From assembly GCF_030144855.1 (NCBI RefSeq), contig NC_082731.1, positions 20,460,001-20,524,000 of the forward strand: a DNA stretch of 64,000 nt. Reading direction: 5' to 3'. Shown piece by piece: positions 1 to 64,000 of the stretch; within the stretch, counting starts at the first letter, position 1; the number at the start of each line of letters is the position of its first letter. The stretch is from Hypanus sabinus (taxonomy: Eukaryota). Made by a program: the position numbers and the translations under genes. Under the pieces are notes generated by a model. It made no database searches. It had not been told where the DNA came from and saw nothing but the letters and a program-made list of their open reading frames with translations.

Positions 1-1238
1 CTATCTGACCCCCTAACTATCGAATCCCCTATCACTACTGCTTTCCACTTCCTTTTCCCTACCGTTCTGAGCTGCAGGGCCGGACCCTGTGCCAGAGGCA
101 CGGCCACTGTTGCTTCCTCCAGGTAGGGTGTCCCCTCCTAGTGTACTCAAAGAGGAGTACTTATTGTCAAGGTGTACTGCCACTGGGGTACTCTCTCGTA
201 CCTGACTCTTCCCATACCCCTCCTAACCGTGACCCACCTGTCTGCCTCCCGTGGCCCCGGTGTGACAACCTGCCTGTAACTGCTCTCTAACACCACCTCA
301 CTCTCTCTGACCAGAAAAAGATAATCGAGCTGCAGCTCCAGCTCCCTAACACGGTCCCTTAGGAGCTGCAGCTCAGCGCACCTGGTGCAAATGCGGACGT
401 CAGGGAGGCTAGGAGACTCCAGGACCTCCCACATCCGACACCGAGAACAACAAGCTGCCCTCACACTCATACAATGCAACAAATACTACAAATACAAACA
501 CTTTAGTGTCACCAAACAATTGATACTAGAGCGTACAATCATCACAGTGAATTTTGTTTCTGCGCTTCGCGTTCCCTGAAATACAAATCGAGGTAAAATA
601 ATAAAAAAAATAAATTATATTTCATAATTAGAAAATAGAAAAGGGACTGTACGGTAGTGCATGTCAGGTCCAGATATGTGGAAGTTACGTCCCAGATCCG
701 GATCAGGATCTGTTCAGCAGTCATATCACAGTTGGAAAGAAGCTGTTCCCAAATCTGGCATGCTTCTGAACCTTCTCCCGGAGGGAAGTGGGACATAAAG
801 TGTGTTGGCTGGTTAGGACTTATCCTTGATTATACTGGCAGCACTGCTCCGACAGCGTGTGGTGTAAGGTGAGTCCAAGGATGGAAGATTGGTTTATGTG
901 ATGTGCTGGGTTAGGTTCATGATCTTCTGCAGCTTCTTCCAGTCTTCCCCCTTCCCTCAAATAACAGGAAAAACTGAAACCTAAACCTACCTTGCATTGC
1001 CCGTTTCCGCCTAAGTCCGTTGAGCCAAAGCCCTTAAGCCTGCACTTTGTTTCCGGCTCGCTCCGCTGCCCGCAAACGGCGCTGCCTGCTGTATAAGGCT
1101 GTGTCCTTTTTAAGTCTTCTCCGCTTCACTGCCCGAAGTCACACATCTGCGCAGTCCCGCCACTCTTAACTCCGATGAGAAGAAGAAAAAATCAAAATGG
1201 CTCCCGCCGCTCTCCCGTTCTGATCCTCCGAGTTCCTT
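1..1238 (-). mobile_element. CR1 LINE 5' portion (5' UTR + ORF1 N-terminus), continues beyond window start
   Basis: ORF 147..482(-) CCSRCRMWEV...CTRCAELQLLRDRVRELELQL matches the CR1 ORF1 zinc-finger/leucine-zipper N-terminus; cassette sequence resumes at ~1240 (tactttgctgc...ctggaaagagag). Confidence 0.8.
596..946 (-). mobile_element. Rex1/Babar-like LINE 3' fragment nested in the CR1 5' UTR
   Basis: Minus strand translates DWKKLQKIMNLTQHIT*TNLPSLDSPYTTRCRSSAASIIKDKS*PANTLYVPLPSGRRFRS, resembling the Rex1 C-terminal motifs LQRVV..AQ.I.G..LPS and LLPSGRR.RS. Confidence 0.65.
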
Positions 1239-1433
1239 TTACTTTGCTGCTTCCCCTGGAAAGAGAGAGGTTTAACTACTAGAGAATGGAGGTACAAAGA
1301 CAAGGAGCTGACTATGCTTCAATCGGTCAGCAAATAAGGAGGCAACAGGCATACGCATAAAGCTGCATTTCTAATGTCTGTTGTTCACATTTCTGGACAA
1401 ACTCTCTGCTCAGCATTTTGAAGATAGCTATTG

Positions 1434-4400
1434 GGGGGGGGGGGGGGAAGGGTGTTTAAACTAAATTTGCAGAGGGATGGGAAACGGAGTGCCAGAATAG
1501 ATAGTGGAACGGGTGCGAAAATAAATGATGTTGAAGTTTGTTGCAAAGTCACAAATAGATGCGTTGTGAGTGGTGGCAATAATCTTCTGAGGTGTGTCTA
1601 TTTCAATGCGAGGAGTATTGTGGGGAATGCTGACGAACTGAGGGCGTGGATTGACACGTGGAATTATGACGTTGCAGCCATTAGTGAAACTTGGCTACAG
1701 GCCGGGCCGGAGTGGCAGCTTAATGTTCTAAGTTTCCGACGTTTCAGACGTGATAGAGGCAGAGGGATGAAGGGTCGGGGGGTGGTGGTGGCATTGCTAG
1801 TCAGGGAAGGTGTTACTGCGGTGCTCAGGCAGGACAGGTTAGAGGGCTTGTCTGCAGAGGCCATATGGGTGGAGCAGAGAAACAGGAAAGGTATGACGAG
1901 ATAAATGGGTTGTATTATAGATCACCCAATAGTCAGCGAGAATTGGAGGAGCAAATCTGCAGAGAGATAGCAGACAACTCCAGAAAACATAACGTTGCGA
2001 TAGTAGGGGATTTTAATTTTCCACATATTGATTGGGATTCCCATACTGTTGTAGGCCAAGGTGGGTTAGAGTTTGTAAGATGTGTTCAGGAAAGTTTTAT
2101 AAATCAATATGTAGAGGTACCGACTGGAGAGGATGCAATATTATATCTCCTATTAGGAAATAGATTAGGGCAGGTGACGGAAGTGTGTGTAGGGGAACAC
2201 TTTCGTTCCAATGATCAGAACGCCATTAGTTTCAACTTGATCATGGGTAAAGATAGATCTGGTACTCGGTTTGTTGTTCTAAACTGGAAAAAGGCCAAAT
2301 TTGAAGAAATGAGATAGGATCTAAAAAGTATTGATTTGGACAGATTGTTCTCTGGCAAGGATACTGTTGGTAAGTGGAAGGCCTTCAAAGGAGAAATTTT
2401 GAGAATGCAGAGTTTGTATGTTCCTGTAAGGACTAAAGGCAAAGTAAATAAGAATAAGGAACCTTGTTTCACTAGGATATTGGAACTCTGAGAAAAAAAA
2501 AAGAAGAGAGAGATGTATGAGATATATATAGGAAACAGGGGGCAAATAAGATACTTGTGGAGTATAAGAAGTACAAAAAATACTTAAGGAAGAAATAAAA
2601 AGTGTAAAAAGAAGACATGAGGTAGTTTTGACAGTCAAGGTGAAGGATAATCCAAACAGCTTCTACAGGGATGACACGGGTAAGGCAGTGGATGTAGTCT
2701 ATATGGACTTCAGCAAGGCCTTTGACAAAATTCCAAATGGAAGGTTAGTTAAGAAGGTTCAGTCGTTAGGTATTAATGCTGGAGTAATAAAATGGATTCA
2801 ACAGTGGCTAGATGGGAGATGCCAGAGAGTAGTGGTGGATAATTCTTTATCGGGTTGGAGGCCGGTGACTAGCGGGATACCTCAGGGATCTGTTTTGGGC
2901 CCAATGTTGTTTGTAATATACATAAATGATCTGGATGATGGGGTGGTAAATTGGACTAGTAAGTATGCCGATGATACTAAGGTAGGAGGTGTTGCGGATA
3001 ATGAGGTGGGTTTTCAAATCTTTCAGGGAGATTTATGCCGGTTCGAAGAATGGGCCGAACGTTGGCAGATGGAATTTAATGCTGAGAAGCGTGAGGTTCT
3101 ACATTTTGGCAGGAATAATCCAAATAGAACATACAGGGTAAATGGTAGGGCATTGAGGAATGCAGTGGAACAGAGAGATCTAGGAATAAAATAGCATAGT
3201 TCCCTGAAGGTGGAGTCTCATGTAGATAGTGTGGTGAAGAAGGCTTTTGGAACGCTGGCCTTTTTAAATCGGAGCATTGAGTACAGAAGTTGGGATGTAA
3301 TGTTAAAATTGTACAAGGCATTGGTAAGGCAAAATTTGGAATATTGTGTGCAGTTCTGGTCACCGAACTATAGGAAAGATATCAATAAATTAGAGAGAGT
3401 GCAGAGACGATTTACTAGGATGTTACCTGGGTTTCAGCACTTAAGTTACAGAGAAAGGTTGAACAAGTTAGGTCTCTATTCATTGGAGCGTAGAAGGTTG
3501 AGGGGGGATTTGATCGAGGTATTTAAAATTTTGAGAGGGATAGATAGAGTTGACGTGAATAGGTTCCATTGATAGTAGGGGAGATTCAAACGAGAGAACA
3601 TGATTTGAGAGTTAGGGGGCAAAAGTTTAAGGGAATCTCGAGGGGGTATTTCTTTACTCAGAGAGTGATAGCTGTGTTGAATGAGCTTCCTGTAGAGGTA
3701 GTAGAGGCCATGTCCAGTTGTGTCAGTTAAGGTAAAATTGGATAGCTATATGGACAGGAAAGGAGTGGAGGGTTATGGGCTGAGTGCGGGTAGGTGGGAC
3801 TAGGTGAGATTAAGAGTTCGGCACGGACTAGGAGTGCCGGGATGGCCTGTTTCCGTGCTGTGATTGTTATATGTTTATATGGTTATAGGGATATTAAGAG
3901 CAAAATGATAGTAAGCGAAAAAATTGGTCCTCTTGAAGATCAGAGTGGTCGGCTATGTATGGAACCAAAAGAAATGGGGGATATCTTAAATGTTTTTTTT
4001 TTGCTTTTGTATTTACTAAGCAAACTGGCACGGAGTCAATGGCAATAAGGTAAACAAGTAGTGAGGTCATAGAACCTCTACAGATTGAAGAGGAGGAGAT
4101 GCTTGCTATCTTGAGGTAAAACTGAGGAGATGAATACCCAGGGCCTGATAGGTTATTCCCTCGGACTTTGAAGGAGACTAGTGTTGAAATTGCAGGGGCC
4201 CTGGCAGATATATTTAAAATGTCGGTATCTACGGATGAGGTGCCGGAAGATTGAAGGATAGTTCATATTGTTCCGTTATTTAAAAAAGGCTCTAAGGTAA
4301 TCTGGGAAGCAATAGGCTGGTAAGTTTGACGTCGGTAAATTACTGGAAGGTTTACTAAGAGGTAGGATCTACAAGCATTTAAATAGGCAGTGACTTATTA

Positions 4401-5699
4401 GGGTGAATCAACACGGCTTTATGCGTGGTAGACATGTTTAACAAATCTGTTAGAGATTTTCGAGGAGGTTACAAGGAAAGCGGATGAAGTGAGGGCAGTG
4501 GATGCTGTCTATATGGACTTCAGTAAGGCTTTTGACAAGTTCCCGTTTGGGAGATTAGTTGGGAAGATTCATTCGCTAGGTATACAAGCTAAGATGGTAA
4601 ATTAGATTAGATATTGGCTCAGTGGGAGAAGTCAGAGAGTGGTAGTGGAGGATTGCTTCTCTGAGTGGAGTCCTGTGACCAGTGGTGTGTCAGAGGGATC
4701 AGTGCTAGGTCCATTGTTATTTGTCATCTATATAAATGATCTGGCTGATAATATGGTAAAGTGGATCAGCGAATTTGCTGATGATATAAAGATTGGAGGT
4801 GTAGTGGACAGAGAGGAAGGTTTTCAAAGCTTGCAGAGGGAGTTGGACCAGCTGGAAAAATGGGCTGAAAAATGGCAGATGGAGTTGAATATAGACAAGT
4901 GAGGTATTGCACTTCGGAAGGAAAAAACAAGGTATAACATGCAAGGTAAATGGTAGGGCACTGAGGAGTGCAGTAGAATAGAGGGACCTAGTAATACAAA
5001 TACAAAATTCCCTAAAAGTGGCGTCACAGGGTGATAGGTTAGTAAAGAGAGCTTTTGGTACATTGGCCTTTATAAATCAAAGTATTGAGCATAAGAGTTG
5101 GAATGTTATGGTGAGGTTCTATAAAGCATTGGTGAGGCCGAATTGGGAGTATTGTGTGCAGATTTGGTCACTAAATTACATGAAGGATAGTAATAAGGTT
5201 GAAAGAGTGCAGAGAAGGTTTACAAGGTTTTTGCCGGGACTTGAGAAACTGAGTTACAGAGAACGGTTGACGTGGTTAGGACTTTATTCCCTGGAGCGTA
5301 AAAGAATGAGGGGAGACTCGACAGAGGTATTCAAAATTATGATGTGTATAGATAAAGTGAATGCAAGCAGGCTTTTTCCACTGAGACTAGGGGAGAAAAA
5401 AAAACAGAGGACATGGGTTGAGGGTAAAGCGGGAATACTTTAAAGGGATGATTGGGAGGGGCGGGCTTCTTCACACAGAGATTGGTGGGAGTGTGGAATG
5501 AGCTGCCAGATGAAGTGGTAAATGCGGGCTCACTCTTAACATTTAAGAAAAACTTTGACAGGTACATAGATGCGAGGTGTATGGAGGGATATGGGTCAGG
5601 TGCAGGTCATGAAACTAGGCAGAAAAATCAATTCGGCGCAGCCATGAAGGGCCAAAAGGCTTGTTTCTGTGCTGCAATGTTCTATGGTTCTATTGTTCT
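1434..5699 (+). mobile_element. CR1 LINE (host copy 1434-2672 + 3893-5699), degenerate ORF2 APE endonuclease + RT and 3' tail
   Basis: CVYFNARSIVGN..DVAAISETWL (1431..1904), IVGDFNFPHIDW (1865..2317), QGSVLGPLLF/FADD-like RT (4639..4902), (gttctat)n tail ~5680-5699; cassette sequence flanks both sides (gaagatagc | aattagatattataggg). Confidence 0.9.
2673..3886 (+). mobile_element. 5'-truncated CR1 of a second subfamily nested in the host CR1
   Basis: RT motifs YMDFSKAFDK, PQGSVLGP, YADD (2628..3194); tail tgattgttatatgtttatatggttat; flanked by AGGGAT at 2667-2672 and 3887-3892; host reading resumes across it. Confidence 0.8.
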
Positions 5700-6294
5700 A
5701 ATTAGATATTATAGGGTAGAAGTACATGCGCCTACAGGAATTATGGGAAATACCGACTGAGGCCATATTTGCTGCACAATTTGAGTAGATCTTCCTTAAG
5801 ATTGGCCTTTCGTGCTAGATAATTATTTTTCTCCGGGGTGCCATGAGGAGGGAATGTTCGAGAGAATTTTAGATCCAGCACATGTGACAATTGATGCAAC
5901 TGACTTCGGCCACTAGCTATCAGAGTTGAATATGCATTGTAGATTATTTTAAAATGCATCTCTGAACAATGCCTCAGATCACGGAGCAGACAATGCTTAA
6001 CAAAACGCATTTAGATGCCTGTGGCTTGGGCGCGAATCGTGAGGTGTGAGGCTTCTGTGTGCTTCCAAAGAAAGCGTTGTGGGTGCATTGTAAATGTGGA
6101 ATTGCCCTTTGATGGTTACTACATAATATATGAGATAGTGTGGACATCGAGACCTTTCAACATAAAGTGCCTTAATACAGTATATTGCTTGCTGTTTGTT
6201 CTGTTCTCAAATAAAAACAACCCTGAGTATAATCAGCTATTCTTTATATGTGCCTCATTTGCTCCACCCTAACTTAAGGGATCCTACTATCTCC

Positions 6295-6415
6295 CACCTC
6301 CCCTCCGCTTTCTTTGGGGATTGCTGTTCACGCAAATTTGTTTCATTCGTCCTGACCATTAATCTTCAATCAAGCACTTATTCTTGTAAGTGCCTCACCT
6401 GCCTCACTACCATTG
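6295..6415 (+). mobile_element. Penelope-like element fragment embedded in each cassette
   Basis: Copies (~12285, 31385, 54730, 56635, 63770; inverted ~24100-24225) translate AFR.DCS.RD...TNLQPGTYSCKR...YTC, resembling the PLE segment preceding the GIY-YIG domain; recognised from memory only. Confidence 0.45.
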
Positions 6416-7306
6416 TGAGCCGAATACGTTTCAATTATATTCTGCCTCAGTGGCGTGTCCTCCGTTTGCGAGACGGGGGAAGAGAGAGAAACTGGGAAGC
6501 GGACACAGTGGAAAAGAATGTAAAAAAGAGAATGAGTTCCAGCCACCGTAGGGTAATGTTTATGGCGAAGCTGTTTACAGTCCTGGGACTCGGGTTTCTG
6601 TGTTCTGTTCCTGCGCATTTATAAGTCTATATGATCTGCCTTCGGATTGTGCGGAAATTCTGCGGGATCTCCAGTCTCCTCTCACAGACCAAAGACATAC
6701 TGGTAGGTAGGTTAATAACTCATTGCAGATTGTGCTGTGATTAGGTTAGGGTCTACAATCGGTGGAGGTGAAGCTCTGTGCCCGATGGGAATATCCCACT
6801 TTCGGCCGCTAGTTAAATAAACAAAACAAAAGTTGAATGTATGAGACAAACACAACATGAGAGAGAGGAAGACGGAGAGAGCCTGAGAGATGGAAACGGA
6901 AAGTCGAGGTAAGAGGGAAGGAAGGATATATCGGAGTGGGGGGCATGACAAAACAACTGTGTAGGATAAAAACAAAGAGGGAAAGACAAAGTATAACACA
7001 GAAACGAGATAGAAGAAAGCAACGCTTGTGTAACTGAAGGGCCAATCGACTGAGAAAGAAGTGACACGGGAGGGAATGAAAAATGGAAGGTTCGAGATGA
7101 ATAGCGTGTGAAGGGTTCAGAGATAGAGAGAGAGATGGAGAGATAATATATAAGAATCAACATTCAGCAGACCAATTCCTAAACCAAATTTACATGCAGT
7201 GTGGAATATGGAGAAAGACCAAGCATTGAGAGTAGATACGGGGAATGAATGCTGGAGAGCCAGCAAGCGGTATTGAGAACATGTCAGAAAGAATGAGAGA
7301 TAGATA

Positions 7307-7438
7307 NNNNNNNNNNNNNNNNNNNNNNNNNNNNNNNNNNNNNNNNNNNNNNNNNNNNNNNNNNNNNNNNNNNNNNNNNNNNNNNNNNNNNNNNNNNNNN
7401 NNNNNNNNNNNNNNNNNNNNNNNNNNNNNNNNNNNNNN
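7307..7438. other. Assembly gap
   Basis: Run of N. Confidence 1.
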
Positions 7439-7499
7439 AAGAACGAATGAGGGGGAAGTATATGGAAAGAATATGGAGCTTAGAAAAATTGAGGGCTAT

Positions 7500-7599
7500 C
7501 GATAAACCTAGGTAGTTCCAGGGTAAGATAATCTTCAGCACAGCTTGGTGGGTGAGGGCCTGTATTGTGCTGTAGGTTTTATATGTTTCTATGTTTCTA
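7500..7599 (+). mobile_element. CR1-type 3' tail fragment ~300 bp upstream of each V ATG
   Basis: gggcctgtattgtgctgtaggttt..atgtttctatgtttcta; also ~14155, 26745, 32765, 37285, 50105, 57890 and truncated at ~44165. Confidence 0.7.
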
Positions 7600-7710
7600 G
7601 TGTGTGAGATTGAAAATAAGAGAAAGGAGGAGAAACATTGCGAAGAAGTAATACGAGATAGAAAGAGGTACAAAGGAAAGCAGAAAGAGCTAAAATAACT
7701 GAAACAAAGA

Positions 7711-7889
7711 TGTGATTGGTGTCCGGACCGGATTCATTCGGAGCTCACAGCCAATCAATCCACTGACAGGGTTGCGCCCCCACATTTACGCAAGCTGAAA
7801 TATGCGGCAGGTCTGATTTGACTCTTCATTATCGATCAAGGTTATTAAATTATTGGACTGCAAGTAAGCTGTCTTTCGATCCGGACACC
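7711..7889 (+). promoter_or_regulatory. Putative V promoter (inverted CCAAT pair, TTACGCAA bZIP-like site)
   Basis: ATTGG 7715-7719, CCAAT 7751-7755, TTACGCAA 7786-7793; a homologous block precedes all eight V ATGs, with some motifs mutated in individual copies. Confidence 0.5.
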
Positions 7890-8321
7890 ATGAATTTCCT
7901 GTGCTCCTTGCTGATTATATTGGCTATGATGCCCGGTGAGTCTTCGCGGTAATGGTCTGAATTTGTTCTTCATGTCCGGAGAAGCTCGATCTGCTCATGC
8001 ATTCTGTTATTTTATTGCAGGAATAATTGGGAAAGATTCTGTGACGCAGTGGCCGACTGATTTAACGAATCTCGAAGAACAAAATGTAACACTGAACTGT
8101 AATTACACTGGCACAACTGCCAATATTTTTTGGTACGTTCAGCATCGAGTGGAATCTCCAAAATACTTGCTAAAGGTGTATAGCAGCGGAAAGATGGTGC
8201 GGCATGCAGAATGTCCGGCGAGGATTACCGGTGAATTGCAGAGTGGCAGCAAGATGGCACATTTGAGGATCTCTGGTGCTTTCGTGTCGGACTCCGCCGT
8301 GTATCTTTGTGCCATGAGTCG
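7890..8321 (+). CDS. TRAV: TCR alpha/delta-type V segment V1 (leader 7890-7935, V exon 8021-8321), apparently functional
   Basis: MNFLCSLLIILAMMP-G, GT/AG intron, SVTQWP..VTLNC..WYVQH..SDSAVYLCAMS with both canonical Cys and Trp; RSS follows. Family-level call; alpha vs delta use cannot be resolved. Confidence 0.93.
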
Positions 8322-8360
8322 CACAGTGTTGTAAGGTGACGACAGCGCTGGACAAAATCC
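8322..8360 (+). promoter_or_regulatory. RSS V1 (CACAGTG-23-ACAAAATCC)
   Basis: Canonical heptamer, 23-bp spacer, nonamer one mismatch from ACAAAAACC. Confidence 0.95.
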
Positions 8361-8380
8361 GACCGTGATGCCGTGAGCGG

Positions 8381-8394
8381 TCGCTAGAGGGTGC
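8381..8394 (+). promoter_or_regulatory. CTCF-like motif 3' of RSS (TCGCTAGAGGGTGC)
   Basis: Close to CCASYAGRKGGCRS; 20 bp after the nonamer. Confidence 0.55.
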
Positions 8395-9570
8395 ACTTTA
8401 CTTGGCAAAGTGGCAGGAGCGCAAAAACAAATCCCCCACGGTCACGTGATCTAATTAAGAATGCGAACATTATTCGCAAACGGCATGCAGATTTGAGGAA
8501 CTCTCCGTCAATGGAATGTGTACCAATTTGTACAAATTAAGCGTTGTAAAGCATTTCCCAAACACACGCGATATGATGACAAAGGGGCAAATGTATCAAT
8601 AACTGATCTGCATTTGCCAACTGCCGGATTGCATATTAACAGGAAGTTTGTATTACGAGTGTAGGAAAAACAACGGTGAAAGGAATAAAAGCGAATTTCA
8701 GATACTCGAAATAGGCAAGGTGCCGCCTTCAGGGTATTTCTGGATCTGTCCAAATAATGACAGTACTATTCTCGGAATAGATCCTGAAAGGGCAGCAAGG
8801 GGCATTGTAGATCTAAGAAAGGGTTAAATAATATACACAAGTCAAAGGCAGCGCTCACGAAGAGCCAAATTCGTATATAACGTCACCAGCGTAATCGCAC
8901 TGACAGATGTTCACAAGTCAGGAACGGAAATTAGGGACACTGGAATTAATGCCGCGTGTACCCTCCTCAAAGAGAGGGAGGAACACGAATGTCAAATAGA
9001 AATAGAGCAGGAAAACGATATGGGTGCAAAGGAAATACCTCTGGACGGAAAGCAGGGAATACTTTGTGGATGGGTCTCGGAGGTACATAAACTAGAACAC
9101 ACGGTCTGGGTGCACTGTGGTGATGGACGCCGGTGAAGAGTGTAACTTCAACAGGACTACCAGCGGATTGCTAAGCTCAGGTTTCGAACCAGCTGGCCCT
9201 GACCGAAACAATGCGCCACAGTAAAGACAGACAAGAAGATATATATTCAGATAGCCCGTGTACCTTCCGGATGGTTATCAGCTGGCCTGCTGTTGATGAG
9301 GATTTGTGAGCATAACAGGTGCAGGTATACAGCACGGGCACCCAATACAACAACTACTCTGCACTCTCTGCCAGCTCAATTGACAGTAATTAAAGTGGAA
9401 TCTCAGCAGTAAGACAATATTAAGGAGCAGAAAGTAATAACAAGAAATTGCAAATATGCAGGAAGAAACGTCGGAAGCGATTTGAATAAAAACAGAGAGC
9501 TCTCAGTGGACCCTTGGATAACATTGAAGAAGCAGGGGAAAAACTTATGTCTGGTCATTATGAAGAAAAG

Positions 9571-9705
9571 AAAATCTGCGTATTTTGGAAATGCAAGAAA
9601 CACACACAAACCGCTGGTGGAATTCACGTGGCGAGGCAGCATCTTTGTAGTGATGAACTGTAATTAAGCTGCCTGGTCTGCTGCGTTCCTCCAGAATTTT
9701 GCATG
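9571..9705. repeat. Palindromic short element inserted just before the integrase core
   Basis: Arms cacacaaaatgctggaggaa..caggcagc / gctgcctg..ttcctccagcattttgtgtg (clearest at 21863-21997); also ~28636, 47451, 51920, 59931. Confidence 0.65.
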
Positions 9706-9934
9706 TATTGTCTTCTAATTATGGATCACTTCAGTCGGCGGGTAGAAGTTTTCCCAACCAGAGCAGCACTGCACGGTGTATTGTCAGTTAATCTTACCAA
9801 GGTGAAGAACTTTTCCAGACGGTGAAGGTGAAGAACTCTTCCAGACGGACGATGACCAGGAGCATATTTAACAGGGAATGTGATAAATGAAATTTGCCGA
9901 CTGCTAAGGATTCTACAACGTTTGCACAGACCCG

Positions 9935-10467
9935 ACCACCAAGGACGCGGCCTGGCAGATTAATGCGCCTTCAGGATTCAGGACCTGTTGCGTGGTTGAT
10001 TCGAGGCCGGTGCTGCCACCTGATGAGATGTGTGAGCCCACAGATGATCTGAAGCAGCAATTAGTGATGACCCGATTTTTTTGGCAAATAGCTCGGAAAA
10101 AGCGACGCCACAGACTTTAAGCGCCATAAATCAGAGAGTTGTTTGTTATGTCTCTCCCCTCGCTGTGAAATGGGACACCTCATTTGCCCTTATTCGGGAG
10201 AAACACAGACTGGTATATGTGGAATACTGGGTGAACGATTTGTCTTTGATGTACTGCATATATCTGTCTTTCTTAATGCTTTGGTGCAGGCTTGAGTGTT
10301 CTTACCGGGTGCCGATGCTTTTCACAGGAGGAGGAGGGAAGGGGATTCATTGTTTGGGGCACTCCTCTGTTTTTCTGGATGTTTTCGAAGAAATATTATT
10401 TCAGGATGTATATTGTATATATTTCTCCGACAATAAATGTGCCCGTTTAACCCATCGAAGCTATTGA
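9935..10467 (+). mobile_element. ~530-bp SINE-like insertion splitting the ERV integrase
   Basis: Lies between integrase HIPYH and PQSSG codons; ends in catttctctgacaataaatgtacctatt..(acctattgaac) tail; copies ~28982-29570, 47800-48362, 52265-52870. Confidence 0.6.
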
Positions 10468-13400
10468 TCCCTCAGAGTTCAGAAATGCTCGAAAACATAA
10501 ACCGAGGAATACCTTTGCCAAAACTGCTGCTGATCGGAAAGACATGGGTTGATGTATTACCAGTCATCCTGATGAGCTTCTCAGCCGCTATGAGCTATTG
10601 ATAGGGTGAAAAGATCAGATTCCCTTATGGGATAATTACGGGTTGCGTTGAGCCTGGGCTGTACAGAGATAGACTGACACAGTACGTGAAAGAGCTTTGT
10701 ATGCGACTTATCGTATTGAAGGATTGAGCCAACAACAGCAGAACATTGATGATCAGAGAGATCCACTGCGAAAGGAGATAGTCCTTCCAAATCGCAGTGA
10801 CCGACTCATGGTGAGGGTGTTGCTTGAAAGTGTATGCTCCCAGATAGATCGGACCACAGAGAGTTCTTTTAAAAAAGTGGCACGTGTTTTTATGAAGGCT
10901 TTACGAGTCAGCCAGTGGAAACAATGGATTTAGTTTATACTGTAAGACTCACCTTCTCGTTGCCACCATAGACAATGCGGGGGGAGGAGTGCAGCTAGTA
11001 GCGGTGTAATTTCAGAGAATCCAACAGATGGACACCAGCCAGCCACACCAGAACTGACCACAATGGATGGAAACTGATCCATAGGAAACGCGAAGGTATA
11101 GGGCACCTAGCTGTGAATAACATGCTAAAGAGTGACATTAAAAGTACTCTGTTTTGACCTGATTACTTAAGGTATGTGATTCGTTTAATAGCAGGAAATA
11201 GAAAATACATTGCAGAAAATGGCTCGGTATGGATTTAATTTAAAGCAGACATATCCATTACGTCGATAGCATGGTAGAATCAGGAAAGCCGACGGAATCT
11301 GAAGGCAGTTACGCTCAGCCTGTTTGTGGAATAGAAGTGGGCTGGCCGCTTTCATCAGTTGCGTCCAGCGATCGTCTGGGTAGTTGAGTGCAACCAGGGA
11401 GAGGTCGTTGCGGTAATTGAAATGGAGACCACCCGAACTCCTTATTGTACATCGCTGAGAGGGCCTGTGTGCCTGACGAATTTACTTTGCCGCTGACACT
11501 GGAAAGAGAGAGTTGTAGCTACCAGAGAATGGAGGGATGAAGACAAGGAATTGACTAAGCTTCAATTGGTCAGTAAAGGAAGAACCAACAGGCAGACACA
11601 TGAAGCTGCATTTCTAAACACCGTTGTTCACATTGCGGGACAAACGCTCTGCTTAGCATTTTGAAGTTAGCATCTTGGTGTGATCGGGTAGATGAGCATG
11701 CGCCTGCAGGAATTATGGGAAAATCTGACGGAGAACATTTTGCTGCCCAATTTGAGTACTTCTTCCTTAAGATTGGCCTTTCGCGTTCGATACTTATTTT
11801 TGTCTGCTGTGTCAACAGGCTGGAATGTTCGGGAGAATTTTAGATCCAGCATATGTCGCAATTAAATTAACTGAATTCGGCCAATAACATTCAGAATTGA
11901 ATATGCATTTTAGATTATTTTAAAATGCAGCTCTGAACAAATGGGTCCGAAACGTCTGAGAACCCGGACCAGACAATGCTTATTAAAGTACATTCAGATG
12001 TCTGTGGTATGGTTGCGAATGGTGTGGTGTGAGATTTGTGTGTGTTTCCAAAGAAAGCATTGAGGGTGTATTGTAAATATAGAATTGTCCTTTGATGGTT
12101 AGGACATAATATATGAGGTAGTGTGGACAACGAGACCTTTGAACCGAAATGGCCTTAAATCAGTATTTTGTCTGCTGTATGTTCTGCATTCAAAAATCTG
12201 ACCCTGAGTATAATCAGCTTTTGGTTATGGGTGCATTTTTTACCCCACCCACTCCTATGAGATCCGACTACCTAATCCCTCGCATCTGCTTTCCGCGGAG
12301 ATTGCTCCTTCCGCGATTTCATTTAATTCAGCATCACCACTAATCTTCAACCAGGCACTTATTCTTGTAAGCAGCTTGGTAGGTACACCTGCATCACTAC
12401 CACTGAGAGCCGAAAACGTTTTTCCTATTTTCTGACTCAGTGGCATGTACTCCCTTTGTCGGCGGGAAGACATGCGGAGAGGAATGCGTCTGAATTGCAC
12501 TTTGCGAGTGGGCAGAGAGAGAGAGAGTAAAATCTATGGAAATCTGTGGGGAACTAATATGATGTGAAAATGGAGGGATAAAGAGGGCGATTGGTAATAA
12601 AGGAGTGAGAAAATGAATAAATGAGGCAGACGTAAGTACACTGAAATAGTGAGAGAAAGAAATGGTGATCGATAGAGCAGTAAGGAGAGCGAGAGGCAGG
12701 GTAAGCGATAGAAACTGTGACGTGGACTCTTAGTGGAAGAAGAATGTAAGAATGAGAATGCGATCCAGACACTATAGTGTAGTACTCATCACGAAGATGT
12801 TTGCAGTTCTGGGCATCGGAATTCGATGTTCTATTGCTGTGCATCTATATAATGTCTGTATGACATCACGTCAGCATTTGCGGAAATTCTGCGGGATCTC
12901 CAGTCTGCGCTCAGTGTCCAAAGATGGGCTAATACTTAGGTTAATAACTCAATGCAAATTGTGCTGTGATTAGGTTTGGGTCTTGGATCGCGACAGGTGA
13001 TGCTCGGTGCCCGACGGGACGATTCCGGGATCCACCGCCAATTAATAAATAAAACAAAAGTGGAAAGTGTGGGACAGAGAAAGCATGAGAGAGAGGAAGA
13101 CGGACTGAGCGAGAGAAATGGGAAGGGGAAGACAGAGCAAGAGGGAAGGAAGAATATATCTGTGGGGGCATGAGAAAACAATTGAGAAGGATGCAAAGAA
13201 AGAGGGAAAGTCAAAGTAGAAGGCGGAAACGAAATAGAGGAAAGCAACAATTGTGGAACTGAAGGGGCGATCGATGGAGAAAATAGTGACACGGTAGAAA
13301 ATGAAAAATAGAAGGTTAGATATGAATAGGATGTGAGGCAATCAGAGAGAGAGGGAGATAGACAGGTGATAAATAAGGCTAATTTTCTTTATTTTTAAAT

Positions 13401-14541
13401 ATTTTATTACATTTCATATACACAGATACAGAATTCATATTTATCATCAATCAAAATAAGCCAGCACAAAGTGCACTATATTATAAACACGCCAATATAA
13501 TCACGGAATCCCATATTAATTATCAATCAAATAAAATAAATTATGAAGTCCAATAATATGGTTAATTATATTATAAAGTAATCTACACCCACTACGAAAA
13601 CAAAGCTGGTTTGTTCAAAAAAAAGAGAAAAAAGATTACTTTACCATAGAGTAAAGTAATAGAGTAACAGTGATAGAGAATGTCTCCGTTAGAAAAAAAA
13701 TCAAAAAGGATTGGGGAGAGGATTTACCGACGTTATTCTCTGATGAGACCCAGAGGGCTATTTTCAAAATGGCTAATTTTTCTTCATTATGTGCTCGTCG
13801 TTCCCTCCTATAATTCAAAGCAGTACATTATCTCCTATGTGTAAATAAAAGCTCTCTCGTTTTTCTTTTGCAGATAAACACGACACAATATTCACCAGAC
13901 CAATTCCTAACAGAATTTACATGCAGTGGGTAACATGGAGAAAGACCGAGCTTTGAGAAGAGATACGAGGAACAAATGGTGGAGAGTCATCGGGCGATAT
14001 TGAGAACATGTCAGGAAGAATGAGAGATCGAAAGATAGAGAGCGGGAGAGTGAGAGTGTGAGAGAGAGAGAGAGGTTCAGTGGAACAGAAAGACCCAATG
14101 AGGGGGAAGAATATGGTAAGAATATGGAGCTAAGAAAAATAGAGGGCTATCGAGAAGCTTAGGCAGTTCTAAGATAAAGACATTTTCAGCATAGCTTTGT
14201 GGGCCGAAGGGCCTGTATTGAGCTCAAGGTTTTCTACGTTTCTATGCTGCTAGTGTGTGAGATTGCAAATAATTGAAAGCAGGAGAAACATTGCGAGGAA
14301 GTAATAGGAGATAGGAAGAGGTACAAAGGCAAACAGAAACGGCCAAAAGAACTGAAACAAAGATTTGATTGGCGTCGGGACCTATTAATTCGGAGCTCAC
14401 AGCCAATCAATGCACCGGCAGAGATGCGCACCCACACGTACGCAAGCTGAAATATGCTGCAGGTCTGATTTTACTCTTCATTATCGGAAAAGGATATTAA
14501 CTTATTGGACTGCAAATAAGCTGTCTTTCGATCCGGACACC

Positions 14542-14972
14542 ATGAATTTCCGGTGTTCTCTGCTGATTATATTGGCTCTGATGACCGGTTAGTCTTCGTG
14601 GTAACTGCCTGTCTCTGTTCCTTATTCCAGAGAAAGCTCGATCTGTTCATGCATTCTGTCATTTTCTTGCAGGAGCAATTGGGAAAGATTCAGTGACGCA
14701 GTGGCCGACTAAAATAACGATTGTGGAAGCACAAAAGGTATCACTGCACTGTAATTACACTGGCGATCCTCAAAATATTATTTGGTACGTTCAACGTCGA
14801 GCGGAATCTCCAAAATATGTGTTGACGTCATATAGCACTGGAATGATGGACCGGCATGCAGAATGTCCGGAGAGGTTAACCGGTGTTTGGCAGAGAGGCA
14901 GCAAGGCGGCACATTTGACGATCGCTGGTGCTTCTGTGTCGGACCCGCCGTGTATTTTTGTGCCATGAAGCC
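14542..14972 (+). pseudogene. TRAV: TCR V pseudogene V2 (leader 14542-14587, exon 14673-14972), FR3 frameshift
   Basis: 1-nt deletion (ggacccgcc vs ggactccgcc, ~14944) shifts out the second Cys and gives DPPCIFVP*. Confidence 0.92.
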
Positions 14973-15011
14973 CACAGTGTTGTGAGGTGATGAGAGCACC
15001 TGACAAAATCC
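14973..15011 (+). promoter_or_regulatory. RSS V2 (CACAGTG-23-ACAAAATCC)
   Basis: Intact heptamer, spacer and nonamer. Confidence 0.93.
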
Positions 15012-16068
15012 GAAGTCCGTGGCAGGAGCGCAGAAAATAAATCTATCCACGATCACGTGTTATATTTAAGTACGTGTAAATTATTCGCAAAAGATGTGTA
15101 GATTTGAGAAACTCTCCGTCGATGCAATGTGTACCAATTTGCACAATTTGAAACTTTATAAATCATTTCCCAAACAAATGCGATATGTCAGCTGACACAG
15201 TGGCAATATTATCGGTAACTAATCTGTATTTGCCGACAACCAACAGGATATTTATGTTACGGGTACAGGAGGAATATCGGTTATCTTCGAAAGTAGAGAT
15301 TTTAATATACTCCAAATAGGCGAGGCGCAACTTTCAATGTAATTCTAGATCTGTCCAAATAATGAGGGCACTATTCTCGGATAAGAAACTGAAATGGAAG
15401 TAAGTGGCATCGTAGATCCAGGAAAGGATAAAATGTTCCATGCCGAACGCTTACTCTCACCTAGTCCCACCTATCCGCACTCAGCCCATAACGCTCCATT
15501 CCTTTCCTGTCCACATACCTATCCATTTTGTTTAAAATGATAAAATCGAACCTGCCTCTGCCACATCTACTGGAAGCTCATTCCACGCAGATACCCCTCT
15601 ATGAGTAAAGAAGTTCCCCTCGTGTTACCCCTAAACTTTTGCATCTTAACTCTCAACTCATGTCCTCTTGTTTGAATCTCCCCTACTCTCAATGGAAAAC
15701 GCCTATCAATGAAAACTCTATCTATCCCCCTCATAATTTTAAATACCTCTATGAAGTCCACCCCTCAACCTTCTACACTCCAAAGAATAAAGACCTAACT
15801 TGTTCAACATTTCCCTGTAACCTAGGTGTTGAAACTCAGGTAACATTCTAGTAAATATCTGTACTCCCTCCATTTTATTGACATCTATCCGATAATTTGG
15901 TGACCAGAACTGAACATAATACTCCAAATTTGGCCTCACTAATGACTTGTACAATTTCAACATTACATCCCAACTCCTATACTCAATGCTTTGATTTATA
16001 AAGGCCAGCATACCAAAAGCTTTCTTCACCGCCTTACCCACATGAGATTCCACCTTCAGGGAACTATG

Positions 16069-18105
16069 TGTTACGCCCCTGAAAAACGGGGAGAAATAAT
16101 CACGTCAGCTATGTGAGGTGGTTGCCTTATTGAGAATTTACACAAGTGAAGAAAGTACCGCAATATCCCCTGGGTAAGACCTTCTGTGAGTTGGTACTCA
16201 AGGGTCAAGGGTCACAGTTCGATGAATGTCAACAGTCCATAATCACAGGACCCAGTCCATGTCTGGTGACGGGCCGCTGAGACGGTCTCTTCGCAGTCTT
16301 TCAACAGTCCATAGTCTCTCATGGCAATGTTCCGCATAAACAGTCTATGCATTGCCCATGACGTTAGTCAAATATCAGTTCTGTAGGCTCACACTGGCTG
16401 GCGTCCATACATGGTGGTGGGGGGGGGGGTATTGGAAGTAGTATGACTGTACAGGTGGTAGCCATTGGACCATTCCTGATGCATGGAAGAGAGGCAACAT
16501 CTGAGGTGCCGGCTAGACACTGTAGCAGGAAGGGATGCCAAGCTGATTGTAGATCATACGTCTCGGCGCGTGTCTCTGACTTTGTGGCAGCTGATAGGGC
16601 GGTTCCTCATGTTCAGTCGCAGCATTTGGTGAAGAAGAGGGGTGTGAGGAACGATCATCAGGCAGATTTCCAGCAGGGAAGTCTGTTTCCGCATCAGGCA
16701 GGTTTTCAGCAGGTGCATTAAACTCCTCCAGCCGATCTCCTTCAGGAGGCTACGCGGGTGATGCGACAGGAGCTTGCGTTTCAATTCTCCCTTCTGCTGG
16801 TGGGTGCCTGTTTTCAGGCTCCATCTCTGGTTCACCCAATGTCTCATTCCCTTCTGCTGGCATCCTGGGGGGCCGGAGCGGCTCATAATGAAGCTCAGAC
16901 TCATCCTCACTGTCCTCATCTGATTCCTGAGTTTGATGTGCAGGCTGGTGTCTCTTTTTCTGTCTCCTCTGGTCATTTGTAGCGATCTCTGGTTGTGTCT
17001 CAAAAGGTAAGTGATGACGGGGCATTAGCACGTTTCTGTATAGGACTCTGGAGTGTCCCTTACCCCTTTCTGGACTCAGTTCATAAATAGGCAGGCCTGA
17101 CCCCATTTGTCTCAATACTGTGTGGACTGTGTCCTCCCAATAGTTTCGGAGTTTACCTGGTCCCCCTCTGGGTGTCAAGTTTTTAATCAGGCCACGCTCA
17201 CCGGGTTGTAGAACTGAACTCCTTGCTTTTGTGTCATAGTACATTTTACTCCTTTCGGCAGCCCTTTGAGCATTTTGGTTTACAATGGCGTATGCTTCCT
17301 CCATACCTTGTTTCCATTTTTCCTCATAATTTCGCTGATCACTGGAACCTGGCTCTGTGTGCAGTCCAAAGAGCATACCAACTGGCAGCCTGGGTGATCT
17401 CCCGTACAGGAGGTAAAACGGTGAGTAGCCTGTCACTTCGCAGCGTGTGCACTTATAGGCATACACCAGTTTGTTCAGGGACTCATTCCAGTTTGATTTC
17501 TGTGTCTCCGTCAGTGTCCTTAGCATTTGCAACAATGTCCTATTCATGCGTTCCACTTGACCGTTCCCCATCGGGTGATAGGGCGTTGTTCTGGACCCAG
17601 CCACTCCGCTGAATTACTTTAACAGACTGAAGAACTGATTCTCGAACTCTCCTCATTGGTCGTGGTGGATGCGAGAGGGGAAGCCAAACTTCCGGGCGTA
17701 GTCAGTGAAGATGAGATTTGCAGTTTTTCCGGACTTTGATGTGGTTGCGTACGCCTGAACAAAACGTGTGCAGTGATCAACAACAACAAGGATGTACTCA
17801 TATCCACCTTTGCATCGGTCTAGATGGAGGAAGTCAAGACACACCAATTCAAATGGCTGTGTCGCCACAATATTTGTCAAGGGGGCTCTTGTATCGCAGC
17901 AGGGCTTTTTTGTTTTAGACAAGTGCAGGCTTTGGTCACATAGTGCTCTATTTCTGATTGCATTTATGGCCAGAAGAAGCGATAATACACTAAAGATACT
18001 GTGCAATCAGCGCCTTGGTGTCCTACATGATTGTGCAGTTCTTCCAACACCTTCCCTTTGTAGCTTTCTGGCAAGACTAATTGCTTGCGGGCAATTATAT
18101 ATGTA

Positions 18106-18166
<61 letters not shown>

Positions 18167-20140
18167 GTGTGTGTGGGTGCGTTTGGCTGGTTCGGTGTCT
18201 TTGAGCGAAATAGTCATATGCAAGTTTTCAATGCAGCCAAGATCCTTATCCGACCTTGAGAAGGAATGACACTCTTCTCTAAGCATCTGTTTCACTATTT
18301 GACTCCGCTTCTCACTGAGGTGGCTTATATCTACAGGTGGGTCCCACTGTTTACTGGCACTACCTGTGGGTTTCATGCTGGTGTGACTCATTGTGGCTGG
18401 TGTTGCAACTTTCTCAAAATCGGGGCGGGCAGTACCGTCATAATAGTATGTACTTTGACAATTAAAGTGCGCACTGGCAGAACAATGTCATGGCCAGTTG
18501 GATTAGACACATCAATTGTGATGACTGGCAGTACATGCTTCCTGACTCTGACTAGGGTGTCATAAAACTCAAGACCATCTGGGCACTGTGGGTTCAGGTC
18601 TGGCTGAAATAACACGGTCATGTCCTCTTTAAAAGGCTGTGCAGCTACACGTCAGTTAACTTGGATACTACTGTGTTTTCAAACTGCAAACTCCTGTTCC
18701 TTCATTTTCACCGCATACTCATCTTCTTGCTCTGCACTAAGAGCCTGGATGAAAGCTCTCACCCTTTTTTTCCTTTGAGTCCTGGGCAAGCTTTTCTCAC
18801 CGTGCTATATTGTTAAGTCTTTTTGGTTTTAGTCAGAATGTGCTTAATAACAGAAAAGCCAATGATGGGATGAGACAGGTGCCAGACTTTCATTACAAGC
18901 ACTGGAATGATCAGTGCTTCTGCTTGGTCAATTTTAGAGGCTAGCCGGAAAGTCGTTTCAGTCAACCCAAATAAGGCATTTCAGTTCCGTTTGCGGCAGT
19001 CAATGTCAAATCGTCATATGAGTCAAGGATCTCCGAGACATCTCTCAGCTTTGTGGTTGGCAAGTCTTCCTGTTTCCACCTTTCATCGATTATCGACACC
19101 TGACAGCCTGGGTCACATCAAGCTTGCAGTTAGTGGCCATCCAGGTAGCACTCGACAGTACACTGCCTACCAACTAGCTCGGTGACTTTGTGGGGGAGGC
19201 CAACCCGAGCTCAGGGGGGCGATGTGTTAACAGCTTTCTCTTCACAGGACGACCCTTGTTTCCGGTTGTCAGGTGAATCTATACGGCCACAATTTGCACG
19301 TTTCTGGGACTCTTTGCGAGTCACGGTTAACACCCGTCCCGTGGTGGTAACCATTTCCTGTTTCGACGGTCTGATTCCTCTAATTTTGCAGCCGGCTTGA
19401 AAATGTTCTCCACTTCCACATCGGTGGCAGTTTAGGCAGCGTCCATTTGTTCCTATCTGCTGGCAGACAAAATATTTCCGTGGAGCATGGACAGAGCGGT
19501 TAGTGTACTGATTAGGTCCATACTGAGGCTGCATTGGAGCAGGTGTTTGCGGCTGACTGTAGCTGTTGTAATACTGTTGCAGTAAAGCAGGTGACTGAGG
19601 GTCTCTATCTAGCCTGACTGCAGATGGGGCATAGGGCTGTTGATGAGACCTCATCTGTGTAGAGTCTCTTTAATCTGAGCTATCTCGGCACTGAGACCTT
19701 TTAAAGAAGCTACACCTGTCTTAAGCTCTTGTATCTCTGTTAACAGTTCAGGGGAAACCAGTGTCTTGTCTTCCTGCACCCGACACGTAGTAGATGCCCT
19801 ATCCTCTGACTGCACTACGCTTACATTTGTTGCTGAATGTGGGGTGTTAGACTTCTGTTTGTTTCTTCTTTCGGCCTCCTTAGCACAGGCGATGTTTAAT
19901 CTCTCTAACAAAAGTTCATTTGAGGTTTCAGTATCAAGGAGGAGAGGCTGCATGTCTATCCTGATACTGCCATTCTGGAGACCAGTACGTAATGTGTGTA
20001 AGCACATGCGCTGGACTAAAGCTGGATCATACCTAAGCCCTGATTCTGACTCTTGGGAAGCAAACAGTACTTTCTGCCTCACATCGAGAACCCGCATGAG
20101 AAAACTCTGAGGGGTTTCTTTGCTGTTCTGTACATCAGAA
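16069..20140 (-). mobile_element. Gypsy/Ty3 LTR retrotransposon, 5'-truncated, RT/RNase H mostly deleted
   Basis: gag-like 19651..20097; CHRCGSGEHFQAGC knuckle (19211..19654); RT start DLGCIENLHMTISL (18095..18391); integrase LDFLHLD..YILVVVDHCTRF, SRIHHDQ (17653..18006) and TTPYHPMGNGQVERMNRTL (16750..17604); minus-strand terminus ...ggggcgtaaCA at 16069. Confidence 0.88.
18103..18174. repeat. (TG)n/(CG)n microsatellite
   Basis: Direct reading. Confidence 0.95.
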
Positions 20141-21179
20141 GCTAGATGCTTGTAAAGCTCTCATTATCCATTACGCCACCTATCTCAGTATCATCTGCAT
20201 ACTTACTAATCCAATTTACCATTCCATCATCCAGACCATTAATGTGTATGACTAACAACATTGGACCCAGTACAGATCCCTGAGGCACAACACTAGTCAC
20301 TGGCCTGCAACTTGACAAACAGTTATCCACTACTACTCTCTGGCATCTCCCATCCAGCCACTGTTGAATCCATTGCACGACTGCAATATTAATACCTAAC
20401 GATTTAACCTTCCTAACTAACCCTCCGTGTGGAACCTTGTCAAAGGCCTTACTGAAATCCGTATAAATAAAATCCATTGCTTTACCCTCGTCAACTTTCC
20501 TAGTAACCGCTTCAAAAAATTCAATAAGTTATATCAAACATGACCTTCCACGCACAAATCCAAGTTGACTGCTCCGAATCAGACCCTGTCTATACAGATG
20601 ATCGTATATTTCATCTCTCAGAATACTTTCCATTAATTTACCCACCACTGACATCAAACTTATAGGCAAACAATGGAACCACATCGACAATACGCTAATC
20701 CTTCGGCACCATCCCCGTTTCGAATGAAATATTTCTGAGAGAGTCCCTGCTATTTCTACACTAAATTCCTTCAAGGTCCTAGTGAATATCCTGTCAGGAT
20801 CCGGAGATGTATCCACTTTTATATTCTTTAAAAGCTCTAGTACACCCTCTTCTTTAATCATTATAGTTTCCATAACTACCCAACTTGCTTCCATTAACTT
20901 ACAGAATTCAACAGAGTTCTCTTTAGTGAATTCCGAAGAAAAGAAATTGTTCAGAATCTCCCCGATCTCTTTTGGCTCCACACATAGCTGTCCACTCTGC
21001 TTCTCTAAGGGACCAATTTTATCCCTTACTATCCTTTTGCTATTAACATAACTGTAGAAACCCTTTGGATTTATTTTCACCTTCCCTGTCAAAGCAACCT
21101 CATATATTCATTTAGGTTTTTTAATTTTTTTTCTGAAGATGCTTTTTACATTCTTTACATTCCTCGGGCACCTCATTTA

Positions 21180-22760
21180 CAAAGTAGACAGCGTAATTGC
21201 ACTGACAGCTGTTCACAAGTCAGTAACGGCAGTTTGGGACAGTGGAATTAATCACGAGAGTACCCTCCTCACGGACTGGGAGGTACACGAATGTCAAATT
21301 GGATTAGAGCAGGAGAAAGATATGGGTGAAAAGGAAACTCCTCAGGATAGAAAACAGGGAATAGGTTTGCGGAGGACCTAAACTAGAACACACGGATTGG
21401 GTGCACCTTGATGAAGGACGCATGTGGATAATGAGCTTCAGCAGCACTGACAGATGATTTCTAAGCTCAGGTGGCGGAACTGTTGGTTCTGATAGAAACA
21501 ATGCGTTACAGTGAAGGCCAACAAGCAAATATGCATTCAGACAGCCCGTATACCTTAGGGACGGTTATTGGATGGCCTGCGGACGATGAGGGCTTGTATC
21601 CACAACAGGCGCAAGTATTCATCACGGGCACCCAGTACAGCAACTGCTGGAAGCACTGCCTGCCAGCTCAAGTGACAGTAATGAAAGCGGAATCTCAGCA
21701 GTAGGAGAAGAGTAAGGAGCAGAAAGTAATAATAAGAAATTGCTAATGTTCAGGAAGAAACGTCGGAGCCAGTTGATTAAAAACAGGCAGCTCCGAGGGG
21801 ACCCTTGGATAGCATTCAAAAAGCCGCTGGAAAAGCTTATGTCTCGTCATTAAGAGCAAAATAAAATCTGCAGATGCTGGAATTCCAAGAAATACACACA
21901 ACGTGCTGGAGGAATTCGCCTGGTCAGGCAGCATCTCCGTAGTGATGAACTGTAATTAAGCTGCCTGGTCACTTGTGTTCCTCCAGCATTTTGTGTGTAT
22001 TGCCTTGTAATTATTGATCTCTTGCGGCGGGTAGAAGCGTTGCATGGGAGTGTTGTGGGTGGGCGGCTTTCCGTTTCTAATATCTGTCATTCATTCTTTG
22101 GGGCACTGCTGTTTTTCTGGATGTTTCCGACGAATTATTATTTAATGATGTATATTCTATACATTTCTCTGACAATAAACGTACTTATTTAACCAATAGA
22201 ACCTATTGAACTCTCAGAGTTCAGGAACGGCAGAAAACATAAACTAAAGAAAGTCTTTGCCAAAACTACAGCTGATGGGGAACGACATGGGTTGATGTAT
22301 TACCATTCATACTGATGAGATTCCGAGCAACATAGTTGGTTTTCAGCCGCTATGAGCTGGTGATCTGGTGAAAAATCAAGTTTCCTAATGGGATAATTGC
22401 TGTTTGCGGTGAGACACGGGTGTACAAGGATAGACTAACACAGTACGTGAAAGACCTTTGTAGGCCACCTAAAGTATTGAAGATTCGAGGCAATCAACAG
22501 CAGCACATTGATGATCAGGATGATCCAGTGGGAAAGTAGGTAGTCCTCCCAAGTCCGAGTAACCAAGTCATGCTGACAGTGTTGCGTGAAAATGTATGCC
22601 ATCAGATGAATCGGAACACAGAAGGTACTTTCAGAAAGTGAGACGTGTTTGTGTGGAGTCTTCACGAGGCAGCCAGTGGATTCTGGTTATAATGTAAGGC
22701 TCACCTTCTTGTTGTCCCCACAGTCAAAGCGGGGGAAGGTGTGCAACTAGCAACCATGTA
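21180..22760 (+). mobile_element. ERV pol relic (unit V2, resumed after CR1/Gypsy; protease remnant at 15185-15435)
   Basis: ORF 21471..21704 AELLVLIETMRYSEGQQANMHSDSPYTLG..LPAQVTVMK is RNase H-like; YCLVIID at 21998. Confidence 0.8.
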
Positions 22761-22800
22761 ATCAGAGAGATTCCAAGAGATGGACAGCTGCCAGTCACAC

Positions 22801-23235
22801 CATGTTCTTCCTCATTATTCGTTCTTTCCGTTCCACAGAACATCTCTCTCTCTCACANNNNNNNNNNNNNNNNNNNNNNNNNNNNNNNNNNNNNNNNNNN
22901 NNNNNNNNNNNNNNNNNNNNNNNNNNNNNNNNNNNNNNNNNNNNNNNNNNNNNNNNNNNNNNNNNNNNNNNNNNNNNNNNNNNNNNNNNNNNNNNNNNNN
23001 NNNNNNNNNNNNNNNNNNNNNNNNNNNNNNNNNNNNNNNNNNNNNNNNNNNNNNNNNNNNNNNNNNNNNNNNNNNNNNNNNNNNNNNNNNNNNNNNNNTA
23101 TCCCTCGCTGATTCTCCAGCATTTATTCCCCTTATCTCTTCTCAATGCTTGGACTTTCTCCATATTCCACACTGCAGGCAGGCAAATTCAGTTGATGAAT
23201 TGGTGTGGTGAATATTCAGTCTTATTTATCTTCTT

Positions 23236-23271
<36 letters not shown>

Positions 23272-24241
23272 AACGCCTCATACCCTATTCATCTCTAACT
23301 TTCCATTTTTCATTCAGTCCCGTGTCCCTACACCGATCACTCTTTCAGTTTCATAAGCGTTTCTTTCCTCCATCTCGTTCCTGCCTTATACTTTCTCTTT
23401 CCCTCTTTATTTTCAACCTACTCAATTGTTTTCTCATGAATCTCCCCCCCCCTCCGAAATATCCATCCTTCCCTCTTGCCCTGTCTTTTCCTTTCCCTTT
23501 CTCTCGCTCACTCCGTCTTCCATTCTCGCTCATGTTTTCGTGGTCATACAATTGCATTTTTTTAAAATTACGTACTGAGCAGTGGAACGCGGAATTCTGC
23601 AATCAGGCTCCGAACTTCAACTCTAGAGATGCAAGAGCCTAACCTAATCACAGCTCAAATTAAAATAAACCATTAACATACTTATCAGTACATCCGATGC
23701 CCAGAACAGTAAACAGCTTCGCGAGAAACACCACGCGACCGTGGCTGGACCACATTCCTTTCTTACATTCTTCTTCCACTAATGCTCCCCTTCCCAGTTT
23801 CTCTCTCTTCCCCTGCCTCTCGCTCTACTTACTGCTCTATCGATCACCATTTCTCTCTCTCTCACACATAATTTCAGTGCGCTTATGTCTCCTTGATTTA
23901 TTCACTTTCTCACTCTATCATTCCCAATCGCACTCTATCTCCCTCCATTTTCGCACCATATTAGTTCCCCACATTTTTCCCTAGATTTTACTCTCTACTC
24001 TGTCGCAATTCAGACACATTTCTCTCCACGTCTTCCCTCCGGCAAACGGAGGACACGCCACTGAGGCAGAAAATAGGCAAAAATTATTCAGCTCAGTGGT
24101 AGTGAGGCAGCTGTAGTTATCAAGCCGCTTACAAGAATAAGTGCCTGGTTGAAGATAAGTGGTGAGGACGAATGAAAAGGAATCAGGGGAAGAGCAATCC
24201 CCGGGGAAAGCGGACGTAAGAGAGTAGGTAGTGGAGTATCC
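22801..24241 (-). repeat. Inverted copy of the V-upstream region
   Basis: Reverse complement of cassette sequence on both sides of the N gap; forward orientation resumes at aagagatggacac ~24242. Confidence 0.8.
22858..23098. other. Assembly gap
   Basis: Run of N. Confidence 1.
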
Positions 24242-26589
24242 AAGAGATGGACACAATTGATGGAAGCTGATCCACAGCAAAAGCGAAGGTAGAGGGCACC
24301 CAGATTGCGAGAGAAACCCCTTGAATAACATGCTAAAGAGTGACGGTAAATGTACTCTCTTCTGACCGCTGATTACTGAAAGTATATGATTAGTTGAATA
24401 GCAGAAAATAGAACATATATTGCAGAAAATGGATCGACAAGGATTTAATTAAAAGCACATTGATAACTTCGATGCCATGGTAGACTGAGGAAGGCTGCAG
24501 ACGGAATCTGAAGGCAGCTACGCTCAGCCTGAATGGTGAATAGAAGTGGGCTGGCCCCTTTCAGCTGTTGCGTTCAGCGATCGACTGCGTAGATCGAACA
24601 GGAGTGCAACCTGGGAGAGGAAATTTCAGTGATTGAAACGGAGACCACCCAAACCCTTATTGTACATCGATGATAGGGCCTGTGAGCCTGCTGAATTTAT
24701 TTTGCTGCTGCCCTGGAAAGAGTGAATTTTAGCTACCAGAGAATGGTGGGATGAAGGCAAAAAATTGACTGAGCTTCTATCGGTCAGCAAAGGAAGAGAC
24801 AACAGGCATGAGCATGAAGCTGCATTTCTAAAGACTGTTGTTCACATTTCTGGACAAACTCTCTGTTTAGTATTTTAAAGGTAGCAATTATGTATTATAG
24901 GGTTGATGTACATGTGCCTACAGGAATTGTGGGAAATTCCGACGGAGGGCATTATTGCTGCCCAATTTGAGTAGATCTTCCTTAAGGGTGGCATTTCGGG
25001 CTAGATAATTATATTGGTCCGTTCTGCCAAGAGGAGGGAATGTTCGAGAGAATTTTAGATATAGCACCTGCAGCAATTAATGTAACTGACTTCGGGGACT
25101 AAACTTCAGAGTCGAATATTCATTTTAGATTATTTTAAAATGCACCTCTGAACAAATGGTTCCTAAACGCCTTAGACCACGGACCAGACAATGTTTATTA
25201 AAATGCATTTAAGTGTCTGTGGTATGGGTGCGAATCGTGAGGTATGAGGTTAGTGTGTGCTTCCAAAGAAAGCATTGTGGGTGAATTGTAAATATTGAAT
25301 TGACCTTTGTTGTTTAATAGATAATATTTGAGCTAGCTTGGGCATCGGAACCTTTCAACTGAAAGGGCCTTAATACAGTATATTGCCTGCTGTAGCTTGT
25401 GTTTTTTTTTCAAAGTAATTAGTTTGAGTATAATCCACTCCCGTTTTTAGGTGAACCATTTGCTCCACTCTCTCCTAAGGGACCCCAATACCTACCTCTT
25501 CCTCTGATGCTTCCGTGCGGATTTATCTTTCCGCGACTCCTCTTCATTCGACCTTACCACTAATCTTCAACCAGGCACTGATTTTTGTAAGTGGGCAGAA
25601 GACTGAGTAAAATCTAGGGAAAAGTGTGGGAAACTAATATGGTGGGAAAATGGAAGGAGAAAGTGAGCGATTGAAAATGATGCAGTGAGAAAGCGAATAA
25701 ATGAGGGACACGGGAGAACACTGCAAAAGTGAGAGAAAAATGGTGATGGATAGCGAGAGGCAGGGGAAGAGTGAGAAACTGGGTAGGGAGACATAGTGGC
25801 AGAAGAATGTATGAAAGAGAATGAAGTTCAGCCACTGCAGCGTATTGTTTCTCGCGAAGCTCTTTACAGTTCTGCGCATCGGATTTCGGCGTTCCCTTCC
25901 TGCGCATCTGTACAATGTCTGTATGATCTCCGTTCGGAATGTGCGGAAAATTTGCGGGATCTCAAGTCACGGCTCACAGTCAAACGATGTACTGATCAGT
26001 AGGTTAATAAATTACTGCAAATTGGGCTGTGATTAGGTTAGGTGCTTGGGCCGCTAGCGCTGAACGTTGTTGCCCTACGGAAGTATTCCGCGATGTACCG
26101 CTAAGGAAATAAATAAAACAAAATTTGAAAGCGTGGGACAAAGAAAGTATTAGGGAGTTGTAGACGGAGTGAGCCAGAAAAGAGAAATGGAAAGACAGAG
26201 CAAGAGCGAAGGAGGTTATATATCATCGGGGTGGGGGGGGGGGATGAGATAACATTGAGTACGATGACAATAACGAGTGAAAGAGGGAGGAACGAGATAG
26301 ATGAAAGCAACGCTTGATAAAAAAAAGAAGGAACGATCTATGGGAATGAAAAATGGATGGTTAGAGATGAATAGGATGTGAGGCGTTCAGGGAGATTGAG
26401 AGAGGGAGAAATATGACAGATGAGAGATTATAAATAATACTCATTATTCAGCAGACCAATTCCTAAAGTGAATTTACATGTAGTGAGAAATATGGAGAAA
26501 GACCAAGCATTAAGAGGAAATGCGAGGAATAAATGCTGGAGAGTCAGCGAGCGATATTGAGAACATGTTGGAAAGAAGAAGAGAGAGGT

Positions 26590-26595
26590 AGATAT

Positions 26596-26642
<47 letters not shown>
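26590..26642. repeat. (GATA)n microsatellite
   Basis: Direct reading. Confidence 0.95.
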
Positions 26643-26643
<1 letters not shown>

Positions 26644-27128
26644 CGGGCGTGGGGTGTGTGCGCGCGAGAATGGTGCAGAGGAACAGGAAGAACGAATGAG
26701 GGGTAAGAATATGAAGCTTAGAATAATCGAGAGCTGTTGATAAGCCTTGGTAGTTCTAAGGTAAGGACATATTCAGCACAGCTTTGTGGTCCGAAGCCCC
26801 TGTATTGTGCAGTAGGTTTTCTATTTTTCTCTGTCTCTAGTGAGTGGGATTGCAAATAGTTGAAAACAGGAGAAACATTGAGAGAAAGTAACAGGAGATA
26901 TAAAGAGGTATAAAAGCAAGCAGAAGCAGCCAAAAGACCTGTAACAAAGATGTGATTGGTGTCCGGACCGGATTAATTCGGTGCTCACAGCCAATCAATG
27001 CACCGGCAGGGCTGCGCCCCCACATGCACGCAAGCTGAAAAATGCCGCAGGACGATTTTACACTTCATTATCGGTCAAGGATATTAACTTATTGGACAGC
27101 AAGTAAGTTGTCTTTCGATCCGGACACG

Positions 27129-27561
27129 ATGAATTTCCTGTGTTCTGTGCTGATTATATTGGCTATGATGCCCGGTGAGTCTTCGCGGTAACGGTCTGTA
27201 TCTGTTCCTTATGTCCGTAGAAAGCTCGATCTGTTCATGTATTCTGTCACTTTATTCCAGGAGCAATTGGGAAAGATTCCATGACGCAGTGGCCGACTGA
27301 TATAACGATTGTGGAAGAACAAAATGTAACATTGAACTGTAATTACACTGGCGATGTTGACTTTATTTCTTGGTACGTTCAGCATCGAGTGGAACCTCCA
27401 AAATACTTGCTGCAGTTGTATAGGACCGGAAATATCTATCGACATGCAGAATGTCCAGAGAGGTTTACCGGTGGTTCGCAGAGTGGCAGCGAGGCGGCAC
27501 ATTTGGAGATCTCGGGTGCTTTCGTGTCGGACTCCGCCGTGTATCTTTGTGCCATAAGTCC
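27129..27561 (+). CDS. TRAV: TCR V segment V3 (leader 27129-27174, exon 27261-27561), apparently functional
   Basis: Open frame SMTQWP..LNC..WYVQH..YLCAISP; intact splice sites. Confidence 0.92.
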
Positions 27562-27600
27562 CACAGCGTTGTCAGGTGATGACAGCTCCGGACAAAATCC
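27562..27600 (+). promoter_or_regulatory. RSS V3 (CACAGCG-23-ACAAAATCC)
   Basis: One heptamer mismatch outside CAC. Confidence 0.92.
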
Positions 27601-27623
27601 AACGTCCGTGATGCAGTGAGCGC

Positions 27624-27637
27624 TCGCTAGAGGGCGC
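27624..27637 (+). promoter_or_regulatory. CTCF-like motif (TCGCTAGAGGGCGC)
   Basis: 23 bp after the nonamer; best match to consensus. Confidence 0.6.
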
Positions 27638-27814
27638 CCTTATGCCGGGAAAGTGGAAGGAGCGCAGATGCAAGTCCCCACTGTCACGTGATTGAGTTAA
27701 AATTGCGAAAACTATTCGCAAAAGGAAAGCAGATTTGAGGAAATCTCCGTCAATGGCTTGTGTACCATTTTGCACAAATTGAACCGTTACAAAACATTTC
27801 CCAAACACATGTGA

Positions 27815-30110
27815 TATGTCAGCTGAGACAGGAGCAACGGTGTCCATAACTGATCCGCATTTGCCAACAGCCGGACAGGATACTTATATTATGGGTGCAG
27901 GAGAAATAACGGTGAAATAGGCGAGGCTCAACTTGCAGTATATTTCCGGATCTGCCTAAATAATGAGGGCACTATTATGGGACTAGACTTTAAAAGAGGC
28001 ATTGTCGATCCAGGAATGGGTGAAATAATATGCACTAGCCAAGAGCACCGATCACGTACAACCAAATTCGTACAAAACGTAGTCAGCGTAATCATGCTGA
28101 CACCTCTGGTGGGAAAGCAGGGAATCGTTTTGTAGATGGGTATCGTGGGTACATAAACTAGAACGCAAGGTCTGGGTGCACTGTGGTGAAGGACGCAGGT
28201 GAAGAGTGAGCTTCAGCAGCACTGAGAGGGGATTGCAAAACTCAGGTGGCGGACCTGCTGGCCCTGACAGAAAAATGCCCTACAGTAAAGGCAAACAAGG
28301 AAATATATATTCGGACCGATGGTATACGTTTGGGACGGTTATCAGATGGTCTCGGACGATGAAGATTTGTAACCACAACAGGTGCAGGCATTCAGCACGG
28401 ACGCCCATACAGCAACTGCTGGATGCACTGTCTGCCAGCTCAAGCGACAATAATTAAACTGGAATCTCAGCGGTAAGAGAAGAGTAAGGAGCCGAAAGTA
28501 ATAACAAGACAATGCAAGTGTGCAGGAAGAAACGTCGGAAGCCAGTTGAATAAAAACAGACTGCACGGAGGGGAGCCTTGGATAACATTCAAAAAGTGGG
28601 GAGACAAGCTTATGTCTCGTCCTGATGATCAAAAGAAAATCTGCAGATGCTGGAAATCCAAGAAATACACACAAACTAATGGACAAATTCACCTGGCCAG
28701 GCAGCTTCTCCGTAGTGATGAACTGTAGTTAAGCTACCTGGTCTGCTGCTTTTCTCCAGCATTTTGTGTGTATTGTCTTGTAATTATGGATCGCTTCAGT
28801 CGGCGGGAAGAAGCTTTCCCAACAAGAGCAGCGCTGCACGGATTGGGGTCAGGTGATCCTACCAAGGTGAGGAACTCTTCCGGATGGACTATAACCAGGA
28901 AGCACATTCCACAGGGAGAGTGATAAAAGAAATATGCCGACTGCGAGGGATTCGACATCAGATCCACATCCCCGCCCAACAAGGAAGATTAGTGCGCCAT
29001 CAGGGTCCCGGACCTGGACGCCTGGTGGTTCGAGGCCGGTGCTGCCGCCTGATGTGTTGTGTGAGTACACGGAAGACCTAAAGGAGCAGGAACTTGGGAC
29101 CCTAGTTCTTTGGGTACAAAGCTCGGAAAAAGCGACGCCACAAACTTTGAACACCGTAAATCTGCGTGTTGTTTGTCATGTCTCTCCTCCCGTTGTGAAA
29201 CGGGAACATCTGTTTTCCGCTTATGCGGGAGAAAGAAAGCCTGTGACATGTCCGATACTGTGTGAACGATTTGACTTTCATGTACTGCATCTATCTGTCT
29301 TTCTTAAAGCTTTGCTGCAGTCTTCTGTGCTCATGTCGGGACTGATGCTTTTTTACTGGTGGGGGAGGGGGGTTCGTTGCTTGGCTGCTGCTTATGCGTG
29401 GAGGGGGGGGGGAGTTGGAGGGCGGCTTTGCGTTTCCAATACCTGTCATTCATTCTTTGGGGAACTACTCTGTTTTCCTCGATGTTTTCGAAGAAGTATT
29501 ATTTCAGGATGGTAAAACCATACATTTCTCTGAAAATAAATGCGGATATTTAACATCAAATCTATTGAACCCTCAGAGTTCAGGAATGGTAGAAAACATA
29601 ACCCAAATAATACCTTTACCAAAACTTCAGCTGATGGGGAAAGAAATGGGTTAATGTATTACCTTTCATCCTGATGAGATTGCGAGCAATCCAAACCGCC
29701 CGATGCTTTCAGCCGCTATGAGCTATTGGTAGGGTGAAAATCAAACTCCCTTAAGGGATAATTACGGGTTGCGGTGATGCTGGGGTGCACAGGGATAGAT
29801 TGACACAGTATGTGAAAGACCTTTGTATGCGACTTAAAGTATTGAAGGATCGAGCCAAACAATAGCATCACATTAATGATCAAAGAGATCCATTGGGAAA
29901 GGAGATAGTCCTCCCAAAACCGAGTGATTGTGTCATGGTGAGAGTGTTTCTTGAAAGTGTATGCTCCCAGCTGGATCGGACCATTTTGAAAAACTGACAC
30001 GTGTTTATGTGGAGACTTCACGAGGGAAGCAGTGGAAACAATGGATTCAGGTTATACTGTGAGACTTTCTTGTTACCACCACTTGCAAAGCAGGGGAAGG
30101 AGCGCATCTA
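27815..30110 (+). mobile_element. ERV pro-pol relic (unit V3)
   Basis: AETGATVSIT protease remnant; YCLVIMDRFSRREEAFPT at 28771; MDYNQEAHSTGRVIKEICRLRGI (28884); PQSSGMVE at 29571. Confidence 0.8.
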
Positions 30111-30786
30111 TTAACCGTGTAATTATAGAGAATCCATGAGATGGACACCTGCCAGCCAGAACTGATCACATTGGATGGAAACTGATCCACAACAAACTCG
30201 AAGGCACAGATATTGTGACAGAAACCCATGAATGACTTGCTTTAGAGTGACCATAAATGTACTCTGTTCTGACCACTGATTACTGAAGGTATATGATTAC
30301 TTGAAGCACAGAAAATAGAAAATATTTTGTAGAGAATGGATCGGCAGGGATTTAGTTTAAATCAGACATATCCATAACATCGATGGTATAGTAGAATGAG
30401 GAGGATTGGGGACGGAATCTGAAGACTGTTGCGCTCAAACTGAATTGGGAATTGAAGTGGGATGGCCCCTTACGTCTGTTTCGGCCAGCGATCGACAGGA
30501 GTGCAACCAGTGAGAGGACTTTTCGGTAACTGAAATGGAGACCAACCCAACCCCTCATTACACATCGCTGAGAGGGCCTGTGGTGCTGATGAATGAAGCT
30601 AGCAATTAGGTATGATAGGGTAGATGCACATTCGTCTACAGGAATTATGGTAAATTCCATCTGAGGGAACTTTTGCTGCTAAAGTTGAGTAGATCTTCCT
30701 TAAGATTGGCCTTTCGTGCTAGATAAACATTCTTGCCCGGGGTGCCAAAAGGAGGGAATGTTCGTGAGAATTTTGGATCCACCACA

Positions 30787-30969
30787 AATACAAAGTACAC
30801 TGCAGATGCTGTGGTCAAATCAACAGGTACAAAAGCTGAATGAACTCAGCACGTCGGGCAGCATCTGTTGAATTCAGCAGTCAACGTTCCGGGCCGAGAC
30901 GTTGACTGCTCATTTCAATGGATGCTGCCGGACCTGATGAGTTTATCCTGCTTTTGTACGTATTGATTA
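30787..30969. repeat. Unit-specific palindromic insertion (hairpin 30827-30959)
   Basis: Arms gtacaaaagc..gcagcatc..agcagtcaacgt / acgttgactgct..gatgctgc..gcttttgtac; flanked by gatccaccaca / gatccatcaca. Confidence 0.75.
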
Positions 30970-33153
30970 GATCCATCACATGTGGCAATTAATGTAACTG
31001 ACTTTGGCCACTAGACTTCAGAGTCGAATATTCATTTTAGATTATTTTAAAATGCAGATATGAACAATAGGTTCTAAACGCCTTAGATCACGGACCAGAA
31101 AATGCTGTGCTTTGGGTGCGAATGGTCAGGGGTGAGGTTTGTATGTGCTTCCAAAGAAAGCATTGTGGGTGTATTGTAAATGTGGAGTTATCCTTTGACG
31201 GTTAGTGCCTAATATATGAGGTTACGTGGGCAGAGTGACCTTTCAACTGAAACGACCTTAATCCAGTATATTGCCTGTTGTATCTTGTTTTCTTTTTCAA
31301 AAAACACACCCTGAGTATAATCGGCTCTAATCTTTAGGTACGTCTTTCGCTCCACCCTCTCCTAAGAGACCCTACCTACCCTCTCCCCTCCGCATTCCGC
31401 GGGATTACTCTTGCTGCGATTCCTTTTGATTCGTCCTCACCCCGAATCTTCAACCAGTCACTTATTCCTGTAAGCGGCTTGATAGCTACACCTGCCTCAC
31501 TGCCATTGAGAGCCGAATACTTTTTACTTATTTTCTGACTCAGTGTGGTCTCCTTATTTTGTCGGACGGAAGACATACGGAGAGAAATATGTCTGAATAG
31601 CTGTTTGCGAGTGGGCAGAGGACAGAGTAAAATCCAGGGATACGTGTGGGCAACGAATATGGTGGGAAAATGGAAGGAGGAAGAGAGCGATTGGGAATGA
31701 TGCAGTAAGAAATTGAATAAATGCGGGAGACATAGGAGCAAGGAAAATGTGAGGTAGAGAGAGAGAGAATTGGTGATGGATAGAGCAGTAAGTAGAACGA
31801 GAGGCAGGAGAAGAGAGAGATACTGGGTAGGGGAGACATAGTGGAAGAAGAATATATGAAAGAGTATGAGGTTCAGCCACTGCAGCGTATTGTTTATTTC
31901 GAAGCTGTTTACAGTTCTGGGCGTTGGATTTCGGAGTTTCCTTCCTGCGCATCTGTAGAATGTCTGTATGATCTCCGTTCGGAATGTGCGGAAATTCTGC
32001 GGGATCTCCAGTCACGGCTCACAGTCAAACGATGTACTGATCAGTAGGTTATTAAATGACTACAAATTGGGCTGTAGTTAGGTTAGATGCTTGGATCGCT
32101 AGAGCTGAACTTAGTTGCCCTATGTGAATATTCCGTGATCCACCGCTAAGTAAATAAATTAAACAAAAGTTGAAAGTGTGGAACAAAGAAGGCATGAGAG
32201 AGCTGAAGACGGTGTGAGCGAGAGAAAGGGAAAAGGAAAGACGGAGCAAGAGCGAAGGAAGTTATATATCGGGGGGGTGGGTGATGACAAATCATTGATT
32301 AGCATGAAAATATAGAGGGAAAGAGGCGGGAACGAGATAGAGGAAAATAGCACTTGAGAAACTGAAGGAACGATCGATGGAGAAAGTAGTGACACGGGAG
32401 GGAATACAAAATGGAAGGTTAGAAATGAATAAAATGTGAGGCGTTCAGTTGAGAGTGAGAGAGAGATTGGAGAGATGAGAGATGATAAATAAGACTCATT
32501 ATTCACCGGACCAATCCCTAACGTGAATTTACATGCAGTGAGAAATATGCAGAAAGACCAAGCATTGATAAGACAGACCGGGAATATATGCTGGAGAGTC
32601 AGCGTGCGAAATTGAGAACATGTTAGAAAGAATGAGAGATCGATAGATAGAGAACGGGAGAGTGGGTATGTGCGCGAGAGAGAGATGCAGGGGTACAGAA
32701 AGAACAACTGAGGTGTAAAAGTATGGTAAGAGTTTGGAGCTTAGAAAAAATAGAGGGTTATCGATAAGCCGAGGTAGGTCCAAGGTAAGGACAAGTTCAC
32801 CACAACATTGTGGGCCGAAGCCCCTTTATTGTGCTGCAGGATTTCTATGTGTCTATGTTTCTGGTGAGTGAGGTTGCAAATAATTGAAAGCAGGAGAAAC
32901 ATTGCGAGGAAGTAATAGGAGACAGAAAAAAGCTATAAAAGCAAGCAGAATCAGCTAAAATAACTGAAACGAAGTTGTGATTGGTATCGGGACCGGATTA
33001 ATTCGGAGCTCACAGCCAATCAACGCACCGGCAGGACTGCGCCCCCACATGTACCCAAGCTGAAAAATACCGCAGGTCTGATTTGCTGTTCATTGTCGGT
33101 AAAGGTTATCAACTTATTGGACAGCAAGTAAACTGTCTTTCGATCCGGACACG

Positions 33154-33586
33154 ATGAATTTCCGGTGTTCTGTGCTGATTATATTGGCTATGATGCCCGG
33201 TGAGTCTTCGCGGTAATGTTCTGTATCTGTTCCTTATGTCCGGAGAAAGCTCGATCTGTTCATTTATTCTGTCATTTTATTGCAGGAGCAATTGGGAAAG
33301 ATTCCGTGACGCAGTGGCCGACTGATTTAACGATTGTGGAAGCACAAAATGTAACACTGAACTGTAATTACACTGGCGATGCTCAATATATTATTTGGTA
33401 CGTTCAGCATCGAATGGAATCTCCAAAATATTTGTTGACGGTGTATAGCACCGGAATGATGGACCGGCATGCAGAATGTCCGTCGAGGTTTACCAGTGGT
33501 TGGCAGAGAGGCAGAAAGGTGGCACATTTGAAGATATCTGGGGCTTTTGTGTCGGACTCCGCTGTGTATCTTTGTGCCATGAAGCC
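33154..33586 (+). CDS. TRAV: TCR V segment V4 (leader 33154-33199, exon 33286-33586); ORF intact, RSS degenerate
   Basis: ORF 33216..33635 contains a complete V domain ending YLCAMKP. Confidence 0.88.
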
Positions 33587-33624
33587 CACAATGTGTAAGT
33601 TTGTGAGAGCACCAGTCAAAATCC
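33587..33624 (+). promoter_or_regulatory. Degenerate RSS V4 (CACAATG-22-TCAAAATCC)
   Basis: Heptamer G5>A, 22-bp spacer, nonamer A1>T. Confidence 0.8.
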
Positions 33625-33647
33625 AACGTCCGTGATGCAGTGAGCGC

Positions 33648-33661
33648 TCACTAGAGGGGGC
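33648..33661 (+). promoter_or_regulatory. CTCF-like motif (TCACTAGAGGGGGC)
   Basis: 23 bp after the nonamer. Confidence 0.5.
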
Positions 33662-33842
33662 CCTTTGCCAGGGACAGTGGCAAGAACACAGAAAAAAAAT
33701 CTCCCCACTGTCACGTGATCGACTTAAGTATGCGTAAATTTTTCGCAAATGATATGTGGATCTGAGAAACTCTCCGTCGATCCAATGTTTACCAATTTGC
33801 ACAATTTGAAACTTTATAAATAATTTCCCAAACAAATGCGAT

Positions 33843-36690
33843 ATGTTAGTTGACACAGGGGCAATTGTATCGATAACTGAGCTGCATTTGCCAACAGCCA
33901 GCAGGATATTTATATTACGGGTACAGGAGAAATTACGGTTAACGTAGAAAGAAGAGAATTGAAGATACTCCAAATAGGCGAGGCTCAACTTTCAGTGTAT
34001 TTCTGGATCTGTCCAAATAATGACGGCAGTATTCCCGGACAAGAATTGAAAGGGAAGCAAGTAGCATTGCAGATGCGAGAAAGGGTGAAATAATATGCAC
34101 AATGCAAGAGTAGCGAGCACGTAGAACCAAATTTTTACTCAAAGTAACCATATTCTCATATAACAATTACAGCATGGAAAAAGGCATCTTGGCCCTTCTC
34201 CTCCGTGCCTAAAGCTTATTCTCACCTAGTCCCACCTACCCGCACTCAGTCCATAACCATCCATTTCTTTTTGTCTATATACCTATGCATTTTTTTTAAA
34301 TGACAAAATCGAAATTGCCTCTACGACTTCTACTAGAAGCTCGTTCCACACACCTACCACTCTCTGAGTAAACAAGTTCCCCCTTGTGCTACCCCTGTAC
34401 TTAAGCCAGTTAACTCTCAACTCATGTCCACTTGTTTCAATCTCCCCTACTCTCGATAGAAAAAAACCTGACCACATCAACTCTATCTATCCCCCTCATA
34501 ATTTTAAATACCTCTATCAAGTCCCCCCTCAACCTTCTAGGCTCCAAAGTATAAAGACTAAACTTCAACCTTTCTCCGTAACTCGGGTACTGAAACCCAG
34601 GTAACATTCGAGTAAATGTCCTCTGTCGTCTCTCTAATTTGTTGACACCTTTCCTATAATTCGGTGACCAGAACTGTACAAAATATTACAAATTTGGCCT
34701 CACCAATGCCTTGTAAAACTTTAACATTACATCCCAACTCCTATACTCAATGTTGTGATTTATAAAGGCCAGCATACCAAAAGCTTTCTTCACCACCCTA
34801 TCCACATGATATTCCACCTTCAGGGAACTCTGCACCATTATTTCCAGTTCTCACTGTTCTACTGCATTGCTCAATGCCCTACCATTTACCATGTATGTCC
34901 TATTTTGATTAGTCCTACCAAAATGTAGCACCTCACACTTATCAGCATTAAACTCCATCTGCCATCTTTCAGCCCACTCTTCTAACTGGCCTAAATCTCT
35001 CTGCAAGCTTTGAAAACCTACTTCATTATCCACAACGCCACCTATCTTAGTATCTATCTACATACTTACTAATCCAATTTATCAACCCATCATCCAGGTC
35101 ATTAAGGTTTATGACAAACAACATTGTACCAAATACAGATCCCTGAGGCTTATTACTGGTCACCGGCCTCCAACCTGACAAAAAGTTATCCACCACTACT
35201 CTCTGGCATCTCCCATCCAGCCACTGTTGAATCCATTTTACTACTTCAATATTAATACCTAACGATTGAACCTTCCTAACTACCTTTCCGTGTGGAACTT
35301 TGTCAAAGGCCCTACTGAAGTGCATATAGTCGACATCCACTGCTTTACCCTCGTTAACGTTCCTAGTAACCGCTTCAAAAATGCATAAGAATTGTCAAAT
35401 ATGACCTTCCACGCACAAATCTACGATGACTGCTCACAATCAAAGCCTATCTATCCAGATAATTATGCATACCATCTCTAAGAATACTTTCCATTAATTT
35501 ACTCACTACTGACGTCAACGTACAGACCGATAATTGCTAGGTTTACTCTTAGAACCCTTTTTAAACAATGGAACCACATGAGCAATCCACCAATCCTCCG
35601 GCACTATCTCCGGTTCTAATGACATTTGAAGTATTTCTGTCAGAGCCCTTGCTATTTCCACACGAACTGCCCTCAAGGTCCTAGTGAATATCCTGTCAAG
35701 ACCCGGAGACATATCCACTTTTATATTCTTTAAAAGCTCTAGTACATCCTCTTCATTAATCATCATAGTTTCCATAACTACCCTATTTGTTTCCCTTAAC
35801 TTACACAATTCAATATCCTTCTCATTAGTGAACACTGAAGAAAAGAAATTGCTGTCCACTCTGATTCTGTCAGGGACCAATTTTATCCCTCACTATCCTT
35901 TTGCTATTAAAATAACTGTAGAAACTCTTTGGATTTATTTTCACCTTACTTACCAAAACAATCACATATCTTCTTTCAGCTTTTGTAAGTTCTTTCTTAA
36001 GATTCTGTTGACATTCTTTATATTCCATGAGCACCTCATTTACAACGTAGCCAGCGTAATTGCGCAGACAGCTGTTCACAAGTCAGCAACGGCACCTTGG
36101 CGCACTGTGATTATTTCCGCGAGCACCCTCCTCAGAGACAGGGAGGCACACGAATGCCAAATCGGAATAGAGGAGGAAAAAATTATGGGTCCAAACGAAA
36201 CACATCTGGACTGAAAACAGGGAATAGGTTTGCAGATGTGTCTCGGTGGATCTAAACTAGAACACATGGATTGGGTGCAATGTGATGAAGGAAGCAGGTG
36301 AATAATGAGCTTCAGCAGCATTGACAAGCGATTGGTAAGCTCAGGTGGCAGAACTGTTGGCTCCGACAGAAACAATGGGCTGCAATGAAGGCCGACAAGC
36401 AGACAGCTCGTCTACCTTCGGGACGGTTATCGGATGGCCTGGGGATGATGAGGATTTGTAAACACAACAGGTGCAGGTATAGATCACGGGTACCCAGTAT
36501 AACAACTGCTGGAAGCACTATCTGCCAGATGAAACGATAGTAATTAACGTGGAATCTCAGCGGTAAGGGAAGAGTAAGAAGAAGAAAAAACAAGAAATTA
36601 CATTTGTGTAGCAAGAAACATCAGTGCCAGTTGATTAGAAACAGACAGCTCGGAGGGGACACTTGGATAATATTCAAAAAGCAGGGGGAA
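33843..36690 (+). mobile_element. ERV relic (unit V4): protease 33843-34145, connection/RNase H 36043-36690, split by CR1
   Basis: MLVDTGAIVSITELHLPT at 33843 (aspartic protease active site); ISASTLLRDREAHEC ~36107. Confidence 0.8.
34146..36042 (-). mobile_element. 5'-truncated CR1
   Basis: RT ORFs 34851..35033, 35047..35340, 35515..35880; tail ccatattctcatataacaattacagcatggaaa. Confidence 0.9.
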
Positions 36691-37631
36691 TAAAACAAAA
36701 GTTGAAAGTGTGGGACAAAGAAAGCATGAGAGAGAGGAAGACGGAATCAGCGACAGAAAGGAAAAGGGTAAGACAGAGCAAGCGGGAAAGAAGGATACAT
36801 CGGGGGTGCATGAGAAAACAATTGAATTGGATGAAAATAAATAGGGAAAGAGAAAGTATAAGGCAGGAACGAGATAGAGGAAAGCAACGTTCGAGAAACT
36901 GAAGGGACGATCGACGGAGAAAGTAGTGACACGGGAGGGAATGAAAACTGGAAGGTTAGAATTGAACAGGATGTGAAGCGTTCAGAGGGACAGAAAGAGA
37001 TGGAGAGATGATAAGTAAGTCTTAATATTCACCAGAGCAATTTCTAAAGTGAACTTACTTGCAGTGAGGGTCATAGAGAAAGACCAAGCATTCAGATGAG
37101 ATACGGGTAATAATGCTGGAGAGTAAGCGAGAGATATAGAGAACATGTCAGAACGAATGACAGACAGATAGGTAGAGAGCGGGAGAATGGGTGAGTGAGT
37201 GAGAGAGAGAGAGAGACGTGAAATAGAACAGAAAGAGCGAATATGGTAAGAATATGAAGCTTAGAAAATTTAAGGGCTATCGATAAGCCTCGGTCGTTCA
37301 AAGGTAAGGATACGTTTAGGACAGTTTTGTGTGCCGAAGGGCCTGTATTGTGCTGTAGGCTTTTTATGTGTCTATGTTTCTAGTGAGTGAAATTGCAAAT
37401 AATTGAAAGCAGAAGAAAGATGGCGAGGAAGTAATACGAGATGGAGAGAAACGAAGATCTGATTAGTGACCGGACCAATTCGGCGTTCACAGCCAATCAG
37501 TCCACCGGCAGGGCTGCTACACTACATTTACGCAAGGTGAAATATGCGTGCAGGTCTTATTTTACTCTTCATTTGCGGTCAAGGATTGAACTTATTGGAC
37601 TGAGAGTAAGCTGTGTTACGATCAGGACATC

Positions 37632-38064
37632 ATGAATTTCTTGAGTTCTCTGCTGATTCTATTGGCTATGATGCCCTGTGAGTCTTCACGGTAACAATCT
37701 GTATCTGTTCGTTACGTCTGGAGAAAGTTCGGTCTCTTCATGTATTCTATCATATTTTTGCAGGAGCAATTGGGAAAGATTTCGTGACGCAGTGGCCGAC
37801 TGATTTAACGATTGTGGAAGAACAAAATGTAACACTGAACTGTAATTACACTGGCGTACCTAACTATATTGCTTGGTACGTTCAGCATCGAGTGGAATCT
37901 CCAAAATACTTGCTGCAGTGGTATAGCACCAGAAAGATTTACCGGCATGCAGAATGTCCGGAGAATTTTGCCGGTGGTTTGCAGAGTGGCAGCAAGATGG
38001 CACATTGGAAGATATCTGGTGCTTTTCTGTCGAACTCCGTCGTGTATCTTTGTGCTGTGAGTCC
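37632..38064 (+). pseudogene. TRAV: TCR V pseudogene V5 (leader 37632-37677, exon 37764-38064); stop codon formed at the splice junction
   Basis: Leader ends in T (G in most paralogs) and exon 2 starts GA, giving TGA; FR3 also degenerate (HWKIS, SNSVVYLC). Confidence 0.82.
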
Positions 38065-38103
38065 CACAGTGCATCAAGGGGATGACAGCTCCGGACAAAA
38101 TCC
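38065..38103 (+). promoter_or_regulatory. RSS V5 (CACAGTG-23-ACAAAATCC)
   Basis: Intact. Confidence 0.93.
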
Positions 38104-39665
38104 GATGTCCGTGATGCAGTGAACGCTCTCTAGAGGGGGCCTTTTGCCGGGAAAGTGGCAGGAGTGCAGAAACAAATTCCCGTACGGTCACGCGATCGAC
38201 TTAAGAATGCGAAAATTATTCGCAAAATATATGCAGATTTGAGAAACTCTCTGTCGATGAAATGTGTGCCAAATTGCGCAAATTGAAACGTTTTAAAACA
38301 TTTCCCAAACACATGCGATATGCTTGTTCACCCAGGAGCAATGGTATCGATAACTCATCTGCATTTGTCAACGGCCGGAAGGATATTTATATTTCTGCTA
38401 CAAGAGAAATAACGGTGGAAGTAGAAATAATCGAATTGCACATACTCGAAAAGGCAGGCGCAACTTTCAGTGTATTTCTGGATCCATCAAAATAATGAGG
38501 GCACTATTCTCGGAAACTTAAAGGGAAGCAACGGCCACTGTAGATCCAGGAAAGGGTGAATTAATATGCAGAACTCGTGGACAACGAGCAGATGCAACCA
38601 AATTCGTACACAACTTAGACAACGAAAGCGCACTGACAGCTGTTCACAAGTCAGTACAGGCAGATAGGGACACTGGAATTGATCCCGCGGGTATCCTCCT
38701 CACAAAGAGGGAGTCACACGGATGTCAAATATGAAAAAGAGCAGAAAAAGGATATGGGTGCAAAGGAAACACCTCTGGACGGAAAGCAGGGTATAGCTTT
38801 GTGGATGGGTGTCGGAGGTACATAAACTAGAACACACGGTCTCGGTGCACTGTGGTGAAGGACCCAGGTGAAGAATGAGCTTCAGCCGCACTGATAGGGG
38901 ATGGCTAAACAAACGTGGCGGACCTGCTGGTCCTGACAGAAACAATGCGCTGTAGGAAAGGCAGGCAAGCAAATATATATTCAGACAGCCCGATTATATT
39001 CGGGACGTTTATCGGATGGCCTGGGGACGATGAGGATTTGTACCCACAACAGGTGCAGGTATTGAGCACGGGCACCAATATAACAACTGCTGGAAGCACT
39101 GTCGGGATTCGACAACGGTTCTACATCCCCTGCCCCCGAGTACGCAGCCTTAAAGAGCCCTGCGCCTTCAGTATCCGGGACCTGGAGGCGGGCTGATTCA
39201 TGGCCGGTGCTGCCGCCTGATGTTTTGTGCGAGTACACGGAATATCAAAAGATGCAATAACTGGGGACCCGAGTTCCCTGGGCACTGAGCTCGGATAAAG
39301 CGACGCTGCAGACTTTGAACACCATAAATCAGCGAGTTCTTTGTTCTGTCTCTTCTCTCGCTGTGAAACGGGAACACTTCTTTTTCCGCTATTCGGGAGA
39401 AAGAGAGCCAGTGATACGTCCAATAATGAGTGAACGATTTGTATTTGATGTACTGCATATGTCTGTCTTTCTTAATGCTTTGCTGCAGGCTTGAGTGCTG
39501 TTTCCGGTTGCCGATGGTTTTTCCTCGTGGGGGTTCGTTATTTGGCTGCTTCTTATGCGTGGCAGGGCGGAGCGGGAGAGTGCGGCTTTGCGTTCCTAAC
39601 ATCTGTCATTCATTCTTTCCTCTGGCTTCCAGGACGTTTTGGAAGAAACATTATCTCAGGATCTA

Positions 39666-42395
39666 CGGTGGCATGAAAACGTTTGGGCACCCCTGGTCGA
39701 AAATTCTGTTACTCCGAATAGCTAAGCGAGTAAAAGATGACCTGATTTCCAAAAGGCATAAATTAAAAGATAGCACTTTTCTTTTATATTTTAAGCAAGG
39801 TTACTATTTTATTTCCACCTTTTACAGTTACAAAATAACAGTAAAATAAAGGGCCCAAGCAAATTTTGGGCAGCCTGCATGGTCAGTACTTAGTAACACC
39901 CCATTTGGCAAGAATTGCGGCTTGTAAGCGCTTTTCGTAGCCAGCTAATAGTCTTTCAGTTCCAGGTTGAGTTATGTGGGGGACGTTGGGAACGAACCAA
40001 AATGCAAGACACAGACATTGAAGTACTAAAAAATGGAGTGGACTAGAGTTATGGAACGGAATGGACACAGACTAGGAGCTGGGACAGGAAAACAGACTTG
40101 GGATAGGAAGCGGGACCAGGACGAGGAACTGGGAACAAGGAGCCTGGGCTTGGACTCCGAGCCAGAGACTGTACAAGGACCTAGACACTGGGTCTTGACT
40201 CGGGCTCGGAACACGGAACTAGGTGAGGAGAGTGTTCCTCGAGGCTTGGGTATAGACGCCGAGGCAGAGATTGGGCAAGGAACCAGCACCTGGGTCCCAA
40301 CTCGTGCTCGGACTCAGGAGCTAGGTGAAGACATGACGAGGCTATAAGATTGGACGAGACTAGGGTTCGAGGATTTCTTGAGCAGGACGAGGAACTCCAT
40401 AGAGCACAGGGCTGGGACCCTTCCTAGGACGCAGGGTAGGGATGCTTTCGCAGGGCAGGGACCCTCCTTAGATGCCGGGCCGGGATGACTGCCGTTGTAA
40501 ACAGCCGAGGAAACTGTCAGGGATTCAGATGGGGAGCGGAAGAGAACAGTCCTGCCTCAGGGTAACAGCAAAGACGGCCTGGCTTACCCAACGGAGGCAA
40601 GGACAGGAAGGGACAGATCCAACCGCAGTGTAACGGTAAGGCCGACCTGACTTACCCCACCGAGGCAAGAACAGGAAGGGACCTGAATCTAGAGTGACTA
40701 CCAGTCTCGGGGCAAACAGCAACCTTGGCTGGCTGTGAAACATACCTAGCTCGGACTGGCAGACGGCCACCAGCTGGGGCGGAAACGGCCGAATCCATAT
40801 CACGCCGACTGCTCCGAATGGAGACAACAAAGCTCCATGAAGCGGAGGTTCTCCAAGCAGGGCTAGAGATCACGATTGGCTACTTTAGCTTTACAGCGGC
40901 GGTTTGCTCCAAGGGAATACTGACGAGACGAACCAACAACCACACTCGACCCCAGGCCCACGTATGTTCCCAACCCTAAGACCAGAATTGGGTGCCCATG
41001 ATTGAGCCCAACTGAAGCAAAGGACAGCAGGAAGAGACGGAGTGTGGAGTTGCGGGACGGTCCGTGAACCGGAATGCGGATTTCACTGACCGGACCATGA
41101 CAGTTCGAGGGATATTCACCCATTTCTTCGTTGCAAAATGCTTCGAGTTGTTTGAGATTCTTAGGTCGTCTTGCATGCACTGTTCTATTGAGGTCTATCC
41201 ACAGATTTTCGATGATGTTTAGGTCGGCGAACTGTGAGGGTTATGGCAAAACTTTCAGCTTGTGCCTCTTGTGTTAGTCCATTGTGGATTTTGAGATGTG
41301 TTTAGGATTATTATCTTGTTGTCGGAACCATCCTCTTATCATCTTCAGTTTTTTACAGACTGTGTGGTGCTTGCTGCCAGAATTTGCTGATATTTAATTG
41401 AATTCATTCTTCCCTCTACCAGTGAAATGTTCCCCGTGCCACTGACTGCAACAGAAACCCAAAGTATGATCGATCTACCACCTTCCTTAACAGTTGGAAT
41501 GGTGTTCTTTTCATGAAATTCTGCATCCTTTTTATTCCAGACATACCTTCGCTCATTGAGGCAAGAATTCATCAGTCAAAAGGACTTGTTTACAAAATGC
41601 GTCAGGCTTGTATAGATGTTCCTTTGCCAACTTCTGACGCTGGATTTTGTGGTGAGGACGCAAGAAATGTTTTCTTCTGTTGACCGTTCTATGAAGATCA
41701 TATTTGAGCAGGTGTCGCTGCGCAGTAGAACAGTGCACCAGCACTCCAGAGTCTGCTAAATTTTCCTGAAGGTGTTTGACAATCAATTGCCTTTCTAGGA
41801 ATCCTACCAGCAGTTCTCCCAGAAAGATTTTTTTAGTCTTCCAGACCTCAACTTTATCTCCACCTTTCCTATTGACTGCCATTTCTTAATTACATTACTA
41901 ACTGAGGAAACCGCGACCTGAAAATGCTTTGCTATCTTCTTATAGTATTCTTCTGCTTTCTGGGCCTCATTTATTTTAATTTTCAGAATGCTTGGCAACT
42001 GCTTAGAGGAGCGCATGGCTGCTGATTGTTGGGACAAGGTTTGAAGAGTCCGGGTATTTATATAGCTTTGAGAGTTGCATCACCTGGCCTTTTCTGAAGA
42101 TGACTGTGAGCAAACAATAGCCAAAAAAGCTAATTAAAGTCTGTGACCTTGGTAAAAGTTACCTGAGAGCTCAAATCTCTTGGGGGTGCCTAAACTTTTG
42201 CATAGTGCTACTTTCTTTTTTTTTCCTCTCTAAGATTGTACAAAGCTAAAATAATACACTAATCTTGCTTAAAGTATTGAAAAGAAAGTTTCATCTTTAA
42301 CTGTATGACTTTTGGAGAATAGTTCATTTACTACTCACCTTATTTACAGTAAAAAAAATTTTGATCAGGGGTGCCCAAAAGTTTTCATGCCTCTG
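39666..42395 (-). mobile_element. Tc1/mariner DNA transposon with TIRs and TA TSD
   Basis: TIRs cggtggcatgaaaacgtttgggcacccctg / caggggtgcccaaaagttttcatgcctctg; TA at 39664-65 and 42396-97; transposase fragments 41345..42037(-). Confidence 0.92.
39970..41102 (-). mobile_element. Probable solo LTR inserted in Tc1
   Basis: Minus strand begins TGTCATGGTCCGG and ends ..cacataac(t); flanks GTTG (39966-69) / GTTC (41103-06); absent from the paralogous Tc1 at 60814. Confidence 0.6.
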
Positions 42396-44411
42396 TATAT
42401 TGTGTGCATTTCTCTGACAGTAAATGTACCTATTTAACCTATCGAGCTTATTGAACACTCAGAGTTCAGGAATGGTAGAAAACATAAACCAAAGAATATC
42501 TTTGCCAAAACTACATCTGATGGGGAAAGAAATGGGTTAATGTATTATCATTCATCCTGATGAGATTGCAAGCAATCCAAGCCGCACTCTGGTTTTCAGC
42601 CGCTATGAGCTATTGATAGGGTGAAAAATCAGATTCCCTTATAGGATAATTACGGGTTGCGCTGAGCCGGGGTGTACAGCGATAGATTGACACAGTGTAT
42701 GAAAGACCTTTGTATACGACTTAAAGTATTGAAGGATCGAGCCAAAAAACAGCAGAAGATTTATGATCAGACGGATCAGTCCTCCCAAATCCGAGTGACA
42801 ATGTCATGGTGAGGGTGTTGCTTGAAAATGTATACTCCCAGCTGGATTGGACCACACATGTTACTTTCAAAAAGTGAGACGTGTTTGTGTGGAGACTTCA
42901 CGAGGCAGCCAGTGGAAACAATGGATTCAAGTTAAACTGTGAGACTCAACTTCTTGTTAACACCACAGACAAAGCGGGCAGAGAAGTGCAGATAGTAACT
43001 GTGTAATTATAGAGGATCAAAGAGATGGACACCAGCCAGCCACACCAGAACTGACCACAATTGATGGAAACAGATCCATAGCAAACCCGAACGTAGAGGG
43101 TACCGATATTGTGACAGAAACCAATGAATAATACTAAAGAGTGACGGTAAGTGTGCTCTGTTTTGAACGTAGATTACTGAAGTTATATGATTAGTTGAAT
43201 AGCAGAAAATAGAAAATATATTGCAGAATATGGCTCAGCAGGGATTTAAGTTCTTCGATAGCATGGTAGAACGAGGACGTATGCAGAGGTAATCTGAAGT
43301 CAGTTACGCTCGGCATGGATGGGGAATAGAAGTGGACGGGCCCCTTTCAGCAGTTGCGGCCACGTTCGATTGTATAGTTTGGATAGGAGTGCAACCAGGG
43401 AGACGTTGCAGTAATTGAAATGGACACCATCCCAACCTCTTATTCTACATCGTTGAGAGCCCGATGAATTTACTTTGCTGCTGCCGCTGGAAAGAGAGAG
43501 TTTTAGCTACCAGAGAATGAAGGGATGAAGACTAAGGAATTGACCAAGGAATTGACTAAGCTTCAATTGGTCAGCAAAGGAAGAGCCAACAGTCATACGC
43601 ATGAGCTACATTTTCAAAGACTGTTGTTCTCATTTTTGGACAAACTCTCTGCTTAGCATTTCTAAGGTAGCAATTAGGTATGAGACCATAGATGTACAAG
43701 CGCCTACTGGAGTTATGGGAAATTCCGAAGGAGGGCATTTTTGCTGCCCAAGTTGAGTAGATCTTCCTTAAAATTGGTGCTAGAAATTATTTTTATCTGA
43801 GGTGCCAAGAGGAGAGAATGGTCGAGAGAATTTTGGATCCAGCACATGTGACTATTAATGTAACTGACTTCGGCCATCAGCTGAAGGCTCAATATTCACC
43901 AGACCAATTCCTAAAGTGAATGTAAATGCAGTAAGGGATATGAATAAAGACCAAACATTGAGAAGAGGGATACGGGGAATAAATGCTGCAGAGTCAGAGA
44001 GTGATATTGGGAATATTACAGAAAGAAGGAGAGATAGATATAGAGCTGTAGAGTGGGTGTGTGTGAGGAAAAGAGAGGTTCAGTGGAACAGAAATAACGA
44101 ACGAAGGGAAAGAATATGGTAAGAATATGGAGCTTCGAAAAACAGAGATTTATCGATACCTCTGTGTATTTCTAAACTAAGGACATGTATAGCACAGCTT
44201 TGTGGGCCGAAGGGTATAAAGGCAAGCAGGAAGCAGCCAAAGGAACTGAAACAAAGATGTCATTGGTGTCCGGACCGGATTCATTTGGCGCTCACAGTCA
44301 ATCAACCCACCGGCGTATCTGCGCCCCCACATGTACGCAAGCTGAAATACGCCGCAGGACTGATTTTACCCTTCATTAACTGCCAGTTCGCTGTCTTTCT
44401 ATCTGGAGAGC

Positions 44412-44844
44412 ATGAATTTGCAGTGCACTCTGCTGATTATATTGGCTATGATGCCCGGTGAGTCTTCGCGGCAACGGTCTGTATCTGTTCCTATTGCCCG
44501 GTGAAAGATCGATCTTTTCATGCATTCTATTATTTTATTGCAGGAGCAATTGGGAAAGATTCCGTAACGCAGTAGCCGACTGATTTAACGATTGGTGAAC
44601 GACAAAATCTAACACTGACCTGCAATTACACTGGCGTTGCTCCCTCTATTTTTTGGAACGTTCAGCATCGAGTGCAATCTCCAAAATACATTCTAAAGTT
44701 ATATAGCAGCGGAAAGGTGGAGCGACATGCAGAATGTCCGGCGATGTTAACCGGTGATTTGGAGAGTGGCCGCAATACGGCACATTTGAAGATCTCTGGT
44801 GCTTTCGTGTCGGACTCCGCTGTGTATCTTTGTGCCATGAGTCC
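44412..44844 (+). pseudogene. TRAV: TCR V pseudogene V6 (leader 44412-44457, exon 44544-44844); FR1 nonsense codon
   Basis: TGG>TAG at 44573-44575; upstream region also carries deletions. Confidence 0.92.
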
Positions 44845-44883
44845 CACAGTGTTGCAAGGTGATGAGAGCTCCGGACAAAATCC
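44845..44883 (+). promoter_or_regulatory. RSS V6 (CACAGTG-23-ACAAAATCC)
   Basis: Intact. Confidence 0.93.
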
Positions 44884-45103
44884 GACGTCCATGATGCACT
44901 GAGCGCTGTCTAGAGGGAGCCCTTTGCCGGGAAACTGGCATGAGTGCAGGAAAAACTAAAACACCCAGGGTCACGGGATCGACTTAAGAACGCGAATATT
45001 ATTCGCAAAATATATGCAAATTTTAGGAAATCTCCGTCAATGAAATGTGTACCAATTTGCACAAATTGAAACGTTATAAAATATTTCCCAAGCACATGCA
45101 ATA

Positions 45104-48100
45104 TGTTCGTTGACTCAGGGGCTATAGTATCGATAAATGATGTGCATTTGCCAAAAGCCGGATAGGGTATTACGGGTACCGGGGAAGAACGGTGAAATCA
45201 GAAAAAAAAACGAACTACAGATACCGCAAATAGGCGAGGCTCAATTTTCAGTGTATTTCTGGATCTGTTCAAATAATGAGGGCACTATTCCTGGCCTAGA
45301 TAATGAAAGGAAAGCAAGGGCCATAGTAGATCCGGGAATGGGTGAATCAATATGCACAAGCCAGGAGCAGCGAGCACCTACAAACAAATTTGTACACAAC
45401 GTAGCCAGCGGTGACAGCTGTTCACAAGTCAGTAACGGCAGTCAGGGACTCCGGCATTAACCCGCCGAGTATCCTTCTCACAGAGATGGAGGCACGCGGA
45501 GCTCAAATTGGACAGAGGAGGAAAAATATATGTGTGGAAAGGAAAGGCATCTGGTCGGAAAGCAGGAAATAGCTTTGCGGATGGGTCTCGGATGTACATA
45601 AACTAGAACACACGGTCAGGGTGCAATCTGATAAATGGCGCGGGTGGAAAATGAGCTTCAGCAGCACTGCCAGGAGATTGCTAAGCTCAGATGGCAGATC
45701 TGCTGACCCTGACAGAAAAATGTGCCACAGTGAAGGCAGACAAGCAAACATATATACCTTCGGGACGGTTATCGAATGGCTTAGGGACGATGTGGATTTG
45801 CAACCACAAGAGGTGCAGGTATTCAGCACGGGCACCCAATAGAACAACTGCTGGAAGCACTGTCTGCCAGCTCAAGTGACAGTTATTAAAGTGGAATCTC
45901 AGCGGTAAGAGAAGAGTAAGGAGAAGAAAGTAATAATAAGAAATTGCATGTGTGCAGGAAGGAACGTCGGAGCCAGTGGAATTAAGAATTGAAAATGCAC
46001 GTAGACTAAGATGTTAACTGCCCTGTGCTATCATCAGTGGGATCATCAGTTGATCTGCCACTTGTCTTCAGGAGTTTCCGCTCGCTTATGATCAATATTC
46101 CCTTGACGTGGTGGGCCAGCAGTGCTACAGCACCACCTCCCACTGATGCGGTTAACAACTTGGCATCTACTTCTATCAGAGTTGTTGGTCGCTTCCATCC
46201 CACAGATAGTCTACTCTTCAGGTATCTGTGCAGCTACTGAAGAGTTTACAAAAGATGGATACACAATCCTACTGTCTGTCCCTCTGGACGTATTTGGTCC
46301 ACACCGATGATGATCCTGTCTCTGATGCCTCAGTTACAGCCCTGCTGGTTAACTTGATCTCTCTTCTAGTGAAGTCAAGGTCACGCAGCTACTTTTGGAA
46401 AGTTAACGCAATAAAGCCATGACAACCTACTTCGAATGGATAGCATGAGACCTTCCATCCTCTGTCTCCGCACTCTGATCTTAATTCTGTATACTTGGTT
46501 AACTTGCGCTCATGGGCTTCATCGATGTTGTCTTCCTTGGGGACTGTGAGTTCACCAATAACCACTTCTCGACTGGTGTCAGACCAGAAGATTATATCTG
46601 GACGCATCGTCGTGAAAACTATTTGCTCCGGGCAGCTGCCTTTCTCATCCAGGTCGGCCTTGACACACAAGTGACTGCAGAAAGTATGCTTGATCGTGGG
46701 CTTGCGCTGTACACCCTTGATTTGGAGCCTTCTTTCACAAATGATATGCGATATTCTGTGCAGCATGTGGTACGAGATATGTTGTGCTGCAGTACTCTCT
46801 GCTCAACTGTTCCTGTTACAGCTTTGGAACGTAGTTATGTGTGCAATTGTAAATGCAGCTGGAAAGATTGACTCTGCATGCACTCAAAATACGTTGGTAT
46901 TCCATTCACGCCACAAGAAGCACACCTGTCTGTCTTATCCTCACACTAGGTGCTGAGGTTGGCAGGTGTTGGGAGCAGGTCGTACACTTGCTCTATATAG
47001 AAAAGAAATGCGGAGCGGTTCCAACTGCCACAAAGCATTCCAAGATAGATGTTGTTGTTCAACACTTTCCCACCAGGTCCGAGCCCCTTGTTTGGTCAAC
47101 CCCAGCTGCTTTAGCTAACCTCTTCTCCTCTTATACCTCTGGTATTTCTTGCGTTACAAGCTCACGGCGCTCTTTACCTGTAGAAGATGACCACCACTTG
47201 TGGGTTGTCCATCCAAGTTCCTGGCGGCCTAGCTGGGTAACCCCAGCCGTCTCCTTGTGCTGCAATCTAGACTGTGCCTCATCAATTAATTAACAAGAAA
47301 ATTAACAACGACAATAAATAGCCAGAAGTTGCAAGTTTGCAGGAAGAAACGCCGGAGCTCGTTGAATAAAAACAGACAGCTCCGAGGGGACCTTTGGATA
47401 ACATTCAAAAGCAGGGGGAAAAGCTTATGTATCGTCATTATGAACAAAAGAAAATTTGCAGATGCTGGAAATTCAAGAAATGCATACAAAATACTGCAGG
47501 AATTCACCTGACCAGGCAGCAGCTCTGCAGCGATAATCTGTAATTAAGCTGCCTGGACTGTTGCGTTCGTCCAGGACTTTGTGTGTATTGTCTTGTAACT
47601 ATGGATCACCTCAGCCGGCGGGTAGAAGTTTTCCCAACCAGAGACTGCATCGCCATCAGAGCTGCACGGAATATTGTCAGGTAATACAACCAAGGTGAAA
47701 AACTCTTCCAGATAGAATATGACCAGAAAGCACATTTCGCAGGGAAAGTGACAAATGAAATGTGCCGAATGCCAGGGATTGGACAACGGTTCCACATCCC
47801 CTACGACCAAGGACGCGGCCTGGATGATTCATGCGCCTCCAGGATCCTGGGCCTGGAAGCGCGCTGATTCGAGGCCGGTGCTGCAGCCTGATGTGTTGTG
47901 TGAGTACACGGAAGATCTGAAGGTTCACTGACTAGGGACCCGAGTTCTTTGGGCACAGAGCTCGGAAAAAACAACGCCACAGTCTTTGAACACCATAAAT
48001 CAGTTTGATGTTTGTTATGTCTTCTCCTCTCGCAGTGAAACGGGAACACTACTTTTCCCCTTATTCGGGAGAAAGAGATCCTGTGATATGTCCAATACTG

Positions 48101-48362
48101 GGTGAAAGATTTGTCTTTGATGTTCTGCATTTTTGTTGGTGAGACGATGCTTTTTGCTGGTGGTGGATGGGGTTCGTTGCTTGACTGCTGCTTATGCGTG
48201 GTAGGGGGTAGCTGGGGAGCGGCTTTGCGTTTATAATAATCTGTCATTCATTCTCTTCTGATTTCTTGGACATTTTCGAAGAAATAATATTTCAGGGTGT
48301 ATGTTCTGTACAGTTCACTGACAATAAATGTACCTATTTAACATATCAAAACTATTGAACCA
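45104..48362 (+). mobile_element. ERV relic (unit V6), split by the RLE LINE
   Basis: MFVDSGAIVSI at ~45104; ORF 45137..45460 FWICSNNEGTIPGLD; YCLVTMDHLSRRVEVFP ~47586. Confidence 0.75.
45990..47285 (-). mobile_element. 5'-truncated RLE-type non-LTR retrotransposon (HERO-like)
   Basis: Minus strand: IDEAQSRLQHKETAGVTQLGRQELG..KERRELV..QGARTWWE..LSWNALWQLEPLRISFL..VYDLLPTPANL..CASCG, then RPDIIFWS..ELTVP.E..AHERKLTKY..L...GW...PFEVGCHGF (46389..46766), a PD-(D/E)xK restriction-like endonuclease. Confidence 0.85.
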
Positions 48363-48641
48363 NNNNNNNNNNNNNNNNNNNNNNNNNNNNNNNNNNNNNN
48401 NNNNNNNNNNNNNNNNNNNNNNNNNNNNNNNNNNNNNNNNNNNNNNNNNNNNNNNNNNNNNNNNNNNNNNNNNNNNNNNNNNNNNNNNNNNNNNNNNNNN
48501 NNNNNNNNNNNNNNNNNNNNNNNNNNNNNNNNNNNNNNNNNNNNNNNNNNNNNNNNNNNNNNNNNNNNNNNNNNNNNNNNNNNNNNNNNNNNNNNNNNNN
48601 NNNNNNNNNNNNNNNNNNNNNNNNNNNNNNNNNNNNNNNNN
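48363..48641. other. Assembly gap
   Basis: Run of N. Confidence 1.
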
Positions 48642-48806
48642 GAGTAGAGCGAGAGGCAGGGGAAGACAGAGAAACGGAGAAGGAGAGAATTAGTGGAAGA
48701 AGAATGTAAGAACGAGAATGAGGTCCTGTCACTGTAGCGTAATGTTTATCACGTGGTTGTTTACATTTCCGGGCATCGGATTTCGGTGTTCTATTCCAGC
48801 GCATCT

Positions 48807-49283
48807 CTCATCTCTGGCTATCCATTCGCATAGGATATTGACAGTTCCTTTCAGTCAGTTAGAGGAGTGTACCCAACTCCTCAAAAAGGAACAGCATGTG
48901 AGTCAATGGATTTTCGGTGAAGGGTTTGCACAGGTCCAAACCCACCCTCTCGACAGCCCCTCACTGTTCCAGCGGCATGGTGTAGTCCAAGACGGCTGGG
49001 GGAAGTTCTATGCCATTGAAAGGCGAGACCAAGCTTCGACGCAAGGGATGCCCTTTCCGCGCTTCAAGGCATGTGTTTGCTAAATGGCCATTGACACTCC
49101 AAGAGGTTTCATCCGCAATTTGACAGGTCTTATTTTTCGTTCTGCAGGGTGTCTAGCCACCCTCCTCACAAGGCAAGCCTTGTGGTGGAGCCGGTTTAGT
49201 CGCCGACATCCCGACAATGCGACAGGTAGCACTGGGTTACTCGGTACCAGTAGCAATCGGACGAGTCACCTGACCGGCATGCT
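48807..49283. mobile_element. Unclassified 477-bp insertion with 8-bp TSD
   Basis: GCGCATCT at 48799-48806 and 49284-49291; paralogous units read through uninterrupted; no TIR or poly(A) seen. Confidence 0.75.
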
Positions 49284-49999
49284 GCGCATCTATCAAACGT
49301 CTGTACGACAGCCCTTCGGAATGTGCGTAAAATCTGCGCGATATCCATTCTTCGCTCACAGTCCATAGATGTACTGTTAAGTAGCTTAACAACTTATTGT
49401 AAATTGTGCTGTGATTAGGTTAGGGTCTTGGATTGCTAGAGGTGAAGCTCAGTGCCCGATGGGACTATCCCGCGACCCACCGCTGTGTAAATAAATAAAA
49501 CAAAAGTTGAATGTGTGGGACAAAAAAAAAAGCACGAGAGAGAGGAAGCCGGACAGAGCGAGAGAAAGAGAAAAGGAAAGCCGGAGCAAGAGGGAAGGAA
49601 GGAGACATCGGTGGTAGCATGAGAAAATAACTGAGTAAGATGAAAATTAAAAAAAGGGAAAGACAAAGTATAAGGCAGAAACGAGATAAAGGAATCCAAC
49701 CCTCTTGAAACTGAAAGAACGATCGATGGAGAAAGAAGCGACACGGGAGGGAACGATAAATGGAAGATTAGAGATTAATAGAATATGGGGCATTAAGAGA
49801 GAGAGAGAGAGAGATGCAGAGATAATAAATAAGACTGAATATTCAGCAAACCAATTCCTAATGTGAATTTACATTCAGTGAGGTACATGGAGAAAGACCA
49901 AGCATTGAGGAGAGATACGGGGAATAAATGCTGGAGAGACAGCTAGCGATATTGCGAACATGTGGGAAAGAATGAGAGAGAGATAGATAGAGAGCAGAA

Positions 50000-50031
<32 letters not shown>

Positions 50032-50495
50032 TGCAGTCGAAAAGAAAGAACGAATGAGATGGAAGTTTATGATAAGAATAAGGAGCTTAGTAAAATAGAG
50101 GGCTATAGATAAGTCTATGTAGTTCTAAGTTAAGGCCATGTTCAACACCTTCGTGGTACGAAGAGCCTGTATTGACTGTAGTTTTTTCTATGTTTCTATG
50201 TTTCTAGTGAGTGAGATTGTAAAGAAGTGAAAGCAGGAGAAGCATTACGAGGAAGTAATACGAGATAGAAAGATGTATAAAGGCAAGCAGAAACAGCGAA
50301 ATAACTGAAACAAAGATGTGACTGGTATCCGGTCTGGATTAATTAGGCGCTCACAACCAATCAATCCACTGGCACAGCTGCGCACCCACGTTTACGCAAG
50401 CTGAAAAATGCCGCAAGTCTGATTTTACACTTCATTATCTGTCAAGGATATTAACTTACTGGACTGCAATTAAGCTGTGTTTCGATCCGGACACC

Positions 50496-50928
50496 ATGAA
50501 TTTCCTGCGCTCTCTGCTGATTATATTGACTATGATGCCCAGTGAGTATTCGCGGTAACGGTCTGTATCTGTTCCTTATGTCCGGAGAAAGCACGATCTG
50601 TTCATGCATTTTGTCATTTTCCTGCAGGAGCATTTGGGAAAGATTCCGTGACGCAGTGGCCGACTGATATAACGATTGTGGAAGAACAAAATGTAACACT
50701 GAACTGTAATTATACTGGCTTTGCTAACTCTATTATATGGTACGTTCAGCATCGAGTGGAGTCTCCAAACTACTTGCTAAAGGTGTATAGCAGCGGAAAG
50801 ATGGAGAGGCATGCAGAATGTCCAGCGAGGTTTACCGGTGGTTTGGAGAGTGGCAGCAAGACGGCACATTTGAATATCTCTGGTGCTTTTGTTTCGGACT
50901 CCGCCGTGTATCTTTGTGCCTTGAGTCC
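50496..50928 (+). CDS. TRAV: TCR V segment V7 (leader 50496-50541, exon 50628-50928), apparently functional
   Basis: Open frame across the junction (A|GA = Arg); complete V domain ending YLCALSP. Confidence 0.92.
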
Positions 50929-50967
50929 CACAGTGTTGTAAGGTGATGAGAGCTCTGGACAAAATTC
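50929..50967 (+). promoter_or_regulatory. RSS V7 (CACAGTG-23-ACAAAATTC)
   Basis: Canonical heptamer, 23-bp spacer. Confidence 0.92.
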
Positions 50968-50990
50968 GACGTCTGTGATGCAGTGAGCGC

Positions 50991-51004
50991 TCGCTAGAGG
51001 GAGC
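50991..51004 (+). promoter_or_regulatory. CTCF-like motif (TCGCTAGAGGGAGC)
   Basis: 23 bp after the nonamer. Confidence 0.55.
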
Positions 51005-51129
51005 CCTATGCCGGAAATCTGGCAGTAGCACAGAAAAAATTCCTTACAGTCACGTGATCGACTAAGAAATGCGAAAAGTATTCTCATAAATAAACAGATT
51101 GGAGGAAGTCTCCGTCAACGGATCTTTTC

Positions 51130-53430
51130 AAATAATGAGTGCACTATTCTCGGATTAGACTCTGAAAGTGAAGCAAAAGCCATTGTAGATCCAGGAAAGG
51201 GTGAAATAATATGTGCAAGGCAAGGTCAGAGGGCACGTTCATCCAAATTGGTACACAACACAGTCAGCGTAATCGCACTGACAGCTGTTCACGTCAGTAA
51301 CGGCAGTTAGGGACACTGGAATTAATCCCGCGAGCACCCTGCTCACAGAGGGGGAGGCACACGAATGACAAGTGGGAATAGAGCAGGAAAACTTATCAGT
51401 GCAAAGGAAATATCTCAGCACAGAAAGTAAGGAATTGCTTTGTGGATGGTTCTCGGAGGTAGATAAACTAGAACACACGGTCTGTGGTGAAGGGTGCAGG
51501 TGAAGAAAAGGCATCAGCTGCATGGCCAGGGGATTGCTAAACTTAGGTGACGGGCCTGCTGGCCCTGACAAAAACAATGCGCTACAGTAAAGTCAGAAAA
51601 GCCAATCTATATTCAGAGAGCCTGTATAGATTTGGGAACGTTATCAGATGGCCTGCAGGCGATGAGGATTGTGACCATAACAGGTTCAGCTATTGAGCCC
51701 GGCCACCAAATACAACTGCTGGAAGCACTGTCTGCCAGCTCAAGTGACAGTAATTAAAGTGGAATCTCAGCGGTAAGAGAAGAGTAAGGAGCAGAAAGTA
51801 ATAGCAAGAAATTCCAGGTGTGCAGGAAGAAACGTCGAAAACCAGTTGAATAACGACAGACAGCTCCAGGGGGACCCTTGGGTAAGAGTCAAAAAGCGGG
51901 GGGAAAGCTTAAAGAATGCACAATCTTCAGATGATGGAAATCCAAGAAATACACTCAAAATTCTCGAGAGCGTCACCTAGCCAGACAGCATCTCTGTAGT
52001 GATGAACTGTAATTAAACTGCCAGACCTGCTGCGTTCCTCCAGTACTGTGTTTGTATTGTCTTGTAATTATGGATCACTTCAGCAGGCGGATAGAAGATT
52101 TCCCAATCAGAGACTGCACCGCCGGCAGCGCTGCAGATAATACTACCAAGGTGAATGACTCTTCCAGATGGACTATGACCATGAAGCACATTTCACAGGG
52201 AGAGTGACAAATGAAATGTGCCGACCGCGAGTGATTCGACAACGGTTCCACATCCCCTACCACCAAGGACGCGGCCTGGAAGATTAGTACGCCTTCAGCG
52301 TCCCGGCCCTAGACACCTGTTGATTCGAGGCAGGTGCTGTCCTCTGATGTGTTGTGGGCGTACACGGAAGATCTAAAGCCGCTGCAAATAGGGACACTAG
52401 TTCTTTGGGCACAGAGCTCGGAAAAAGCGACAACACAGGCTTTGAACACCATAAGTCAGCGAGATGTTTGTTATGTCTCCCCTCTCGCTATGAAACCGGA
52501 ACATCTATTTTCCCCTTATCTAGTAGAAACAGAGCCAGTCAAATACTCGGCGAACGATTTGTCTTTGATGTCCTGTCTATAACCGGCTTTCCTAATGCTT
52601 TGCTGCAGGGTTCTGTGCTCTTGCCGGGTGCCGATGCTTTTTACTCATTCGGGTTAGGGTTAGGGTTAGGGTGTTCGTTTCTTTGATGCTGCTTAGACGT
52701 GGCAGGGGGGAGTTGGGGGGGGGATTTGCGTTTCTAATATATGTCATTTATTCTTTGGGGCATTGTTATGTTTTCCTGGATGCTTTCGAAGAAATAATAT
52801 TTCAGGCTGCATTTTCTATACATTTCTCTGACAATAAAGGTACCTATTTAACCTATCAAATCTATTGAACCGTTTGAGTTCAGGAAAGGTAGCAAACATA
52901 AACCAAAAAATATCTTTGCCAAAACTACCGCTGATCGGGAAAGACATGGGTTGATGTACTGCCATTCATCCTGATGAGAATGCGAACAATCCAAGCCGCA
53001 CGCTGGTTTACAGCCGCTATGAGCTATTGGTAGGGTGAGAAGTCGAACTCCCTTAGGGGACAATTACGGGTTGCGGTGAACCTCGAGTGTACAGGGATAG
53101 ATTGACATAGTATGTGAAGGTGCTTTGTATGCGACTTAACGTATTGATGGATCGTGGCAAACACCAGCAGCAGATTGATGATCAGAGAGATCAATTAAGA
53201 AAGGAGATAGTCCTCTAAAACCGAGTGACCCAGTAATGGTGAGGATAGTGCTTGAAAGTGTATGCTGCCAGCTGGATAGGACCAATGATGGTACATTCAA
53301 AAGGAGACACATGTTCATGTGGAGACTTCACGAGTCAAGTAGTAGGAACAATGGATTCAGGTTATACTGTGAGAATCATCGTCTTGTTGCTACCATAGGC
53401 AAAGCCGGGGAAGAGTACAGCTAGTAACCG
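51130..53430 (+). mobile_element. ERV relic (unit V7)
   Basis: GINPASTLL at 51318; FVDGS ~51439; YCLVIMDHFSRR at 52055; MDYDHEAHFTGRVTNEMCRPRVIRQRFHIPYH at 52168-52263. Confidence 0.85.
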
Positions 53431-54136
53431 TGTAATTATCGAGAATAGAAGAGATGGACACCAGCCAGCCACACCAGAACTGACCATAATAGATGGAAAC
53501 TGAACCACAGCAAAAGTAGTGGGCACCTAGAATGTGACAGAAACCCGTGAATAACATCCTAAAGAGTGACCATAAAAGTACTCTGTTCAGACAGCTGAAT
53601 ACTGAAGGTATATGAGTACTTGAATAGCAGAAAATTAAAAAAAAAACTTTTTGCAGAGAATGAATCGGCAGCAATTTAGTTTAAATCAGACATATCCATA
53701 ACTTCGAGCATGGTAGAACGAGGAAGATTACAGACGGAATCTGAATGCAGTGACGCTCAGTCTGAATGGGGAATAGAAGTGGGCTGGCCCCTTTCTGCAG
53801 TTGCGGCCAGCGATCGACTGTATAGTTCGGACAGGATCGCAACCAGGAAGAGGTCGTTGCAGTAATTGAAATGGAGAAAACCCCAATCCCTTATTGTACA
53901 TCGATGAGAGAGCCTGTGAGCCTGATGAATTTACTATTCTGCTGCCCCTGGAAAGAGAGAGTATTAGCTACCCGAGAATGGAGAGATGAAGACAGGGAAT
54001 TGACTAAGCTTCAGTCGGTCAGAAAAGAAAGCGCCAACAGGCATACGCATGAATCTGCATTTCGAAAGACTGTTGTTCACATTTCTGGACAAACTCTCTG
54101 TTTAGCATTTTGAAGGTAGCACTTAGGTATGATAAG

Positions 54137-56012
54137 GTATATGTACATGCGCCTGAAGAACTTATGAGAAATTCCGTAGGAGGGCATTTTCGCTCTCCAA
54201 TTTGAGTAAATCTTCATTAAGATTGGCCTTTCGTGCTAGATAACTATTTTTGACCGTTGTGCCAATAGGAGGGAAAGTTCAAGTGCATTTTAGATGCAGC
54301 ACATGTGGCAATTAATGCAATTGACTTCGGTGACTATCCTTCTGAGCCGGCCATGCATTTTAGATTATTTTAAAATGCAGCTCTGAACAATAGCTTCCGG
54401 AACGCCTCAAATCACAGATCAGAAAATGCTTATTAAAATTCATTTAGATATCTGTGGTATGGTTACGAATCGTGATGTATGAGGTTTGTGTGTGCTTCCA
54501 ATGAAAGCTTTGCGGGTGTATTGTAAATAATGAATTGTCATTTGATGGAACATAATGTATGAGGTAGCGTGGGCAGCATGACCTTTCAAACGAAAGGGCC
54601 TTAGACGAGTATATTGCCTGCTGCGTCTTGTTTTTCTTTTAAAAAAAAAGACCCTGAGTATAATCGGCTGTTGTGTTTAGGTGCATCGTTTGCTCCACCC
54701 GCTCCTGAGGAACTCCACTACATACTCCCAGCCGTCCGCTTTCCGCGTGGATTTCTCTTCCCGCGATTACTTCTCCTTCATTCTCGCCATTAATCTTCGA
54801 CCAGACATTTACTCTTGTAAGCGGCTTGATAGCTACACCTGTGTCACTACCATTGAAAGCCGAATACGTTTTGTTTATTTTCTGCCTGAGTGGCCTGCCC
54901 TCTGTTTGCCGGAAGGAAGACATGCGAAGAGAAATGCGTCTGAATTGCGATTTGCGAGTGGGCAGAAGAGAGAGTAAAATCCAGGGATACGTGTGGGCAA
55001 AGAATATGGTGGGATAATGGAGGGAGAAAGACTGCGACTGGGAATGATGCAGTGAGAAAGTGAAAAAAACTGAGGGAGACGTAAGGACAATGAAAAAGTG
55101 AAAGAGGGAGAAATGGTGATGGACAGAGCAGGAAGTGGAGCGAGTGTCAGGGGAAGAGAGAGAAACTGGGTAGGGGAGACATAGTGGAAGAATAATGTTA
55201 GAAAGAGAATGAGGTCCAGCCACCGGAGCGTAGTGTTTATCGCGAAGCTGGTTACAGTTCTGGGCATGGGATTTCAGTGTTCCATTCCTGCACAACTATA
55301 AAGGGCCGGATGACCTCACTTCGGAAAGTGCGGAAATTCTGCGGGATCTGCAGTCTCTGCTCAGAGTCCAAAGTTGAACTGAGAAGTATGTTACTAACTC
55401 ATTTTAATTTTGTTGTGATTTGGGTAGGGACTTGCACTTCCAGAAGTGAAGCTCGATGTCCCATGCGAGTATACCGCGGCTCACTGCTAACGAAATAGGT
55501 AAAACAAAAGTTGAAAGTGTGGGACAATGTAAGCATGAGAGAAAGAGGAAGACGGAGTTAGCTAGAGAAAGGGAAAGGAAAAGACGGAGCAAGAGTGAAG
55601 AAAGGATATATCGTGGCGGGGGGGGGGGTGTGGGACGGGGTGGCATGAGAAAAGAATTGAGTCGGATGAAAATTAGGAGGGAAAGACAAAGTTTAAGGCG
55701 GGAACCGGATAGAGGAAATCAACGCTTGTGAAACTGAAGGAATGATCGATGCAGGGACACTGGAGGGTATGAAAAATGGAAAGTTAGAGGTGAATAGGGA
55801 GTGCGGCTTTCAGAGAGAGAGAGAGGGAGAGTTGGAAAGATGCTAAATAAGACTCAATATTCACCACACCAATTCATCAACTGAATTTACATTCAGGGTG
55901 GCGGACCTGTTGGCCCTGACAAAGACAATCCGCTACTGTAAAGACAAGCATATATATGTTCAGACAGCCCGTATACCTTCGGTACGGTTATCTGGTGACC
56001 TGGGGACGATGA
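54137..56012 (+). other. V-less remnant cassette (upstream region fused to an RNase H fragment)
   Basis: Upstream sequence joins ggtggcggacctg (ERV RNase H) at ~55896, skipping promoter, V and RSS. Confidence 0.8.
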
Positions 56013-56979
56013 GGTAACAATTATATATGATCGGGTAGATGTACATGCGCCTACAGGAATGACGGGATATTCCGACGGAGGATATTTTTGCTGCCCAATT
56101 TGAGCAGCTCTTCCTTAAGATTGGCGTTTCGTGCTAGATAATTATTTTTCTCCATGGTGCCGGGAGGAGAGAATGTTCGAAAGAATTTTAGATCCAGCAC
56201 ATGTGGCAATTCATGTAACTGACTTCTGTCCCTAACCTTCAGAGTCGACTATGCATTGTAGATTATTTTAAAATGCATTTGTGAATAATAGCTTCCAATA
56301 CGCCTTAGTTCACGGACCAGACAATGCTTATTAACACGCATTTAGATGTTGCGGTATGGGTGCGAACCATGAGGTGTGACGTTTGTGTGTGCTTCCAAAG
56401 AAAGTATTGTGGGTGCATTGTAAATATGGGATTGTCCTTTGATAGTTAGTACATAATATATGAGGTAGCATGGGCAGCGAGACCTTTCAAACGAAAGGGC
56501 CTTAAAACAGTATATTGCCTGCTGTGTCTTGTTTTTTTTCAAAAAAACTCACCCTGAGTATACTGTAATCGGCTGTCTTTTTCAGGAGCGTCGTTTGCTC
56601 CACCTTCTCCTAAGGGACTTCACTAGCTGCTCCCTCCCGTCCGCTTTCCGCCAGGAATCTTTCCGCGATTCCTTTTCATTTGCCTTCACCACTAAACTTC
56701 AACTAGGCACTTAGTCTTGTACGCGGCTTCTTAGCTGGACCTGCCTCACTACCACTGAGAGCCGAATAAGTTTTGCCTGTTTTCTACCTCAGTTGCGCGT
56801 CCTCCGTTTGCCGGAGGTAAGACTTGTGGAGAGAAATGCGTCTGAATTGCGGCAGAGGAGAGAGTAAAATCCAAGGAAAAATGTGGGGAACTAATATGGT
56901 GCGAAAGGGAGAAAGAGGACGATTGGGAATGACAGAGTGAGAAGGTGAATAAATCAGGGAGACATATGAGCACTGAAAT

Positions 56980-57012
<33 letters not shown>

Positions 57013-58277
57013 AATGGTGATCGATACAGCAGTCAGTAGAGCGAGAGGCAGGGGAAGAGAGAGAAACTGGGAAGCGGAAGAATTAGTGGAAAAAGGATGT
57101 AAGAAGGCGATGTGGTTCAGCCGCAGTAGCTTAAAGTTTATAGCGAAGCTGTTTACAGTTCTGGGCTTTGGATGTACTGATAAGTATGCTAATGATTTAT
57201 TTTAATTTGAGCTGTGATTAGGTTAGGTTCTTAGATCTCTCGAGGTGAAGCTTGGTGCTAGATTGGAGTATTCCACTATCCACTGCTCAGTAAATAAAAA
57301 AAAACAAAAGTTGAAAATGTGGCACAAAGAAAGCATTGGAGAGAGAGGAAGACGGAGTGCGAGAGAAAGGGAAAGAAAAAACCGAGCAAGAGGGAAGGAT
57401 GGATACATCGTGGGGGGCGGGGCTTCATGAAGAAACAATTAAGACGGATGAAAATAAAGAGGGAAAGGCAAAATTTAAGGCAGGAACTAGATAGAGGAAA
57501 GCAACGCTCGCGAAACTGAAGGAGAGATCGATGTAGGGACACGACAGGGAATGAAAAATGGGTTGGAGATGAATAGGGTGTGAAGCGGTCAGAGAGAGAG
57601 AGAGAGAGAGAGAGGTGATAAATAAGACTCAATAATTACCACTCCAATTCATTAACTGAATTTACATGCAGTGTGCAATATGGAGAAAGTCCAAACATTG
57701 AGAAGAAATACGGGGAATAAATGCTGGAGAGCGATATTGAGAACACGCCAGAAAGAATGAGCGATATATAGATAGAGAGCGAGAGAGTGGGTGCGTGTGT
57801 GAGAGAGAGAGGTTCAATGGAACAGAAAGAATGAATGAGGGGGAAGCAAATCGTAAGGATATGGAGCTTCGAAAAATGGAGGGCTATCGATAAGCATAGG
57901 TAGTTATAAGGTAAGGAGATGTTCAGCATAGCTTTGTGGGCCGAAGGGACTGTATTATGCTGTCGGTTTTGTATGTTTCTATGTTCCTAGTGAATCAAAT
58001 TGCAAATAAGAGAAAGGAGGAGAAACCTTGCGATTTACTAATACGAGATAGAAAGAGGTACAAAGGCAAGCAAAATCAGCCAAAAGAACTGAAACAAAAT
58101 ATGATTGGTGTACGGACCGGGTTCATTTGGCGCTTACAGCCAATCAATGCAACGGCAGGACTGCACCCCCACATTTACGCAAGCTGAAATATGCCGCAGG
58201 TCTGATTTTACTTTTCATTATCGGTCAAGAATATTAAGTTATTCGACTACAAGTAAACTGTTTTAGATCAAGTGAGC

Positions 58278-58710
58278 ATGAATTTCCTGTGTTCTGTGCT
58301 GATTATATCGGCTGTGATGCCCGGTGAGTCTTCGCGGTAACGGTCTGTATCTGTTCCCTATGCCCGGAGAAATCTCGATCTGTTCATTCATTCTGTCATT
58401 TTATTGCAGGAGCAATTGGGAAAGATTCCGTGACGCAGTGGCCGACTGATTTAACGGCTGTAGAAGGACAAAATGTCACGCTGAACTGTAATTACACTGG
58501 CGATGCTCAATATATTATTTGGTACGTTCAGCATCGAGTGGAATCTCCAAAATACTTGCTAAAGGTGCATAGCACCAGAAAGATGGACCGACATGCAGAA
58601 TGTTCAGCGAGGTTTACCGGGGGTTTGGAAGGTGGCAGAAAGGAAGCAAATTTCAACATCTCTGGTGCTTTTGTGTCGGACTCCGCCGTGTATCTTTGTG
58701 CCATGATTCC
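58278..58710 (+). CDS. TRAV: TCR V segment V8 (leader 58278-58323, exon 58410-58710), apparently functional
   Basis: Complete V domain ending YLCAMIP; intact splice sites. Confidence 0.92.
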
Positions 58711-58749
58711 CACAGTGTTGCAAGGTGATGAGAGCTCAGCACAAAATCC
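58711..58749 (+). promoter_or_regulatory. RSS V8 (CACAGTG-23-ACAAAATCC)
   Basis: Intact. Confidence 0.95.
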
Positions 58750-58772
58750 GAGGTTCGTGATGTCGTGAGCGC

Positions 58773-58786
58773 TCGCTAGAGGGCGC
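58773..58786 (+). promoter_or_regulatory. CTCF-like motif (TCGCTAGAGGGCGC)
   Basis: 23 bp after the nonamer. Confidence 0.6.
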
Positions 58787-58964
58787 CCTTTGCCGGGAAT
58801 CTGACAGGGGCATAAGATACAAATCCCTCAGGGTCACGTGATCGACTAAGAATGCGAATATTTTTCGCAAAAGTTATGGAGATTTGAAGAACTCTCCGTC
58901 ATTGGGATGTGTACCAACTTGCACACATTGAAACGATATGTAACATTTGCCAAACACATGCGGC

Positions 58965-61900
58965 ATGTTAGTGACACAGGGGTCCACCAACAGCCGGACA
59001 GTATAGTTTAATACAGTACAGGAGAAGTAACTGTGAAAGTAGAAAGCAGCGAATTGCAGATACTCGAAATAGGCGAGGCGCAACTGCCAATGTGTTTTTG
59101 GATCTGTCCAAATAATTCGGACACCCTTCTCCGACTAGATACTGAAATACAAGCAAGGGTTATTGTAGATTCAGGAAAGGTTGAAATAGTATACAGAAAT
59201 CATTGGCAGCGAGCACGTACAAACAAATTGGTACTTAACATAGCCAGCGTAATAGCACTGATAGCTGTTCACAAGTCAGTAACGGCAGTTAGGGACAGCT
59301 GAATTAATCCCGCGAGGACCCTCCTCACAAAGAGGGAGACACACGAATGTCAAATAAGAATAGGGCAGGAAAAACCTATGGGTGCAAAGGAAGCACCTTT
59401 GGAGGGAAAGCAGGGAGAAGCTTTGTGGATGGGTCTCGGAGGTGCATAAAATAGAAGACACGGTCTTGGTGCATTGTGGTGAATGACGCAGGTTAAGAGT
59501 GATCTTCAGCAGCACTGCCAGGAGATTACTAAGCTCAGGTGGCGGAGCTGCTGGCCTTGACAAAGACAATGCTCTACAGTAAAGTCAAGCAAGCATATAT
59601 ATGTTCTGACGGCTTGTATACCTTCGGGAGGTTTATCTGATGGCTTGGGGATGATGATGATTCGGGACAATAACAGGTGCAGTTATTGAGCACGGGCACC
59701 GAATACAACAACTGCTGAAAGCACTGTCTGACAGCTCGTGACTTTAATTAAAGTGGAATCTCAGCAGTAAGAGAATATTAAGGAGCAGAAAGTAGTAACA
59801 AGAAATTGCAAGTGTGCAGGAAGGAACGTCGGAAGCGATTTGAATAAAGTCAGACAGCTCCGAAGGGTCCTTGGATAACATTCAAAAAGCTGGGGGAAAA
59901 CCTTATGTCTCGTCATTTTGAACAAAAGAGAATCTGTAGATGCTGGAAATCCAAGAAATACACACAATATGCTGGAGAAGTTCACCAGGTCAGGCAACAT
60001 CTCTGTAGTGATGATCTGTAATTAGGCTGCCAGCCTGATGCGTTTCTGCATCATTTTGTGCATGTTGTCTTTAATTATGGATCACATCAGCCGGCAGGTA
60101 GAAGCATTCCCCAACTGAGACTGCCTAACAAGCAGCGCTGCACGGGCTATTATCAAGTAATGTTACCAAGGTCAAGAACCCTTCCAGATGTCCTATGACC
60201 ATGAAGCACATTCCACAATTAAAGTGATAAATGAAATATGCCGACTGCGAGGGATTCGATAAAGTTCCACATATCCTATCACTTAGGAAGCAGCCTGGAA
60301 GATTCGTGCCCCTTCAGGATTCCGGACCTAGAGGCGGGCTGAATCGAGGCCGGCGCTGCCGCCTGCTGTGTTGTGTGAGTACACGGGAGATCTAAAGATG
60401 CAATAACTAGGAGCCCGAGTTCTTTGGGCACAGAGCTCGGAAAAAAAGCGACTCCTCAATCTTTGAACGACATATATCAGAGAGCTGTTTGTTATGTCTT
60501 TCCTCTGGCTGTGAGGCGGCAACACCTCTTTTCCCCTTATTTGGGCGAACGGGAGCCTGTGACATGTCGAATAGTGACTGAACGAATTGTCTTTGACGTA
60601 CTGTCTTTCTTAATGGTTTGCTGCAGGCTTGAGTGCTCTTGCTAGGTGCTGATGCATTTTACTTGTGGGGAAGGGTGTTCGTTGCTTGGCTGCAGCTTGA
60701 GCGTTGCAGGGAGAAGTCGGGGGTGAAGGTTTGCGCCTCTAATAACTTCATTCATTCTTTGGGCATTCCTTTTTTCCCCGCACGTTTTCGAAGAAATATT
60801 ATTTCAGGATGAGCAGTGTCATGCAAACGTTTGGGCACCCCGGTCGAAATTTCTGTTATTCTGAATAGCTAAGCATGTAGAAGATGACCTGATTTCAGGA
60901 CGGCATAAAGTTATAGATGACAAATTGCTTTAATGTTTTAAGCAAGATTACTTTTTTTTTATTTCCATCTTTTAGAGTTTGAAAATAATAAAAAAGGAAA
61001 AGGACCTAAGCAAAAGTTTGGGCACCCTGCATGGTCACTGCTTAGTAACACACCCTTCTGCAAGTAGCACTGCTTGTAAACGCTTTCTGCAGCCAGCTAA
61101 GAATATTTCAATTCTTGTTTGGGGGATTTTCGCCCATTCATCCTTGCAAAAGGCTTCAATTTCTGAGAAATTCTTGGGCCATCATGCATGCACTGTTCTA
61201 TCGAGGTCTATCCACAGATTTTCGATGATGTTTAGGACTGGGGACTGTGAGGGCCGTGGCAAAACCTTGAGATTGCGCCTCCTGATGTAGTCCATTGTGG
61301 ATATTTAAGTGTGTTTAGGATCATTACCTGTTGTAGAAGCCATCCTCTTTTCATCTTCCGTTTTTTTTTACAGACGGTGTGATGTTTTATTCAATCATTT
61401 GCTGGTATTTCATTGAATTCATTCTTCCTTGTACCAGTGAATTATTCCCCCTGCCATTGGCTGCAACACAAGCACAAAACATGATCGATACACCCCCGTG
61501 CTTAACAGTTGGAGAGGTTTTATTTCCTTGAAATTCTGCATCTTAATTTTTCTCCAAACATACCTTTGTTCATTGCGGCCAGGAAGTTCTATTTTAAATT
61601 CACCGGTCCTCAGGACTTGTTTACCAAATGTGTCAGGCTTGTTTAAATGCAGTTTTGCAAACTTTTGACACTGAATTTCGTGGTGAGGACGCAGATTTAG
61701 GTTTTCTTTTGATGACTCTTCCATGAAGGTCATATTTGTGCAGATGTCGCTGCACAGTAGAACAGTGCACCATCACTCCAGGGTCTGTTGAATCTTCTGG
61801 AAGGTCCTTTGCAGTCAAGCGGGGATTCTGATTTGTCTTTCTAGCAATCCTATGAGCAGTTCTCTCGGAAAGTTTTCTAGGTCTTCCGGACCTCAACTTG

Positions 61901-62975
61901 ACCTCCACTATTCTTGTTAACTGCCATTTCCTATTTACATTACGAACTGAGGAAACGGCTACCTGAAAACGCTTTTCTATCTCCTCGTAGCTTTCCATGG
62001 CTGCTGATTGCTGGGAGAAGGTTTGGGGAGTCAGGGTGATTACAAAGCATTGGAAGTTGCATCACCTAGCCTTTCCTATGGATGACTGTGAACAAGCCAT
62101 AGCCCTACCAAACTAGTTGAAGTCTGAGACCTTGTTATATGTTATCTGACTGCCCAATTGTCTTGGGGTGCCCTAACTTTTGCATGGTTCTCCTTTCCTT
62201 TCTTTCCACTCGAAAATTGTACAAAACAAAAAAACAATACGTTAATATTGCTCAAAATGTTGAAAAGAATGTTTCACCTTTATGGGTTTCTGGAGTTTAG
62301 TTCACTTAAATATTTCAGTAACAGAAACTTTGACCAGTGATGCTCAAACATTAGAATGCCTCTGTATATTCTATACATTTCTCTGACATTAAATGTACCT
62401 ATTTAACCTAACGAACCTATTGTACCCTCAGAGTTCAGGAAAGGTAGTAAACATAAACCAAGGAATCCCTTTGCCAAATTTACAACTTATAGGGAAAGAC
62501 AAGGGTTGATATGTTACTATTCATCCTGATGAGATTGCGAACAATCCAATCCGCACGCTGGTTTTCATCCTATATGAGCTATTGACAGGGTGAATAATCA
62601 GATTCCCTCATGGGATAATTCCGGATTGCGGTGAGCCTGGGGTGTACAGGGATAGCTTGACAAAGTATGTGAACGACCTTTGCATGCAACTTAAAATATT
62701 GTATGTTCGAGCCAAACAACAGCAGCACATTGATGATTAAGAGATCCATTGAGAAAGGAGTTAGTCCTCCCAAAACCGTATGACTAAGTTCTGGTGAGGG
62801 TGTTGCTTGAAAGTGTATGCTCCCAGTTGAATCGGACCACAGAGGGTACTTTCAAAAAGAGTTCATGTGGAGACTTCACGAGTCAACCATTAAAAACAAT
62901 GGATTCAGGTTATACAGTGAGACTAACTTTCGTGTTGCCACCACAGACAAAGCTGGGGAAGGAGTGCAGCTAGTA
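58965..62975 (+). mobile_element. ERV relic (unit V8), split by Tc1
   Basis: ORF 59033..59302 FWICPNNSDTLLRLD (protease C-terminus); INPARTLL ~59304; FVDG ~59423; integrase core ~60065-60280. Confidence 0.75.
60814..62364 (-). mobile_element. Tc1/mariner DNA transposon (paralog of 39666-42395)
   Basis: Left TIR cagtgtcatgcaaacgtttgggcacccc; right end ..atgcctctg|TA; transposase 61419..61998(-) with RSGRPRKLS motif. Confidence 0.88.
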
Positions 62976-64000
62976 ATCATGTAATTATAGAGAATCCAAC
63001 AGATTGACACCTGCCAGCCAAGCCAGAACTGACCACAATTGATGGAAACTGATCCACGGGAAACGGCAAGGTACAGAGTACTGGGATTGGCAGAAACCAG
63101 TATATAACATGCAAAAAGAGTGGTGATAAAAGTACTCTATTCTGACCGCTGCTTACTAAAGATATATGATTGCTTGAAGAGCAGAAAATAGAAAATAATT
63201 TGCAGAAAATGGATCGGAAGGGATTTAGTTCAAATCAGACATATCCGGAGCATGGTAGAATGAGGAAGATTGCAAACGGAATCTGAAGGCAGTTACGCTC
63301 AGACTGAATGGGGAATAGAAGTGGGCTGGCCCCTTTCAGCAGTTGCAGCCAGCGATGGACTCGATAGTTCAACAGGAGGGAAACCAGGCAGAGGTCGCTG
63401 CCGTAATTGAAATGAAAACCACACCAACCCCTTATTGTACATCGATGAGAGGGCCTATGAGCCTGATGAATTTACTTTCCTGCTGCCGCTTGATGGAGAC
63501 ATTATTAGCTGCCAGAGAATGGAGGGATGTAGACAAGGAATTGACTAAGCTTCAGTCGGTCAGCAAAGAAAGAGCCAACAGCCATACGCATGAAGCTGCA
63601 TTTCTAAAGACTGTTGTTTACATTTCTGGACAAACTCTCTGAATAGCATTTTGAAGGTAGCAATTAGGTATGATAGGGTAGATGTACACGCGCCTAGAAG
63701 AATGACGGGAAATTGCGACGGAGGACATTTTTGCTGCATCTCCTAAGGGACTCCACTACCTGCTTCCTCCCTTCCGCTTTCCGCCGGGATTGCTCTTTCC
63801 GCAATTCCTTTTCATTCATTCTCACCACTCAACTTCAAACAGGCACTTACTCTTGTAAGCGGCTTGATAGCTAAACCTGCCTTACTACCCTGGGAGCCGA
63901 ATACGTTTTGGCTATTCTGTGCCTCATTGGCCTGTCCTCCGTTTGCCAGAGGGAAGATATGTGGATGAAAAGCGTCTGACCTGCGGCAGAGGAGAGAGTA

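What the first reader, a model, noticed from the sequence alone, without database searches (positions are those of the whole stretch)
8381..58786. CTCF-like element 20-23 bp 3' of the V RSSs: a VH-style RAG-scanning architecture in a fish TCR locus
Seen in sequence: TC(G/A)CTAGAGGG(C/T/A/G)GC follows the nonamer of V1 (8381), V3 (27624), V4 (33648), V7 (50991) and V8 (58773), always in forward orientation. The three pseudogenes have it deleted (V2), weakened (V5 TCTCTAGAGGGGGC, 38127) or mutated at the core C (V6 TGTCTAGAGGGAGC, 44907). Established knowledge: mouse D-proximal VH genes have CTCF elements ~20 bp 3' of the RSS that promote capture during loop-extrusion RAG scanning, whereas mouse Tcra V CTCF sites are mainly promoter-associated. 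Inference: an ancient or convergent RSS-adjacent CBE system in a chondrichthyan TCR alpha/delta locus. Caveats: the first position is T rather than the preferred C, and the copies are not independent because the flanks were co-duplicated.
Basis: partly seen in the sequence, partly recalled or inferred. Interest (0 to 1): 0.8.

Follow-up and report, generated by a model that had tools for sequence, protein, structure and literature searches.

The report
CTCF-like site beside skate TCR V signals
Eight tandem T-cell-receptor V gene segments of a skate-like fish carry a short CTCF-type DNA motif just after their recombination signal. The same motif sits in the same place and orientation in diverged V genes of the little skate, so a layout known from mouse antibody heavy-chain genes probably also exists in cartilaginous-fish TCR genes, though protein binding is untested.

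Summary
The window has eight tandem TCR V-alpha-like segments. Seven carry CTAGAGGGNGC 20-23 nt after the 23-RSS nonamer, on the V strand. V2 lost it in a 47-nt deletion.

V3 and V8 are the best two hits in the 64 kb. Pseudogenes V5 and V6 score 3.6 and -0.5.

Inside the window this is modest evidence. The 6-kb units were co-duplicated (77% non-coding identity), and 3-10% of non-coding windows are as conserved as the motif.

The stronger evidence is external:
- A little-skate contig has three V segments of two other families, each with a strong forward match (15.2-16.7 bits) 24-31 nt after the nonamer.
- An unidentified elasmobranch-like contig has one (16.9 bits) at 25 nt. Its core differences fall on PWM positions 6, 7, 8 and 12, three of which CTCF tolerates.
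- Sequence around these cores is near background similarity.

Frog, skink and whitefish TCR-alpha V clusters hold many forward CTCF motifs, none RSS-adjacent. One bamboo-shark V lacks the motif.

Verdict: a conserved RSS-adjacent CTCF-type element resembling mouse proximal VH CBEs. Binding, a scanning role and antiquity remain untested.

The parts
7890..8360 (+). V1: leader exon, intron, V exon (to 8321) and 23-RSS (8322-8360); open frame
   Evidence: Pfam V-set
8378..8396 (+). V1 CTCF-like element (14-mer at 8381-8394), 20 nt after the nonamer; PWM 9.9 bits; T at PWM position 15
14542..15011 (+). V2 pseudogene (frameshifted V exon) with 23-RSS 14973-15011
15012..15027 (+). V2 flank around the junction of a 47-nt deletion that removed the motif
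   Evidence: alignment A1
27129..27600 (+). V3: open frame; RSS 27562-27600 with heptamer CACAGCG
27621..27639 (+). V3 CTCF-like element (14-mer at 27624-27637), 23 nt after the nonamer; PWM 11.7 bits, joint best hit in the window
33154..33624 (+). V4: open frame; weak RSS (heptamer CACAATG, 22-nt spacer, nonamer TCAAAATCC)
33645..33663 (+). V4 CTCF-like element (14-mer at 33648-33661); PWM 8.2 bits; G at position 15
37632..38103 (+). V5: V exon open, but TGA at the leader/V-exon junction codon (predicted pseudogene); RSS 38065-38103
38124..38142 (+). V5 weakened element (14-mer at 38127-38140); forward PWM 3.6 bits
44412..44883 (+). V6 pseudogene (stop in the V exon); RSS 44845-44883
44904..44922 (+). 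V6 element with G in place of the near-invariant C at PWM position 5 (14-mer at 44907-44920); forward PWM -0.5 bits
50496..50967 (+). V7: open frame; RSS 50929-50967
50988..51006 (+). V7 CTCF-like element (14-mer at 50991-51004); PWM 8.9 bits; A at position 15
58278..58749 (+). V8: open frame; RSS 58711-58749
58770..58788 (+). V8 CTCF-like element (14-mer at 58773-58786); PWM 11.7 bits, joint best hit in the window

Best explanation
Each V unit carries, 20-23 nt beyond its 23-RSS nonamer, a CTCF-binding element written on the same strand as the V gene. Selection has kept this element in a lineage of skate-type TCR V-alpha/delta genes.

Proposed mechanism, by analogy with mouse D-proximal VH genes: CTCF bound here, with its cohesin-blocking N-terminal side facing downstream away from the V, pauses cohesin-driven loop extrusion coming from the J/C-side recombination centre. 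That would hold the adjacent V RSS next to RAG and raise use of that V.

Shown here:
- the motif, its position and its orientation;
- its grading with V integrity;
- its retention in diverged V families while the flanks decayed;
- its absence from this position in TCR-alpha clusters of bony vertebrates.

Inferred:
- that CTCF binds it;
- that the V genes point towards J/C;
- that binding affects scanning or V usage.

In this particular cluster the sites are weak versions (8-12 bits) of a stronger element (15-17 bits) seen in relatives.
For: - Position and orientation are constant in 7 of 8 units.
- PWM scores: V3 and V8 score 11.7 bits and are the two best hits in the 64 kb; V1, V7 and V4 score 9.9, 8.9 and 8.2. 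All are above the threshold of 8 that the little-skate genome paper used with matrix MA0139.1. The pseudogenes score 3.6 and -0.5, and V2 has the element deleted.
- Leucoraja erinacea contig L001: the only three PWM sites of at least 7.5 bits in 13.5 kb (16.7, 16.7 and 15.2 bits forward; two also read 11.4 bits on the reverse strand because the core is near-palindromic) lie 31, 31 and 24 nt after V nonamers, in V families only 48-60% identical in protein to V1.
- Contig L007: a forward 16.9-bit hit lies 25 nt after the nonamer, and a second of 13.8 bits lies 28 nt further on. Its core differs from the skate cores at PWM positions 6, 7, 8 and 12; at 7, 8 and 12 both bases score positively.
- Against shuffles the core aligns at z 4.2-6.5, while the spacer, the nonamer-to-core stretch and the next 60-120 nt mostly give z about 1-3. 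Against the closest relative (L001 V at 3446) similarity forms an island from about -17 to +31 nt around the core start and is at background on both sides.
- Within the window CTAGAGGG is the longest invariant run outside coding sequence. The motif ranks fifth among non-overlapping non-coding 14-mers, behind a splice donor, an intron block and two promoter-region blocks, one CCAAT-box-like.
- Skates have CTCF, cohesin and a CTCF orientation code at TAD borders. Elasmobranch CTCF is orthologous to that of bony vertebrates, with 11 zinc fingers, and its YDF cohesin-contact motif is absent from the CTCFL paralogues.
- Mouse precedent: CBEs lie within 68-100 bp of the RSS in proximal VH families, are absent from pseudogenes, and are needed for use of the V.
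Against: - The window copies are only moderate matches (p 1.2e-5 to 6.6e-5). About 9 hits of at least 8 bits are expected by chance in 64 kb, and 13 are seen.
- PWM position 4 is T (log-odds -2.6) in all window copies. Position 15, a strong C, is T, G, G, A or A in five of seven copies. Position 6 is rarely the preferred A.
- Column variability does not track PWM information content (Spearman -0.23, p 0.35).
- 7% of non-coding 14-column windows are at least as conserved among the seven copies.
- The link between pseudogenes and motif rests on 8 non-independent genes and a threshold chosen afterwards.
- A bamboo-shark V and the V on contig L008 have no such site.
- No binding, contact or usage data exist. 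J/C and any convergent partner sites are not in the window.
Confidence: 0.5

Rival explanations
1. It is a real CTCF site with a different job. It could mark a boundary between V transcription units, or be a contact point for enhancer/promoter hubs as with the promoter-side sites of mammalian Tcra. The V gene is only about 480 nt long, so a site just after the RSS is also within about 600 nt of the promoter.
For: - The motif and conservation evidence is the same as for the main explanation.
- In frog, skink and whitefish TCR-alpha V clusters, forward CTCF motifs are 5-20 times enriched. Where close to a V, they lie roughly 370-2,000 nt after one heptamer or 600-1,500 nt before the next; others lie further out. 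Exact placement therefore looks flexible.
- Inverting the mouse VH81X CBE only modestly reduced V usage.
- An E-box lies about 48 nt past the motif's 3' end in six units.
Against: - The tight, conserved spacing to the nonamer (20-31 nt) in three V families argues for a link to the RSS rather than to the promoter.
- No forward hit of at least 7.5 bits lies in the ~900 nt upstream of any V in the window.
Confidence: 0.2
2. It is a neutral passenger: a chance CTCF-like word in the flank of an ancestral V, copied along with every duplication and not yet decayed.
For: - The whole 6-kb unit is co-duplicated.
- 3-10% of non-coding windows are as conserved as the motif.
- The strongly preferred C at position 15 is free to vary, and the window as a whole is not enriched for CTCF-like hits.
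Against: - The core survives at 12-14 of 15 positions in V families whose RSS spacers and flanks are at or near background similarity.
- In L001 and L007 the scores are 15-17 bits, and these sites are the only hits on their contigs.
- In one family the distance to the nonamer changed (31 against 23 nt) while the core stayed.
- Of the changes seen in L007, three of four are exchanges that the CTCF matrix tolerates.
Confidence: 0.15
3. The conserved block is read by another factor (the CTCFL paralogue present in sharks, or another zinc-finger protein), or is part of a longer composite element. Its likeness to CTCF would then be partial.
For: - CTAGAG is invariant at positions where CTCF tolerates alternatives, whereas the CTCF-critical position 15 varies.
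- Against the nearest relative the conserved island extends 17 nt upstream and about 17 nt downstream of the core.
- Sharks have CTCFL.
Against: - L007 replaces CTAGAG by a different word that is still a strong CTCF match.
- An island of about 48 nt is close to the 27-32 nt that a cited paper gives for upstream motif, linker and 15-nt core bound by fingers 3-11.
- No other factor was identified.
Confidence: 0.1

Closest known systems
CTCF-binding elements directly downstream of the RSS of mouse D-proximal VH genes (families 7183, Q52, S107 and others; example VH81X)
   Same: - The site lies within tens of nt after a V 23-RSS (mouse: within 68-100 bp; here 20-31 nt from the nonamer).
- One site per V.
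- All sites share one orientation relative to the V.
- Neighbouring pseudogenes lack or have damaged sites.
   Different: - The locus type is TCR alpha/delta-like rather than Igh, and the animal is a cartilaginous fish.
- The window copies are weaker matches.
- Binding, looping and dependence of V usage on the site are shown in mouse and untested here.
- D/J-side partner sites are not in view.
CTCF sites of the mouse Tcra/Tcrd V region
   Same: The locus type is the same, and most sites point towards J-C (129 of 144 in mouse). Forward bias is also seen here in the frog, skink and whitefish clusters.
   Different: Mouse sites are mostly upstream of V promoters or intergenic. In the window there is no promoter-side hit, and the only V-associated hits are RSS-adjacent.
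Mouse Tcrb V-region CTCF sites
   Same: Two of 18 bound sites are reported near an RSS, so RSS-adjacent sites are not unique to Igh.
   Different: In Tcrb they are the exception. Here they are the rule for the V families seen.

Membership tests
V-RSS-adjacent CTCF-binding element (mouse proximal VH type) | The sequence matches the CTCF core motif above genome-scan thresholds | tested here: met
   V1, V3, V4, V7 and V8 score 8.2-11.7 bits (p 1.2e-5 to 6.6e-5). They pass p<1e-4 and the threshold of 8 used for skate. Relatives score 15.2-16.9 bits.
V-RSS-adjacent CTCF-binding element (mouse proximal VH type) | The site lies within about 100 bp downstream of the V RSS | tested here: met
   20-23 nt after the nonamer in the window, and 24, 25 and 31 nt in L001 and L007.
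V-RSS-adjacent CTCF-binding element (mouse proximal VH type) | Uniform orientation, convergent with sites at the D/J/C end | tested here: inconclusive
   All 11 sites are forward relative to their V. J/C and partner sites are not in the window, so convergence cannot be judged.
V-RSS-adjacent CTCF-binding element (mouse proximal VH type) | Functional Vs have it and neighbouring pseudogenes lack it | tested here: met
   5 of 5 open Vs score at least 8.2 bits, and 0 of 3 pseudogenes do. There are only 8 genes, they are not independent, and the cut-off was chosen afterwards.
V-RSS-adjacent CTCF-binding element (mouse proximal VH type) | Conserved beyond the neutral flank | tested here: met
   Across loci the core gives z 4.2-6.5 and its neighbours mostly about 1-3. 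Within the window the signal is modest: the motif falls in the top 3-10% of non-coding windows.
V-RSS-adjacent CTCF-binding element (mouse proximal VH type) | CTCF and cohesin occupancy in developing lymphocytes | not testable with these tools
V-RSS-adjacent CTCF-binding element (mouse proximal VH type) | V usage depends on the element | not testable with these tools
   No repertoire or perturbation data are available.
Promoter-side CTCF site of TCR alpha V genes (mammalian type) | A CTCF motif upstream of the V promoter | tested here: not met
   No forward hit of at least 7.5 bits lies in the ~900 nt upstream of any V. The only nearby hits are two reverse ones inside the leader exons of V6 and V7.
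Transposon-borne CTCF site (SINE-type spread) | The motif sits in a dispersed repeat found away from V flanks | tested here: not met
   The only other match to CTAGAGGGNGC at up to one mismatch is a single reverse-strand one at 44639-44649, inside the V6 exon; none lies in another repeat. Only 64 kb were searched. No Rfam or tRNA-like hit was found.

The most novel reading that the evidence does not exclude
An RSS-adjacent, J-ward-pointing CTCF element is an ancestral feature of elasmobranch (possibly early jawed-vertebrate) TCR alpha/delta V genes. Cohesin/CTCF-guided presentation of V segments to RAG would then date to the early history of V(D)J recombination. Bony vertebrates would have kept V-associated forward CTCF sites in this locus but moved them to the promoter side, and mouse Igh would keep or have re-invented the RSS-adjacent form.
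Probability: 0.3. Interest if true: 0.8.

Novelty: new variant of a known kind. Interest (0 to 1): 0.6.

Why it matters
RSS-adjacent CTCF elements are the best-understood example of how loop extrusion selects V segments, but they are described for mouse Igh. In the mouse data read here, TCR alpha/delta sites sit mostly upstream of V promoters.

A conserved RSS-adjacent site in skate TCR V genes would show that this layout is not an Igh or mammalian peculiarity. It would give a datable comparative handle on when CTCF/cohesin became coupled to RAG targeting. It would also offer a natural allelic series: sites of 17 to 8 bits, damaged sites and a deletion, all within one gene family. That series could be read against V usage.

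No paper in the searched library links CTCF to antigen-receptor loci of cartilaginous fish.

Tried and rejected
Searches that gave nothing:
- The protein word-index search with V1 found nothing.
- P0020 and P0064 are not on record.
- The Mustelus asterias and Heterodontus francisci contigs were located but no DNA was served, so sharks other than one bamboo-shark contig could not be examined.
- Searching papers for the run accession of L007 gave nothing, so its species is unknown. Its V is closest to bamboo-shark and L008 Vs at 50-52%.
- Rfam, tRNA and tandem-repeat scans found nothing bearing on the motif.
- No long terminal repeats were found around the 5.75-kb insertion.

Ideas tested and set aside:
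- A link between column variability and PWM information content is not significant.
- CpG observed/expected in the flank is not distinctive; the 60 nt after the nonamer are GC-rich at 58% against 44% for the window.
- CTCF upstream motif: the flank has TGCAGT starting 12 nt before the core. It matches only the first part of the published CTGCAGTTCC-like upstream motif, with a 2-3 nt linker at the short end of the published 2-7 nt range. This was left as an observation.
- A heptamer-like word near the E-box is not conserved among units, so a cryptic RSS was rejected.
- The palindrome CCCTCTAGAGGG is not conserved among copies, so a palindrome-reading factor was rejected.

The CTCF count matrix used was typed from my memory of JASPAR MA0139.1. 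Neither is viral or toxin sequence.

Indirect checks of the matrix: the column sums are coherent at 908-913, and it detects a 5-20-fold, orientation-biased enrichment in three independent TCR-alpha clusters. All PWM numbers should be recomputed with the curated file.
Full report
**1. What is in the window**

The window holds eight V gene segments in tandem on the + strand. Each has a 46-nt leader exon, an 85-86-nt intron, a 301-nt V exon and a 23-RSS. V4 has a 22-nt spacer.

The V exons are Pfam V-set domains (E about 1e-12). Their best matches among solved structures are TCR alpha V domains.

The closest proteins found anywhere are:
- a Leucoraja erinacea (little skate) gene model, 54% identical over all matched stretches by phmmer and 61% in the best BLASTP local alignment;
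- an unnamed rearranged V-J sequence (P0020, 50-53% identical) that has the V domain followed by a J-like tail.

The locus is therefore a TCR alpha/delta-type V cluster of a skate-like cartilaginous fish. The species itself was not determined.

V1, V3, V4, V7 and V8 have open frames. V2 is frameshifted. V6 has a stop in the V exon. V5 has TGA at the codon that spans the leader/V-exon junction. V3 (heptamer CACAGCG) and V4 (CACAATG, 22-nt spacer, nonamer starting with T) have weakened RSSs.

The whole unit of about 6 kb is repeated at 74-84% identity, so the flanks were duplicated together with the genes.

**2. The gaps**

This was tested first, as asked, using unit homology.

- Gap 22858-23098. 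The unit stops 56 nt to the left of the gap. The first 1.14 kb to the right (23099-24237) is unit sequence in inverted orientation. The direct unit then resumes almost exactly where it stopped. The two sides are therefore not continuous in register. The junction at about 24240 lies in read sequence, so at least part of this rearrangement is real.
- Gap 48363-48641. Order and strand are kept, but about 2.2 kb of unit is missing against 279 N.
- Gap 7307-7438. This gap lies outside the finding's range. It is collinear and corresponds to about 60 nt of unit.

None of the gaps interrupts a V exon, an RSS or a motif. Nothing was filled in. The count of eight Vs is a lower bound.

**3. The observation**

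The 11-mer core is also present at V5 and V6. V2 has lost 47 nt including the motif. The 14-mer starts 20 nt (V1) or 23 nt (the others) after the nonamer.

**4. How CTCF-like is it?**

I scored the window with a CTCF count matrix typed from my memory of JASPAR MA0139.1. This is a declared slip, and the numbers need recomputing with the curated file.

| Site | Forward score (bits) | p |
|---|---|---|
| V3, V8 | 11.7 | 1.2e-5 |
| V1 | 9.9 | 2.9e-5 |
| V7 | 8.9 | 4.9e-5 |
| V4 | 8.2 | 6.6e-5 |
| V5 | 3.6 | 4.4e-4 |
| V6 | -0.5 | 1.8e-3 |

V3 and V8 are the two best hits in the 64 kb. The five sites of open Vs pass p<1e-4 and the score of 8 that the little-skate genome paper used with this matrix.

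They are nevertheless moderate sites:
- Position 4 is T in every window copy.
- Position 6 is rarely the preferred A.
- Position 15, where the matrix strongly prefers C, reads T, C, G, G, A, A, C across V1 and V3-V8.

A validated human insulator core quoted in a paper also has A at that position. The window as a whole is not enriched: 13 hits of at least 8 bits against about 9 expected. It contains no hit of 12 bits or more.

**5. Conservation inside the window**

I aligned the seven motif-bearing units from -880 to +900 around the heptamer.

| Class | Invariant columns | Mean pairwise identity |
|---|---|---|
| Non-coding | 42% | 0.768 |
| Coding | 64% | 0.864 |
| 14-mer motif | 79% | 0.871 |

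CTAGAGGG is the longest invariant run outside coding sequence. No other non-coding 11-column window has 10 invariant columns.

By pairwise identity, however, 54 of 733 non-coding 14-column windows and 22 of 748 11-column windows do as well as the motif.

Ranked without overlap, the motif block is fifth. Ahead of it are the splice donor, an intron block and two promoter-region blocks, one of which is CCAAT-box-like. It therefore sits among blocks that include recognisable functional elements.

**6. Evidence from other loci**

A search of protein representatives found V-domain gene models, and the DNA around several of them was fetched.

*L001* is a 13.5-kb piece of a Leucoraja erinacea contig with three V segments.
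- Two belong to a family whose RSS spacer and flank do not align with the window. They carry a forward site of 16.7 bits, with C at position 4, starting 31 nt after the nonamer.
- The third is about 69% identical in DNA to the window Vs. It has a forward 15.2-bit site 24 nt after the nonamer.
- These are the only three sites of at least 7.5 bits on the contig. Two of them also read 11.4 bits on the reverse strand because the core is near-palindromic.

*L007* is a 952-nt contig assembled from a public sequencing run of unknown species. Its V is closest to bamboo-shark and L008 Vs.
- It has a forward 16.9-bit site 25 nt after the nonamer, and a second forward site (13.8 bits) 28 nt further on.
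- Its core uses a different word from the skate copies. The differences fall on PWM positions 6, 7, 8 and 12. At positions 7, 8 and 12 both alternatives score positively in the matrix.
- The 17 nt before its core are 53-65% identical to the window copies, against about 20-35% after the core.

Against shuffled controls the core aligns at z 4.2-6.5. The spacer, the nonamer-to-core segment and the following 60-120 nt mostly give z about 1-3.

Against the closest relative, similarity forms an island from about -17 to +31 nt around the core start and is at background on both sides. A cited paper gives 27-32 nt for the upstream motif, linker and core together.

**7. Controls**

| Locus | Hits of at least 12 bits | Expected | Forward relative to the Vs |
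|---|---|---|---|
| Frog (L002) | 15 | 2.5 | 10 |
| Skink (L003) | 14 | 0.7 | 10 |
| Whitefish (L004) | 12 | 0.9 | 8 |

This also shows that the recalled matrix detects a real signal. Where these hits are close to a V, they lie roughly 600-1,500 nt before the next V heptamer or 370-2,000 nt after the previous one; others lie further out. None is forward and within 100 nt of an RSS. The whitefish has two reverse hits, 72 and 96 nt after heptamers.

The single V-alpha-like segment on a bamboo-shark contig, and the V on metagenome contig L008, have no site. The RSS-adjacent layout is therefore documented for the window, the little skate and one further sample. It is not documented for cartilaginous fish in general.

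**8. Most likely mechanism**

The best reading is a CTCF-binding element kept next to the V RSS. In skates, CTCF motifs at TAD borders show the orientation code expected from loop extrusion, and the ctcf and cohesin genes are present. Elasmobranch CTCF is orthologous to that of bony vertebrates, and its cohesin-contacting YDF motif is absent from the CTCFL paralogues.

In mouse Igh, CBEs directly after the RSS of D-proximal VH genes promote use of that VH during RAG scanning. Pseudogenes lack them.

By analogy, a site written on the V strand would stall extrusion arriving from the J/C side and hold the RSS at the recombination centre. This orientation rule comes from established knowledge of CTCF, whose N-terminal side lies at the 3' end of the motif as written.

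The following are inference: that CTCF binds, that the V genes face J/C, and that binding changes V usage. The G at position 6 in V1, V3, V7 and V8 creates a CpG at a core position where, from my own knowledge of CTCF structural work, methylation lowers binding. If that holds, these sites could be methylation-sensitive. This was not tested.

**9. Rivals**

- *CTCF site with another role.* It could act as a unit boundary or an enhancer-hub contact. The V gene is only about 480 nt long, so an RSS-side site and a promoter-side site are close together, and placement varies among vertebrates. The constant spacing to the nonamer argues for a tie to the RSS.
- *Neutral passenger.* This is favoured by the co-duplication, the variable position 15 and the modest within-window statistics. 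It is disfavoured by the cross-family retention.
- *Another factor.* This is favoured by the invariance of CTAGAG and by the wider conserved island. It is disfavoured by L007, which changes that word yet remains a strong CTCF match.

**10. Comparison and novelty**

The element works like, and meets the testable sequence criteria of, the RSS-adjacent CBEs of mouse proximal VH families. The defining functional criteria (occupancy, and dependence of V usage on the site) cannot be tested here.

It does not fit the promoter-side type of mammalian Tcra. I found no paper in the searchable library that links CTCF with antigen-receptor loci of cartilaginous fish. That library lacks most subscription journals.

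I rate it a new variant of a known kind: the same device in a different locus class and a distant lineage.

**11. Limits**

- There are only three external V families and one unidentified sample.
- Shark contigs that were located could not be read.
- There are no functional data.

They were only scanned as separate ORFs.

Noticed in passing
window 8443, 15054, 27685, 33712, 51051, 58835 (CACGTG); altered at the matching places after V5 (about 38187) and V6 (about 44969): An E-box CACGTG inside a conserved GTCACGTGAT block lies about 48 nt past the 3' end of the CTCF-like motif, 121-125 nt from the heptamer (81 nt in V2, because of its deletion). It is intact in V1-V4, V7 and V8. It reads CACGCG in V5 and CACGGG in V6, both pseudogenes. 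It is not present in the L001 or L007 flanks.
   Followed up: partly
window 58102-58146 (V8) and the matching places in the other units: Among the most conserved non-coding blocks of the unit are a CCAAT-box-like word (CAGCCAATCA) and an inverted one (ATTGG), about 130-175 nt upstream of the leader ATG. These are likely V promoter elements.
   Followed up: no
window 8368-8373, 27609-27614 and matching places; L001 about 3494-3499: TGCAGT starts 12 nt before the core in most copies and in the closest little-skate relative. It resembles the start of the published CTCF upstream motif (CTGCAGTTCC-like). Only about 7 of 10 positions match, and the linker of 2-3 nt is at the short end of the published range.
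   Followed up: partly
L007:747-765: A second forward CTCF match (13.8 bits) lies 28 nt after the first, making a tandem pair just after one V RSS.
   Followed up: no
window 1-64000: No CTCF match of 12 bits or more occurs anywhere in the window (about 1.3 expected). TCR-alpha V clusters of frog, skink and whitefish have about 1-4 such matches per 10 kb, mostly forward.
   Followed up: partly
L004:36076-36094 and L004:19992-20010: In the whitefish cluster two reverse-oriented CTCF matches (15.7 and 12.6 bits) lie 72 and 96 nt after V heptamers. They have the opposite orientation to the skate sites.
   Followed up: no
window 23099-24237: A 1.14-kb block of unit sequence lies in inverted orientation immediately right of the gap 22858-23098. 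The direct unit resumes after it in register. This is either a real inverted duplication or partly an assembly problem. An inverted V could be hidden in the gap.
   Followed up: partly
window 48363-48641: The gap replaces about 2.2 kb of unit sequence as judged from the neighbouring unit, so its stated length of 279 is probably too short, or this unit carries a deletion.
   Followed up: partly
window 1431-3572 (+): A fragment of a non-LTR (LINE-type) retrotransposon. Endonuclease and reverse-transcriptase Pfam matches are spread over several separate short ORFs, so the coding region is interrupted several times. It was not analysed further.
   Followed up: partly
window 15435-21185: A 5.75-kb insertion relative to the other units explains the long V2-V3 spacing. 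It gives only a weak integrase-core match, below the Pfam cut-off. Its ORFs are short and fragmentary. No terminal direct or inverted repeats were found. It contains a (TG)39 microsatellite at 18102-18179.
   Followed up: partly
window 51117-51122: Homology between V7 and every other unit breaks here. The other units carry about 190-235 extra nt at this point, roughly 190 nt after the RSS, so V7 has a deletion or the others share an insertion.
   Followed up: no
window 44421-44439 and 50505-50523 (-): Reverse-strand CTCF-like matches (10.5 and 9.8 bits) lie inside the leader exons of V6 and V7. They fall in coding sequence and are below threshold in the other units, so they are probably coincidental.
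   Followed up: no

Follow-up and report, generated by a model that had tools for sequence, protein, structure and literature searches.

The TCR V Array and Its Units

The window (the whole 64-kb stretch of DNA analyzed) contains an array of eight T-cell receptor (TCR) V genes, probably of alpha/delta type, in tandem units of ~6 kb, and five of the eight genes have an open frame (Table 1). The V genes consist of a leader exon, a short intron, a V-set exon, and a 23-bp RSS. A V-set domain was present in all six of the eight V exons that were scanned. A 23-bp RSS with no more than three mismatches to the consensus was found at seven of the eight V exons, against a chance expectation of 0.66; the exact consensus had no match in the window, and the nonamer of this array is ACAAAATCC. 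The top PDB match of the V domain was a TCR alpha chain, and alpha chains were the commonest TCR matches, with beta chains and antibodies scoring close. No J or C segments were seen within the 64 kb. V5 is a likely pseudogene because its split codon yields a stop upon splicing.

In each unit, the V gene and its RSS are followed by a pro-pol remnant of an endogenous retrovirus (ERV). Protease homology begins ~220–250 bp past the RSS nonamer, slightly farther than the ~200 bp past the RSS given in an earlier reading made from the letters alone (the sequence-only reading). A V-less unit (U7b) and the tail of a further unit (U0) also belong to the array; the V gene and remnant of U0 would fall to the left of the window. 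The V genes and units compared here are those of this one window.

Table 1. Features of the V array and its pro-pol remnants, as positions within the 64-kb window
Feature	Position	Strand	Description
U0, tail of further unit	1238..6610	+	split by ~4.3 kb of LINE pieces (1429-5699)
V1	7890..8360	+	leader exon, 85-bp intron, V exon 8021-8321, 23-bp RSS; open frame
U1 remnant, 5' part	8578..9935	+	protease 8578-8863; tether end and RNase H 8915-9409; integrase N half from 9706
U1 repeat insert in integrase core	9936..10465	+	edges approximate
U1 integrase C half and C-terminal region	10470..10930	+	
V2	14542..15011	+	RSS present; pseudogene: frameshift and stop close to 3' end
U2 remnant, protease	15176-15435 (of 15176..22650)	+	
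U2 LINE pieces with nested LTR-retrotransposon-like element	15437-21170		inside U2 remnant
U2 remnant, 3' part	to 22650	+	RNase H 21217-21719; short integrase N piece; internal deletion at 22038; integrase C half from 22212
V3	27129..27600	+	RSS present; open frame
CTCF-like 14-mer	27624..27637; 33648-33661; 58773-58786	+	23 bp past RSS nonamer in U3, U4, U8; candidate, lead only
U3 remnant	27810..30058	+	protease 27810-28051; RNase H 28100-28491; integrase N half 28771-28973; repeat insert; integrase C half from 29571
V4	33154..33624	+	open frame; RSS altered: CACAATG, 22-bp spacer
U4 remnant	33834..36690	+	protease 33834-34125; RNase H 36071-36563; integrase gone via deletion at 36690
U4 LINE pieces	~34150-36040		right junction identical in position to that of U2
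V5	37632..38103	+	RSS present; likely pseudogene
U5 remnant	38314..42936	+	protease 38314-38566; RNase H 38624-39069; deletion at 39104; repeat insert; integrase C half from 42457
U5 Tc1-like element inside repeat insert	~39661-42392		
V6	44412..44883	+	RSS present; pseudogene: in-frame stop
U6 remnant	45097..48361	+	protease 45097-45373; RNase H 45426-45923; integrase N half 47586-47804; repeat insert as far as assembly gap
U6 private insertion	45986-47317		between RNase H and integrase N half
V7	50496..50967	+	RSS present; open frame
U7 remnant, 5' part	51110..52263	+	protease C part 51110-51250 (N part deleted); RNase H 51294-51791; integrase N half from 52055
U7 copy of insert	52264..52868	+	high-copy interspersed SINE-like repeat; AATAAA near 3' end; right edge approximate
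U7 integrase C half and C-terminal region	52872..53370	+	
U7 downstream spacer	53480..55287	+	common to units; no env, no Pfam match
U7b, V-less unit	55288..57173	+	retains upstream DNA, 121-bp RNase H piece 55895-56015, downstream spacer
V8	58278..58749	+	RSS present; open frame
U8 remnant	58965..62900	+	protease to 59230; RNase H 59258-59723; integrase N half 60071-60282; repeat insert; integrase C half from 62426
U8 Tc1-like element inside repeat insert	~60812-62361		site is that of the U5 element

Identity of the Remnant

The order protease, RNase H, integrase, on the strand of the V gene, holds in every unit, as the sequence-only reading had proposed. The motifs it had located at 33843 (MLVDTGA), 51318 (GINPASTLL), and 9063 (FVDGS) are all present, and the others it named occur in one or more copies. 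Later deletions removed part or all of the integrase in U2, U4, and U5 and part of the protease in U7. All eight V genes retain at least protease and RNase H DNA.

The copies were aligned to a natural relative, P0104, a PR-RT-tether-RH-IN protein clustered with Mustelus asterias XP_078069418. With eight shuffles each, the alignments rose above the shuffle maximum at the C-terminal end of the protease in 8/8 units, at the tether end and RNase H in 9/9, in the N half of the integrase in five, and in its C half in six. Identity to P0104 over protease, RNase H, and integrase was roughly 32–50%. None of 14 RT segments exceeded the shuffle maximum, and the RT is missing via a common deletion. P0104 has an RT_RNaseH domain (443–546) and then a separate RNase_H domain (597–745), in other words, a tether and a second RNase H, and seven of the eight copies align to it from residue 533–552 onward. 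Most integrase alignments begin at residue 896, past the first D. The repeat insert splits the interval between the second D and the E into 28 and 7 codons, in that order; together these give the 35 residues of the relative and bear out the count made earlier after removal of the insert.

Retroviral domain matches, on which the sequence-only reading had staked its claim, were obtained with an RNase H profile built from the copies (XMRV/MLV RNase H at E 2e-5); with single copies, the relevant Pfam matches (3 of 39 frames, E 0.0009–0.007) lay below gathering cut-offs. In a search of 1.84 billion proteins, the profile gave its top ranks to RNase H-like proteins from Pristiophorus, Heterodontus, and Hypanus, and 3 of 11 matches from this search proved on a Pfam scan to be unrelated proteins. 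Of 17 proteins compared, the Hypanus protein had the highest score on all eight copies. Word-based searches for homologues returned no matches, whether the query was one integrase piece or the RNase H alignment; a PDB search with a single integrase piece gave no relevant match, and scans of viral and metagenome contigs with P0104 and with the V alignment yielded no confirmed locus.

The earlier statement that RT and most of gag and the LTRs are missing holds for RT and can be sharpened for the rest, as no gag, env, or LTR was found: no unit contains an LTR-like repeat pair, and 12 frames of two downstream spacers, in which decay could hide an env, had no Pfam match. The retroviral assignment therefore comes from pol alone. 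The RT of the relative scores 368 bits with MLV RT versus 156 bits with that of Ty3, and its best PDB match is MLV RT. The likening of GINPASTLL to the class I motif LNPATLL does not establish a class I assignment. In a quick tree of 34 rows, rooted at the midpoint and built without SnRV or WDSV references and, the remnant having no RT, without the remnant itself, the RTs of intact relatives form their own branch (SH-aLRT 97), separate from the 28 class I-type proteins included. As judged from these comparisons, the remnant is probably an old member of a shark/ray ERV lineage without a clear place in class I. It shares with this lineage (Hypanus sabinus XP_059837178, the P0104 cluster, and Pristiophorus and Pimephales proteins) the ordered protease, tether end, RNase H, and integrase, and the 35-residue interval from the second D to the E. 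It differs in lacking the RT, the greater part of the tether, and the ~235 bp that separate RNase H from the integrase core, and in its stops, frameshifts, and insertions.

Common Lesions and Nested Insertions

The junction between protease and tether left by the RT deletion aligns without offset in all six uninterrupted copies. Stop triplets are common to copies at residues 611 (8/8), 637 (7/8), 681 (7/8), 720 (7/7), 933 (4/5), and 1029 (6/6) of the relative. These six are counted as secure. Left out were 627, which is misaligned, and 980, 983, and 994, which are common to copies but adjacent to a frameshift and possibly off-frame. Both edges of the insert in the integrase core coincide in the six copies aligned. 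The common RT-deletion junction, the six stops, and the repeat insert indicate that the V gene and a single dead provirus were duplicated jointly. Furthermore, the secure common stops outnumber the private stops of most copies (about 1–8), which suggests that the remnant was long dead before the burst. These patterns support a provirus that would have been deleted and dead before it was duplicated with the V gene. The sequence-only reading had put this at nine or more duplications of an already-deleted provirus; co-duplication stands, and the count becomes eight V-linked copies, several of them partial, plus the 121-bp piece of the V-less unit.

The integrase insert is a high-copy interspersed repeat, labeled SINE-like from its depth and shape; it has no tRNA gene, Rfam, or library match. 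U5 and U8 have a Tc1-like insertion in common, yet V5 groups with V3. Together with the differing site patterns described below, this indicates that exchange between units has happened.

Age and Constraint

The V gene and the remnant are of the same age, with synonymous divergence of 0.19 for V and 0.19–0.24 for the remnant. All regions are 78–85% identical between units and give star-like trees. By region, identity is 79–82% for the remnant, 78% for the repeat insert, 82–84% for the downstream spacer (discounting the U3 row, 66%, which overlaps a private insertion), and 85% for the V exon. dN/dS is 0.82 for RNase H, 0.55 for the V framework, and about 2 for CDR1+2. No conservation peak was seen over the remnant in 100-bp windows; the measurement of constraint covered these windows plus 48 codons in four copies and would overlook a functional site of short length. 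V4 and V7 have open frames although U4 lost its integrase and U7 part of its protease.

The sequence-only reading saw the remnant as the structural spacer of the array and a possible source of regulatory sites. The first view is not supported, as pol-homologous DNA makes up only ~1.9 kb of the 6.2-kb unit (~30%) and ~3 kb of other spacer per unit was duplicated as faithfully. Nor is the second supported, given the lack of a conservation peak and the deletions that cut the remnant in most units. A recurring open frame in the downstream spacer was considered as RPN7-type and rejected, since its Atlas matches were below the recognition threshold and nothing was found in PDB or Pfam.

Models for the Spread of the Remnant

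How did a dead provirus come to lie beside eight V genes? The model that we regard as very probable is that the pro-pol remnant was a passenger during tandem duplication of the ~6-kb V unit. An ERV of a shark/ray lineage would have integrated in the sense orientation on the 3' side of one ancestral TRA/TRD-type V gene, at a distance of a few hundred bases. Decay in place would have followed, with loss of RT and of most of the tether and with the gain of stops, frameshifts, and the SINE-like insert. Next would have come a short burst of amplification of the V unit, probably through unequal crossing-over, with homology supplied by the whole unit rather than by the remnant in particular. Thereafter, selection would have kept and diversified the V exons, while the remnant, presumably functionless, drifted and was cut by deletions and by LINE, Tc1-like, and other insertions. 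Decay in place and co-duplication are demonstrated by the common lesions.

That a retroviral insertion by one TCR V gene set off or favored the expansion of the V family in rays, through unequal crossing-over or a CTCF-type site raising V(D)J use, is unlikely. The first route, in which the provirus supplied the first misaligned homology (with another family copy or between its own LTRs) or a recombination hot spot, is improbable in its own right. It has a precedent in HERV16, the proposed crossover site for the MIC-HERV16-HLA duplications (PMC6562477), and can draw on the U5/U8 exchange and on a mosaic test in which site patterns differ between unit parts (145 informative sites, permutation p = 0.012). 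However, this signal is weak and spread over the whole unit with no focus on the remnant. The idea that the remnant offered homology for crossing-over applies to the entire 6-kb unit, and the ends of the array lie outside the window. The early death of the remnant and the missing LTR pair also argue against a driving role, and in the available account of bovine and human TRB, repeats rarely lie at homology-unit boundaries (PMC2685407).

The second route, exaptation of part of the provirus as a cis-element for V usage, e.g., a CTCF site by the RSS that stalls RAG scanning, with selection spreading the V-plus-element unit, is very improbable. A CTCF-like 14-mer occurs past the nonamer in three units (Table 1), and its central CTAGAGGG in seven of eight, but four of those seven, including the open V1 and V7, fall below threshold. 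At two mismatches, the CTCF-like pattern used for scoring has 16 matches in the window versus 8.2 expected, which makes single matches weak. The 14-mer lies ~200 bp 5' of the first viral homology, and it could be viral. A parallel exists in mouse, whose proximal VH genes, as far as the source describes them, rely on a CTCF element immediately 3' of the RSS (PMC7930373).

Separate insertions of a non-autonomous, RT-less ERV aimed at V-gene flanks are hardly credible. Four runs from two other organisms show integrase-core-related DNA at ~10x the RNase H depth, and the insert is bypassed in some contigs, which have 22 letters on their short side; the ERV family may thus have other members. Against separate insertions stand the host flanks on both sides, V gene, and RSS distance, all homologous across units, as well as the common stops and repeat insert; the differing junctions that the sequence-only reading had named as evidence against itself were not seen, as junctions are common to the copies. 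It is just as implausible that the array is an assembly artefact or the remnant a Ty3/gypsy piece. The window has three N gaps and an inversion near 23,100–24,237, and the sub-threshold Pfam matches and missing env could be read in this way. But the copies differ by 15–22% and carry private insertions, and runs of two other organisms contain pieces 93–96% identical to U7 and others at ~82–85%. A gypsy origin is opposed by the tether, second RNase H, and MLV-like RT of the relative.

Known Systems and Meaning

The closest likeness is to two known systems. In the MIC-HERV16-HLA class I duplicon of the human MHC, as described in the available part of the report, an old defective ERV owes its roughly dozen copies to its place within the tandem unit of an immune gene family, and it took up later retroposons (PMC6562477). 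Here, too, a defective ERV with later insertions sits in an immune-gene tandem unit, and common flanks, junctions, and lesions mark one insertion copied with the gene. The partner here differs in being a rearranging TCR V segment of a likely cartilaginous fish, the unit spans only ~6 kb, the distance from RSS to ERV is ~250 bp, and no LTR is recognizable; the duplicon has a derived transcript, HCP5, and none of this kind is known for the present array. The homology units of human and bovine TRB arose by block duplication with flanking DNA and repeats, followed by deletions and V birth-and-death (PMC2685407). The present array shares its tandem blocks with flanks and repeats, shortened copies, and V birth-and-death, and differs in that each unit holds one V gene, is old (78–85% identity), and has an ERV pol remnant, a feature not described in the available part of that account. 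The best reading, given what these sources cover, is passive hitch-hiking in an old duplication burst, as in both systems. The elephant shark CmiERVs, SnRV-like or epsilon-like and defined strictly by an env downstream of pol, are likewise ERVs of a chondrichthyan genome, with no link to an antigen-receptor locus described in the available portion of the source (PMC4422223). In the literature searched, no ERV passenger of this kind was found for a TCR V array.

If the insertion had driven the expansion or regulated V use, a retrovirus would have shaped an antigen-receptor repertoire, which the present data do not show. As most likely a passenger, the remnant is a marker of V-family history rather than a functional part. 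Its common lesions and nested insertions provide lineage markers and a neutral clock by which the expansion of a single TCR V family can be followed, in a cartilaginous-fish group with poorly mapped TRA/TRD loci. Typing of the unit is possible in different species, and V evolution, such as the elevated CDR dN/dS, can be measured against linked neutral DNA of equal age.

Organization of the V-gene array

Self-comparison revealed tandem copies of a ~6-kb unit throughout the window, with identities of 67-84%. Eight units (U1-U8) contain a V gene (V1-V8), and the tail of a tenth unit lies at the left window edge. In each V gene, an 85-86-bp GT-AG intron separates a 46-nt leader exon from a V exon of ~300 bp, which is followed by an RSS. 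A V-set domain was present in all six V exons scanned, and seven RSS matched the 23-bp RSS consensus with at most three mismatches (0.66 expected). The frames of V1, V3, V4, V7, and V8 are open, the RSS of V4 being altered, and V2, V5, and V6 contain stops. Among solved structures, the V exons match a TCR alpha chain best, and the scores of beta chains and antibodies are close to it. From these matches and the ERV relatives, we infer that the locus is probably TRA/TRD and the host a cartilaginous fish; no J or C segment was seen within the 64-kb window. V-gene differences cluster in CDR1 and CDR2 (V exon codons 30-35 and 51-60), where dN/dS is about 2 compared with 0.55 in the framework when CDR limits are placed by eye. 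This pattern suggests diversifying selection.

Features of the array and of later insertions
Feature	Position	Strand	Basis
U7, example of the unit	49,282-55,287		self-comparison
Ninth unit (U7b), V lost	55,288-57,173		self-comparison
CTCF-like 14-mer, 23 bp past the RSS nonamer in three units	27624-27637, 33648-33661, 58773-58786	+	
Tc1-like transposons, same site in U5 and U8	~39661-42392 and ~60812-62361		
Further ~1.1-kb insertion inside the U5 Tc1-like copy	about 39962-41103		
LTR-retrotransposon-like element with likely gag frame, nested in the LINE splitting U2	~16100-20160	-	integrase (rve matches)
Private insertions in U6 and upstream of V2	45986-47317 and 13387-13874		
~100-codon frame, largely open in three downstream-spacer copies	63319-63642, 53826-54113, ~11330-11660	+	

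Retroviral identity of the remnant

What is the decayed DNA located 3' of each V gene? Single copies gave only weak Pfam matches (two to RNase_H and one to rve among 39 frames). When seven natural RNase H pieces were combined into a profile, it matched the RNase H of XMRV and of MLV at E 2e-5. The profile also returned 26 proteins from a large protein library; those at the top are RNase H-like and come from Pristiophorus, Heterodontus, and Hypanus. Longer relatives were reached by starting from these matches. P0053 had the highest summed score among them, and its cluster includes a Mustelus asterias protein and P0104, whose domains are RVP, RVT_1, tether, RNase_H, zinc finger, and rve. The copies were compared with a natural relative by frameshift-aware alignment with eight shuffles per test, and a score above the shuffle maximum was taken as positive. 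The protease C-end was positive in 8/8 units, the tether end and RNase H in 9/9, and the N and C halves of integrase in five and six units, respectively. The main tether was marginally positive in two of 14 segments, and RT in none of 14. Identity to P0104 is roughly 32-50%, and a Hypanus protein was the best scorer among 17 proteins on all eight RNase H copies. On this homology the remnant is identified as retroviral pol, lying in order next to the V genes, and the sequence-only reading of a V gene and retroviral cassette holds. Self-comparison within the units, together with Pfam and PDB searches of downstream spacer frames, recovered no env, gag, or LTR.

Assignment of the remnant to class I is not established, because a quickly built tree, without SnRV or WDSV references, places the RT of the relatives on a branch apart from the 28 class I-type proteins, though the best PDB match of the relatives is MLV RT (368 bits; foamy 177, Ty3 156). 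Among 34 fetched proteins, the shark and minnow Pol proteins P0104, P0053, P0102, P0050, and P0051 formed a long separate RT branch.

Shared lesions and a repeat inside integrase

The protease-to-tether junction, where ~440 codons of the relative are missing, is offset-free in all six copies that are not interrupted there. Between RNase H and the integrase core, U2, U3, and U7 have 264-280 bp, compared with 513 bp in the relative. Stop triplets are common to the copies at six positions (8/8, 7/8, 7/8, 7/7, 4/5, and 6/6). Furthermore, an insert of ~550-600 bp interrupts the integrase core at one same point, 28 codons past the second D and 7 ahead of the E, with six copies aligned at each edge. 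The common junction, stops, and insert site bear out the proposal that one already dead provirus was copied with the V gene. Because six stops are common and about one to eight are private to each copy, decay before the duplications would have been roughly at least as long as decay after them.

In four public sequencing runs, the RNase H region was covered no more deeply than the V exon; such depth does not equal copy number, and with the 80% cut-off the remnant, being more diverged, is undercounted. The insert is a high-copy repeat because its depth was ~100x that of the RNase H region in the four runs. Its earlier designation as a SINE agrees with this depth and with its shape, but it had no match in Rfam or by ARAGORN, so the label describes shape only. 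Runs of two organisms contain some pieces with 93-96% identity to U7 and others with 82-85%, and two pieces span the insert-integrase junction with >31 letters per side. The cassette and its duplication thus likely predate the split from these organisms.

Passenger or functional element

Does the remnant serve the array? Inter-copy identity is 79-82% for the remnant, 78% for the inserted repeat, 82-84% for the downstream spacer, and 85% for the V exon, and no conservation peak appeared on the remnant in 100-bp windows. The dN/dS of RNase H is 0.82 (48 codons, four copies), and the synonymous divergence of V (0.19) is in line with that of the remnant (0.19-0.24). U2, U4, and U5 have lost integrase in part or entirely, and U7 has lost part of protease; the V4 and V7 frames are open despite the losses in their units. 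The remnant also does not make up the whole spacer, as had been supposed, since pol DNA occupies only ~1.9 kb of the 6.2-kb U1.

The sole regulatory candidate, which is a lead, is a 14-mer that resembles the CTCF binding pattern. Its core CTAGAGGG is kept in 7/8 units, the 14-mer is degraded in four units other than those tabulated, and the pattern has 16 matches across the window compared with 8.2 expected. The 14-mer lies ~200 bp ahead of the first viral homology. Its placement resembles that of elements 3' of the RSS described for mouse proximal VH genes (PMC7930373). The lack of a conservation peak, the similar divergence of V gene and remnant, the deletions, and the position of the 14-mer outside viral homology argue that the remnant is most likely a passenger. 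A driving or a regulatory role, even taking both together, appears unlikely, and the suggestion that the remnant supplied crossing-over homology or regulatory sites does not follow from the identity, dN/dS, and deletion data.

TCR V families are reported to grow usually by tandem homology units, with repeats rarely at unit boundaries (PMC2685407). In the MIC-HERV16-HLA class I region, an ERV was copied at least 12 times together with immune genes, and it has been suggested to be a crossover site (PMC6562477). ERVs are known from cartilaginous fish (PMC4422223, PMC6001957, PMC4977317), and the nurse shark alpha locus is described as not assembled (PMC5931798). Marsupial IgH retroelements have been treated, in the available part of the account without such a V-ERV cassette (PMC12269197). 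Among the titles and abstract starts given by full-text literature searches, in which most subscription journals, the outlet of much work on shark TCRs, are missing, no paper placed an ERV within the repeated unit of a TCR V array.

History of the array

Mean identity is 78-85% and the tree star-like for every region of the unit. Firm grouping is confined to U2 and U4 (96-100 in three regions), which have a LINE junction in common. The Tc1-like insertions in U5 and U8 have the same altered end, although V5 falls, with weak support, beside V3. Parts of the unit show modest differences in site patterns (p = 0.012, five units). These patterns fit a duplication burst, with some exchange between units, after which insertions and deletions private to single units arose.

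The ~100-codon downstream-spacer frame matched no family in Pfam or PDB. At 23099-24237, DNA from the upstream part of the unit lies inverted beside an N gap; the inversion may be genuine or a product of misassembly. A hairpin element private to U3 (30786-30967), with a sub-threshold Rfam match to mir-1791, is likely a MITE or SINE fold-back.
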